Part shown: positions 1 through 64,000 of the stretch, one piece after another
Numbering within the stretch: the first letter of the stretch is position 1
How the letters are laid out: the number at the start of each line of letters is the position of its first letter
NCBI GenBank assembly: GCA_004431415.1
Contig: QPMI01000126.1
Span: 1-64,000, forward strand
Direction: 5' to 3'
Length of the DNA: 64,000 nt
Source: Cyanophora paradoxa CCMP329
Lineage: Eukaryota; Plantae; Glaucophyta
Notes under the pieces: model-generated
What the model saw: only the letters and a program-made list of their open reading frames with translations
Database searches by the model: none
What the model was told of the DNA's origin: nothing
Position numbers and translations under genes: made by a program

Positions 1-3000
1 CCGGAGCGGTGCGCTTGGATCAGGGTCCTCCGTGACCGATCTCGCCGTCTCACGCCCCAAGCAGATCACGCGGACGCGAGCGGCGGCGGCGCGGCTGCTG
101 GCGGCGGGCGGGGCGGAGGAGGGCGGGGCGGGGCACGCGCTGCGGCGGGGTCGGCCGCGGGGTCTCGCCCCGAGGTCCGCGCCGCCCTCGCGGACGAGAG
201 CGGCTCCGAGGAGGCCAGCGACGCCGCGCAGTCGGTGCCCCGCCCGCCCGGGGCCCCCGCCTGCTCTCCGGGAGGGGATCGGGCGCGCGGCAGGGGCCGG
301 AGGGCGGGACGGAGAGCAGCGAGGCCGACGAGGCAGAGTTCCGCCGCTGCCGCGCCCCCCGCCGCGCCCCCGCCGCGCCCCCGCCCCGCCGGCGGCCGCC
401 GGCGGCGCCACTCGCCCCCGATGCCGGCCCCGGAGGCGCGCCGCCGCGCCGCGGCCCTCCTCGCGGTCGCCTCTCGCCGACGGGAGCGGCGCCGGCGCAG
501 GCGGAGCCGTGGGACGGGAAGGAGCTCGACTGGACCCGCCGCGAGCTCGCCCCCGGGTGCGCCGGCCCCGCCGCAGCCCCGGCGGCGGCCGTGGGGCCGG
601 GGCGACGGGGCGGGGGCGCAGGGTCGGTGTGCACAGCGGGGTGGCGGGGCGGCTGCTGCCTGCCCCACCAGCTCGAGGCTGCCCGCTTCCTCTGGCGCCT
701 CTGCGTCACCGACGCCGACGCCCTCGCCGCCCGCTCCGCCCGCGGTCCGCCTCTGCGCCGGCCCCGGCCCCGCCTGCCCTGCCCCCCACCCGCCCGCCCG
801 CCCGCCGGCCGCGCTCGACGCGACGCGCAGTGCCCATCAGCGGCGGCGTGGTGGCGCACAACATGGTGCCCCAGCCGCGCCTCGCGCGCCGCCCGGCCCC
901 GACCGCCCCGCGCAGGGCCTCGGCAAGACGCTCTCAGCGCGCCCGCCCGCCCGCCCCGCCGCCCCCTCCGCCCCGCGGCGCCACTCACGCGGGTCGGGGC
1001 AGACGATCGCTTTCCTTCACACGCGGCACCTCCAGGCGGCCCCCGCTTCGCCTCGCCCCTGCTTCCTCATCGTGGCCCCCGTGAACACGCTGGAGAACTG
1101 GCAGGCGGAGCTGCGCCGCTGGATCCCCCCGAACGCGCACCCCATGCCCCTCGCCCCCGCCCTCGTCGGGAAAGAGTCCCCCGAGGAGGCGCGCCGGGCC
1201 CATCCCGTCGGCCCGGCACAGACCGGCCGGCCCCGCGTGACCCGGCCTCCCCTGCAGGTTGTCTCCCGCCTGGAGCGCTGGCGCCGCGAGGGCGGCTGCT
1301 TCGTCATCGGGTGCGTGGGGCCCGCCGCGCCCCTCGGCGCCCCCGGCCGGCCTCACCGCCCGCCGCAGGTATGAGCGCCTGCGGACCCTGCTCCTCACCA
1401 AGGAGCACTTCGCGATGGGTGCCCCGCGCCCCGCCCCGCCCCGCCCCGCCCCGCCCCACCCCCGCCCCGCCGCCCGTCGGGACCGGCGCCGACGCCGGCG
1501 CTGGGGGTGCAGTGAAGGAGGCGATGCGGCACCAGAAGAGCGGGCGGGGGACGACGCGGGCCAACGAGGAGGCCCTCGCCCGCTTCCTCGCCGGCGGCCT
1601 CGACCGCACCCCCGCCCAGTTCTACGCCGTCCGCCCCGCCCCGCCCCGCCTCCGCGAGGCGCGCCTGGGGGCGGGGCGCGAGCGAGCGGGCTGCCGGCGG
1701 GCGCGCAGATGGCGCGGGCGCGGTCGGAGCCGCAGGAGAACCGCCCCCTCGCCGCCGCCAAGCGCGCCATCCGCGACGACCCCCTCGCCAAGCGCGGCCA
1801 GGCCCGCCCCGCCCCGCCCGCCCCGCCTGCCCCGGCCGCCCTCGGCCGAGGCGGGGCGGCAGGGGGTGTACCAGCGGGCGCGGGCGGCGCTGTGCGACGG
1901 GGCCGGGCCGGGGGCGGGGCCCCTTCCCCTGCCCCTTCGACGTGCTCGTCCTCGACGAGGGCCACCGCATCAGGGCCCGCCCTCGCCCGCCCGCCCGCCC
2001 CCGAGCCGCCCCTGTGCGCGGAGCTGATCGTGGGCGGGGGCGTGGCAGTCGGAGGGGAGCCAGCAAACGGTGGCGATGGGCCTTCTCTCGGCCCGCCGGC
2101 GGGCCGTCCTCTCGGGGTACCCCCTCCAGAACAACCTCTGGGAGTACTACCACATGCGCGCCACTTCTGATGCCGTATCGCACGTTTCAAATCGAACTCA
2201 AAGCCGTACCCTTAACCTCCCCCACCTCCCCGCGGCCGCGCGCAGGCTGGACTACGTCCGCCCGGGGTGCCTCGGTGCGCCACGCCCCGCCCCGCCCCCT
2301 CCCCGCCCCCGCCCCCGCCCCCGCGGCGACGAGGCGGGGGCGGGGGCGGGGCAGGGACGCGGCGGGCCTTCTGGAACTCGTTCGTCTGGCCGATCGACCT
2401 GGGGACCTTCCGCGACTCGAGCGCCGAGGAGGTCCGCGCCATGTACAAGCGCCTCCACGTCCTCCGCCAGGTCCCCCGCTGGCCCCGCCTGCCCGCCCCG
2501 CCCCCGCCCGCCCGCCCACGCGCGGGGCGGGCAGCGGGTGGGCCCGTACGTGGACCGGCGGGACGCGCGCGTCCTCCGCCGCGCCATGGCAGACCTCAAC
2601 CGCGACCGCCAGGCCCGCCCCCGCCCCGACCCCGCCCCGCCCCGTCCCCTCCCCTCGCCTCACGCCCCGCGCAGAAGTTCGAGTTCGTGCTGCACGTCCG
2701 CCTCGACCCCGTCGCCGTGCTCCCTCCCGCCCTTCTCGTCCGCCGGGCGGGGCGGCTGAGGCGGGGCGGGGCGGGGCAGGCGGCGCTCTACGAGAGGCTC
2801 GTCGCCGCCGCCCTCGAAGGCCGCCTCGTGCCCCCGGCCAAGGGCCGCCAGGCGCCCCAGCGCGCCCCGCGGCAGCGGCAGCAGCAGCAGCAGCACTCGC
2901 ACTCGGATCCCGAGGCCACGGAGGTCGAGGGGAGGCCCCGCCCGCGCGCCGGGGCCCGGGCCCGGGCGGGAGCGGCGCGGGGGAGCGGGCGGTGCCGGGG

Positions 3001-5291
3001 GGCGTGCGGCGGCGGCTCCCTGTCCTCGTCGCCTACCAAGTCGCCCGCAAGGTCCCCGCCCCGCCCCGCCCCGCCCCGCCCCGCCCGCCTCGCCCTACCA
3101 ACCCCGACCCTCACGCCCGGCGCCGGCAGATCCTGAACACGCCCGAGGTGCTGCGCCGCTTCCTGCTCCGACTGGGCCCCGCCGCCGCCGGCCTCGCCGC
3201 CGACGGCGAGTCCGACCTCGTGCGTGCCCTCGCGCCGGTCGGCAGCAGCGCCCCGCGCCCCGCCGATGTCCACGCGGCAGGGGGCGGCCTCGGAGGAGGA
3301 AGAGGGGGAGGAGGGGGAGGGGCGGGCGACGCGGGTCGACTACGGCTCCTTCGTGGACCCGGCCTTCGCCGCCCGCGCCCCCTTCGCCCCCGCCGACTCC
3401 AACAAGGCCCGCCCCCGCCCCCCGCCCCCGCCCCCTGTCGCTCCCGAAAGGTGCGCGAGGCGGGCGGGGCAGATGGCTGTGGCGCTCGAGATCGCCCGCC
3501 TCGCCGCCCAGGCCGGCGACAAGGCGCCCGCTCCCGCCCCGCCCGTCCACTCTCTTCGAGCTCGCCGCGAGCGGCGGCCGCAGGTGCTGCTCTTCAGCAC
3601 GTCGCTGGGGACGCTCGACGTCTGCGAGGAGGCCGCCCGCTCCCTCCTCGGGTGCCCCCGCCCCGCCTCCCCGCCCCGCCCCGCCGGGGCGCCGAGGGTG
3701 GGGTCGGCGCGGGGGGCCAGGTACGAGTCGGGGCGGGAGCTCTTCCGCGTGGACGGGAGCACGCCCGCGCAGGCGCGGCACAGCCTCGTCCAGCGGTGCG
3801 CCCCGCTCGGCCCCATGGCCCCAAGCGAGCGCTAGCCGCCCCGGCCCGCCGCCCCGCCTCTCTCTCGCCGCCTGCCCCGCACCCGAGCTCGCCCGTCTCG
3901 AGCGCGCGCGGGGGGGCAGGTTCAACAGGGACCCCGGGGCGCGCCTCTTCGTGATCTCGACGGTCGCCGGCGGCGTCGGCATCAACCTCGCCTCCGGTGC
4001 CTTCGCCCTCCCGCGCCCTCCCGCGCCCTCGGTTCGGCCTGGCCTGCCCGGGGGCCTCACGCGGCTTGTTCGGCCCCCCGCGCCCGCGCCCGCAGCGAAC
4101 CGCGTGATCGTGATGGACGCCTGCTGGAACCCCTGCCACGGCCCGCACCGACACCCCGCCCCCGAGCCGCCCCGCCCCCTCCCCCCTCTTCTCAGCGCAG
4201 CGCGCAGACACGCAGGCGCTCTTCCGGGCGTACCGCTTCGGGCAGCAGAAGGACGTCTTCGTCTACCGCCTCGTCGCGGCGGGGACGATGGAGTGGCGCG
4301 TCTACACCCAGCAGGCGCCCGCCCTCCGCGCCCCCGCCCCCCGTCCCCGCCGGGGGCCCATCTGCGCCCTCGCGCGCCCGCTCGGCCCCCGCAGGTCGTC
4401 AAGCAGTCCCTCTTCAAGCGCGGTGCGCCGGCCCCGCAAGCTCAAGCCGGTCCGGCCCCCGCTTCGCCCCGACGTTCTCGCGCGCGCGTTGGGCGGCAGC
4501 GGTGGACTCGGCGGCGACCTCGCGGCACGTGGCGCGGCAGGAGGCGGGCGAGTACTTCGCGGTACCGCTCGAGTGGCGCCCCCCGGCCCGCTACGCGCGC
4601 TCCTCCGCCCGCGACCCCGTCCTCGCCGTGCGCCCCCGCCCCGCCCCGACCCCCCGCACACACGCGCGCGGCGCCCCGAGCGGCGCTTGCGTGCAGGCGG
4701 CGGTTGCGGAGTTTGCCGGCGGGCGGCGGCGGCGGCCGGCGAGCCCGGCGACGAGGACGATGACTCGGGGTCGGAGGCGGAGGCGGGGGCGGGCGGGACC
4801 CGCTGGCGGCGCTCGGCGTGCTCGCGCAGCCGCCGGCCCCGGGGCGGGGCGGGGGCGGGGCGGCTCCAGCGGGGGCGGGGGGCGGCAGCGGGGCGGGGCC
4901 CGCCGCCCCGGGGATGGTGCTCCTGCGCGTGCACGAGCACGAGTCGCTCCTCGCCGACGACGACCCGGGCGCCCGGTCCGCCCCGCCCCGCCCCGCCCCG
5001 CCCCGCCCCGCCGCGCGCCCTCCGAGCCGGCCGGGGGCGCGGGGCAGGATCACGGAGGAGGACCGGCGGGAGGCGGCGGGGGAGGTGGAGCGGGAGGAGC
5101 GGGCGGAGCGGGCAGCGCGGGTGCGGGAGCGCGCCACGCGCCGCCGCGCCGGCGTCTTCTTCGACGAGGAGGACGAGGAGGACGAAGAGGGGCCGCGCCC
5201 CGAGCAGGGCCCCCGCCCCGGCCCCTCCCCCGCCCCTCTGCAGGCCCCAGCAGCCGCCGCCGCGGTGTCCCTCGATGCCATGATGCCATGA
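1..5291 (+). CDS. SNF2-family helicase/ATPase, ATRX/ARIP4(RAD54L2)-like; multi-exon, 5' end probably outside window
   Basis: Spliced exons give [19 protein letters not shown]|GLGKTL (motif I), [29 protein letters not shown] (DExH), [20 protein letters not shown]|[55 protein letters not shown]|[22 protein letters not shown] and HEHESLL, all typical of the ATRX/ARIP4 clade. Stop position is approximate. Confidence 0.88.
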
Positions 5292-5459
5292 TGTACTATA
5301 GCTAGTACTTTTCTGACTCAGTGACTCAAGCTCAGACCGATGTACTACGGTACAGCGCCGCGCGCCGCGGGGCCCGGCCCGGCGCGCGGGGCCGTGGCGG
5401 GCCATGCAGACCCACCCCGGCCCATGGCCAATTGCAAGCCCTGCGGCCGTACTAGTGCG

Positions 5460-8400
5460 TGCTAAAGTTTCGCGAGCTATCTGTATTAGCAAGCCATCAT
5501 AATAACGTTGATTAAGCTGAGTGTGCAAGACCATGGTCACGCTCCCAGACTAATTTGCCAAGTAGATGCGAATTAGAAGCCTACAACTGCAAGCGGTCTG
5601 CGGCTGCCCCACTGGGCGGCGGTTGCGAGGAATGGGCTCGACAGCGCCTCGGGCCCGGGGCCCGGGGCCCCGCAGAAGATGAGGAGGGACGGGCCCGAGG
5701 CGCGGGGCTGGGCGGCCCAGAGCATAGGCCCGCCGGGGCACCAGCGCCGGGGCCCGCACGCCTAGGCCTGCCGCCAGCAGGCGCGCCCGGCCTGGCCTCC
5801 GCTGCTGCGCCTGGATCGGCCCGGGGGACGGCCTGGCCATGGGGCGGAGAAGAGGGAGGCAGGCCGCGGGCACACCGGCGCCACCGCGAGAGCCCGCCCG
5901 CCGCCGCCTGGCTCCCCTTCGCCGACCCCGACCGCACCTCCCGCAGGACGACCCGGCAACCTCGAGCAATGGCGGACGCTGCTGCGCTCGTACGACGTCG
6001 ACTCGGGCCGGGGCGGGCGCACGCACGGAGCGCGCAAGCGGGGCACCTCGCTTCGGGCTTCCAAAAGTGCGGCGTTCTTTCCGCGCGCCGAAGCCTGCGT
6101 CCGGGAAGACGTCAGCTGCGAGCGCAAACGCGCTGCACCAGCGTGGCGCAGCCACTGCCGTCAGTGCATACCGGCCGCAAGGGGTAGCGCCGGGACGCCA
6201 GCTCGCAGCTGCAGGGAGCCTCGCATGCGCAGCTGGACTCGGGCAGCCCGCAAACGCATCCGCTTCTATGATCATGAAGCCTTGAAGGAGAGAAGACGAA
6301 GGGCGAGCTGCAGATTCTGCCATCGTCGATCCGCGCTGATTTGTCCGCTAGCCTCGACGGCAGCTACTGCTAGCTGACCATGCCAAGCTCTTCAGTTCTA
6401 GACAGAGAATTTGAAGCGCTGCGACCTGTGCGCGTTAGAAGCTTCAGCCCGAGAAAGGAGCGCTCACAGGCTGAATTGAAGCATGCACTTCGCACCGTCA
6501 CGGGACTCTCTCGCCTGTCTCCCTCCGCGGCCGACATCAGCAGGCGCGGCAGGCCTAGGTTCGCTGCTGCTGAAAGCCGCTGCTAAATTTCAAAGCCCCC
6601 GGCCGCTCTGTACGTACGTGCTGTCGCCGCGCTTTTGAATTCGATGCCTAGACGTTCTCCGCGCCATATGCATCGCTCGTGGAGCAGGTGGTGTGAACGT
6701 GGGCGGCGGTGGGCCTCGCCGAGTCGGCTCTCGATCGGTGGCTCGTGCACGAGCCACCCCTTTGACCCCCCCTCCTCCTTCCCCCCCGAGCGGCCTGTGC
6801 ACAGGCCGCTCGGATTAGACTGTACCCCCCACTGGCTCGTGCACGAGCCAGCTCTTTGCCCCCCCCCATCCCGCCCCCCCCCCGCCCCCCTAGTGGCCTG
6901 TGCACAGGCCACTCGGATGGCACTGTACCCCCTTACAAAAAAACAGATTGGCCGGTGCAGCGGCCAATCCGTCTAAAAAAAGGCTGGTGGGCTCATGCTC
7001 GACTCCACAGAGGGCTATATATATTAGGGACGCCGCCGCGACCTTGTTTACAGCATGCACACGAGCGACGGGTGCGTCTGGCTTCTCTCCCCTTCCCCGG
7101 CAGGAGTTTCGCGGGCCCGCTGCTGCCGGGCGGGTGAGCTTTCGTAACAGATCGTGCATTGCGACGGGCATCATCACTGATGCGACACTGGCGGCATGCA
7201 TATGCCATGATGATCAGGCCCTCGGCCCTGGGACGAGTGTCAGCACCGCGGCCGCGCGCGGCAAGCGCGGCTCTATATCTGCGTCCCCCGCGCCGCGAGC
7301 TCCTCGATCGGCAGCGCGCCACTCGAGGTCGTCAGTAGCTTGGAAGCCGCTGCGGCAGCTTCAGCGTCGACAGGTCCATGACCAGGCCGCCGTGATCGTT
7401 CTGGTCCACTTCGACGTGCGCGCGCGCGCCGCGCGCGGCGCTTGCCCGGGCGCACACTCGGCAAGAAGCGGGTGCGTTCCAGATCTAGAGGAGCATGTGT
7501 ACAAGCACCCGCTGAAGAGAAGTTGACGCCGCTCGCAGCGGCTCGGCCCCGGAGCCTTCATGTGTTGTCCGCCCCGGCCCGCCCTCGCGCGATCGGCGCT
7601 TCTCAGCCGCCGGTGGTTCCCGGGCCCCGAGGCCCGCTGCTGGTTGAGCGGGCCCCGAGGGACAGGGATGTCTTCGTCGAGGTCGTCGGCGGCGGAGGCG
7701 ACGGAAGCGGCAGCTGCTCGGGAGGCGGCGGCCGCGGAGGCCTAGCTATAGGCGGCTCTGGGAGGCGGCGGCGTCGACGGCCGCAGAGGGCGCCAGCCGG
7801 GGCGGGGCGTGCCGGCGCGGACGGCGGCCGCCGCCGCGGCGCCACCCGACGACCACCTGCCCCGGCGCGGACCGCCGCCTCCTCCGTCCCGCCAGTGCCG
7901 TCTTCTCGTCTGCAAACGCTAGCGGACTCGGGCCGGCGCCTCCCGTCGGCCCGCGGCCGGGCCCCACCCGTTCGGCGATCGGCGGCTGAGGCGACGCGGA
8001 GAGCGACCCCACAGCATATATGCATCCTGCTTGCCAAGTTGGCCGGCGCCCGCCCTCGAGCTCGCCCAGCGGAGCAGGCGCCCTTGGCGCCGGCCCTAGG
8101 CCTAGACTTTTTCTCGAATTCCCAAGCCTTGAAGTTCGCAATTTAAAGCTAGCCATATCTATCGTGTTAACCTTGACTGAGCTGAGTGTGCAAGACCATG
8201 GCCACGCTCCCAGACTGCAGACGTACGCGTGCGGGGACAGGGGCCTCGACCAGCTGCAGCTGCAGATCACGATCGCGAGGCCGCGGAAGTACTAGTGTTG
8301 ATTGCTCATCGCTAAGTAAATGCGAATTAGAAGCCGACAACTGCAAGCGGTCTGCGGCTGCCCCACTGGGCGGCGGTTGCGAGGAATGGCTCGACAGCGC

Positions 8401-11400
8401 CTCGGGCCCGGGGCCCGGGGCCCCGCAGGAGATGAGGAGGGACGGGCCCGAGGCGCCGGCGCGGGGCTGGGCGGCCCAGAGCATAGGCCCGCCGGGGCAG
8501 CAGCGCCGGGGCCCGCACGCCTAGGCCTGCCGCCAGCAGGCGCGCCCGGCCTGGCCTCCGCCGCTGCGCCTGGATCGGCCTGGGGGACGGCCTGGCCATG
8601 GGCCGGAGAAGAGGGAGGCAGGTCGCGGGCACACCGGCGCCACCGCGAGAGCCCGCCCGCCGCCGCCTTGCTCCCCTTCGCCGACCCCGACCGCACCTCC
8701 CGCAGGACGACCCGGCAACCTCGAGCAATGGCGGACGCTGCTGCGCTCGCACGACGTCGACACGGGCCGGGGCGGGCGCACGCACGGAGCGCGCAAGCGG
8801 GGCACCTCGCTTCGGGCTTCCAAAAGTGCGGCGTTCTTTCCGCGCGCCGAAGCCTGCGTCCGGGCGGACGTCAGCTGCGAGCGCAAACGCGCTGCACCAG
8901 CGTGGCGCACGCAGCCACTGCCGTCAGTGCATACCGGCCGCAAGGGGTAGCGCCGGGACGCCAGCTCGCAGCTGCAGGGAGCCTCGCATGCGCAGCTGGA
9001 CTCGGGCAGCCCGCAAACGCATCCGCGTCTATGATCATGAAGCCTTGAAGGAGAGAAGACGAAGGGCGAGCTGCAGATTCTGCCATCGTCGATCCACGCT
9101 GATTTGTCCGCTAGCCTCGATAGCAGCTACTGCTAGGCTGACCATGCCAAGCTCTTCAGTTCTAGACAGAGAATTTGAAGCGCTGCGACCTGTGCGCGTT
9201 AGAAGCTTCAGCCCGAGAAAGGAGCGCTCACAGGCTGAAGCATGCACTTCGCACCGTCACGGGACTCTCTCGCCTGTCTCCCTCCGCGGCCGACATCAGC
9301 AGGCGCGGCAGGCCTAGGTTCGCTGCTGCTGAAAGCCGCTGCTAAATTTCAAAGCCCCCGGCCGCTCTGTACGTACGTGCTGTCGCCGCGCTTTTGAATT
9401 CGATGCCTAGACGTTCTCCGCGCCATATGCATCGCTCGTGGAGCAGGTGGTGTGAACGTGGGCGGCGGTGGGCCTCGCCGAGTCGGCTCTCGATCGGTGG
9501 CTCGTGCACGAGCCACCCCTTTGACCCCCCCTCCTCCTTCCCCCCCGAGCGGCCTGTGCACAGGCCGCTCGGATTAGACTGTACCCCCCACTGGCTCGTG
9601 CACGAGCCAGCTCTTTGCCCCCCCCCATCCCGCCCCCCCCCCCGCCCCCCTAGTGGCCTGTGCACAGGCCACTCGGATGGCACTGTACCCCCTTGCAAAA
9701 AAACAGATTGGCCGGTGCAACGGCCAATCCGTCTAAAAAAAGGCTGGTGGGCTCATGCTCGACTCCACAGAGGGCTATATATATTAGGGACGCCGCCGCG
9801 ACCTTGTTTACAGCATGCACACGAGCGACGGGTGCGTCTGGCTTCTCTCCCCTTCCCCGGCAGGAGTTTCGCGGGCCCGCTGCTGCCGGGCGGGTGAGCT
9901 TTCGTAACAGATCGTGCATTGCGACGGGCATCATCACTGATGCGACACTGGCGGCATGCATATGCCATGATGATCAGGCCCTCGGCCCTGGGACGAGTGT
10001 CAGCACCGCGGCCGCGCGCGGCAAGCGCGGCTCTATATCTGCGTCCCCCGCGCCGCGAGCTCCTCGATCGGCAGCGCGCCACTCGAGGTCGTCAGTAGCT
10101 TGGAAGCCGCTGCGGCAGCTTCAGCGTCGACAGGTCCATGACCAGGCCGCCGTGATCGTTCTGGTCCACTTCGACGTGCGCGCGCGCGCCGCGCGCGGCG
10201 CTTGCCCGGGCGCACACTCGGCAAGAAGCGGGTGCGTTCCAGATCTAGAGGAGCATGTGTACAAGCACCCGCTGAAGAGAAGTTGACGCCGCTCGCAGCG
10301 GCTCGGCCCCGGAGCCTTCATGTGTTGTCCGCCCCGGCCCGCCCTCGCGCGATCGGCGCTTCTCAGCCGCCGGTGGTTCCCGGGCCCGAGGCCCGCTGCT
10401 GGTTGAGCGGGGCCCCGAGGGACAGGGATGTCTTCGTCGAGGTCGTCGGCGGCGGAGGCGACGGAAGCGGCAGCTGCTCGGGAGGCGGCGGCCGCGGAGG
10501 CCTAGCTATAGGCGGCTCTGGGAGGCGGCGGCGTCGACGGCCGCAGAGGGCGCCAGCCGGGGCGGGGCGTGCCGGCGCGGACGGCGGCCGCCGCCGCGGC
10601 GCCACCCGACGACCACCTGCCCCGGCGCGGACCGCCGCCTCCTCCGTCCCGCCAGTGCCGTCTTCTCGTCTGCAAACGCTAGCGGACTCGGGCCGGCGCC
10701 TCCCGTCGGCCCCGCGGCCGGGCCCCACCCGTTCGGCGATCGGCGGCTGAGGCGACGCGGAGAGCGACCCCACAGCATATATGCATCCTGCTTGCCAAGT
10801 TGGCCGGCGCCCGCCCTCGAGCTCGCCCAGCGGAGCAGGCGCCCTTGGCGCCGGCCCTAGGCCTAGACTTTTTCTCGAATTCCCAAGCCTTGAAGTTCGC
10901 AATTTAAAGCTAGCCATATCTATCGTGTTAACCTTGACTGAGCTGAGTGTGCAAGACCATGGCCACGCTCCCAGACTGCAGACGTACGCGTGCGGGGACA
11001 GGGGCCTCGACCAGCTGCAGCTGCAGATCACGATCGCGAGGCCGCGGAAGTACTAGTGTTGATTGCTCATCGCTAAGTAAATGCGAATTAGAAGCCGACA
11101 ACTGCAAGCGGTCTGCGGCTGCCCCACTGGGCGGCGGTTGCGAGGAATGGGCTCGACAGCGCCTCGGGCCCGGGGCCCGGGGCCCCGCAGGAGATGAGGA
11201 GGGACGGGCCCGAGGCGCCGGCGCGGGGCTGGGCGGCCCAGAGCATAGGCCCGCCGGGGCAGCAGCGCCGGGGCCCGCACGCCTAGGCCTGCCGCCAGCA
11301 GGCGCGCCCGGCCTGGCCTCCGCCGCTGCGCCTGGATCGGCCTGGGGGACGGCCTGGCCATGGGCCGGAGAAGAGGGAGGCAGGTCGCGGGCACACCGGC

Positions 11401-14400
11401 GCCACCGCGAGAGCCCGCCCGCCGCCGCCTTGCTCCCCTTCGCCGACCCCGACCGCACCTCCCGCAGGACGACCCGGCAACCTCGAGCAATGGCGGACGC
11501 TGCTGCGCTCGCACGACGTCGACACGGGCCGGGGCGGGCGCACGCACGGAGCGCGCAAGCGGGGCACCTCGCTTCGGGCTTCCAAAAGTGCGGCGTTCTT
11601 TCCGCGCGCCGAAGCCTGCGTCCGGGCGGACGTCAGCTGCGAGCGCAAACGCGCTGCACCAGCGTGGCGCACGCAGCCACTGCCGTCAGTGCATACCGGC
11701 CGCAAGGGGTAGCGCCGGGACGCCAGCTCGCAGCTGCAGGGAGCCTCGCATGCGCAGCTGGACTCGGGCAGCCCGCAAACGCATCCGCGTCTATGATCAT
11801 GAAGCCTTGAAGGAGAGAAGACGAAGGGCGAGCTGCAGATTCTGCCATCGTCGATCCACGCTGATTTGTCCGCTAGCCTCGATAGCAGCTACTGCTAGGC
11901 TGACCATGCCAAGCTCTTCAGTTCTAGACAGAGAATTTGAAGCGCTGCGACCTGTGCGCGTTAGAAGCTTCAGCCCGAGAAAGGAGCGCTCACAGGCTGA
12001 AGCATGCACTTCGCACCGTCACGGGACTCTCTCGCCTGTCTCCCTCCGCGGCCGACATCAGCAGGCGCGGCAGGCCTAGGTTCGCTGCTGCTGAAAGCCG
12101 CTGCTAAATTTCAAAGCCCCCGGCCGCTCTGTACGTACGTGCTGTCGCCGCGCTTTTGAATTCGATGCCTAGACGTTCTCCGCGCCATATGCATCGCTCG
12201 TGGAGCAGGTGGTGTGAACGTGGGCGGCGGTGGGCCTCGCCGAGTCGGCTCTCGATCGGTGGCTCGTGCACGAGCCACCCCTTTGACCCCCCCTCCTCCT
12301 TCCCCCCCGAGCGGCCTGTGCACAGGCCGCTCGGATTAGACTGTACCCCCACTGGCTCGTGCACGAGCCAGCTCTTTGCCCCCCCCATCCCGCCCCCCCC
12401 CGCCCCCCTAGTGGCCTGTGCACAGGCCACTCGGATGGCACTGTACCCCCTTGCAAAAAAACAGATTGGCCGGTGCAACGGCCAATCCGTCTAAAAAAGG
12501 CTGGTGGGCTCATGCTCGACTCCACAGAGGGCTATATATATTAGGGACGCCGCCGCGACCTTGTTTACAGCATGCACACGAGCGACGGGTGCGTCTGGCT
12601 TCTCTCCCCTTCCCGGCAGGAGTTTCGCGGGCCCGCTGCTGCCGGGCGGGTGAGCTTTCGTAACAGATCGTGCATTGCGACGGGCATCATCACTGATGCG
12701 ACACTGGCGGCATGCATATGCCATGATGATCAGGCCCTCGGCCCTGGGACGAGTGTCAGCACCGCGGCCGCGCGCGGCAAGCGCGGCTCTATATCTGCGT
12801 CCCCCGCGCCGCGAGCTCCTCGATCGGCAGCGCGCCACTCGAGGTCGTCAGTAGCTTGGAAGCCGCTGCGGCAGCTTCAGCGTCGACAGGTCCATGACCA
12901 GGCCGCCGTGATCGTTCTGGTCCACTTCGACGTGCGCGCGCGCGCCGCGCGCGGCGCTTGCCCGGGCGCACACTCGGCAAGAAGCGGGTGCGTTCCAGAT
13001 CTAGAGGAGCATGTGTACAAGCACCCGCTGAAGAGAAGTTGACGCCGCTCGCAGCGGCTCGGCCCCGGAGCCTTCATGTGTTGTCCGCCCCGGCCCGCCC
13101 TCGCGCGATCGGCGCTTCTCAGCCGCCGGTGGTTCCCGGGCCCCGAGGCCCGCTGCTGGTTGAGCGGGGCCCGAGGGACAGGGATGTCTTCGTCGAGGTC
13201 GTCGGCGGCGGAGGCGACGGAAGCGGCAGCTGCTCGGGAGGCGGCGGCCGCGGAGGCCTAGCTATAGGCGGCTCTGGGAGGCGGCGGCGTCGACGGCCGC
13301 AGAGGGCGCCAGCCGGGGCGGGGCGTGCCGGCGCGGACGGCGGCCGCCGCCGCGGCGCCACCCGACGACCACCTGCCCCGGCGCGGACCGCCGCCTCCTC
13401 CGTCCCGCCAGTGCCGTCTTCTCGTCTGCAAACGCTAGCGGACTCGGGCCGGCGCCTCCCGTCGGCCCCGCGGCCGGGCCCCACCCGTTCGGCGATCGGC
13501 GGCTGAGGCGACGCGGAGAGCGACCCCACAGCATATATGCATCCTGCTTGCCAAGTTGGCCGGCGCCCGCCCTCGAGCTCGCCCAGCGGAGCAGGCGCCC
13601 TTGGCGCCGGCCCTAGGCCTAGACTTTTTCTCGAATTCCCAAGCCTTGAAGTTCGCAATTTAAAGCTAGCCATATCTATCGTGTTAACCTTGACTGAGCT
13701 GAGTGTGCAAGACCATGGCCACGCTCCCAGACTGCAGACGTACGCGTGCGGGGACAGGGGCCTCGACCAGCTGCAGCTGCAGATCACGATCGCGAGGCCG
13801 CGGAAGTACTAGTGTTGATTGCTCATCGCTAAGTAAATGCGAATTAGAAGCCGACAACTGCAAGCGGTCTGCGGCTGCCCCACTGGGCGGCGGTTGCGAG
13901 GAATGGGCTCGACAGCGCCTCGGGCCCGGGGCCCGGGGCCCCGCAGGAGATGAGGAGGGACGGGCCCGAGGCGCCGGCGCGGGGCTGGGCGGCCCAGAGC
14001 ATAGGCCCGCCGGGGCAGCAGCGCCGGGGCCCGCACGCCTAGGCCTGCCGCCAGCAGGCGCGCCCGGCCTGGCCTCCGCCGCTGCGCCTGGATCGGCCTG
14101 GGGGACGGCCTGGCCATGGGCCGGAGAAGAGGGAGGCAGGTCGCGGGCACACCGGCGCCACCGCGAGAGCCCGCCCGCCGCCGCCTTGCTCCCCTTCGCC
14201 GACCCCGACCGCACCTCCCGCAGGACGACCCGGCAACCTCGAGCAATGGCGGACGCTGCTGCGCTCGCACGACGTCGACACGGGCCGGGGCGGGCGCACG
14301 CACGGAGCGCGCAAGCGGGGCACCTCGCTTCGGGCTTCCAAAAGTGCGGCGTTCTTTCCGCGCGCCGAAGCCTGCGTCCGGGCGGACGTCAGCTGCGAGC

Positions 14401-17400
14401 GCAAACGCGCTGCACCAGCGTGGCGCACGCAGCCACTGCCGTCAGTGCATACCGGCCGCAAGGGTAGCGCCGGGACGCCAGCTCGCAGCTGCAGGGAGCC
14501 TCGCATGCGCAGCTGGACTCGGGCAGCCCGCAAACGCATCCGCGTCTATGATCATGAAGCCTTGAAGGAGAGAAGACGAAGGGCGAGCTGCAGATTCTGC
14601 CATCGTCGATCCACGCTGATTTGTCCGCTAGCCTCGATAGCAGCTACTGCTAGGCTGACCATGCCAAGCTCTTCAGTTCTAGACAGAGAATTTGAAGCGC
14701 TGCGACCTGTGCGCGTTAGAAGCTTCAGCCCGAGAAAGGAGCGCTCACAGGCTGAAGCATGCACTTCGCACCGTCACGGGACTCTCTCGCCTGTCTCCCT
14801 CCGCGGCCGACATCAGCAGGCGCGGCAGGCCTAGGTTCGCTGCTGCTGAAAGCCGCTGCTAAATTTCAAAGCCCCCGGCCGCTCTGTACGTACGTGCTGT
14901 CGCCGCGCTTTTGAATTCGATGCCTAGACGTTCTCCGCGCCATATGCATCGCTCGTGGAGCAGGTGGTGTGAACGTGGGCGGCGGTGGGCCTCGCCGAGT
15001 CGGCTCTCGATCGGTGGCTCGTGCACGAGCCACCCCTTTGACCCCCCCTCCTCCTTCCCCCCCGAGCGGCCTGTGCACAGGCCGCTCGGATTAGACTGTA
15101 CCCCCCACTGGCTCGTGCACGAGCCAGCTCTTTGCCCCCCCCCATCCCGCCCCCCCCCGCCCCCTAGTGGCCTGTGCACAGGCCACTCGGATGGCACTGT
15201 ACCCCCTTGCAAAAAAACAGATTGGCCGGTGCAACGGCCAATCCGTCTAAAAAAAGGCTGGTGGGCTCATGCTCGACTCCACAGAGGGCTATATATATTA
15301 GGGACGCCGCCGCGACCTTGTTTACAGCATGCACACGAGCGACGGGTGCGTCTGGCTTCTCTCCCCTTCCCCGGCAGGAGTTTCGCGGGCCCGCTGCTGC
15401 CGGGCGGGTGAGCTTTCGTAACAGATCGTGCATTGCGACGGGCATCATCACTGATGCGACACTGGCGGCATGCATATGCCATGATGATCAGGCCCTCGGC
15501 CCTGGGACGAGTGTCAGCACCGCGGCCGCGCGCGGCAAGCGCGGCTCTATATCTGCGTCCCCCGCGCCGCGAGCTCCTCGATCGGCAGCGCGCCACTCGA
15601 GGTCGTCAGTAGCTTGGAAGCCGCTGCGGCAGCTTCAGCGTCGACAGGTCCATGACCAGGCCGCCGTGATCGTTCTGGTCCACTTCGACGTGCGCGCGCG
15701 CGCCGCGCGCGGCGCTTGCCCGGGCGCACACTCGGCAAGAAGCGGGTGCGTTCCAGATCTAGAGGAGCATGTGTACAAGCACCCGCTGAAGAGAAGTTGA
15801 CGCCGCTCGCAGCGGCTCGGCCCCGGAGCCTTCATGTGTTGTCCGCCCCGGCCCGCCCTCGCGCGATCGGCGCTTCTCAGCCGCCGGTGGTTCCCGGGCC
15901 CCGAGGCCCGCTGCTGGTTGAGCGGGGCCCCGAGGGACAGGGATGTCTTCGTCGAGGTCGTCGGCGGCGGAGGCGACGGAAGCGGCAGCTGCTCGGGAGG
16001 CGGCGGCCGCGGAGGCCTAGCTATAGGCGGCTCTGGGAGGCGGCGGCGTCGACGGCCGCAGAGGGCGCCAGCCGGGGCGGGGCGTGCCGGCGCGGACGGC
16101 GGCCGCCGCCGCGGCGCCACCCGACGACCACCTGCCCCGGCGCGGACCGCCGCCTCCTCCGTCCCGCCAGTGCCGTCTTCTCGTCTGCAAACGCTAGCGG
16201 ACTCGGGCCGGCGCCTCCCGTCGGCCCCGCGGCCGGGCCCCACCCGTTCGGCGATCGGCGGCTGAGGCGACGCGGAGAGCGACCCCACAGCATATATGCA
16301 TCCTGCTTGCCAAGTTGGCCGGCGCCCGCCCTCGAGCTCGCCCAGCGGAGCAGGCGCCCTTGGCGCCGGCCCTAGGCCTAGACTTTTTCTCGAATTCCCA
16401 AGCCTTGAAGTTCGCAATTTAAAGCTAGCCATATCTATCGTGTTAACCTTGACTGAGCTGAGTGTGCAAGACCATGGCCACGCTCCCAGACTGCAGACGT
16501 ACGCGTGCGGGGACAGGGGCCTCGACCAGCTGCAGCTGCAGATCACGATCGCGAGGCCGCGGAAGTACTAGTGTTGATTGCTCATCGCTAAGTAAATGCG
16601 AATTAGAAGCCGACAACTGCAAGCGGTCTGCGGCTGCCCCACTGGGCGGCGGTTGCGAGGAATGGGCTCGACAGCGCCTCGGGCCCGGGCCCGGGGCCCC
16701 GCAGGAGATGAGGAGGGACGGGCCCGAGGCGCCGGCGCGGGCTGGGCGGCCCAGAGCATAGGCCCGCCGGGCAGCAGCGCCGGGCCCGCACGCCTAGGCC
16801 TGCCGCCAGCAGGCGCGCCCGGCCTGGCCTCCGCCGCTGCGCCTGGATCGGCCTGGGGACGGCCTGGCCATGGGCCGGAGAAGAGGGAGGCAGGTCGCGG
16901 GCACACCGGCGCCACCGCGAGAGCCCGCCCGCCGCCGCCTTGCTCCCCTTCGCCGACCCCGACCGCACCTCCCGCAGGACGACCCGGCAACCTCGAGCAA
17001 TGGCGGACGCTGCTGCGCTCGCACGACGTCGACACGGGCCGGGGCGGGCGCACGCACGGAGCGCGCAAGCGGGCACCTCGCTTCGGGCTTCCAAAAGTGC
17101 GGCGTTCTTTCCGCGCGCCGAAGCCTGCGTCCGGAAGACGTCAGCTGCGAGCGCAAACGCGCTGCACCAGCGTGGCGCACGCAGCCACTGCCGTCAGTGC
17201 ATACCGGCCGCAAGGGGTAGCGCCGGACGCCAGCTCGCAGCTGCAGGGAGCCTCGCATGCGCAGCTGGACTCGGGCAGCCCGCAAACGCATCCGCGTCTA
17301 TGATCATGAAGCCTTGAAGGAGAGAAGACGAAGGGCGAGCTGCAGATTCTGCCATCGTCGATCCACGCTGATTTGTCCGCTAGCCTCGATAGCAGCTACT

Positions 17401-18678
17401 GCTAGGCTGACCATGCCAAGCTCTTCAGTTCTAGACAGAGAATTTGAAGCGCTGCGACCTGTGCGCGTTAGAAGCTTCAGCCCGAGAAAGGAGCGCTCAC
17501 AGGCTGAAGCATGCACTTCGCACCGTCACGGGACTCTCTCGCCTGTCTCCCTCCGCGGCCGACATCAGCAGGCGCGGCAGGCCTAGGTTCGCTGCTGCTG
17601 AAAGCCGCTGCTAAATTTCAAAGCCCCGGCCGCTCTGTACGTACGTGCTGTCGCCGCGCTTTTGAATTCGATGCCTAGACGTTCTCCGCGCCATATGCAT
17701 CGCTCGTGGAGCAGGTGGTGTGAACGTGGGCGGCGGTGGGCCTCGCCGAGTCGGCTCTCGATCGGTGGCTCGTGCACGAGCCACCCCTTTGACCCCCCTC
17801 CTCCTTCCCCCCGAGCGGCCTGTGCACAGGCCGCTCGGATTAGACTGTACCCCCCACTGGCTCGTGCACGAGCCAGCTCTTTGCCCCCCCCCATCCCGCC
17901 CCCCCCCCCGCCCCCCTAGTGGCCTGTGCACAGGCCACTCGGATGGCACTGTACCCCCTTGCAAACAAAACAGATTGGCCGGTGCAGCGGCCAATCCGTC
18001 TAAAAAAAGGCTGGTGGGCTCATGCTCGACTCCACAGAGTGCTATATTAGGGACGCCGCCGCGACCTTGTTTACAGCATGCGCACGAGCGACGGGTGCGT
18101 CTGGCTTCTCTCCCCTTCCCCGGCAGGAGTTTCGCGGGCCCGCTGCTGCCGGGCGGGTGAGCTTTCGTAACAGATCGTGCATTGCGACGGGCATCGCATC
18201 ATCACTGATGCGACACTGGCGGCATGCATATGCCATGATGATCAGGCCCTCGGCCCTGGGACGAGTGTCAGCACCGCGGCCACGCGCGGCAAGCGCGGCT
18301 CTAGATCTAGATCTGCGTCGACGTCTCCCGCGCCGCGCGCGAGCTCCTCGATCGGCAGCGCGCCACTCGAGGTCGTCAGTAGCTTGCAGCTGAAGCCGCT
18401 GCGGCAGCTTCAGCGTCGACAGGTCCATGACCAGGCCGCCGTGATCGTTCGAATTCTCAGAGTCTGGTCCACTAGTACTGGGCCACTTCGACGTGCGCGC
18501 GCGCCGCGCGCGGCGCTTGCCCGGGCGCACACTCGGCAAGAAGCGGGTGCGTGCCGAATGTAGAGGAGCATGTGTACAAGCACCCGCTGAAGAGACGTTG
18601 ACGCCGCTCGCAGCGGCTCGGCCCCGGAGCCTTCATGTGTACATGTTGTCCGCCCCGGCCCGCCCTCGCGCGATCGGC
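5460..18678. repeat. Tandem macrosatellite, ~2.76 kb unit, about 4.8 copies
   Basis: Anchor GCTGAGTGTGCAAGACCATGG recurs at 5516, 8181, 10942, 13698 and 16457 (periods 2665, 2761, 2756, 2759). Inner copies are near-identical; the first and last are diverged. The ORF track repeats identically with this period. Confidence 0.97.
6737..6969. repeat. Cluster of five TGCA-centred palindromes (A-B-A'-B'-C) in the repeat unit; also at about 9496-9729, 12258-12487, 15013-15243 and 17764-17996
   Basis: GGTGGCTCGTGCACGAGCCACC 6737-6758; CCGAGCGGCCTGTGCACAGGCCGCTCGG 6786-6813; CTGGCTCGTGCACGAGCCAG 6832-6851; AGTGGCCTGTGCACAGGCCACT 6892-6913; imperfect GATTGGCCGGTGCAGCGGCCAATC 6946-6969 flanked by A-tracts. 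Confidence 0.95.
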
Positions 18679-18960
18679 TCAGCGGCTGCCACACTGGGCC
18701 GCCGGGCGGCGGTTGCGATGAATGGGCTCGACAGCCCGCAGCCGGCGCGGCCCCTGGCCATGGGGCCCGGGGCCCCGCAGGAGGGACGGGCCCGAAATAA
18801 AATTGCTCTGATAGGTCCGGCCAGGCAGGAAGGTAGTTGCCCCCCTAGGCCTCTCCACGCGCCGCTGTTTCCAGCGACTCGGCCGGGCCATGAGGAGGGA
18901 CGGGCCCGATCACGAGGCGCAAGGCTGGGCGGGGCTGGGCGGCCACAGCGGACTGGCCTT
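18679..18960. repeat. Degenerate older fragment of the macrosatellite unit
   Basis: GCGGCTGCC..ACTGGGC, GGCGGCGGTTGCGA.GAATGGGCTCGACAGC, GGGCCCGGGGCCCCGCAG and GAGGAGGGACGGGCCCGA match unit sequence at about 5600-5720, interrupted by insertions. Confidence 0.75.
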
Positions 18961-19489
18961 TAAGATTGCATGCATATGGATCCCGGACTGTACATGTGAA
19001 CTGTGAGCAATTGGCGAGGAGCGAGTGCGTTGCAATTGCAGCGCGCCTTGGGGTGGTACGCCCTGTACATGTCCGGATCCCGGAATCGCGAATTTCGAAG
19101 GAGGTGGGCGCGTGCAGTGCCCTGCGGCCGGGTTGCATCTGAGTTACAATAGTTTCTTGTACCAGTGTACATCTACATGTGTTCACCGTGCAACAGAACG
19201 ACACAACTGAAGGGAAGTAAGCTTGTAACTGCAGCTAAGGAGAGAGGGCGAGCAAAGAAGGAGCACATCGAAGAACGGGACAAGGGGACGCCGTGACGGG
19301 TAGGGAAATGTGCCCCGAGGTGTGTTCGCTGGCAGGGGCCTCGTGGCAGAAGAAGAGCTCGAGAACCGAAGAGAGAAGAAGCGAGGCGGGAAAAAGGGAT
19401 CAAAGGCAACCGGAGGCGGGCCGGGGGACAGGGGTCCAGGAGGGGGGCGGGGCGGGGGCGGGGGTGAGGGGCGGGGCGGGGGCGGCGGC

Positions 19490-21960
19490 TCAGGCGCCCT
19501 CGGAGTCGTCGGCGTCCTCCTCGGCGGCGGCCTCCTCGGCCTCGTCGGGGTCGACGCCCCGCGAGAGCTTCTCCACGCGCTCCAGGCCCCGCCGCGCCCC
19601 CGCGTGGAGGGCGTTGAGGGCGAGGGCGGCGTGGTAGTGGCGGATCGCCTCGCCGTACTCGCGCGCCTGCGCCAGCACGTCCGCCAGCTTCACGTGCACC
19701 ACGTCCCGCGTGTGCCGCTCCGCCACCCCGCGCAGCCTGCCCTCCCGCCTCGCCCGGGGCGGCGGGGCGGGGCGGGGCGGGGCGGGGGCGGACAGGTGGA
19801 GGGCGGCGGGGGCGTGGCCCTCGGCGAGGTAGAAGTCGGCGAGGGCGCCGACGGTGTCCAGGTTGTCGGGGTCCAGCTGCAGCGCCCGCTCCAGCATCCC
19901 CCGCGCCTGCGTGCCCCGGGCCCCTGCTCGACGCCCCGCCGGCCCCGGCGGGGCGGGGCGGGGCGGGGCGGGGCGCACCCGCTCGCGGCCGTCCGGGGTG
20001 CGGGAGAGGACGGAGCCGACGAGGGCGAGGGCCACCGGCGCGTTCTTGTTCGGCGCGAGCGAGTTGCGTGCCACCTGTCCCCGCCCCGGGCCCCGCGTTT
20101 GGGGCGGAGGGGGGCGGGGGGCGGGGTTGGGCGGGGCGGGGCGGGGGGCGCACGGTGAGGGCCTCCTTGACCTTGCCGAGGGCCATGTACGCCTCCACGA
20201 GCCCTGCGCCCCGTCAGCCGGCGAGGGGCCGGCCGGGGGCGGGGGCCGGGGGCGCGCCCTTCGCAGAGATCATGTCCTTGCGCAGCGCGTACGCCTTCCT
20301 GCGCCGGAGTCAGGCCGCCGGCGGAGAGCGAGGCGGGCAGCCCGGGCGGGGCGGGGCGGGGACCGGTAGGCGGCGATGGCCTCCTCGTGGCGCTGGCACT
20401 TGAGGAGGAGGCGGCCGCGCAGCATGTGGGCCTGCGCGTTGCGGCCCTCCTCGAGCCCGCTCGCGCGCTCCGCGTACTGGAGCGCCTTCTCCCCGTCCTG
20501 CTTGAGGTCGCAGTAGAGGGCCGCCACGACCCACGGCTCCGCCCGCCGCGCCTCCACCCGCATCGTCTCCCGCGCCAGCCTGCCCGCCCCACCCCGTTGA
20601 GCCGGCGCCACGGCGGGGCGGGGCGGGGCGGGGCGGGGGCGGGCTTGTTGAGCTCGGCGGCGTGGCCGCCGGAGTGGAGGAGGCCGCCGTAGAGGTCCGT
20701 GTCGTCCAGCCGGCAGTCGTCCGCCGCGTGCACCTGCCCGCCCCGCCCGCCTCAGCCCGCCGCGCGGGGCGGCCCAGCGGGGCGGCGCGCGCCTTCTGGA
20801 AGCAGTAGATGGAGTCGTCGAGGCGCCCCATCATCGCCTGGCACTTGGACATCAGCACCAGCGCGTGCGCATTCCCCGGGTACGCCCCCTCCACCGCCTC
20901 GCACGACGCCAGCGCGCCTGCCGCGCGGCTCGGGCCCGGCCGGCGCGGGCGGGCGGGGGTGGGGGCGCGCTTCGGTACTCGTTGCGGGAGAACTGGAGGT
21001 GGGCGCGCAAGAAGGGGAGGAACCAGTCGGGGGCGGCGTCCGTGCAGTCGACGCCCAGCTCCGTCAGCCCGAGCAGCGCCTCCACCGCGTGCGCGTCCTG
21101 CCTGCATCCCGGGGTCGTCCCCGCCCCGCCCCGCCCCGCCCCGCCCCGCCCCGCCCCGCCCCGCCCCGCGCACTTCAAGACCTCCCTGTAGCACGCCGTC
21201 GCCAGCCGCCTGCGCGCGCCCCCGCGTCGGCCGCCTAGCGAGGAGAATGGGCGCGAGAGGTGCCGGGGCGGACGGGTCGACGCTGGTCTGCGCGTAGAGC
21301 TTCGCGAGGAGCATGTTGACGGCGATGGTCCGCGAGCGCTGCGGGATGCTCTCCAGCTGTCCGCCCCAGCGTCAGCGCCGCCGCGCTCCAGCGTAGCTAA
21401 GCGCGCTCCGCGCTCCCGCGCAGCGCACCACCGCCAGGGCCTCGCGCGTGTCCCGCAGCTTAAGGTAACAGTTGCACATTTTGAATTTCACCTCGCTCTC
21501 GAAGGTCGCCGTGCGATCCTGCTGCGGCTGAGCAGACGCGCCGATGCCGGGCTTGATGCCCTTCGTCGGATTCCTCGACAGCTTGCGTGTCTTGAGCGCG
21601 TTGCGGTAGTACAGCTGCGGCCGAAGGGGCTGGACGGGGCGCGACGGCGCCGGGCGGGCGATGCGGGCAACGCACGAGCGCTCTCCTGTACTCTTCCTTG
21701 CCGTACAGCGCGTCCGCGTACATGAGCAGCCAGTCCGATTGCTGCGCGTTCTGATCGGACTGCGGGGAGCCGCTGTTCTTCAGCGTATTCGCGCCGCTGA
21801 GAAGGAATGACCCCTGCAAGCGCATGAGACCGTGTTTCGGGCAACGCAACGCGCGGAGCGGCACCAGGATTTCCGCCGAGCCGAACAGCCCGGCATCGAG
21901 CAGCCGCTGCATTTCCACCTCCAGCCGCCCGCTGAGCTCGTGGAAGCTTGGCGCGGGCAT
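19490..21960 (-). CDS. APC7: Anaphase-promoting complex subunit 7 (TPR protein), multi-exon
   Basis: Spliced translation: MQRLLDAGLFGSAEIL|GSFLLS..YADALYGKEEYRRAL|LYYRNAL..EVKFKMCNCYLKL..LESIPQRSRTIAVNMLLAKLY..TPR repeats..KLADVLAQAREYGEAIRHYHAALALNALHAGARRGLERVEKLSRGVDPD plus an acidic tail, matching plant/animal APC7. ATG at 21960, TGA at 19490. Confidence 0.88.
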
Positions 21961-22049
21961 TGCAGATGCTCGGGGGAGGCACAGGGCGGTCGTGCAGAGC
22001 CTGCCAGAGCCGCTGGCAGAGCGGCCGAGGGGGATACCGTCGTTCGAAA

Positions 22050-24423
22050 ATGGAGGCGAGCAGCGCTTTCTGCGGGCTGCTGCCGTCGCCGCTGACACAT
22101 GCGGCGTGGTCTGTGGGGACTCCATGCAGCACAGCTCGCCGCCGGTCGGACCCGCCGACCCGGCCGCACGCCTTCACATACACAGGCCTTCCACTACGCA
22201 CGCCGCAGCGCTTTGCAAGCGGTAGGAGGGATTCCGTACGTGCGCGGAGGTTTCACGTAGAGAGCGGGTCGGCGTCCTCCTTCTTCGGCGCGGATGCTAG
22301 CTCGTTCATCCGTGTGGCTCGGTTGGCGACCAGCCTGGGCGCCCTGCAGCTTGCAGGCAACCGCAGGGATGCCGAAAGAGGATTCAGATGCGTGGCCAGC
22401 GGCGAGCGAGAGAAGCGGGAGAAGAGGCAAGCGGAGGCGGAGCAGCGGGTCGTGCCGTCCGACGCGGTTGTCAAGGCCGTCGAGAGCCTCGGTTTCAAGG
22501 TTACAGACGGCGACGTCGCGTCTACGGCCGGTGCGGCCTCCCCCCCGCTCGCCCACGCACGTATGAACGACGAATCGCTTACTCGGGCCGCCGGGGCACA
22601 GGCCGGGAGCTCGCGGCGGTGCGGCAGGAGCTCATGGCGCTGGCGTACAACGCCGGCGGCCACATGCAGGCCCGCGCCGACGTTGTCGCCCCCCCGCACG
22701 CGCTGGCCTCCGACGCGGGCCGGGGCGCACGCGCAGGTGGCAGAGACGGGAGACATCGTGTACTCGTTCCCGGCCAACTTCCGCTCCGTCCTCAGCAGCA
22801 ACGACCGCCGCGTGCGCTCCATCCCCCGCGCACTGCGCCCCGCGCGACGCCTCCGAGCGGCGTCGCAGTTCCGGGCGCTGGAGGTGTGGCGGGGGGTGTC
22901 GGGGGCGCTGTACAAGGGCGTGCGCGTCGGCTTCGGGGTCTCCCTCCTGCTCTCCATCCTCCTCGTCTTCGTCACCTTCGTCGCCATCAGGCGCGCGCGC
23001 CATCGAGCGCCGCCCCGGGGCCCCTCCCGCGCCAGGGCCGGCGCTGACGCGGCGCAGCATCTCCGCCTCCTCCTCGTCGCGTGGCAGCGACGACGATAAC
23101 GACAGCGGCGAACGCCGCAGCCGCAATTCTTTCGTCCGCACCGCGCCCCGCCCCGCCCGCGCCCCGCGCCCCGCCCCGCCCCGCCTCACGCGGCGGCGGC
23201 AGAACATCTCGTTCGGGCCGAGCCTCTTCGACTACTACTACTGGTCGCGGCTCATGAACCCCGGGTGGGGCTCGTACGGGTACAGTTACACGGTGACGGA
23301 CTACGAGGACGAGTACGGCGCGGAGGAGCGGCGGCGCGCCGACCTCTCCTTCCCCGAGGCCGTCTTCTCCTTCGTGTCCGCCCCGCCCCCGCCCCGCTTC
23401 GTTCCGCGCCGGGCCCGGCGAGCGGGCGGCAGGTTCGGGGACGGGGACCCGAACGCGGGGCTGGCGGAGCGGCAGTGGCAGCTGGTCGGGCAGGTCATCC
23501 GCGAGGCCGGCGGCGCCGTCACCGCCGAGCAGGCCCGCCCCGCCCTGCCCCGCCCCACCGGCCCGTCGCCGCCGCCCCCTCACCGCCGGCGCAGGTGCTG
23601 CCGTACCTCGACTCGCGGACCTTCCCCACCACGGACCCCCGCTCCTCCTTCTTCAAGGCCCGCCCCCGCCCCGCCCCGCCCCGCCCCGCCGTGCCGCCGG
23701 TCCGACGGCCGCGCAGTACGAGGACTACATGCTGCCGGTGCTGCTGCGGTTCCAGGGGCGGCCGGAGGTGAGCGAGGAGGGGGACATCGTCTACGTCTTC
23801 CCCGAGCTGCTCGTCAGCACGGCGGCCGCCGAGCGGGCCGAGCGGGCGCTGCCGCCCTTCCTCGAGGAGGCCGCTGAGGCCTTCACCCGCGCCGACGGCC
23901 TCCAGAAGTTCCTCGCGGGGGGCCTCGGGGCCCTCAACGCCGTCGGCGTCGCCTCGCTGGGACCCGTGCTCAAGAGCTACGCCGCCGCGCAGGCCGCCGG
24001 GGGCGTCATCGCGCTCGCCGCCTCCCTCCTCTGGCTGCTGCGCGCCTACGCCCTCGTCTTCGTGGCGACCCCCGTGGCGCGCCTCGTCCGCCTGCGCGGC
24101 GCCAACGCCGGCATCGAGCAGCGCAACGCCGCCCGCGCGGCCGCCGCGGAGGCCCTCCTCGACGACCCCTCCCCGCAGCTCCGCCGCAAGGCCCGCCCGG
24201 CGCCCCCGCAGCCCCCGCCCCCGCCCCTGAGCCTCGCGCCGCGCAGATGCGGTTCGCGCGGGAGAAGGCGCGGGAGGTGGGGGCGGAGGGCCGGCGCGCC
24301 GTGGACCGCAAGGTCATCTTCTCGACGGAGCAGTCGGCCCTCGAGCAGGACCTCGACGGGCCCGACGCCGACGCCGAGTGGGCCCGCCGCCTCGAGCGCG
24401 GCCGCAGCACCCGCGGCGAGTAG
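22050..24423 (+). CDS. At5g03900-like plastid membrane protein of cyanobacterial type, with putative transit peptide
   Basis: AVESLGFKVTDGDVASTAG, LMALAYNAGGHMQ|VAETGDIVYSFPANFRSVL, RVGFGVSLLLSILLVF, LSFPEAVFSFVFGDGDPN, WQLVGQVIREAGGAVTAEQ|VLPYLD and YEDYMLPVLLRFQGRPEVSEEGDIVYVFPEL. The Ser/Ala/Arg-rich N-terminus starts MEASSAF. Confidence 0.85.
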
Positions 24424-24490
24424 CCCCCCGCGCGTAGCTAGCTCTAGGCAGCTATAGATTGGATGTCACAGTGTTGCATATTCGAGAGAG

Positions 24491-26408
24491 TCAGGAGGAG
24501 TAGGCGGTGAGGTCGACGAGGGCGCCGGCGCCGGGGGCGGGGGCCTGCGGCATGGCGAGGAGCTGGAGGGCCGTCAGCTCCGCCTCGATGTCGACCGGCC
24601 GCCCGGGCCCCGGCGGGCGCGCGTGCTCCCGCGCCGTCGCCGCCAGCCGCTCGCGCAGCTCCGGCGGGGCGGAGGGCCCGTCGAGCTCCGCGAAGGCCGA
24701 GGCGGCGGCCGCCTTGAGGAGCGCCAGGTACTCCTCGTCGTCCACCCCGCCCCGGGCCCCGCCGCCCCGCCTCCTCCTCCTCTTCGTCGCTCTCGCGCGC
24801 GGCGGCCCGCCGCGGCTCCGCCGCCAGCACCCGCGCCAGCTCCTCCCCGCGCCACCGCCCGTCCTTCCTCTGCGCCCGCCCCTCCGCGAAGCCGTCGCCC
24901 GCCCCGCCCTGCGCCCCGTGAGGGGGGCGGCGGGGCGGCGGGCGCGCGCGGGGCGCACGGCGGCAGCTCGTAGTTATTGCTGACGAGGAAGGCAGCAATG
25001 CTGAAGCGCAGCTCCGCCGGCCGCAGCGCCTGCGCCGCGTCGGCCCGGGGCGGCGCGGGCGGGGCCGGGGCGGGGCGGCACGGCGAGGAGGCGGGCGCGG
25101 GCGGGGCCGAGGGGAGGCTGGTGAAGAGCTCTGACAGGAGCGCCCGCAGGTCGTTCTCCTGGCCGGCCTGCTGCACCGCCCCGCACAGCTGCCGCCGCGT
25201 CGGGGGGGGCGGGGGCGGCGGGGCGGCGGGGCGGCGCACGAGGCCGACGGCGTCGGCGGCGAGCTGGGCGGCCTCCTCGGCGCGGGGCCAGCGCGGCTCG
25301 GCGTCCGGCAGGGCGAGCGCCGCGGCGGCGTGCGGGAAGAAGAGCTCCTTCAGGGCGCCCTTGACCGTCCCCGGCACTCCGCCATCAGCCGGAACGCGTC
25401 CGACGCCCGCCCTGCGCCCCGTCAGGCCGCCCGCGGGGCGACGGGCGGGCGGGCGGGCGGGCGGGCGGGCGGGGCGTGCCGGGGCGGGCGGCGAGGTCGT
25501 GGTGGAGGGCCGCGACGTAGAAGCGCATGAGGAGCACGGCCCGCTCCCGCGCCTCCTCCGCCGGCTGCCAGCCCCGCTCGCCCCCGCCCCAGAGAGGAGA
25601 AGGGCCGGGCAGGGGTCCGCCGGCGCACGAGTAGCGGCCGGCGCTCGCACGGCGCGATGGCTCCCGCGGACGTCGCAGTGAGCGCGGCCCTGTGTGTTGA
25701 ACTCATCAAAAGCCCGATCCGCGCTCGCGGAGTCGCGCAGGGGGCCAGACGCACACAGCGCCAACGAGGGCGTTCCAGTTATCCGCGTTCGGCAGCTCTC
25801 TGCGGTCGCGGGCGTATCGGCCGCGCTCGAGGAGGCGCGAGCAATGCAAGCGCACGAGACCATCGACCACCGGACCGGACGGCCCCTTTGCCAGTGAGGC
25901 CCGCACGCCTGCGGCGATGTCAAGCGGAGGCGAGGACCGCCAGAACCCGGCACGCCGCACCGCTACCAGCGATTCATACGCTCCGAACGCGGCCTGCCGG
26001 TCCCGCGAGCCGCGCAGGGCGTCCAGGAGCCTGTCGACAAGAGCGCTGCGGCGCGGAGGACGGGTCGCCCGGGGAAGGAGACCTGCAGCGGAAGCGGCGG
26101 CGCACCGCGTGGGCGCCATCTCGTTGAGGAAGCATTGCGTGTAGAGGAATTCCCGCAGCAGCCGCTTCTCCTCGGCGAGCACAGGGTCGCCTGCGCTCAA
26201 GCGCCTGTGAGCTGCGATGCCGCGACGAGGAGCGGAGCCGAAACGCACTGTTGTGCACGTCCGCAAGCGGCACCAGGATCGATGCGACCCGCTGCGAGAT
26301 TGGCGGCCGCTGGTCGTGCTCTCCGAGCGGGGCGGGCGCTGGCGCGGGAGGCGGCCGGCCCGGGGCAAATAGCGGGTGCGTCGTTGCTGGCCTGGGATCC
26401 GTGCCCAT
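24491..26408 (-). CDS. Hypothetical multi-exon protein
   Basis: Coding-like segments (EEKRLLREFLYTQCFLNEM, LVDRLLDALRGS, VKGALKELFFPHAAA, ENDLRALLSELFTSLP, LRFSIAAFLVSNNYELP, DDEEYLALLKAAA...DLTAYSS*) are separated by minus-strand introns of the local type. No family recognised; start codon uncertain. Confidence 0.6.
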
Positions 26409-26488
26409 GTCGAGCAGAGGAGTTTCGAATTGCCGGGTACGGGTACGGGTGTTTAGGGGGTAGACGACGAGACGCAGCGACTGGCAAG

Positions 26489-27274
26489 ATGGTTCGTCAG
26501 TGGCTCCCGGGCGCTCCGCTGGGGTGCAATCGACGAAGCTAGCGCACTGTAGCATAGAGGCAGCCATAAGGGCGACTTCCGGGACCGATCACGCGGTCGG
26601 GGTGCCGCAACCTGTGCTGGCTGCCGACGGCGGCGCCCGCCGTGCTCTATGCATTAGAAGCTGCAAAGAGCACATGCATAGGCAGCGAGCTGGGGCGCGG
26701 GTCGCCGAGCGATCGCCAATAGGCGCCGTGCCTCGCAGGCCCGCGCCCGTTGCTGACTCTGCCGCGCACGACAGGTGAACATCCCGAAGACTCGCAAGAC
26801 CTTCTGCTCGAAGTGCTCCAAGCACACCCCGCACAAGGTCACGCAGTACAAGACCGGCAAGGCCTCGAAGTTCGCTCAGGGTGCGCTCGGCCCACCGCTC
26901 TCTCCTTTCAATGCTCACCTGCGTGCAGGCAAGCGCCGTTACGACCGCAAGCAGAGCGGCTTCGGTGGGCAGACCAAGCCCGTCTTCCACAAGAAGGTGC
27001 ACGATCTCGGGACCCAAAGCTAGTCCATTGGTGCTAAGGCTGTGCGACGCACACCATCTATAGCACAAGGAACATAGCTCCGCATCACTGTGCAGCCGCG
27101 CTGATGCCTGCCGCTCGCGGCGCTCTCGTCGTTGCGCAGGCGAAGACCACGAAGAAGATCGTGCTCCGTCTCGAGTGCAACGCTTGCAAGTACAAGCACC
27201 AGCACGCCATCAAGCGCTGCAAGCACTTCGAGCTTGGCGGTGACAAGAAGGCGAAGGGCCAGGCCACCTACTAA
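26489..27274 (+). CDS. RPL36A: 60S ribosomal protein eL42 (L36a/L44)
   Basis: Exons 26489-26491 (ATG), 26775-26880, 26929-26996 and 27140-27274 give [103 protein letters not shown]. Confidence 0.97.
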
Positions 27275-27752
27275 AGGGTTTCGCCCCCGGCATACCCTAC
27301 TGGGCCTCTGTTCCCGGAAACTGCGTTCGGGTCTTCGTCTGGGATTCGATCTCGTCGGCACCTTGTCTCGTGTACTTACGATGTCTCCATAAACACGAGC
27401 AAGGATCTTGTGCTTTTGGCCCTACGGAGATCCCGTCACGCATGGTCTTTTTCGCGCGTGGGCTTTCTATGTAGCTGCATCGCTTGACGATTATAATGAA
27501 GGTGTGCGTCAGAGAAGCCTCAGACTAGCTATATAGGCAGCTCTGGGGAGGCCGCTAAAAATGCGAGCCGGCTTCGGACTGCCGCAGAGCACAAGAGGAA
27601 AAGGTCCAACGGAAAAGAAATATTAACGTCAAGACGACATCTAGGTTTTAATATTAATGAGCTTCTGAACCGAGAGTGTGGCCAGAGGGCGCGGTGGCCC
27701 AGTGGGGCGGGTACCAGTTCGGGCGAGGAAACCGTCGAAGAGAGACCATCTG

Positions 27753-29012
27753 ATGGCGAAGGCCGGCGAGGATGCCTGGTTTGACAGCAGTGCGATTGCG
27801 CCTGGCTCGACGGGCAGGTCGGCGGGCAGGCCACCGCTCGATGTAGAGACGGGCGGCGCGCCCACGGTGGCCAGCGGCGACATGCGGTCGACCGCGACGC
27901 AGCTGCTAATGGGTCATGTGCGTTACCTTCCTGCGCTGCGCGCTCCCGTTGCTGACTTCGCACCGCAGGCACTAGATCAGGTTTGTCCCCCAAAGCGGGT
28001 CTTGGCGGGCCCCAGCTGACGCGTGCTCACGCTTGTGTGCTGAGCCTTGACATTTCCGTCCGCCAGGTGCGGCAGCGCGCGTCGGCCTGGAAGGTCCTCA
28101 TCGGCAACATCGACCCTCTTCGCCCGTATTTCGATCTGGACTCCGCAGAGGTGTTGAAGCGCTTCATGTACAGCGTAAGAGACTTTCCCAACCCAACCCG
28201 ACGCCACCCCGTCTGAACCAACCCCGCCTGCCCGAGCGCAGCTCGTCCCGCGACCGGCCCTCTCTCACGCCACAATGGTGGCTGCGCCGGACTTCTACGG
28301 CCCGCTCGTGTCGTCGTTCACGTTTGGGATGCTGCTGCACATGCTGCTCGGCGGTAGCGAGGTGAAGGAGGGGACGCTGCTGGGGACCTCGCTGGGCGTC
28401 TGCCTGACGTACTGGATGGTCGCCTCGGGCTTCTACTGGACGGTCTCGTACATCCTGCAGTGCGAGCTGCGGCTGCAGTCCGTGGTGTGCCTCACGGGCT
28501 ACGCGATGAGCGGCTACTGCGCGACGATCGCCGCCCAGCTGCTCTTCGGGAGCGCCCTCGGCGGCCTCGCCGCCTTCGTCGCCGGCGGCCTTTCCGCCGC
28601 CGCCCTCGGCCTCGCCTTCTACCACTCCCACCCGGAGGGCCGCAAGGGCCTCATGGCCGCCGCCCTCGTCGCCGCCGTCCGCCCCCCTCCTCCCTCGCTT
28701 GCCCCCTCCTCCGGGCCTGACCTGCCGAGGGCGCCCCGCAGGTCCACTTCCTCTTCCTCCTCTTCATCCGCTACCAGTACTTCCCCTCCAACACGCAGGC
28801 CCGCCCTGCCTGTGCCCCGCCGCGCCGCGCCCTCCCCGCCGCTCACAGCACGGGGCGGGCAGGTGACGCGGGGAGCGCCGGAGGCGGCGCCCGGGGCGGG
28901 GGCGGAGGAGGGGAAGGGGCAGGAGGAGCGGCACGAGAAGCAGGACGACGAGAAGCACGAGAAGGAGAAGGGCGGCAAGGAGAAGGATGACAAGGACCGC
29001 CTCTTCTTCTGA
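27753..29012 (+). CDS. YIPF3: Yip1-domain Golgi membrane protein, YIPF3-like
   Basis: NIDPLRPYFDLDSAEVLKRFMYS|LVP, PDFYGPLVSSFTFGMLLH and KEGTLLGTSLGVCLTYW match YIPF3 motifs. Five hydrophobic segments; 12-nt microexon at 27969-27980. Confidence 0.8.
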
Positions 29013-29234
29013 GGCGCGCCCCCGCGACCCCCTCGCCCCGCCCCCCGCCACTCGGCCCCTCCCCGCCTCCGCAACCCCCTTCAGACGCCAACGCCACACC
29101 GGCCGTACACGTAGCTTTCCATTGCAAAACGCACGATTATAAATATCGCGAGGCCGCTTCCGGGGGGAGATGGGGGAGGGTGGCGAGGGGTTGCGGGCAG
29201 CAGGGGGCGGGCGGGGGGCAGGGTGGGGTGGGGC

Positions 29235-33853
<4,619 letters not shown>

Positions 33854-34062
33854 CTCTGCGTATCCCGGGCGACCTAACTAACGCTCGCCTGGGGAGCTGG
33901 CCGGCGAAGCTAGGCACGGCGCTGGAGCGCTGGTTCTGGAAAGCTACAACAACGAGCCTAAACATCCGCGGGCCCCGAAGGCCCGCGGCGCGGCTGGATG
34001 ACGAGGCTGCCCGATTGGCCAACCTTCTGTACCCGTGTTGTTCTCGTTCCCCCCTTGCAAAA

Positions 34063-36433
34063 ATGAGCGCCGCGACAGAACTGCGCGTCTGCAGCTTCAA
34101 CGTGCGCCTGGAGCCGGGTGTAGGCGAGCCCGTCGACCCCTATCCCTGGGCGAAGCGTCTCCCGCTGTGTGTCTCCACGGTGCTCCCTGCCTGGCTCCTG
34201 GTCGCCCGCGCGCGCCGCACGAGCTGACTAGCGGCAGATCGAGTTCCACCGGATCGATCTTGTGAGCATACAGGTCCGCGTTCCTGCGCGCGGCCCGCGC
34301 GCGAGCCTCGAAGAGGCGCTGCGCATGCGTACGCGGGTCCCGTAGCGGATCGAAGCCTTCGAGCGTGATCTGCCGGCTCATGCGCTACGACTTGGGCACC
34401 TTTCAATGCCGTGGTCCGCACGCAGGAGGCGTTCGCGCATCAGGCCAAGGACCTCGCGGACGCTCTGCCTGGTGCGGAAGCTTGACGCACCCCGTTTTCA
34501 AAACTCAGCGGGGCCTCAGAGTTCACGTTCGTCATGGGCGCGGCGCGCGACGGCGTGGACGGAGAGCGAGTGCGGCCGGTCCCGCTGCCGCGGCGCGTCC
34601 CATGACCAAGGCCAGCCAGCTCATGCACGCCCCGCTGCAGCTGCCCATCGCCCTTCGCACGCGGCGCTTCGAGGTCGTCTCGTCGCGGAACTTCTGGTTC
34701 TCGGAAACGCCGTCGAAGGTCGGCAGCATGAGCTGGGTGCGCGCCATGAATCAGCGGTGCCGGCAGCTTTCGAATTCTTTGGCGATGGCTGATCGTGCCG
34801 TCGGGGCGAAGGATTCAACTTGCCCCAGGCATTGCCACGTGGTTCGCCGCCGGCCTTGCTGCCCCTGGCGGGCGCGGAGGCGGGCGCGCGGGGGCAGGTG
34901 ACGGTACGGGACTGGGGCGCGGGGGGGCGGCGGCTGCTGCTCCTCAACGCGCACCTCGACCACGCCGGCTCCCGCGCCAAGGTCGAGGGTCCGCCCCGGC
35001 CCCACGCGCCCGCCTGGGCCCCGGGCCGGCGTCGAGCCGCGGGCGGCAGCCGGCCGCATCCTGCACGGGCTTGTCCAGGAGAGCGAGCTCCCAGCGATCA
35101 TCCTCGGAGGTTCTCGGCTTGTTGCCCTCCCTGCTTCCGTCCCCGCGTGCCGGTCGCTCATTTCTCTGCAGACTTCAACAGGTCCCCCGCCCCGCCCCGC
35201 CCCGCGCGCGGAGCGCTGCCTCGCCGGCGCGACGCGCGCGCAGCACTCCGTTCAGCCCGCCCTACAACATGGTGACCACGGGAAGCGTCCACCGCGTCGG
35301 TGCGCCCCGCCCCGCCCCCACGGCGCTGAGGCGAGGCGCGCGGCGAGGCGGCGGCAGACGCGCCAGCGCCGACGCTGCGGACGCGGATGCGGGTCGCGGG
35401 GGAGACGGTGCTCGCCGTCGGGGCGGTCGCGCTGAGCGTCTGGCGGCGCCGCGTGCGCCGGGCCGCCGTGTGCGGGGCGACGCCCCCTCGGAGGGCGAGG
35501 AGCGCGAGGAGGGCGGGCGGAGGCGGACGCGGAGGTGCGGCGCGCCTCGCTGGTGGGCATGAGCGCGGCGGGGCGGCGGGAGCCGAGGAGGCCCGCGCCG
35601 AGGCCGCCGCCTCCCTCGCCGCCCTCGACGCCCCCGACGGCCCCGGCGGCCCCAACGGCGCCGAGCCCGAGGGCGGCGAGGCGGGGGGCCCTGCGGCCGC
35701 CTCGGAGCAGGAGCAGCCGCGGGGGACGCCCTCCCCGGGGCCCCGCCGGCCCCTCCACGACGCCCGCTTCCGGCCCGCCGCCCCGCCCCGCCCGGCCCCC
35801 GCCCGCCCGGCGGCCCGCCTCCTGACGCGCCGGCCGCGCAGCTCCATCGCGCCGCACCACGGCCCGCTTACGACTTTCACCGGTCCGCCCCGGCGCCCAA
35901 CCCCGCCCCGCCCCTCTGCCCCGCCCGACGCCGTGCAGGCTTCCCCGGGACGGTCTCGGTGCTGTGGCGCGGCCTCATCGACTTCTGCGTGCGCCCGCCG
36001 CCCCGCCCCGACTCGCCCTCCGACGCTCCCCGGACCCCTCCGGCTCCCCGGCTCCCTGCGATCATCGGATGCCGCCGCGCGCGCAGTTCGTGACGGACGA
36101 CTGGACGGTCCTCCGGTGCGCCCCTTCCCGCGCTTCTCAGCTCCCTTCAGTTGGCTACGCTCTGAGCGCGGGGCGCATACAGGCACGGGGTCATCGCGGC
36201 GTGCCCCGCCCCGCCCCTCGACCCACCCCTCGCCCCTTGCTGAGCGCGCAGCCGCAGGACGATTTCGGCGGCCCGGTCCCCAGCGACCACCGTGGGCACC
36301 CCGCCCCGCGCCGCCCCGCGCTAGAGAGCCCAGGCCGGGAGCGGCCCGACGGTCCCGCGCAGGCCCCGTGGTGGCCGACGTCGTCCTCCGCACCCCGCTC
36401 TCCGAGGCGCCCCGCGCCCCCGCCCTCGTCTGA
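34063..36433 (+). CDS. Endonuclease/exonuclease/phosphatase (EEP) family protein
   Basis: LRVCSFNVR, WAKR, DLVSIQ|EA, NFWFSETP..GSMSW|DSTCPR, LLLNAHLDH, IILG|DFNS, TFT|GF, IDF|FV and PSDHR|PVVAD. Confidence 0.88.
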
Positions 36434-36674
36434 GCCTCGGAGGCCCCTTATGCCTGCACGAGAGCAACGAAACAAATCCCTGACATCGACCACTCCGGTC
36501 GGACCCAGCACATGGACCCTGCCCCCCTTTCCCGCGCTCCAGCGTGGTTTCAAGTTTCTGACTGTTTCTGATCCAAGGACATAGATCACCGCTAGCGAAA
36601 GATGACGGGGGTTAAGCACGGAGCGGGCCGAATGGTGCGCTGGGGCGCGTGTTTGGCGAACGGAAGCATGCCGC

Positions 36675-37606
36675 TTAGGACACGAGGGCCGAGGCGGTCG
36701 ACGACTCGCTGCGAGCGCGAGTGAAAAGGTCAGAAAACCGACGCGCGCACGTGCGAGGGGGAGAGCCGCGGGGCGCGGGGGGCTGCGCACTACTTCCAGT
36801 TCGGGGCGAGCTGCTTGGTGCGCTTGTAGTAGCGGGCCAGGCGGTGGATACGGGCCTCGACCAGAATGAGGCGGAACTTGGAGTCCCGGTCCTTCCGGTT
36901 GCGCTCAAGGTGCTTGCGGATGGCGACCGCCTTCTTGATGAGGTAGTAGAGGTCCTCCGGGAGATCCGGGGCCATGCCTGAGTAGGAAAAACGGGGCCGC
37001 AGAAGCGGGTTGCCCGTACATCATGAGAATGCCGCAGCCGAAACCGCAGGCATCTCTTTGCTGCGATCAGCAATGGAGTCTCGAGCCGGGTGGCCCAGCG
37101 AAACGAGATCCATGCCGAGAGCTACAGGGAGGGCCGGGGCTCACCGTTGGCCTTCAGGATGCGGAGGATCTTGCTGCCGGTGACGCTGCGGACCTGGGCG
37201 ATGCCGTGCGAGTCGCGGAGGATCACACCGATCTGGCTGGGGGTGAAGCCCTTCTTGGCGAGCTTCGACACGTGGTCGACGACATCGCCGGAAGAGATCT
37301 TCAGCCACGAGGGCGGAGTGCGCTTGTAGGGCAGAGCCGAGGAGCTCATGCCCTTGCTGCGGCGCGATCGAGAGCGTCAGACAACGTGCGGCCGCGCGGG
37401 CTGGGCCCGCGTCCCGATTCCAACATCGCCGGCCTATCCTGCGCACCCGAAACTGTGCATGCGACCTGCGTGGTACGATCGCGGGCCGCGCGTCAGACGA
37501 ATTCCGCGACGGGCCGGAGCCGAGCGCGGCTATCCACCCCAGTCGCATCGCTATCGCCTCGACGGTGCCCCGCCGGGTCGGGCGGGCGCGGGCGGCACGC
37601 ACCCAT
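36675..37606 (-). CDS. RPS13: 40S ribosomal protein uS15 (S13)
   Basis: Five exons give [27 protein letters not shown]...[20 protein letters not shown]...[73 protein letters not shown]. Confidence 0.97.
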
Positions 37607-37721
37607 GGTTGCGACTTGTCCTAGATCAAGTGTGCCGTACCCCCGCGCTCCCCTCGACGATACCCCCCTCACTTTCGAATTTTTCGGCGCGAAGAGCAGA
37701 GCGCCGCGGCGACGAAGTAGA

Positions 37722-40700
37722 ATGCCGCCGAAGAAGAGCGCCGCGACGGCGCCGGCGCCGGGCGTCAAAAGCATGAGCATTAAAAGCTTCTTTGCCGTCG
37801 CCCCCGCGAAGCCGAAGCCCGAGACGGAGCCGGCGGCGGCGACGCCCGCAAGAGCCGAGCCGGCAGCGCCGGAGCCCGAGACGGAGCTGACGGCGGCGAA
37901 GAAGGCGCCGCCCGCGTCTGAGAAGCCGGCCGCCAAGCCCGCGCCCAGCGGCGGGCTGGAGTTCGCGTCGCCGCCGCCGCCGTCGAAGAAGACCAAGTCC
38001 CCGGCCCGCGCCCCGCCGGCGGAGCGGACAGGTGCGATTGTTCATTCGCCGGGCGTACGCGCGCTGCGCTGATCTGGGGCGGGCAGTCGAGAAGAAGCAG
38101 CGCCCTGCCGAGGAGGCCGCACGGCAAGAGAAGCCGGCCGCAAAGGAGTCGAAGCCGAAGGAGGCGAAGCAGCAGAAAGAGAGAGCTGAGAAATCGAAGG
38201 AGGAGCGGGCCGAGGCGAAGGAGAAGGGCGAGAAGAAGGAGAAGAAGGCAAAGAAGGCGGCGCCCACGAGCTTCAGCCCGATCCGCCCGCGCCGCTCTCG
38301 CGCCGCCAGTGCCGCGGCAAGCTCGAGCGCCGAGGTGCGGGCCGCCGCTGATCCTACCCGTCTCGCGCCGACGATGGGCCAGCAGGACGGCGGGAAGAAG
38401 CGGCGGCTGGTGCAGGCCCCGGCGGGCGGGGCGGACGAAGAGGAGGAGTACACGGGCCTGGAGGCGATCGCGGCGCTCAAGGCGGAGGAGAGCGGGGAGG
38501 AGGGCGGGGCGCGGGAGTACGAGGTGACGCTGACGGCGGACGGGGAGAGCGAGTCGGAGTACAGCGAGTCGAGCGAGGAGGCGGCGTCGGACAGCCAGGA
38601 GAGCAGCAGCGGCAGCGAGGAGAGCGGCAGCGAGGCGAGCGGCGCCTCCGGCAGCGGCAGCGGCGAGGAGAGCGACGCCGCCTCCCTCGTCAGCGAGGGC
38701 GAGGAGGAGGCCCCGAAGGCCAAGCGCCGCGCCAAGGCCCCCGCCCGCACCCCGCCGGCGAGCGGGAAGAAGGGGAAGCGGGGCGCGCCGGGGAGCGCTG
38801 GCAAGGGGGCGGAGAGGAGCCCCGCGGCGAAGCGGGGGCGCCTCGTCAAGCGCGCCGCCTCCGACGACGAGGCCGGGGCCGGGGCGGGGGAGGAGACCCC
38901 CGAGAAGGCCCCCGCCGAGGCGGAGGAGGCGGCGGAGGAGGCCGAGGCGGAGGCGGCGGGGCAGGAGGAGGCGGCGGAGCAAGAGGAGGCGGGCGGGGAG
39001 GAGGCGGCCGAGCAGGAGGGGGACGAGGAGGCGGACAAGTACGCGCAGTTCGCCTTCACGCAGGCCGTGCGCGTCCCTCGGCCCCGCCGCCGCGCCTCGG
39101 GCGGAGCCGACGGGGCGGCAGGCGGGGCGGAAGGAGGGGCCGGGGAAGCGGAGCGCGGCGGCGCAGCGGTACATCGCCTCGCAGCGCGGGGCGCCCGTCG
39201 GCGACGACCGCGCCCGCGTCCGCCCGCCCGCCCGCCCCGCCCGCGCAGCGCTCGTGCAGGCGCCCGACGCCGGCCGGCAGGTCTCGATCGCGGCGGGGCG
39301 GGCGGCGAAGTTCGAGGCGGCGAACCAGGAGCGCTACTCGTGGCTCGCCGACGAGCGGGACGCGCAGGGGCGGCGCCCCGGCGAGGAGGGCTACGACGCC
39401 AGCACGCTGCGCGTCCCCGCCGACAAGTTCGCCAAGCTCTCCGACTTCGAGAAGCAGTACTGGACGCGCGCCCCGCCCGCCCCACCGCCGCCGCCGCGGC
39501 CTCACGCGCCGGCGGCAGCATCAAGAAGGACAACTGGGACAAGGTCGTCTTCTTCGTGCGCGGCCGCCCGCCCCGCCCCCGCGCCCCGGCCCCGCGCCCC
39601 GCGCCCGCTCACGCACGCCCTCCGCCCCGCAGAAAAAGGGCAAGTTCTACGGTGCGGGGGCCGGGGCGGGCGTCGGCGCCTGCTGCGCGCCGAGCGCGGG
39701 GGCGCAGAGCTGTACGAGAAGGACGCGGACGTGGGCCACCGGGAGCTCGACCTGAAGCTGACGGACCGGGTGAACATGCGGATGTGCGGGGTGCCGGAGA
39801 GCACCTTCGAGATGTGGGCCGCCAAGCTCGTCGCCCGCGGCTACAAGGTCGTCCGCGTCGAGCAGATGGAGCGCCTCCGTGACGCCGACCGCCGCCGCGC
39901 CCAGGCCCGGCCCCCAGCCCCGGCCCCCGCCCCGCTCCCGGCTACTGAGGCGGGGCCGTGGCAGGGGGGCGGGAAGGAGACGAAGGTGTGCCAGCGGGAG
40001 GTGTGCGGGGTGCTGACGGCGGGGACGCTGGTGGAGGAGGCGATGATCGCCTCGCCCGAGGCCGTCTACCTCCTCGCCCTCCGCGAGGCCCGGCTCGAGG
40101 GCCCCGCCGCGGGGCGGCGCTTCGGGGTCTGCGTGGTGGACGCGGCGCGGGGCGAGTTCGCGGTGGGCTCCTTCGAGGACGACGCGGCGCTCTCGGCGCT
40201 GGAGACGCTGCTGCTGCAGCTGCAGCCGCGCGAGCTCGTGTACGAGCGCGCCAACCTCTCCCCGGAGGCCCGCCGCATGCTCCGGCGCCTGCCCCGGGCC
40301 GTCGCCTCGGAGACGCCCCCCGCCAAGGCCCCCGCCGCCTGGTGCCCCGAGGCCGCGCGCGACCGCCTCCGCACCGGCGGCTACTTCGCCGACCCGGCGC
40401 CACCGCCGACGGTGCGCCAGCCGGCCGGCCCGCGCCCGGCCCGGGGGCGAGACGGGGCGCGGGGCGCAGAGGCGGAGTGGCCGGAGGCGCTGCGGGAGGC
40501 GATGGGGGAGCCGCTGGCGGGGGCGGCCTTCGCGGGATGCCTCTCGTACCTGCGCGAGGTCCTCCGCGACGAGGCCCTCGTCTCCGCCCGCCGCTTTCGC
40601 CCCTACGACCCCCGCGGCGAGGCCGCCGCCGCCCGCCACCTCGTCCTCGACGGCAAGGTCCGCCCCGCCACCGCCCCGCCGCCCCGCCGCGCCTTGGGGC

Positions 40701-43223
40701 GGGCCTCAGGGGCGGCGGGGCAGGCGCTGGCGAACCTGGAGGTGCTGGAGGGCGGGGCCTCCCCCGCCGTCGCCGTTGGCGCCGCCCTCGACGCGGGGAC
40801 GGCGCGCCGCGCGGCGGGGTCCCTGCTGGCGCTGCTGGACCGCACGGCGACGCCCTTCGGGGCCGCCTGCTGCGCGCGTGGCTGTGCGCGCCGCTGCGGC
40901 GGAGGGAGGAGATCGAGGACCGCCTCGACGCCGTCGAGGACTTGCACGCCCTCGCGCCCCGCCACGGTGCGGCCGCACCCCCGCCCCTGCCGCCCGCCCC
41001 CGCCCGCGCTCACGCCGACTGCACAGGCGAGCTGCGGGCCCTCCTCAAGTCCCTCCCCGACCTGGAGCGCGGCATCGCGCGCGCCCACGCCGGCGCCCGC
41101 CGCTCCACCTACGGCGTCGTGCGCCCCGGCGCCGGCCCCCGCCGCGCCCCGCCGGCGGCGGCCTGAGGGGGCGGCAGATGTTCGACAACAGCGAGGTGAA
41201 GCGCCTGCGGGCCTTCCTCGACCTCCTCGCCGCCCTCCGCAAGGCCCTCGTCCGCCCCCGCCGCCCCGCCCCGCCCCGCCCCGCCCCGCGGGCCGAGCGG
41301 GGCGGGGCGGCGCAGGAGGTGCCGGCGCTGCTGGCAAAGGAGGCGGCCGGCTTCAAGTCGCGCCGCCTGCGCGCCCTCGCCACCCTCGGCGACGCCTTCC
41401 CGACCTCGCCCCGCTGTCCGCGCCCCGCCCGCCCGCCCGCCCCGCCGCGGTGCCCCGGGGCCGACGGCGGGGGCCGGGGCAGGCTGGAGGAGGTGGCGCG
41501 GGGCTTCGACCTGCAGGCGGCGCGCAAGGAGGGCTCCCCCGGCCTCGTCCCCGAGGCGGGGACGGTGCCCGAGTACGAGGCGGCGGCGGCCGAGGTGGCG
41601 GCCCTCGAGGGGCGCCTCGAGGAGATCCTGCGCGACGCGCGCCGCCGCCTCAAGTGCCCCGCCCTCGCCTTCCGCACCATGGGCAAGGAGGAGTACCTGC
41701 TGGAGGTCCCCGCGCAGGCCGCCCGCGACCTCCCCACGTCCTGGTCCGAGGCCTCCTCCACCAAGGCCCGCCCCCCGCCCCGCCCCGCCCCGCCCCGCCC
41801 GCCCCGCCCCGCCCGCCCCGCCTGACGCGGGGCGCAGGCGGTGAAGCGGTACGAGGCGGCGGAGGTGAAGGCGCTGCTGGGGCCCCTCGCCGAGGCCCGC
41901 GACCGGCGGGAGACGGCGCAGGCGGACCTGCTGCGCCTCCTCATGGGCCGCTTCAGCGCCCACGGGGAGGCCTGGCGCGCCGCTGTCGCCGCCCTCGCCG
42001 AGATCGACTGCCTGCTCGCCCTCTCCCTCGCCTCGTTCGGGCTGGAGGGGCCGATGTGCCGCCCGCGGCTCGTGGAGGCCGGCCAGGGGGGCCCCGTGCT
42101 GCGCCTCAAGGGCAGCCGGCACCCGTGCGTGGTGCCCCCCGCGGGGCAGCCCTTCATCCCCAACGACATCGCCCTCGGCGGCGACGGCGCCCCGCCCGTC
42201 GCCCTCGTCACGGGGCCCAACATGGGCGGCAAGGCGCGCCGCCCCCCCGCGCTGCCCCGCGGGGCGGGGCTGACGTGGCGGGGCGCAGTCGACGCTGCTG
42301 CGGCAGGCGTGCGTGGCGGTGGTGATGGCGCAGGTCGGCTGCTTCGTCCCCGCGGAGGAGTGCGTCCTCTCCCCCGTCGACCGCCTCTTCACGCGCATCG
42401 GCGCCGCCGACCGCATCCTCGCCGGCGAGTCCACCTTCGCCGTCGAGCTCCACGAGGCCCGCCCCGCCCGCCCCGCCCGCCCCGCCCCGGGCGAGGCGGC
42501 GGGGCGCAGACGGCGGGGGTGCTGCGGCACGCGACGCAGGACAGCCTGGTGATCCTCGACGAGCTGGGGCGGGGCACGTTGACCTTCGACGGCGTCTCCA
42601 TCGCCCACGCCGTCCTCCACACCCTCGCCGCCTCCACCCGCTGCCGCACCCTCTTCTCCACCCACTACCACATGCTCACCGACTGGTCGGTTTCGGCCCG
42701 CCCCCTCCCGGCCCGCCCCGCCCCCGTGCGAGGGGCGCGCAGGGTCTCGGCCCCGGGCTCCGAGGCGGCCGTCGGCCTCTACCACATGCAGAGCCTCGTC
42801 GAAGACTCGCAGTGCGCGGCGCCCTCGCCCCGCCCCGCCCCGCCCCGCCCCGCCCCGCCCCGCAAGGGCCTGAGCCGCCGGCGGGGCAGGCGGCGGGTGA
42901 CGTTCCTGTACAAGTTCGCGGCGGGGTGTGCCCGCGCTCGTACGGCCTCAACGTGGCGGCCCTCGCGCGCCTGCCCGAGGCCGTCTTGGCCCGCGCCGCC
43001 GCCCTCGGCGCCTCCTTCGAGAGCGAGACCTTCGAGCGCCGCAAGCGGTGCCGCCCCGCCCCGCCGCCCCGCCCCCGGGCCCCGCCGGCCTGGCCTGAAG
43101 CCGCGGGGCGGCAGGGCGCGGGAGGCGGCGCTGGACGAGGGCCTCGAGCGCTGCAAGCGCGCCCTCCGCGCCGCCGCCGCCGGCGACGCCCCCGCCCTCC
43201 GCGCCGCCCTCGCCCGCCCCTGA
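37722..43223 (+). CDS. MSH6: DNA mismatch repair protein MSH6, full-length copy
   Basis: PIP-like SMSIKSFF and acidic disordered N-terminus; [35 protein letters not shown]|KKGKFY|ELYEKDA (Phe-X-Glu motif), [18 protein letters not shown]|[41 protein letters not shown] and SYGLNVA. A few apparent frameshifts lie in G/C runs. Confidence 0.93.
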
Positions 43224-43342
43224 CCCGCCCCGCCCCGCGCATCCCTCCGGTTCGGGCGTTCAATCGCAGAGAGCGAGAGGGCGGGGGTCAGCGGGGCGCC
43301 GGGGCTGGCGGGGCGGGGGGCCGGTAGAGGACGGAGCCCGGG

Positions 43343-45307
43343 ACGGACGTGGGCGTGCACGGTGGGGGCCACGTGCAAGCGCAAAATTTGGCCGTTAACA
43401 GCAGAGCAAGTTAGGCCGTTACTGTGTCGACTTGGAGCTGCTCGGTGGCCAAACCAGGGGCCAGATGTTAGGAGACAGCGCCTTGATCACGAAACGAGAA
43501 AAGCCGGGGAGGCTTGCCTACAGGTTGGAAGGGCAAGCAGGGCGCCGCATGCAAAGACCAGTCAGGGAACACATGCTCGGGCGGTCAAGAAAACAGCTCG
43601 CACCAGGGTCTGATCGATGCCCTCCTTCTTGCCCTTCTCCAGGCCCTTCTCCAGGCCCTCCTTTAGGGACTCCGCCATTGCCTTCTCGAGCTGCGGCGCG
43701 GCGTAAAACACTCGCCGCTCAGGTGGTACCGCTGAACGCAGAACAACAACAACGCACATCGGCTCGAGTGTACAGGCGGCCACTCGCAGCGGTGTCCCGT
43801 CTGCTGCGCAAGACGACGCGCGGTGTACCGGTCACATTGGGGGGCGCTAAATATTCGAGCGCGCGCCCTGCACGAACCCTGACGGGTCTTCGTTATCCGC
43901 TCGTCGACTCTTTGACATTGAAATGCATATGCCGACAGCTGCTCGGCGACGACCAAATTCTCGCAGCTTCCTGCGCGAGAGGTCATGTGCCAGGGTCGCC
44001 GTCAGCAGCGGGCAAGAAAAACGTTGAGCTCACCGCTCAGGCGGGAAAAACTCGACTGGCGGGACTCCGGTCATGAAGGCGAGCCGCTTCGACTTCGGAT
44101 TCGCCCCAGGCCGCGTGTGTGGTGCGTGATGCTCGAGGAATTTCGCAGCAAACATTGAGAAAATCTGAAGTCGCGTAGGGTGAACGGTCGGCTGTTGCTG
44201 TGGGGTCTTGGTAAACAACACCAGCGCCTGAGGCAACGAGGCAACACGGCTAAGTGAGGGTATTGCATTTGCTGATTCAGTCAACCCGTCGGGTAAGTTT
44301 GTGCAACAGGAGTCGGCCTTGGGGAAAGGAGAGGCCCTTAGGTCTGTGCCTATCTTGTGTCAAACTTCAACTTGATTTTATAGACAAAATTTTTGGACCT
44401 AGGTACCCATTTTCGACCCTAGGGAGCACGATGGCGGCGCTACTTTTCAAATGTGACACCTCTAACAAGCACTAACAGCACGTACGAACGAAATTGTTCG
44501 CGTTAAGCCCGAACGCCATTGGCCAAAAAGCTCAATCGCCCCATTCACGGACAAGCGCAAATGTCATTGGCTCCCCTTCGCCAATGCAAATTCTCACAGA
44601 CTCATAAACAGAGCTGGTGCGCCTGTCATTGTCAGTATACGTAATTGGTGAGCAGTAGTTGGCAGATCAATTAGGCGCTCGCAATTGAAAGAATTGTTGG
44701 CAATCGTTTGGCCAACGTTTGGCCGATCACAACATCAATGATTGAATCACCAAAAAACTCTGTTCGTGTGAATTTCAATCGCGATCGACGATCGATCAAC
44801 GTCGACGTGAAGACGGCCGATTGGGCCCCGCATCGATATCTGTACCCTTGCAGCACAATTCTGTACCCTCTCACTTGAGTGTGTACCCTTGCCAAGTGGA
44901 CCCCCCTATTTCTCCTCCCCCCTCCCCCGTAACCGCGCGCGGTTGCGCATGCGCATGCGGGCCTTGTTATAAAACAAAGAGCGGCCACCCTCACGCCTTG
45001 AGACCCCAAGACCCAAGGCCACTCCTGCTCCGCAGGGACTCGCTTGTTCAGAGAACTTCAGACAGATATCGAAGAAAGTGCATGCTCTGCACCGGCCGTC
45101 TTGGTCGATCGATGCCATGATGAGCGGGCCATCCGCAAGGATATCGATTTCGATTGGGTTAACGTTGCCAGCAAGTTGCCACAGCTGCCCCGAGCCACGA
45201 ACAGTTGATCGATGTCGTGAGGCGCGATTGTTGGGCGAGCCGGCGCCACTCCAGCTGACAACGACGGCGGCTAAGGCAGCGCACTCTCGCTCTCACGGTG
45301 CGTCTGT
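43343..45307. other. ~1.97 kb lower-GC insert between the two copies of the MSH6 duplication
   Basis: Abrupt drop in GC and loss of CCCCG repeats exactly between the end of duplicate 1 (43342) and the start of duplicate 2 (45308). Confidence 0.8.
43419..44155 (-). CDS. Small spliced orphan gene with an EGLEKG repeat
   Basis: Clear minus-strand introns (e.g. 44033-43971 GTGAG..GCAG). Exon 43690-43604 reads LEKAMAESLKEGLEKGLEKGKKEGIDQTL and the last exon ASLPGFSRFVIKALSPNIWPLVWPPSSSKSTQ*. Upstream phases and start are uncertain. Confidence 0.5.
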
Positions 45308-48300
45308 CGCAGCGGTACATCGCCTCGCAGCGCGGGGCGCCCGTCGGCGACGACCGCGCCCGCGTCCGCCCGCCCGCCCGCCCCGCCCGCGCAGCGCTCG
45401 TGCAGGCGCCCGACGCCGGCCGGCAGGTCTCGATCGCGGCGGGGCGGGCGGCGAAGTTCGAGGCGGCGAACCAGGAGCGCTACTCGTGGCTCGCCGACGA
45501 GCGGGACGCGCAGGGGCGGCGCCCCGGCGAGGAGGGCTACGACGCCAGCACGCTGCGCGTCCCCGCCGACAAGTTCGCCAAGCTCTCCGACTTCGAGAAG
45601 CAGTACTGGACGCGCGCCCCGCCCGCCCCACCGCCGCCGCCGCGGCCTCACGCGCCGGCGGCAGCATCAAGAAGGACAACTGGGACAAGGTCGTCTTCTT
45701 CGTGCGCGGCCGCCCGCCCCGCCCCCGCGCCCCGGCCCCGCGCCCCGCGCCCGCTCACGCACGCCCTCCGCCCCGCAGAAAAAGGGCAAGTTCTACGGTG
45801 CGGGGGCCGGGGCGGGCGTCGGCGCCTGCTGCGCGCCGAGCGCGGGGGCGCAGAGCTTGTACGAGAAGGACGCGGACGTGGGCCACCGGGAGCTCGACTT
45901 GAAGCTGACGGACCGGGTGAACATGCGGATGTGCGGGGTGCCGGAGAGCACCTTCGAGATGTGGGCCGCCAAGCTCGTCGCCCGCGGCTACAAGGTCGTC
46001 CGCGTCGAGCAGATGGAGCGCCTCCGCGACGCCGACCGCCGCCGCGCCCAGGCCCGGCCCCCGGCTCCCGCCCCCGCCCCGCTCCCGCCGGCTGAGGCGG
46101 GGCGGGGGCAGGGCGGCGGGAAGGAGACGAAGGTGTGCCAGCGGGAGGTGTGCGGGGTGCTGACGGCGGGGACGCTGGTGGAGGAGGCGATGATCGCCTC
46201 GCCCGAGGCCGTCTATCTCCTCGCCCTCCGCGAGGCCCAGCCCGAGGGCCCCGCCGCGGGGCGGCGCTTCGGGGTCTGCGTGGTGGACGCGGCGCGGGGC
46301 GAGTTCGCGGTGGGCTCCTTCGAGGACGACGCGGCGCTCTCGGCGCTGGAGACGCTGCTGCTGCAGCTGCAGCCGCGCGAGCTCGTCTACGAGCGCGCCA
46401 ACCTCTCCCCGGAGGCCCGCCGCATGCTCCGGCGCCTGCCCCGGGCCGTCGCCTCGGAGACGCCCCCCGCCAAGGCCCCCGCCGCCTGGTGCCCCGAGGC
46501 CGCGCGCGACCGCCTCCGCACCGGCGGCTACTTCGCCGACCCCGGCGCCACCGCCGACGGTGCGCCAGCCCACCGGCCCCGCGCCCGGCCCGGGGGCGAG
46601 GCGGGGCGGGGGCTGCAGAGGCGGAGTGGCCGGAGGCGCTGCGGGAGGCGATGGGGGAGCCGCTGGCGGGGGCGGCCTTCGCGGGATGCCTCTCGTACCT
46701 GCGCGAGGTCCTCCGCGACGAGGCCCTCGTCTCCGCCCGCCGCTTCCGCCCCTACGACCCCCGCGGCGAGGCCGCCGCCGCCCGCCACCTCGTCCTCGAC
46801 GGCAAGGTCCGCCCCGCCACCGCCCCGCCGCCCCGCCGCGCCTTGGGGCGGGCCTCAGGGGCGGCGGGGCAGGCGCTGGCGAACCTGGAGGTGCTGGAGG
46901 GCGGGGCCTCCCCCGCCGTCGCCGTTGGCGCCGCCCTCGACGCGGGGACGGCGCGCCGCGCGGCGGGGTCCCTGCTGGCGCTGCTGGACCGCACGGCGAC
47001 GCCCTTCGGGGGCCGCCTGCTGCGCGCGTGGCTGTGCGCGCCGCTGCGGCGGAGGGAGGAGATCGAGGACCGCCTCGACGCCGTCGAGGACTTGCACGCC
47101 CTCGCCCCGCGCCACGGTGCGGCCGCCCCCCCGCCCTGCCGCCCGCCCCCGCCCGCGCTCACGCCGACTGCACAGGCGAGCTGCGGGCCCTCCTCAAGTC
47201 CCTCCCCGACCTGGAGCGCGGCATCGCGCGCGCCCACGCCGGCGCCCGCCGCTCCACCTACGGCGTCGTGCGCCCCGGCGCCGGCCCCCGCCCCGCCGCG
47301 CCCCGCCGGCCTGAGGGGGCGGCAGATGTTCGACAACAGCGAGGTGAAGCGCCTGTGGGCCTTCCTCGACCTCCTCGCCGCCCTCCGCAAGGCCCTCGTC
47401 CGCCCCCGCCGCCCCGCCCCGCCCGCCCCGCCCCGCGGGGCCGAGCGGGGCGGGGCGGCGCAGGATGTGCCGGCGCTGCTGGCGAAGGAGGCGGCCGGCT
47501 TCAAGTCTCGCCGCCTGCGCGCCCTCGCCACCCTCGGCGACGCCTTCCCCGACCTCGCCCCGCTGTCCGCGCCCCGCCCGCCCGCCCGCCCCGCCCCGCC
47601 GCCCCGGGGCCGACGGCGGGGGGCCGTGGCAGGCTGGAGGAGGTGGCGCGGGGCTTCGACGTGCAGGGGGCGCGCAAGGAGGGCTCCCCCGGCCTCGTCC
47701 CCGAGGCGGGGAGGGTGCCCGAGTACGAGGCGGCGGCGGCCGAGGTGGCGGCCCTCGAGGGGCGCCTCGAGGAGATCCTGCGCGACGCGCGCCGCCGCCT
47801 CAAGTGCCCCGCCCTCGCCTTCCGCACCATCGGCGAGGAGGAGTACCTGCTCGAGGTCCCCGCGCAGGCCGCCGGCGACCTCCCCAGGTCCTGGTCCGAG
47901 GCCTCCTCCACCAAGGCCCGCAACCCGCCCCGCCCCGCCCCGCCCCGCCCGCCCCGTCTCACGCGCGCGGGGCGCAGGCAGTGAAGCGGTACGAGGCGGC
48001 GGAGGTGAAGGCGCTGCTGGGGCCCCTCGCCGAGGCCCGCGACCGGCGCGAGGCGGCGCAGGCGGACCTCCTGCGCCTCCTCATGGGCCGCTTCAGCGCC
48101 CACTGCGAGGCCTGGCGCGCCGCGGTCGCCGCCCTCGCCGAGATCGACTGCCTGCTCGCCCTCTCCCTCGCCTCGTTCGGGCTGGAGGGGCCGATGTGCC
48201 GGCCGCGGCTGGTGGAGGGCGGCCAGGGGGGCCCCGTGCTGCGCCTCAAGGGCAGCCGGCACCCGTGCGTGGTGCCCCCCGCGGGGCAGCCCTTCATCCC

Positions 48301-49359
48301 CAACGACATCGCCCTCGGCGGCGACGGCGCCCCGCCCGTCGCCCTCGTCACGGGGCCCAACATGGGCGGCAAGGCCCGCCGCCCCCCCGCGCTGCCCCGC
48401 GGGGCGGGGCTGACGTGGCGGGGCGCAGTCGACGCTGCTGCGGCAGGCGTGCGTGGCGGTGGTCATGGCGCAGGTCGGCTGCTTCGTCCCCGCGGAGGAG
48501 TGCCTCCTCTCCCCCGTCGACCGCCTCTTCACGCGCATCGGCGCCGCCGACCGCATCCTCGCCGGCGAGTCCACCTTCGCCGTCGAGCTCCACGAGGCCC
48601 GCCCCGCCCGCCCCGCCCGCCCCGCCCCGGGCGAGGCGGCGGGGCGCAGACGGCGGGGGTGCTGCGGCACGCGACGCAGGACAGCCTGGTGATCCTCGAC
48701 GAGCTGGGGCGGGGCACGTTGACCTTCGACGGCGTCTCCATCGCCCACGCCGTCCTCCACACCCTCGCCGCCTCCACCCGCTGCCGCACCCTCTTCTCCA
48801 CCCACTACCACATGCTCACCGACTGGTCGGTTTCGGCCCGCCCCTTCGCCGCCCGCCCCGCCCCCGTGCGAGGGGCGCGCAGGGTCTCGGCCCCGGGCTC
48901 CGAGGGGGCCGTCGGCCTCTACCACATGCAGAGCCTCGTCGAAGACTCGCAGTGCGCGGCGCCCTCGCCCCGCCCCGCCCCGCCCCGCCCCGCCCCGCAA
49001 GGGCCTGAGCCGCCGGCGGGGCAGGCGGCGGGTGACGTTCCTGTACAAGTTCGCGGCGGGGGTGTGCCCGCGCTCGTACGGCCTCAACGTGGCGGCCCTC
49101 GCGCGCCTGCCCGAGGCCGTCTTGGCCCGCGCCGCCGCCCTCGGCGCCTCCTTCGAGAGCGAGACCTTCGAGCGCCGCAAGCGGTGCCGCCCCGCCCCGC
49201 CGCCCCGCCCCCGGGCCCGCGCCGGCCCGGTCTGAAGCCGCGGGACGGCAGGGCGCGGGAGGCGGCGCTGGACGAGGGCCTCGAGCGCTGCAAGCGCGCC
49301 CTCCGCGCCGCCGCCGCCGGCGACGCCCCCGCCCTCCGCGCCGCCCTCGCCCGCCCTGA
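45308..49359 (+). pseudogene. MSH6: Second MSH6 copy lacking the N-terminal region (truncated paralogue or pseudogene)
   Basis: 45308-49480 duplicates 39162-43342 including introns. Substitutions include LRAF>LWAF, RTMGK>RTIGE, HGEAW>HCEAW and ECVL>ECLL. All core MutS motifs are retained and no nonsense codon was seen. Confidence 0.85.
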
Positions 49360-49426
49360 CCCGCCCCGCCCCGCCCATCCCTCCGGTTCGGGCGTGCAAT
49401 CGCAGCAGAGAGCGAGAGGGCGGGGG

Positions 49427-51601
49427 TCAGCGGGGCGCCGGGGCTGGCGGGGCGGGGGGCGGTAGAGGACGGAGCCCGGGGCGGGCGGGGGCGCGGGGCG
49501 GCCGGCGAAGAAGGGGTGGGCGAGGGCCTGGGCCGCCGTGATGCGCCGCGCGGGGTCCAACGCCAGCATCCGCTGCACCAGCTGCCCGCCGCCCGCCCCG
49601 CGCCTCGGCCAGGGCCCGGCCGGCCAGGGCGGGGCGCGGGGCGGACCTGGTTGACGCCCGGGAGTAGCGGCCCGGGGCGAGGGCGGGGCGGCGGGCCCGT
49701 GGGGCACGGAGGGGAAGGGCTCGGCGGGCCCGCCCTGCGGGTTGTACGGGCGGAAGACCTCCGCCAGCGAGATCGGCGCCACCGCCTGCCGCCCCGCCCC
49801 GCCTGAGGCGCACCGCCGGGGAGCGGGGCGGGCGGGGCGGGGCGGGCCTGGAGGGAGGGGGCGACGGGGAGGTCGAGCCAGGGGACGTCCTCGCGGCGCG
49901 GGAAGCCGAGCACCTGCCGCCCGCCCTCGCGCGGGGCCCGCCGCCCGCAGCGCCGCGCAGGGCCGGCGCGCACGGCGGTCATCTTGAAGAGCTGGTCCGC
50001 CGCGTCCCGCCCTGCCCCGCCCACGCCGCAGCGTCAGCCCGGCTGGCGCCCGGGGGCGCGAGGGGCGGGGCGGGGCGGGGCGGGCGGGGCACCAGGGAAG
50101 AGCGGGTGGCGGAGGATGAGCTCCGCGAAGACGCAGCCGAGGGACCACATGTCCTGGCGAGTGGCCCCCGTGAGGCCGGAAAGGCGCCGGCGGGGCGGGG
50201 CCGGGCCGGGCCGGGGGGCGCACGACGGCCGGCCCGTACTCCTTCGCCCCGAACATCAGCTCCGGCGCCCTGCGCCCGCCCCGTCGGCGGGGCCAAGCGG
50301 GGCGGCGGGGCGGGCCGGGCCGGTAGAAGCGGGAGCCGATGTAGGGGACGTTGACCCCCGCCGGGTCCTCCGCCCCCTTCGCACACCCGAAGTCCGCCAG
50401 GCACGCCCGCTCCGTCCTGCCGCCCCCGGCCCCGCGCGCTCCAGGCCGTCCCGCACCGCCGGCGCCCCGAAGCCGGAGGCGCACGTCGGGTCGATGAGGA
50501 TGTTGGCCGGCTGCGCGGCGGGGTCGGCAGGAGGCGGGCGGTGCAGGCGCGGGGGCGGGGCGGGGCGGGCGGGCGGGCCTTGATGTCGCGGTGGACGATG
50601 CCGCGCGAGTGAATGAAGGCCGTCGCCTCGAGCAGCTGCCGCATGATCCGCTTCACCACCGTCAGCGGGATGTGCTCCCGCCGGTCCACGTAGTCTGCGC
50701 CCCGCGCCCTCACCCCCGCTCTCGCACCCGCCCCCGCCCCGCCCCCCTGCCGCCCGCGGCGCACGCAGGGCTAGGAGCTGGCGGGGGGAGGGGGCACGGG
50801 GGGCGCGCCTTGGATGAAGGATTCCATGTCGAGGGGGATGAACTCGAAGACGAAGTTCTGCGCATGTGCGCGCGGGCCGGGCGGGGCTCAGTCGGGGGCG
50901 GGGCGAGCGGGCGGGGCGGGGGCGGGGCGGGCCTGCATGATGGAGCGGTCGCCGTCGGCGACGGTGTAGAAGGCGTCCAGCAGCTGGATCACGTTCGGGT
51001 GCCCCGCCACCCGCCCCAGCACCTTCATCTCCCGGCTCGCCAGCTCGCCCCACTTCTGCTCAGCGTACAGAGCGCCGTACGCCATAATTAGCTCGCGTCT
51101 AGACGCTATCGAGCCATCTGCAGGCCTACGCCCGCCCGCGCTGCGCGAGAGCGCACCGGGACGCGCTTGAGGGCGACCTTTCTGCCATTCTCATCGTAAG
51201 CCTGAAAGCGCGAGAAATGCGTGAGTGACGCAAAAGCTCCATCGACGAGAGGCGCCAGCTAGCAGCAAGCAGCGCGTGTGGAACCGGAGCGAACGCGGAG
51301 AGAACAAGGATAAATGCGCGGCCGCAGCTGCGCAGTGCGGAAGGAACGAGAAACGCGCGTACCTCGAACACCGACCCAAAGGTGCTGCGAAAGGAGCATG
51401 AGCGAGCCGCGCGCAGCAGCAAAATGAGGACGCGGCGAGCTGGCGCGCGCACCCGCTTCCCAGCAGCTTGGTGATGCGATAATTGCTCGGGGCGCGCGCT
51501 GCTAGCGACCCGAGATCGCAGGGCGCCGCGGTCGGCCGCTGGATGCCGTCCTTCGTTCGCATCGAGAGAATTAGCTCGGGTACCCCGTTAGCGGCTTGCA
51601 T
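49427..51601 (-). CDS. CMGC Ser/Thr kinase, GSK3/shaggy-like (divergent)
   Basis: [58 protein letters not shown]|[26 protein letters not shown]|[27 protein letters not shown]|G..DQL and [13 protein letters not shown]. Start and stop are approximate. Confidence 0.85.
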
Positions 51602-51806
51602 TGCCTTGCAATGCCTTGCATTGCTGTCCTGCAACTCTAGACGTAGCAGGCAGCAGGCGCCAGTTCGAGTTCGAGCCGGCGTAGCAGGCAGCAGGCATCA
51701 GGGCTCCCAACGTCCAGAGAGCGGCCGCGCTCGCGCGCACCTCGACGCCGGCGCCGAATCGTCGTCCTGCGGCAGCGCGCCGCTTTTCTAGAGCTCTTTG
51801 AGCGGG

Positions 51807-52853
51807 ATGAGCGCATCGGCGCGGGCGCGCCGCGCCGTCCTGGCGCGCGTGCTGTCGGCCGGCCGAATAGCTAGCTTGCGGGCGGCCGCAGCGAGGCCTG
51901 CAGCGGCCTCCTTGCGGCTACAGCTCAGAGCGGTGCATTCGGCGAGCGTGCAGGGACAAGCGCACGAGCGGGCAGCTTCGAGCGCACCGCGCGCATGCAC
52001 AGAGGCGGAGGCCGCGGGCGACGACCTGCGGAAGCTTATGCGGCGCGTACCAGCTCCGATAGCGATTGTCACGGCCGCCAACTCGCGCGGGGACATGCGA
52101 GGTGCGCCCTGCTCGAGCTGAGCGGGAGCCGGTAGCGCTAGGGCGGCCGCGGCTGACGTGACGGGCCCAGGGATCATCGCGTCGAGCTTCCAGAGCGTGT
52201 CGCTGCACCCGCCGCTGGTCACCTTCAACCTCATGGCCCACAACAGGTTCGCCGCCCGCTGCCCGCCGGCCGCGGCCCGCGGCGGCGGCTGATGCCGGCG
52301 CGCGGCGGCAGCATGCACGCGTTCCTGGACGGGGGCGGCGCGGCGGGCTTCTCGGTGAGCCTCCTCGGGGAGGAGGCGCGCGAGGCTGCCGAGCGCTTCG
52401 CCAACTGGCGCGCCTTCGCCGCCTCCCTCGCCCCGGGGGATCCCGCCGCCGCTGCCCGCCACCCCGGCACGGCGGCGCAGCTGCGGGGCCTGCCGCACCG
52501 GATCGAGGCGCTGACGGGGGCCCCGGTGCTGACCTCCGGGGTGCTGGGAGCGGTGCACTGCCGGACGCACTCGATCATCCCCGTCGGCGATCACGTCCTC
52601 GTCGTCGGGTGCCCGCCCCCGCCCCGCCACCCCCGCCCCGCCCTGACCGCCCGGCCGGCCTGGCAGGGCCGTGTTGCGGGCGGAAGTGCCGCAGGGGGCC
52701 GTATCGGCCCCCTGCAGTCCCCTCGTGTGGTGCGGCGGCTCCTACCGCCACCTCGGCGCCCGCCTCGCGATCGGCGAGCGGCGGGCCCAGCCGGCACCGG
52801 CCGCACCCGCAGCAGCCACCCCCCCACCCGGCGACGTCGCTGGTAGCTGCTAG
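51807..52853 (+). CDS. Flavin reductase-like FMN-binding protein with a probable organelle-targeting presequence
   Basis: LRKLMRRVPAPIAIVTA, G|IIASSFQSVSLHPPLVTFNL, FSVSLLGEE...AERFA, GAPVL, GDHVLVVG|RV and PLVWCGGSYR. Arg/Ala-rich N-terminus; one apparent frameshift in the last exon. Confidence 0.88.
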
Positions 52854-53634
52854 CCCGTTTGCGCTGCCACCACGCTCCTCTCTGTCCGTCGGTATCCAGA
52901 GTTTTGCAGTCTCGCCCTTCCTTTCATTCGGTCCAAATTGCAGTGCCCCGGAGACCCTTGAAGGCTTAATTAGGTTTCCTTCCGCAGCCGCTGCCGCAGT
53001 GCCCCTGGGCCCCGCGTCCAGGCCCGTAAGCCTGAAGCCCGCTAGCAGGACTACTACCGTAGTTCTTCAACTTCATCATGGTCCGACGGTCATGGCATGA
53101 TCAAGGCTTCAAGGCCTCGCGACCGGATTCATGATCACTGACTCAGTGATCATGATCATCGGATAGGACTCCAAGGCCTAGCCCCGGCGGCCGGGCCCTA
53201 GCTAAAGGCCTACTAGGGGCCTAGCCGCTGAGCAGCCTAGAAGGGGGCATGCTTCGAGTCGTGGCCCGGCGTTGCAACCACTTGCAATTGAATCCGGAAG
53301 CAGGCTGCCGCGGCCGCAGTGCCGCAGTGCAGCTGGCCAAGGAAGCAGGCCTAGGCCTCAGGGCCTCTCAGCCTCAGGGCCTGGCCATGGCACAGTCTTG
53401 GCACATATATGCACCGGTACCGTGGCACTGCGGCACCGTGCACGTGACGCTGATCATGAATTCGAAACTTGAAACTCAAGACTCTGAAACACTGAGGCAA
53501 CTGTTTTCAAACTTCGAATTCAAGGCTTGGCTTTCGAATTTCAGGTTTCAAGTTTTACGTTTCATTCGAATGTGGCCGCCGGGGATCGCAGCGAGCGCCC
53601 TGCCAGGCTGTCACAAAAATCATATGCATTGATC

Positions 53635-53932
53635 TGTTTTAGGAGGTTTTATACGTCCCAGTAGACCTTAGCAACCTTCCCGTAGCGTACCAGCAGCAGG
53701 CGAGCAGGCTGTCACGTTGCAAGAGAAAGCTGCTAATCACAGACTACTGTGTACCCTAGGACACGGCTACCGGAAAGTATCAAGCTAGAGTCAGAAAAAG
53801 TAGCTAGGGTCGCATCTTCGTACAGGGGTACAGTGACTCAGGAAATCGCGAGAAGCCGCGGGTCAAGTCACGGTACTACTGCGAACGAAGTGCAAACGAA
53901 GCACTAACGGCTAGGAAACCCTATCGGCAACA
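53635..53932 (-). repeat. Candidate 3' LTR
   Basis: AT-richer non-coding block downstream of integrase with TGTT...AACA termini and a purine-rich tract (GAGGACCTGGAGAGC on minus) just inside. The partner LTR is not in the window, so boundaries are unverified. Confidence 0.35.
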
Positions 53933-54140
53933 GCTCTCCAGGTCCTCACAGACGCTTCCACGCGGCTGGATCAGAAGAGATGTAGAGCTGCGCATTTGGT
54001 TGAGGGCAAACCAGGCAGCAGTGATCAGCCGCTGACCCAGCGCCAAGAGAGAATTCCCGAAACTCGCAAGCCACATCCCAGTGAAGGGCACGTCATCGAC
54101 AACGGAAGTGAATCCGGTAAACCGCAGTACGGGCTGTGAT

Positions 54141-55640
54141 TCAAGACTCGTCATCCGTCGTGTCATCATCGGAAAGTGAATCGGGATCAACGGCAGGTGG
54201 CGGAGGCACGGGGACCTCATGATCGGGCGGCACAGGCACGGGGGCCTTGCGAGGGCGACCGGCTTTGCGGGGAGCGAGAACATTGGCAGGACGCTCGTGA
54301 AAAGCGATCATGAGATCAACGTGCATGAGAACCTCGCGCGAGCGATACACCAGTGAAGTGTCATCGCCTCGGACAGTGTACAAAAGACCGTGAGAGTGAA
54401 CCTCAGTGACAGTGTAAGGGCCAGTCCAACCATTGCGAGGCCCAGTGCGCTTGACGTTACTGGTCTTCGCGCTGATAATCCAGCACAACACTTTGTCACC
54501 AGGCTTGAAAACACGATGCGGCTCACGGCCAGTGCCATAGCGAAGCAACTTCTTGTTGTAAAGTTTGCGGTGTTCTCGGACGGCAGAGATTTGGTCGCGG
54601 GCGGCTCGAGCGACCGACAAAGCGTAATCGTAGAGAGAAACGGGATCTTCGTGAGGTTCGCGCAGGTGAGGTCGAGACGAAGATCGCCAGGCAACATCAA
54701 TTCTCGTCCAAAGTGCAGAGCGGCGGGTGAAAAACCAGTGGCAGCGTGAATCGTGGTCCGGAGAGCGAAGAGCACGCGATAATGATAGAAAGGCCAATGG
54801 GAATTGTCCTCCCCGTTCTCATCGCAAAGAGCATACACCAAGCGCTTGTAAATGCCACCAAGCCGCTCAGCACCGCCGTTCGTGGACTGGTGGACGTGGA
54901 GCGTAAATCAACCGAGTACCCTGGCGAGTCCAGAATTTGCCCCAGAGACTAGTAGGCGTGAAGACCTTAGCGTTATCCGTGAGATACCGCTTGCAAGGGC
55001 CGTGATTCGCGTACACAGTTTGTGCAGCCACTCACAGGCACGACCATCAGCCTCCGTCAGCATCAAAATCTCAGGGTACTTGGTAAAAGCGTCGACGTCA
55101 ATGTGCACAAGTGTGAAACGGTGAAGTCGACCGTTCTCAGAGGGCGCCATAGGGAAGTGATCGGCTTGACGCAAGTCGCCAGGATGCTCAGACTCGATCA
55201 CAGTGAATTGTGACTTCGGCTTCTTGTGAGCCTTGGCAAACTGACAGTGTCGGCACGTCTTCACGTAGCGATGGACAGCAGTCGTCATGCCCGGCCACCA
55301 AAACCGTGAGGCGATGCGCCGAGCAACAATGGGGCACCACGGTGAGCCAGTCATCGTGGTAAGCGTGAACAATCTTCTCCCGCCACTCTGGGGTACAACG
55401 ATCTGAGGCCGCATAGTGGGGAGCAAGGGCAACCGCAGTACGGTATCTTGCTCATCGATCGTGTACTGAGTAGCTTCACGAGCGAAGCGATCGCGTGCAG
55501 ACTTGCAGAGAATGCAGCTCCCAAGCACCTCCGGGTCACGTTCACCAGCAGTGTAGTGGGAGTGACAGCGCGCCAGGTTCTCCTTCTCGCGAAGAAGTGC
55601 GAACACCATCTGGCAAAGAGGGTCACGAGCCTGAGCCATG
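54141..55640 (-). CDS. Retroviral-type integrase (frameshifted)
   Basis: RFWWPGMTTAVHRYVKTCRHCQ (zinc finger), QADHF, VDAFTKYPE, LTDNAKVF and STNGGAER (DDE read across frameshifts), RTTIHAATGFSPAALHFGRE, FKPGDKVL and WTGPYTV (GPY/F). Confidence 0.9.
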
Positions 55641-57099
55641 ATGACCGCGGTCCCATCGGAAACAAGTTCACGGATCGTCGGTGGCGGAGGAACGTCAACG
55701 AGGGGCGGGGGCCCTCGCTCCAGGTGTCCATGACAACGGTGCCACGCGGCAAGCGAACGTGTGTCGGCTCATTCTGGCGCCTTCACCTTCGTCCAGCGGG
55801 GCGATAGCGCTGCTAGAAGTAGGATCAGGTCGCGGACGACCGAGGTCACGTTCTTGCTGCAGGAAGTGCATGTACTCTTCCTCGTCAGCAACGTCGAGAT
55901 GCGACGGGGCGCAATGGCATATCGAGACTGCCGTGAATTCTTGCCCTTGGGAGGCTTCACCCGCGTACGGGCATGCCTTGGCGTTCAGCGCCTTGCGGGA
56001 TTGTCGCCGTCTGCGCCGCTCCTCCGGGGTTCGGTTCCGAACAGAGGCAGGGGTACGAGCGCGTCGATCTCAGACGGGGTACGGCCCATCTCTGCCAGTT
56101 GGCGTCGCCGTTCGAGCGTCGTCGCCGTCCTCTCCCGCGAGGCTTCGTGCAGATCTCGGGCCGCACGCGAACGTCTGTCGCGATCACTGGCGAGGCGGTC
56201 AGCGTAGTCCTTTTCAAGCCGTCGCTGGTATTGGCGCGGACACTCCAAGCCGTGCTCCGTCTTGAGTTCGACGTTCCGTCGGACGCCGAGGACTGCGAAG
56301 ATTGGCCGTCATCCGTGAGGGCCCGGCGTCGTGCCCGTTCCACAGAGTCGCGTAGCGTGCGGTCAGCTGCTTGACGATCGAAGCCTCGCAAAGATGGACG
56401 GGGTAGCGACGGCTCGCTCTCCTCGTCTGTACCCCTCCCCCTCCTTCCGGTGACTGAGACCGAGGCCTCCGGGCCGAGCTCTCCGTCCTCGAGCTTGAAG
56501 CCCGTCAGCGGAGCTCTCCTGTCCTCGAACTTGAAGTCGGCGGCGGCGACCCTCGCCGGTAGCCAGGCCGCGCCGTCGAGTGTATGCTCGAGGTTCGTCA
56601 CCCCGCGGCGTCGCCGTGCAGGAGGGGCCGTCGCGCCCGCCTCGTCTGCCGCTGCGGCCGGTGCAGGCGTGTCAACTTCCATGGGTACGACGTCGGGGGC
56701 AGAGAGGGCGCCGTTCTCGTGGAGCCGTTCCAGCGTGATCTGGGACTCCACGTCTTCCAGGCCGCCGTTCTCGACGATGTCACGCACTCGCTGAGTGTCG
56801 GGCGTCAACGACCTTGGACGTCGCCGTGAAGTCTGAGGGTCGTCGCGGTCTCGGCGCGGTGGCGCCGGGCAAGGTGCTCGGGTCGCGTGGTGGCGCGGCG
56901 TCTATCCCAGTAGGATCCACGCCGGCCCGTCCAGAGTATGTTGCAGGGCCGAGGAGGTGCGGTGGATGGCGACGCGGTAGAGTTCGCGTGGATCGTCGTA
57001 GTCTCCCGCATCGGCACACCGAACCCGTGAGCGCCGTCTGGTATCGAAGTCGTGATGTCAGTGCCGTCAGCGCCGCCAGGCTTGTACACTGCGTGCGTC

Positions 57100-58480
57100 T
57101 CCGCAAGGCGAGAGCAGCAGTCCGCAACGACGTTCGACCGCCCGTTGCGGTACTCGATAGTGTAGTTGTAGTGGTTGAGGGCGATGGCCGCGCGCCCAAG
57201 CGTCTTGTTGTTCGCCAGCTCCTGTGTCTTCAACCATTGCAACGCCGAATGATCCGTGCGGATCGTGAACGGGTGGCCGCAGACGAAGTAGTGGTGCCAG
57301 ACCTTAACCGCCCAGAGTACCGCAATGCATTCGCCCTCCGTTGGTGATTGGTACTTGCGCTCCATGTTTGTCAGAGTACGACTGATGAATGCGATCGGGC
57401 GCTCGCGGCCGTCCTTGTCCTCCTGCATGAGCACCGCTCCATGGCCCGTTGCTCCAGTCCGTGTAAATGATGAACGGCTTCGTGAAGTCGGGCAGCATCA
57501 GCACAATGTCCTCGCACATCGCCTTCTTGAGGTCGTCCAACGCAGCGAGAGCCTCGTCATTCCACACCAAGTTGAGCCGGTCGGCTCGTAGTGCGTCCGT
57601 GAGGAGGTCTCGCAGGGAAAGTTCCCGTCGCGCGTAACTCTGTACGAAGCGCCGGTAGAAGCCCGTGAGGCCGAGGAAACTGCGGAGTTGCTCGACAGTC
57701 TGGAGTTCGTTCGCCGTGATCTTGGAGATGATCTCAACCTTCTTGGGGTCCATGCGAATGCCGTCGCTGCTGACACGGAATCCGAGCAGCTCGACTTCCC
57801 GCACCATGAAACGACATTGCTGGGCTTGAGTTTGAGGTTACCGCGGTCGATCGCAGCGAAGAAGGCCTCCAGGTCGAGAAGGTGTTGTTTGACGTTCGGC
57901 GAGTGGACCGTGAGGTCATCGACGTACGCCACGACGCAGGTGGACAAAAGGTTGCCCAAAATTGACGTCACGGCTCGACAGAACGCCGCTGGGCCGTTCG
58001 TGATACCAAAAGGGTCACTTTCCACCTGTACATTCCCCAGGGGACGATGAATGTCGTCAGGTCACGTGACTCCTCGTCGAGTTCCAACTGCCAGAAACCC
58101 GACGTTGCGTCGCCAGTCGAGAACGTGGACGCACCCTGTAGGCGCTCCAATTGGTCCTCAATGCGTGGCAACGGGAAGACATCACGTTCCGTGAGGGAAT
58201 TGAGCTTCCTGTAGTCGACGCAGAATCGCATCGTGCCATCCTTCTTCGGTGCCAGCACCACGGGCTGCCGAAACCAGCTTGCGAAGGCTCGATGAGACCG
58301 TCGCGTAGCAGCTTCTCGATTTCCGCCTTCGCAGCCTTCTCCGCAGGCGGAGAGAGCCGGCGAGGGACGGTGTACAGCGGGAGGTGCTTGGCGGGGACGC
58401 CGGGCAGAAGTCGGATGCTGTGCTTGTACTTCAGGAGCTCGCGTGGATTGATGTTCTGGGCGAAGCAGTGCTGGCGTTGC
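57100..58480 (-). CDS. Reverse transcriptase and RNase H (frameshifted)
   Basis: PVVLAPKKDGTMRFCVDYRKLN, FPLPRIEDQL, DATSGFWQ, PFGITNGPAAF, AYVDD, LRSFLGLTGFYRRFV, PDFTKPFIIYTDWS, RPIAFISRTL, FTIRTDHSALQWL and IEYRNGRSNVVADCCSR. Confidence 0.95.
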
Positions 58481-59479
58481 GTGAGAAGGTTCTGGAGTTG
58501 AGTGCGATCCTCGGAAGGGCGTCGGGTTCGACTCCGATGGTTTCAACAGGGCGTCCACCATCGCCTTGATGGTCTCGGCGATGGCTTTGTAGGAGGCGCA
58601 GTGTCACTCGACGGGGGCTCCATTCGAGCGTCGCATTGACGGACGCGATGGGCACCGTGGGCCGGCTGCGGGCCAACCAGCATCGGCTCGGAGTCGAAGC
58701 GGGCGAAGTGAGGCTCGAAGAAGCTGGCCAGCTCCATGAGCTCCTTGTCGTTGAAGTGATCGCCGGTTCGAGCAGTGTAAGGGGTGACGACACGTGCGAC
58801 GTACGACATGAGACGCTCGCTGGCCTCGTGGGATAGCGGGATGTCGGCAGCAGCATCGACGGAGCCAACATGCGCCGCCTCGCCCTCCTTGCAGTTGGGT
58901 TCGGGCGGTCGTCGGTGGTAGACCTCCGGGTAGAGGCGTCGGGCTCGGGAGATGTAGCGCCGTGGTTGCGAGCGTCGGGTACGACAACAGCTTGAAGTTC
59001 TCATAGATTTGCGCGGCTACGGAAGAGATCGGAATGTCAGTGTTGTTGAGGTGTCCAGGAGCTGTAACACCCCTTGGGTAGGTCTCGACATTCTCGTGTG
59101 GACGGAATTCGGACTCCGGCCAAGTCCCGAATTCAGTCTCCGCAATCACAGTTCCGGCTCGCAGGCGGACAGGCCGCCTGTGAGGGTTGCAGATCTGCAC
59201 GAAAAACGTGCCGTGTGCTGGGTTGCGGTGAATTTGGTATGGCACCAAGAATTCGACTTCGTCGCTCCGTCGAAGCCGTCGTCGTCGAGGAGAGTGGTGG
59301 CGGAGTGAGGAGGACTTCCGGTGCGCCGAGAGTCGTGTTCGAAGTCGTTTGTGGCGTGTAACATCGAACGAGCGATTCACCCGGCCGTACAGTGATGTCC
59401 TTCGCCAATCGGACCAGAACGCCGCCGTCGTGCTGGCCCGTAGCCGAAAAGGGACGTGGAATCGTTCGCCATCCGAGGA

Positions 59480-59904
59480 GTCAGGCGACGTGATCGTCAT
59501 TCCCAATTTGCTGGTCGAGCACGATGTGAGCGTTGAGCGCCACCAGCGTTGTGAGGCCGAGTAGCATTGGAGTGTTGCCCATGAGACCAGGCGCGACGAC
59601 GAGGACCTTCCGCGGAATTGTGACCGGACCAACCTTAATTGCAATGAATGCGATGCGCGCATAGGCAGTCATGTCCGTTCCAAAGCCGGTGAGGTGCACG
59701 CGCGGAGCGTTGCTGTAGCGAAGGCCTGCAGTTTGTCGCGATACTGCCGTCGAGTACGTCCGCAGCGGCTCCTGTATCCACCAATGCCTTGGTGAGGAGG
59801 TATTGAAGGACTTGTCGTCGGTGATCGATAGCGGCGATGTGCAAGTTGACGCAGATTCGGCCGTCGTTGATGCGCTCTCTGAGCGTGCGGTTCGTGTCCG
59901 TCAT
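59480..59904 (-). CDS. Retropepsin aspartic protease (frameshifted)
   Basis: KALVDTGAAADV active-site motif followed by LVVAPGLMGNTPMLLG. Confidence 0.8.
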
Positions 59905-62900
59905 TCGCGCAATGGGTGTGGTACTGACGGCCGCCGTCGCCGAAGAGGGAACGTCAAGGGGTCCTCGACGTCGTCAAATCCAACATGCGTGCCGCGCAGA
60001 CGCGAAGCGAGGCGAGGTAGCTCTGCTCATACGGTGTGCACGGTGTCGAACCGGAGATGACGCTGGCTGGCGGAGCGGTGCCGTCCGCTTGAGGCGAGGT
60101 CGCTTCCGCGTGGTTGTCCGCCTGTGCACGTTCATGAGGACGTCCGTCGCGGCGAATGGCGTGCCCTGCAGGGAGCTGCCGACAGACGCAGCGGGGGCCG
60201 GTGATTGCGCATTGTGGCTGAAAGTATCCGACGCCAAGGATGGGCTTGCAGTCGGCGTTTGCGAGCTTGTTGAGGTGCGGTTGCTGGCCAGCCATAGTGA
60301 ATCTCGTTGATCGCGTCAACTTCGGTCCCGCTGCGCCATCCGTCGTTCAGCCGGCCGGTAGCCAGGCTCTCCGGGGATCGGAACGGGATGGCTTCGCGGT
60401 GGCGCGAGAGAGACGCCCGGAGATATTGACGAGTTGGGGCCAAGCGTGGCGGAGGCGCGTGTCGCGTTGGAGTACGTGCCGCTCGTAGAAACGTGTCCGT
60501 TGAGCGTCATGACTACGGAAGTCATTGTGGAGGACCACGTCCACGCCGCGAGCCGATTGAATTGAGGATGAAGGCCGCCCGAGTGAACAAGGCGCGAGTG
60601 AAAGCGAGGTCGGCTGACAGGCCCTGAGAGGTTGTGAAATCCCACCGAAAGTTCTCGATCTCGTGGAGCGTCTCCAGATTGCGTGGGCGTTGAGTTGGTG
60701 AGACCGCTGAAGCGGCGACCAGTCGTACAAGTGATAACTGCAGCGAATTCAGGGTCTCGAAGGCACGGTGTCGCGCGGACGTGATCCGCTCGTAGTCCGG
60801 TCCCCGTCCAGAGTAGAGGAGCCAGCAGCCCATCGTGAGATCCGTCGACGTCCTGGATTAGTGAGGTCGTTGTATGCGATCGTGTACGTGTGCTGCCGTG
60901 TGAGCGGTCCAAGGAGGCCGTGGGGGCGAACGCGGACGACTGCACGCGCGAGGCTAGGCTCGGCGTCCCGGCCGACGGGGTCTCCGATGAGCTACGGACT
61001 CGCGGTGGAGCCACCACTGTCCGAGCTGGAGTCGTCGCCGTCAGAGTTCCCGTCGTCTCGGTCCCCGTAGGACTACGACGCGGAGGCCTGTTACTGCCAG
61101 ATGGCTTGAAGACAACACCCTGGATGTGACCGAAGCGTGCCAGTCCCGTCGGCTCGTTGGTGCGCAGATCCTTGAAGTCGTCGACCAGACGACGAAGGGT
61201 CGGACAAAGGGCTTGCGCGCAATCCCAGGGTTCCGACGAATGTACTCGTCCGTGCCACGAGCTTGATCTTGCCGTCGAGGCGCGGGTCCCAAATGTACGC
61301 GCGCGACTCCTCTGCCTTCGTCGTAGTGATGTAGTTCATGATGTTAGTGAAGCGCGTGCGGCCTTCGTACGGGTCGACAGGCGCGCCGTGGGGCCGTGAC
61401 CAATGTAAATGTGGGGATCTGACGAAGGAGGCTGTCGTTGTCCGGATCGCCCAGGAGTGACGCAGGGGAGGACGTCGACGATCTGTACCGCCCGGTAGGC
61501 TTCGCGCTAGTGAACGTGATGGGCCGCCTCGTCGCCGCGTCGACGGTGGCGTGATTGTAAACGAATTGTTCCAACCAACCGTGGAGTAGCGCCCGCGCCT
61601 GCGGTTCGCGACTGAAGATGGCGGCGCCGAATTCATTGTAGAATGGATCGAATGTGAAGTTGCCATATTCGGCGTGACGGAATTGCTCGTGTATGTCGGC
61701 GTATCGCTGTTCGAAATCCATAATAGCGTTGCGCACTGCGCTCGCGTTGACGTCATAGACACTGGACGATGCGGGTGTGACGGATCGTTCGTGGGATCGA
61801 AGTCAGCGCCCCGGACTTGGGCGTTGAGTGCGTTGATGACTCCATCCGGGAGTCGGAATGCTACGGGCCAGCAGTGGTTTCGATCCATGTCGACATCTTC
61901 GCGAGCCGCCGGGGTGTCTCGTGCTTGATCTGGACCGCCAACCAGTCGTTGGTTGCCTGTGCAGTAGGGATTCGAAGGCTGTGATAAATGTGCCGGTCGA
62001 CGCGTTCGCAGTCAGGGTACTCGACCTCGTACCATTTGTCGAGTTTGGCACTGCGCGCCACTTCGCCTGAAGCCGTGAAGCGGAAGTGCAGCTCATCCTC
62101 GTGGCTACGAACGTAGTCGATGATGATGTTCCGAGTTCCCCCGGTAGGGGCTCGAGGAAGAACGACAAGGCACCGTGCAGCTTGACTGCCGCCGCCAGGT
62201 ACGCTGCGATTCCGTACACCCAAGTGTGTACCGAAAGCGGGAACCCCAGGACCTGGTGGACGACGGGGGCGTTGCAGGCGCGGTGCCCGTGGGCCCGCGA
62301 CGACGCAGAGACACGACGACGCCCCCAGGGCCAGTGTAGTCATTGACGGACACCGGGAAGTACTTGGGTCGGGGCCGCACGGGTGCGGCCCCGCCGCCTC
62401 GTTTGGGGGTTTCCTCGTGCCCGCGATGATCTGCTGCCAGGTGTTCCGGTTGTTCGCGTCGAAGATAGTGATGTGCGAGCGGTTCTGGATCGCGTTGGGG
62501 CACCGCGGCTGGGTCCGGCCGGTGCAACGTGCGTGAATCGGACGATTCGAGGCCGCACAGGTCAGCATTGGCCGCGTAAGAGTCATGGGCGGCGCGTTGA
62601 GGTCGTCGGGCATGGCAATCTCGTAGAAGCATCGTTCGACATCTTGACGTGAAGCGGAGTCACGGAGGTGCGCGTGGTTGTCCTCGTCGTAGATGCAGTC
62701 GAAGTAGTCGGCATACTTGTTGGCCGGGTGGAACTCGTCGGCGGCCGTGATCAGGAACGATCGGAAGGGCAGGCCCGCGCGGTTGTGCTGGCTGAGTTCG
62801 CCATGGCCGGAGCACCGGCGCGGTACGGGTAGGTGCCGGGGCCGACGCCGTAGCGTAGGACACGACTGAGTGCTCGCGAGAAGTTCGACCAGCGTACGTG

Positions 62901-64000
62901 CATCTTCATGAGGAATGGGCGCATGTACGGGACGCGCCGGAGAAATGCCTCGAGACCAGAGTCGCCGAGTAGCACGTATGGCATGTGGACCTCACCTAGG
63001 ACGTGCATGTACTTCTTTGTCGTGGTGGCGGGATGAACTGGGGTGGTCCCGAGTCGGGATTCCCTCCAGCTCTTCGACCGGCGCGGCTCCGGGAGCTCCT
63101 CCGGTCTGTGCCCGTCCTCCACAGTGAGCTCCTCGGTCAGATCAGCCGTCTGTCCGAACGGGGCTGGGCCTCCGAGGATGTGAGCCGCGACGGCGAAGAT
63201 GTGGGCGCGTGTCGCCCATGTTCCTGGATCGTTTGCAGTACGCTGTGGCCAGGAAGTCCGTGTTCGTGAAGAGAAGCGGTGTCATGAAGATGTGATAGGA
63301 GGTATCCCGTCCCGGATCAGTATCCAGAGGTAGGAAGTCACCTCCAGCTCGCGTCTCCTCGGGCTGTATGTGCGCATGCCGTACGGGAGTGGGGGCGAGG
63401 ATTGTGGAGACGGATTGGGTACCAGTCGTTGATCGTTTGGGCGAATAATTCCCCGTTGATGTGATTGTTGCGCCGTCCAAAACCCGCATAGAACGTGTCG
63501 CGCTCGTTCTCCGTCGAATCAGGTCGCGGTTCCCGTCGGACCATCACGCCGCTCAGATCCGGCCACACTCCGTGCTGGTAGCCAGCGCCGTCGACGACCG
63601 TGAAGCCCTTCGCCCATTCCTCGTTGAGGAAGGCCCAGAATAGACGTCAGGAATGTCAGCGTTCTCCGAGAGTAGCACCTCCTTGAAAGGAACAGTGTGG
63701 AGTTCGCTCAAAATTCTGGAGATGATGGAGTCGACCTCCTCGGAGTGAGCCGGGCGGCCTTGCGCTCCTTCTTCTGCAACTTCTCGTCATTCGGTCGCTT
63801 CTCGCGGGGGCGCTGCGCTCTGTTCCGTAGACCATAGCGCGGGCGCGAAGCCCGAAGTACGTGTTGGAGTTCCAGAAAGTGTCCTTGCTCATGTCGTCGA
63901 CAAGTCCAACGAGGGAATCCCAGTCAGGAACGCGAGGCAAGATGTCGATGCCGTCCGACGTCCACTGTGTCAGGTATCCGTACTCGTCAACGTCGCGCTC
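59905..64000 (-). CDS. Long unidentified coding region in the Gag position of the retrotransposon (multiple frameshifts)
   Basis: Protein-like segments chain across 1-nt shifts (e.g. DWDSLVGLVDDMSKDTFWNSNTYFGLR, KYADYFDCIYDEDNHAH, IIIDYVRSHEDELHFRF, DFEQRYADIHEQFRHAEYGNFTFDPFYNEF). No CCHC knuckle or known domain recognised. Confidence 0.6.

Follow-up and report, generated by a model that had tools for sequence, protein, structure and literature searches.

Splice-signal composition and C-rich and G-rich surroundings of short introns in a GC-rich Cyanophora paradoxa locus

One of the questions raised by this locus is how introns are recognized that often begin with GC, carry a C-run behind the donor and lack a pyrimidine tract before the acceptor. 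Gene annotation is difficult in glaucophytes, which form one of the three primary-plastid lineages. The window, by which we mean the whole analysed stretch of 64,000 nucleotides, has a G+C content of 58-82% and includes an ATRX-like gene and two copies of MSH6. The two published MSH6 models in the window differ at seven introns; a conserved MutS block is cut out by one MSH6 model and real introns are read through by others. A correct splice grammar (about one third GC donors, C at +4, GCAG and a branch A ~17 nt upstream) would directly improve such gene models. The locus also shows how far 5' splice sites, branch sites and tracts can drift under GC pressure with splicing still working. The C. 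paradoxa genome has 67.6% G+C (PMC6704402). No description of Cyanophora splice grammar was found in the open literature; a 1997 actin-gene paper (PMID 9162116) is outside that coverage.

Genes and homology-fixed introns

Two EukProt models, g1375 and g1377, correspond to the window (contig tig00000489). The genes are as follows.

250-5283, plus strand: ATRX-subfamily SNF2 helicase gene (ATRX-like), start approximate; spliced alignment to paralog P0121, score 1710
37722-43220, plus strand: MSH6 copy 1; EukProt g1375.t1 = P0001
45277-49230, plus strand: MSH6 copy 2; EukProt g1377.t1 = P0002; paralog of copy 1, 97.4% identical, same introns

The closest solved relative of P0121 is human ATRX (E 1.5e-76), and single exons of the ATRX-like gene give SNF2 Pfam matches. 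The homology-fixed set has 39 introns, 23 from the ATRX-like gene and 16 from MSH6 copy 1. For MSH6 copy 1 the models were mapped exactly and then compared with 11 homologs; the ATRX-like gene was aligned to its paralog, taking unique GY-AG solutions, and also to human ATRX. Junction placements were scored on the translated joined exon ends, and searches were run with single exons and raw ORFs. Candidates at 443-486, 1189-1257, 1671-1708, 2884-2972, 3220-3298 and 4691-4743 were omitted, as spliced alignment is unreliable in these low-complexity N- and C-terminal parts. All 39 introns have GT-AG or GC-AG ends, with one single GY-AG solution among equal-scoring junction placements, and they are 50-124 nt long (median 66 nt). 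They are listed below, together with two introns of MSH6 copy 1 known from annotation only and three minus-strand introns; margins are those of the paralog alignment.

ATRX-like gene
557-621, plus: GT-AG, 65 nt, margin 29
866-915, plus: GT-AG, 50 nt, margin 28; contiguous in human ATRX
937-1002, plus: GC-AG, 66 nt, GLGKTLS|GCGCGC, margin 14; contiguous in human ATRX
1311-1368, plus: GT-AG, 58 nt, margin 12
1419-1512, plus: GT-AG, 94 nt, long (CCCCG)n run (TRF 1427-1471), margin 16
1802-1862, plus: GC-AG, 61 nt, margin 11
1975-2048, plus: GC-AG, 74 nt, margin 8
2156-2245, plus: GC-AG, 90 nt, YYH-AT|GCGCGC, body AT-richer, margin 18
2275-2354, plus: GT-AG, 80 nt, strong C-arm/G-arm hairpin; paralog alignment
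2471-2534, plus: GT-AG, 64 nt, margin 18; RNA-confirmed (skipped by X1 record 1, X5 record 17)
2613-2674, plus: GC-AG, 62 nt, no G-arm, margin 14
2717-2779, plus: GT-AG, 63 nt, strong hairpin; paralog alignment; X2 contig departs from the genome at 2717
3052-3129, plus: GT-AG, 78 nt, no G-arm, margin 12
3407-3472, plus: GC-AG, 66 nt, margin 17
3524-3583, plus: GC-AG, 60 nt; near tie with 3512-3571 (also GC-AG), human ATRX 'GDKVL' favours 3524-3583
3652-3720, plus: GT-AG, 69 nt, margin 17
3796-3919, plus: GT-AG, 124 nt, margin 8
3997-4095, plus: GT-AG, 99 nt, margin 20
4141-4207, plus: GC-AG, 67 nt, margin 14
4315-4394, plus: GC-AG, 80 nt, margin 12
4423-4499, plus: GT-AG, 77 nt, margin 17
4628-4696, plus: GT-AG, 69 nt, moderate support; by eye and tblastn, paralog DPVL|..AVVDTFAG
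4976-5047, plus: GT-AG, 72 nt, moderate support; frame preserved across the intron in the tblastn match

MSH6 copy 1
38032-38086, plus: GT-AG, 55 nt; annotation only
39067-39121, plus: GT-AG, 55 nt; annotation only
39218-39280, plus: GT-AG, 63 nt; model mapping
39466-39518, plus: GC-AG, 53 nt; both models
39556-39632, plus: GT-AG, 77 nt; model mapping
39652-39707, plus: GT-AG, 56 nt; retained in P0002, homolog occupancy 0
39905-39964, plus: GC-AG, 60 nt; model mapping
40412-40469, plus: GT-AG, 58 nt; model mapping, homolog occupancy 0.11
40658-40723, plus: GT-AG, 66 nt, hairpin z -2.3; model mapping and homologs
40967-41026, plus: GT-AG, 60 nt, no G-arm; model mapping
41119-41177, plus: GT-AG, 59 nt; model mapping
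41250-41315, plus: GT-AG, 66 nt, strongest hairpin; model mapping and homologs
41416-41482, plus: GT-AG, 67 nt; model mapping and homologs
41766-41837, plus: GC-AG, 72 nt; 10 nt shorter in copy 2
42234-42288, plus: GC-AG, 55 nt, P-loop split GGK|STLL; model mapping and homologs
42457-42509, plus: GC-AG, 53 nt, hairpin; model mapping
42686-42742, plus: GT-AG, 57 nt; model mapping
42812-42889, plus: GT-AG, 78 nt; 5 nt shorter in copy 2

Minus strand
5982-6046, minus: GT-AG, 65 nt, tandem-repeat gene; RNA-confirmed
6095-6171, minus: GT-AG, 77 nt; RNA-confirmed
6426-6495, minus: GT-AG, 70 nt; RNA-confirmed

Four junctions, all GT-AG, are skipped in the RNA contigs X1, X2 and X5 and present in DNA run X13, and the remaining introns are missing from the homologous proteins (MSH6 homologs, the paralog and human ATRX). 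Support for the GC-AG junctions of the window comes from protein homology, and the examples cited by a first-pass annotation (937, 2156, 42234 and intron 1802-1862) are all real. RNA contig coverage of the weakly expressed ATRX-like gene is poor, and most of the joints listed from RNA contigs are low-complexity artefacts. The X1 contig loses collinearity at 2609, fitting the junction 2613-2674, an observation that is suggestive only. Both MSH6 copies and the ATRX-like gene show frameshifts against their relatives. These reflect either decay or errors in the assembly, and some of the introns may therefore lie in pseudogenes. The read-through ORF 1942-3951 gave no match in a word search, and neither did the 36-aa exon 4208-4315 against a large representative set. 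Trained on MSH6, an ab initio parser based on codon usage found only 8 of the 16 true MSH6 introns and shifted many GT donors onto false GC donors nearby; therefore no ab initio junctions were used, and GC-AG counts made by hand or ab initio can be inflated.

Donor, branch and acceptor signals

GC-AG introns make up 14 of the 39 (36%, 95% CI 21-53%), with 9/23 in the ATRX-like gene and 5/16 in MSH6. The donor consensus is G[T/C][G/C]C[G/C]C: +3 is G in 23 and C in 16 introns and never A or T, +4 is C in 38/39 (P = 6e-6 against a local C content of 68%), +5 is G in 30/39 and +6 is C in 33/39. This hexamer holds only ~6 bits, and 208 decoys stand against 32 real sites (6.5 per real site). The acceptor reads GCAG, with G at -4 in 37/39 and C at -3 in 39/39. 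By motif search, each of the 39 introns has the predicted branch motif C[T/C][G/C]A[C/G]; its A closest to the 3' splice site, which is the predicted branch A, lies at -12 to -23 in 33/39, and there is a 2-3 fold enrichment of A at -15 to -24. This predicted site agrees with the YNYURAY-like branch motif, 10-40 nt before the acceptor, of U2-type introns. Between the predicted branch A and the 3' splice site the 39 introns consist of 59% G, 35% C and 5% T (pyrimidine 40%), with no pyrimidine tract, and pyrimidine reaches 73% in the first intron third after +6. The grammar that the first-pass annotation had read from the letters is borne out: donors of the GTGCGC, GTCCGC, GCCCGC or GCGCGC type, C nearly always at +4 and A rare at +3 and +4, GC-AG in roughly a quarter to a third of ATRX and MSH6 introns by hand count, a relaxed branch motif, a GCAG end and no polypyrimidine tract. 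The finding that the branch A is unpaired in 32/39 folds was discarded as evidence, since an A with almost no U partner makes it weightless.

What reads such a donor? A canonical U1 would pair only with -1, +1, +2 (in GT donors only), +3 (as a G wobble) and +5, and C at +4 and +6 is a mismatch to canonical U1 and U6. Because these C's cannot be paired by the canonical snRNAs, something must select them. One option is that U1 (positions 3 and 5 of its 5' end) and/or the ACAGAGA box of U6 have been altered to pair with GYSCGC. The C's at +4 and +6, in excess of local C content, speak for such a change, but we consider it very unlikely. The GC donors rely on the exon: AG| precedes 9 of the 14 GC donors versus 3 of the 25 GT donors (p = 0.0013), and together with the retained G+5 these are positions that canonical U1 reads. 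Exon-side AG| compensation is classical for GC donors and here suggests that U1 pairs with the exon side in the ordinary way. In both GC-rich algae that were examined for it, the U1 5' end is canonical too (PMC3033335). An Rfam search of the window gave no RNA family, and no snRNA gene lies within it; the U12-type donor [A/G]TATCC occurs in 0/39 introns.

C-runs, G-runs and exon polarity

The C-run after the donor, noted in the first-pass annotation, is near-universal, with at least two CCC runs within +7 to +36 in 37/39 introns and tandem CCCCG-type pentamers in 23/39. The facing G-run, which was said to occur often, is clear in 16/39, where the final 25 nt hold two or more G-runs, whereas 14/39 have none, so that 'often' is fair whereas the claimed C-arm/G-arm symmetry was overstated. 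The annotation had also suggested that pairing of these arms within the intron may define the splice sites. In such a structural bridge the 5' C-arm would pair with the 3' G-arm, join the donor to the branch and acceptor and replace U2AF65 and its tract, possibly in a subset of introns only. The missing tract and the facing runs are consistent with this, and very stable end-to-end hairpins exist in a third of introns, with z down to -5; nearly perfect ones are found at 41250-41315 (z -5.0), 42457-42509 (z -3.5), 2275-2354 and 2717-2779 (both z -2.9). Against dinucleotide shuffles, a control that the annotation had proposed, the introns fold slightly better than chance (mean z -0.61, median -0.30, p = 0.02-0.05 for the mean), with z below -2 in 5/39 but above 0 in 18/39. 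However, the duplex energy of an intron's own arms, -23.65 kcal/mol, is no better than the -23.39 kcal/mol obtained with arms of foreign introns (p = 0.75-0.99), the C content of the 5' arm does not co-vary with the G content of the 3' arm (rho 0.16), the introns 2613-2674 (MFE -3.2) and 4141-4207 (MFE -8.8) are nearly unstructured, and the branch motif of hairpin introns lies partly within the stem. Pairing as a general rule for these introns is not supported.

A precedent does exist in zebrafish, where (AC)m-(GT)n introns are spliced without U2AF2, and human introns with GGG...CCC arrangements have been noted too (Lin et al., 2016, PMC4691745). The likeness lies in simple repeats that are complementary and face each other from the two ends of the intron, and in the weakness of the pyrimidine tract. 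In zebrafish, though, the repeats co-occur and the folds far exceed shuffles, whereas in Cyanophora there is no co-variation, the mean z is -0.6 and a third of the introns have no 3' arm; the C-then-G polarity is also the reverse of the human one. We consider a structural bridge a very unlikely account of these introns.

The C-rich zone at donors and the G-rich zone at acceptors also reach ~45 nt into the exons by synonymous codon choice, which a hairpin within the intron would not need. Counted at third codon positions, C and G number 134 and 207 in the first 30 nt of exons but 273 and 90 in the last 30 nt (p = 2.5e-22); at codon positions 1 and 2 this polarity of exon ends is absent (p = 0.21). 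The C/G skew wave crosses the exon borders in 26 of 30 exons (p = 4e-5) and tracks the direction of transcription also at grammar-predicted sites in minus-strand genes. Between the MSH6 paralogs, intron bodies diverge 3.4 times faster than exons and C-arms differ by steps of 5 and 10 nt, while donor and acceptor positions show one change in 160 sites, a G>C at +3 within the consensus.

Such data can be read as a pure by-product, in which the C-then-G polarity of introns and exons would arise from biased mutation or repair linked to transcription or splicing, together with CCCCG slippage, and would play no part in splice-site choice. The restriction of polarity to synonymous sites, the fast-evolving intron bodies with C-arms stepping by 5 or 10 nt, pentamer runs that act as microsatellites and a G-arm dispensable in a third of introns all fit this option. 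Yet the donor hexamer is too poor to work without context, the polarity follows transcription in minus-strand genes too, and phase-locking to each splice site within ~45 nt is unlike the known mutational processes; we know of none with this property. We regard the pure by-product as unlikely. The synonymous polarity locked to splice sites makes it possible to test how weak sites are picked out from many decoys.

Recognition of the introns and known systems

The most probable explanation, to which we give a probability of about 0.6, is one of ordinary short introns of the U2 type, whose signals have drifted towards GC and which have C-rich and G-rich context zones. Introns of ~50-120 nt would be recognized across the intron. 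Under the extreme GC richness of the genome nearly all A- or U-bearing positions of the splice signals would have drifted to G or C, leaving at the donor G+1, Y+2, S+3, a near-invariant C+4, G+5 and C+6, with an exon that mostly ends in AG when +2 is C. A relaxed branch motif C-Y-S-A-S, its A ~12-23 nt upstream of the acceptor, and a GCAG that is the first AG downstream of the branch A would complete the signal; as introns have only 5% A, the information would lie mostly in the rare A's. The C-run after the donor would then be no obligatory hairpin arm, and is best seen as the GC-shifted counterpart of the pyrimidine tract between donor and branch in short fungal introns. The sequence patterns, fold statistics and exon polarity are observed, and we infer that the C and G zones are context signals for RNA-binding proteins, making up for the weak donor hexamer; mutation bias locked to splice sites could also be their source. 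Among the three options of the first-pass annotation (intramolecular pairing, a poly(C)- or G-run-binding factor, variant U1/U6), the binding factors fit best and are viable, because the zones straddle the splice sites and enter synonymous exon sites, and pairing is disfavoured. A stronger version, which we put forward tentatively as a possibility, is a neighbourhood code in which a C zone marks donors and a G zone marks acceptors, in introns and at synonymous exon sites; it would be read by dedicated poly(C)- and G-run-binding proteins or by altered U1/U6, and with C+4 would replace the route through a U-rich tract and U2AF65.

The preferred reading, that of ordinary introns with drifted signals, has parallels elsewhere. 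In fungi, pyrimidine tracts lie mostly 5' of the branch site (Kupfer et al., 2004, as cited in PMC5677156). Short fungal introns resemble those of Cyanophora in length, in a branch near the acceptor and in a pyrimidine-rich 5' side, but they have U-rich tracts and GTAAGT donors, whereas the Cyanophora tract is almost pure C and its donor is GYSCGC. In human introns a weak pyrimidine tract is offset by intronic splicing enhancers that are C-rich and G-rich (Murray et al., 2008, PMC2481429); these are a minority class with motifs upstream of the tract, whereas in Cyanophora every intron is concerned, with C on the donor side, G on the acceptor side and zones that enter the exons.

A further comparison is with other GC-rich algae, where GC-AG introns reach 39.6% in Aureococcus anophagefferens, 22-26% in Micromonas pusilla CCMP1545 and ~50% in Emiliania huxleyi, the cause being termed an enigma (PMC3033335; PMC4815162). 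They share with Cyanophora a G+C-rich genome, many GC donors and weak donor information; with 36% GC donors and 67.6% genomic G+C, Cyanophora lies above thresholds of 20% and 64% for this type. In Micromonas most GC donors belong to repeated introner elements, whereas all-against-all blastn of the Cyanophora introns found no introner-type complex repeat family, the shared segments being CCCCG-type simple repeats only (A+T at most 3%). The near-invariance of C at +4, the G-rich stretch before the acceptor and the synonymous C/G wave were not found described in PMC3033335 and PMC4815162. Cyanophora, a glaucophyte, belongs to a lineage separate from those algae.

Donor, acceptor and branch signals

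The splice-site grammar that the first-pass annotation had read from the sequence (GYSCGC donors, many GC-AG introns, GCAG acceptors and a branch-like motif) is confirmed in 39 introns, 23 from the ATRX-like gene (an ATRX-subfamily SNF2 helicase gene, 250..5283, plus strand, start approximate) and 16 from MSH6 copy 1 (37722..43220, plus strand). Its named example junctions are all real. GC-AG introns are abundant, at 14/39 or 36% (ATRX-like 9/23, MSH6 5/16), and the donors follow the proposed pattern, with GTGCGC (9), GCCCGC (7), GTCCGC (5), GCGCGC (4) and their relatives. Position +4, described as almost always C, is C in 38/39, and +3, where A was said to be rare, is G or C and never A or T; +5 is G in 30/39 and +6 is C in 33/39. 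Acceptors end in GCAG in 37/39.

The introns are 50-124 nt long (median 66), and after +6 the first third is 68% C. As was claimed, there is no polypyrimidine tract: in the 12 nt upstream of the terminal AG, G accounts for 56%, C for 38% and T for 3%. In a motif search C[T/C][G/C]A[C/G] was present in all 39 introns, and under an unbiased rule (the A closest to the acceptor at a distance of 9 nt or more) the predicted branch A falls at -12 to -23 in 33/39, with A enriched 2-3 fold at -15 to -24. Because pyrimidines make up 73% of the sequence between the donor and the branch region, vs 40% past the predicted branch A, the C-run looks like the 5'-side pyrimidine tract of short fungal introns, with C replacing U. 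In short fungal introns this tract is typically on the 5' side (PMC5677156).

GC content within the window runs from 58% to 82%, and in the 2019 C. paradoxa assembly G+C is 67.6% and there are 9.2 introns per gene, which average 86 bp in length (PMC6704402). Abundant GC donors are common to Cyanophora and to Aureococcus (39.6%), Micromonas pusilla (22-26%) and Emiliania (about 50%) (PMC3033335; PMC4815162). No description of the Cyanophora splice grammar was found in the open literature.

Homology and RNA evidence for the introns

Every junction in the intron set was fixed by homology, and neither hand nor ab initio calls were used. An MSH6-trained codon-usage parser was rejected as an intron source, as it recovered 8 of the 16 true MSH6 introns; it often shifted GT donors onto false GC donors a few bases off, and given this slippage, GC-AG counts made without evidence call for caution.

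MSH6 is present as tandem copies (39162-43355 and 45308-49493, 97.4% identical), and a word search with its read-through ORF matched two near-identical EukProt proteins, tig00000489_g1375.t1 (P0001) and g1377.t1 (P0002). Both annotated proteins were mapped onto both copies with an exact spliced mapper. The two models conflict at seven introns, and five of their "coding" segments have an occupancy of 0-0.11 in an alignment with 11 MSH6 homologs and are therefore retained introns.

MSH6 introns read through as coding in published models
39652-39707, plus strand, identified by homolog alignment
40412-40469, plus strand, identified by homolog alignment
40658-40723, plus strand, identified by homolog alignment
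41250-41315, plus strand, identified by homolog alignment
41416-41482, plus strand, identified by homolog alignment

This leaves 16 validated introns in copy 1. The g1375.t1 "intron" 40819-40904 is false, since it excises a conserved MutS block present in all 11 homologs, and the final intron of that model, 42926-43114, is doubtful as well. Copy 2 is without the N-terminal ~460 residues, and five 1-nt indels separate the copies within coding exons (39710, 40392, 40858, 41398 and 42922); these reflect either pseudogene decay or assembly indels.

The sole relative that could be retrieved for the ATRX-like gene was its Cyanophora paralog P0121, for which human ATRX is the closest relative with a solved structure (E 1.5e-76). 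Junctions were taken from protein-to-genome spliced alignment, after which all placements within 30 nt were enumerated. At 20 junctions the chosen GY-AG solution has a margin of 8 BLOSUM units or more over the next GY-AG; three more with moderate support were included and six in low-complexity regions were left out. When P0121 is aligned with human ATRX, the alignment runs on without a break at most of the junctions, and on its account 3524-3583 was chosen over 3512-3571. Several frameshifts are needed to align the gene with its paralog (about 663, 779, 1897 and 4730), all in G/C homopolymer runs; they are likely indels left over from long-read sequencing of such GC-rich DNA, gene decay being the alternative.

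Sequencing runs with contigs matching the window were also compared. Run X13 is collinear DNA, while runs X1, X2 and X5 behave as RNA and confirm four junctions.

Introns skipped in RNA contigs
2471-2534, plus strand, GT-AG
5982-6046, minus strand, GT-AG, same gene as the next two
6095-6171, minus strand, GT-AG
6426-6495, minus strand, GT-AG

All four are GT-AG, and the GC-AG junctions rest on protein homology. One RNA contig loses collinearity at 2609, which is suggestive of the GC-AG intron 2613-2674 (CAG is shared; the landing piece is unlisted).

A tandem array occupies 5557-18678, with a 2.76-kb unit in about 4.75 copies that are 94-98.5% identical; its transcripts come from the minus strand, and each unit contains three GT-AG introns. 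The four runs all disagree with the assembly at ~15 shared positions (5676-6372), so the run sequences there probably derive from another array unit.

Pairing, polarity and the choice of splice sites

One possible option, raised in the first-pass annotation, is that splice sites are defined by intramolecular pairing between a C-arm and a G-arm. The proposed symmetry is overstated: the C-run is found in 37/39 introns, whereas 16/39 have two or more G-runs and 14/39 have no G-run. Against 200 dinucleotide shuffles per intron the mean folding z is -0.61 (median -0.30), with z above 0 in 18/39 and below -2 in 5/39; the arrangement of C and G adds little, because any sequence made up of 53% C and 35% G will fold strongly. 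The two arms of one intron pair with a duplex energy of -23.65 kcal/mol vs -23.39 for arms from different introns, and across the 39 introns the C content of 5' arms did not co-vary with the G content of 3' arms. Pairing is thus not supported as the general definer of splice sites. It may help in a subset, as striking hairpins are seen in a minority (introns 2275, 2717, 40658, 41250 and 42457); in zebrafish, structure-bridged repeat introns dispense with U2AF2 (PMC4691745). In the GC-AG intron 2156-2245 the body is unstructured and unusually rich in AT (MFE -19 over 90 nt), and this intron is without the usual C-run, which is therefore not strictly required.

The C/G polarity extends beyond the introns: the C excess begins ~40 nt upstream of the donor and the G excess runs on ~40 nt past the acceptor. 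In 26/30 internal exons the last third is more C-skewed than the first (p = 4e-5), a count in which a few ATRX-like "exons" may conceal an intron. Third codon positions hold C 134 / G 207 within 30 nt of the exon start vs C 273 / G 90 within 30 nt of the exon end (Fisher p = 2.5e-22), and positions 1+2 show no such difference (p = 0.21), so that the polarity lies at third positions only. In a motif-only scan of both strands the grammar matched 176 times on plus and 72 on minus, with ~37 and 36 in shuffles. At the minus-strand predicted sites the C-then-G polarity follows transcript orientation.

Clusters of minus-strand grammar acceptors (motif-only scan; single sites elsewhere)
20.3-21.2 kb, minus strand
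29.9-33.2 kb, minus strand
49.6-50.5 kb, minus strand

The donor carries about 6 bits relative to local composition, and in the sense orientation of the two genes its hexamer consensus gives 208 decoys vs 32 real sites, many decoys lying within C-runs; the acceptor carries about 9.6 bits, mainly due to the rare A. With C at +4 and +6, the donors would be mismatched to canonical U1 and U6 at these positions; variant Cyanophora snRNAs are an unlikely candidate explanation. An exon-side AG is the usual compensation of GC donors, and here AG precedes 9/14 GC donors vs 3/25 GT donors (p = 0.0013), suggesting that U1 pairs with the exon side in the ordinary way. The U1 5' end is canonical in the two GC-rich algae where it was looked at (PMC3033335). 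The best-fitting explanation is that the C and G context zones are read by RNA-binding factors; in human introns, weak pyrimidine tracts are compensated by C-rich and G-rich enhancers (PMC2481429).

Between the MSH6 copies, site divergence is 4.6% in intron bodies and 1.35% in exons, and the donor and acceptor signals show 1 change in 160 positions, a +3 G>C swap within the consensus. The intron C-runs differ in 5- and 10-nt steps, and in this the CCCCG pentamer run behaves like a slipping microsatellite.

Intron C-run length differences between the MSH6 copies
41766-41837 vs 47916-47977, exactly 10 nt
42812-42889 vs 48952-49024, exactly 5 nt

A perfect (CCCCG)x10 run is also found on the plus strand at 21119-21169, where the coding signal and predicted introns indicate a minus-strand gene.
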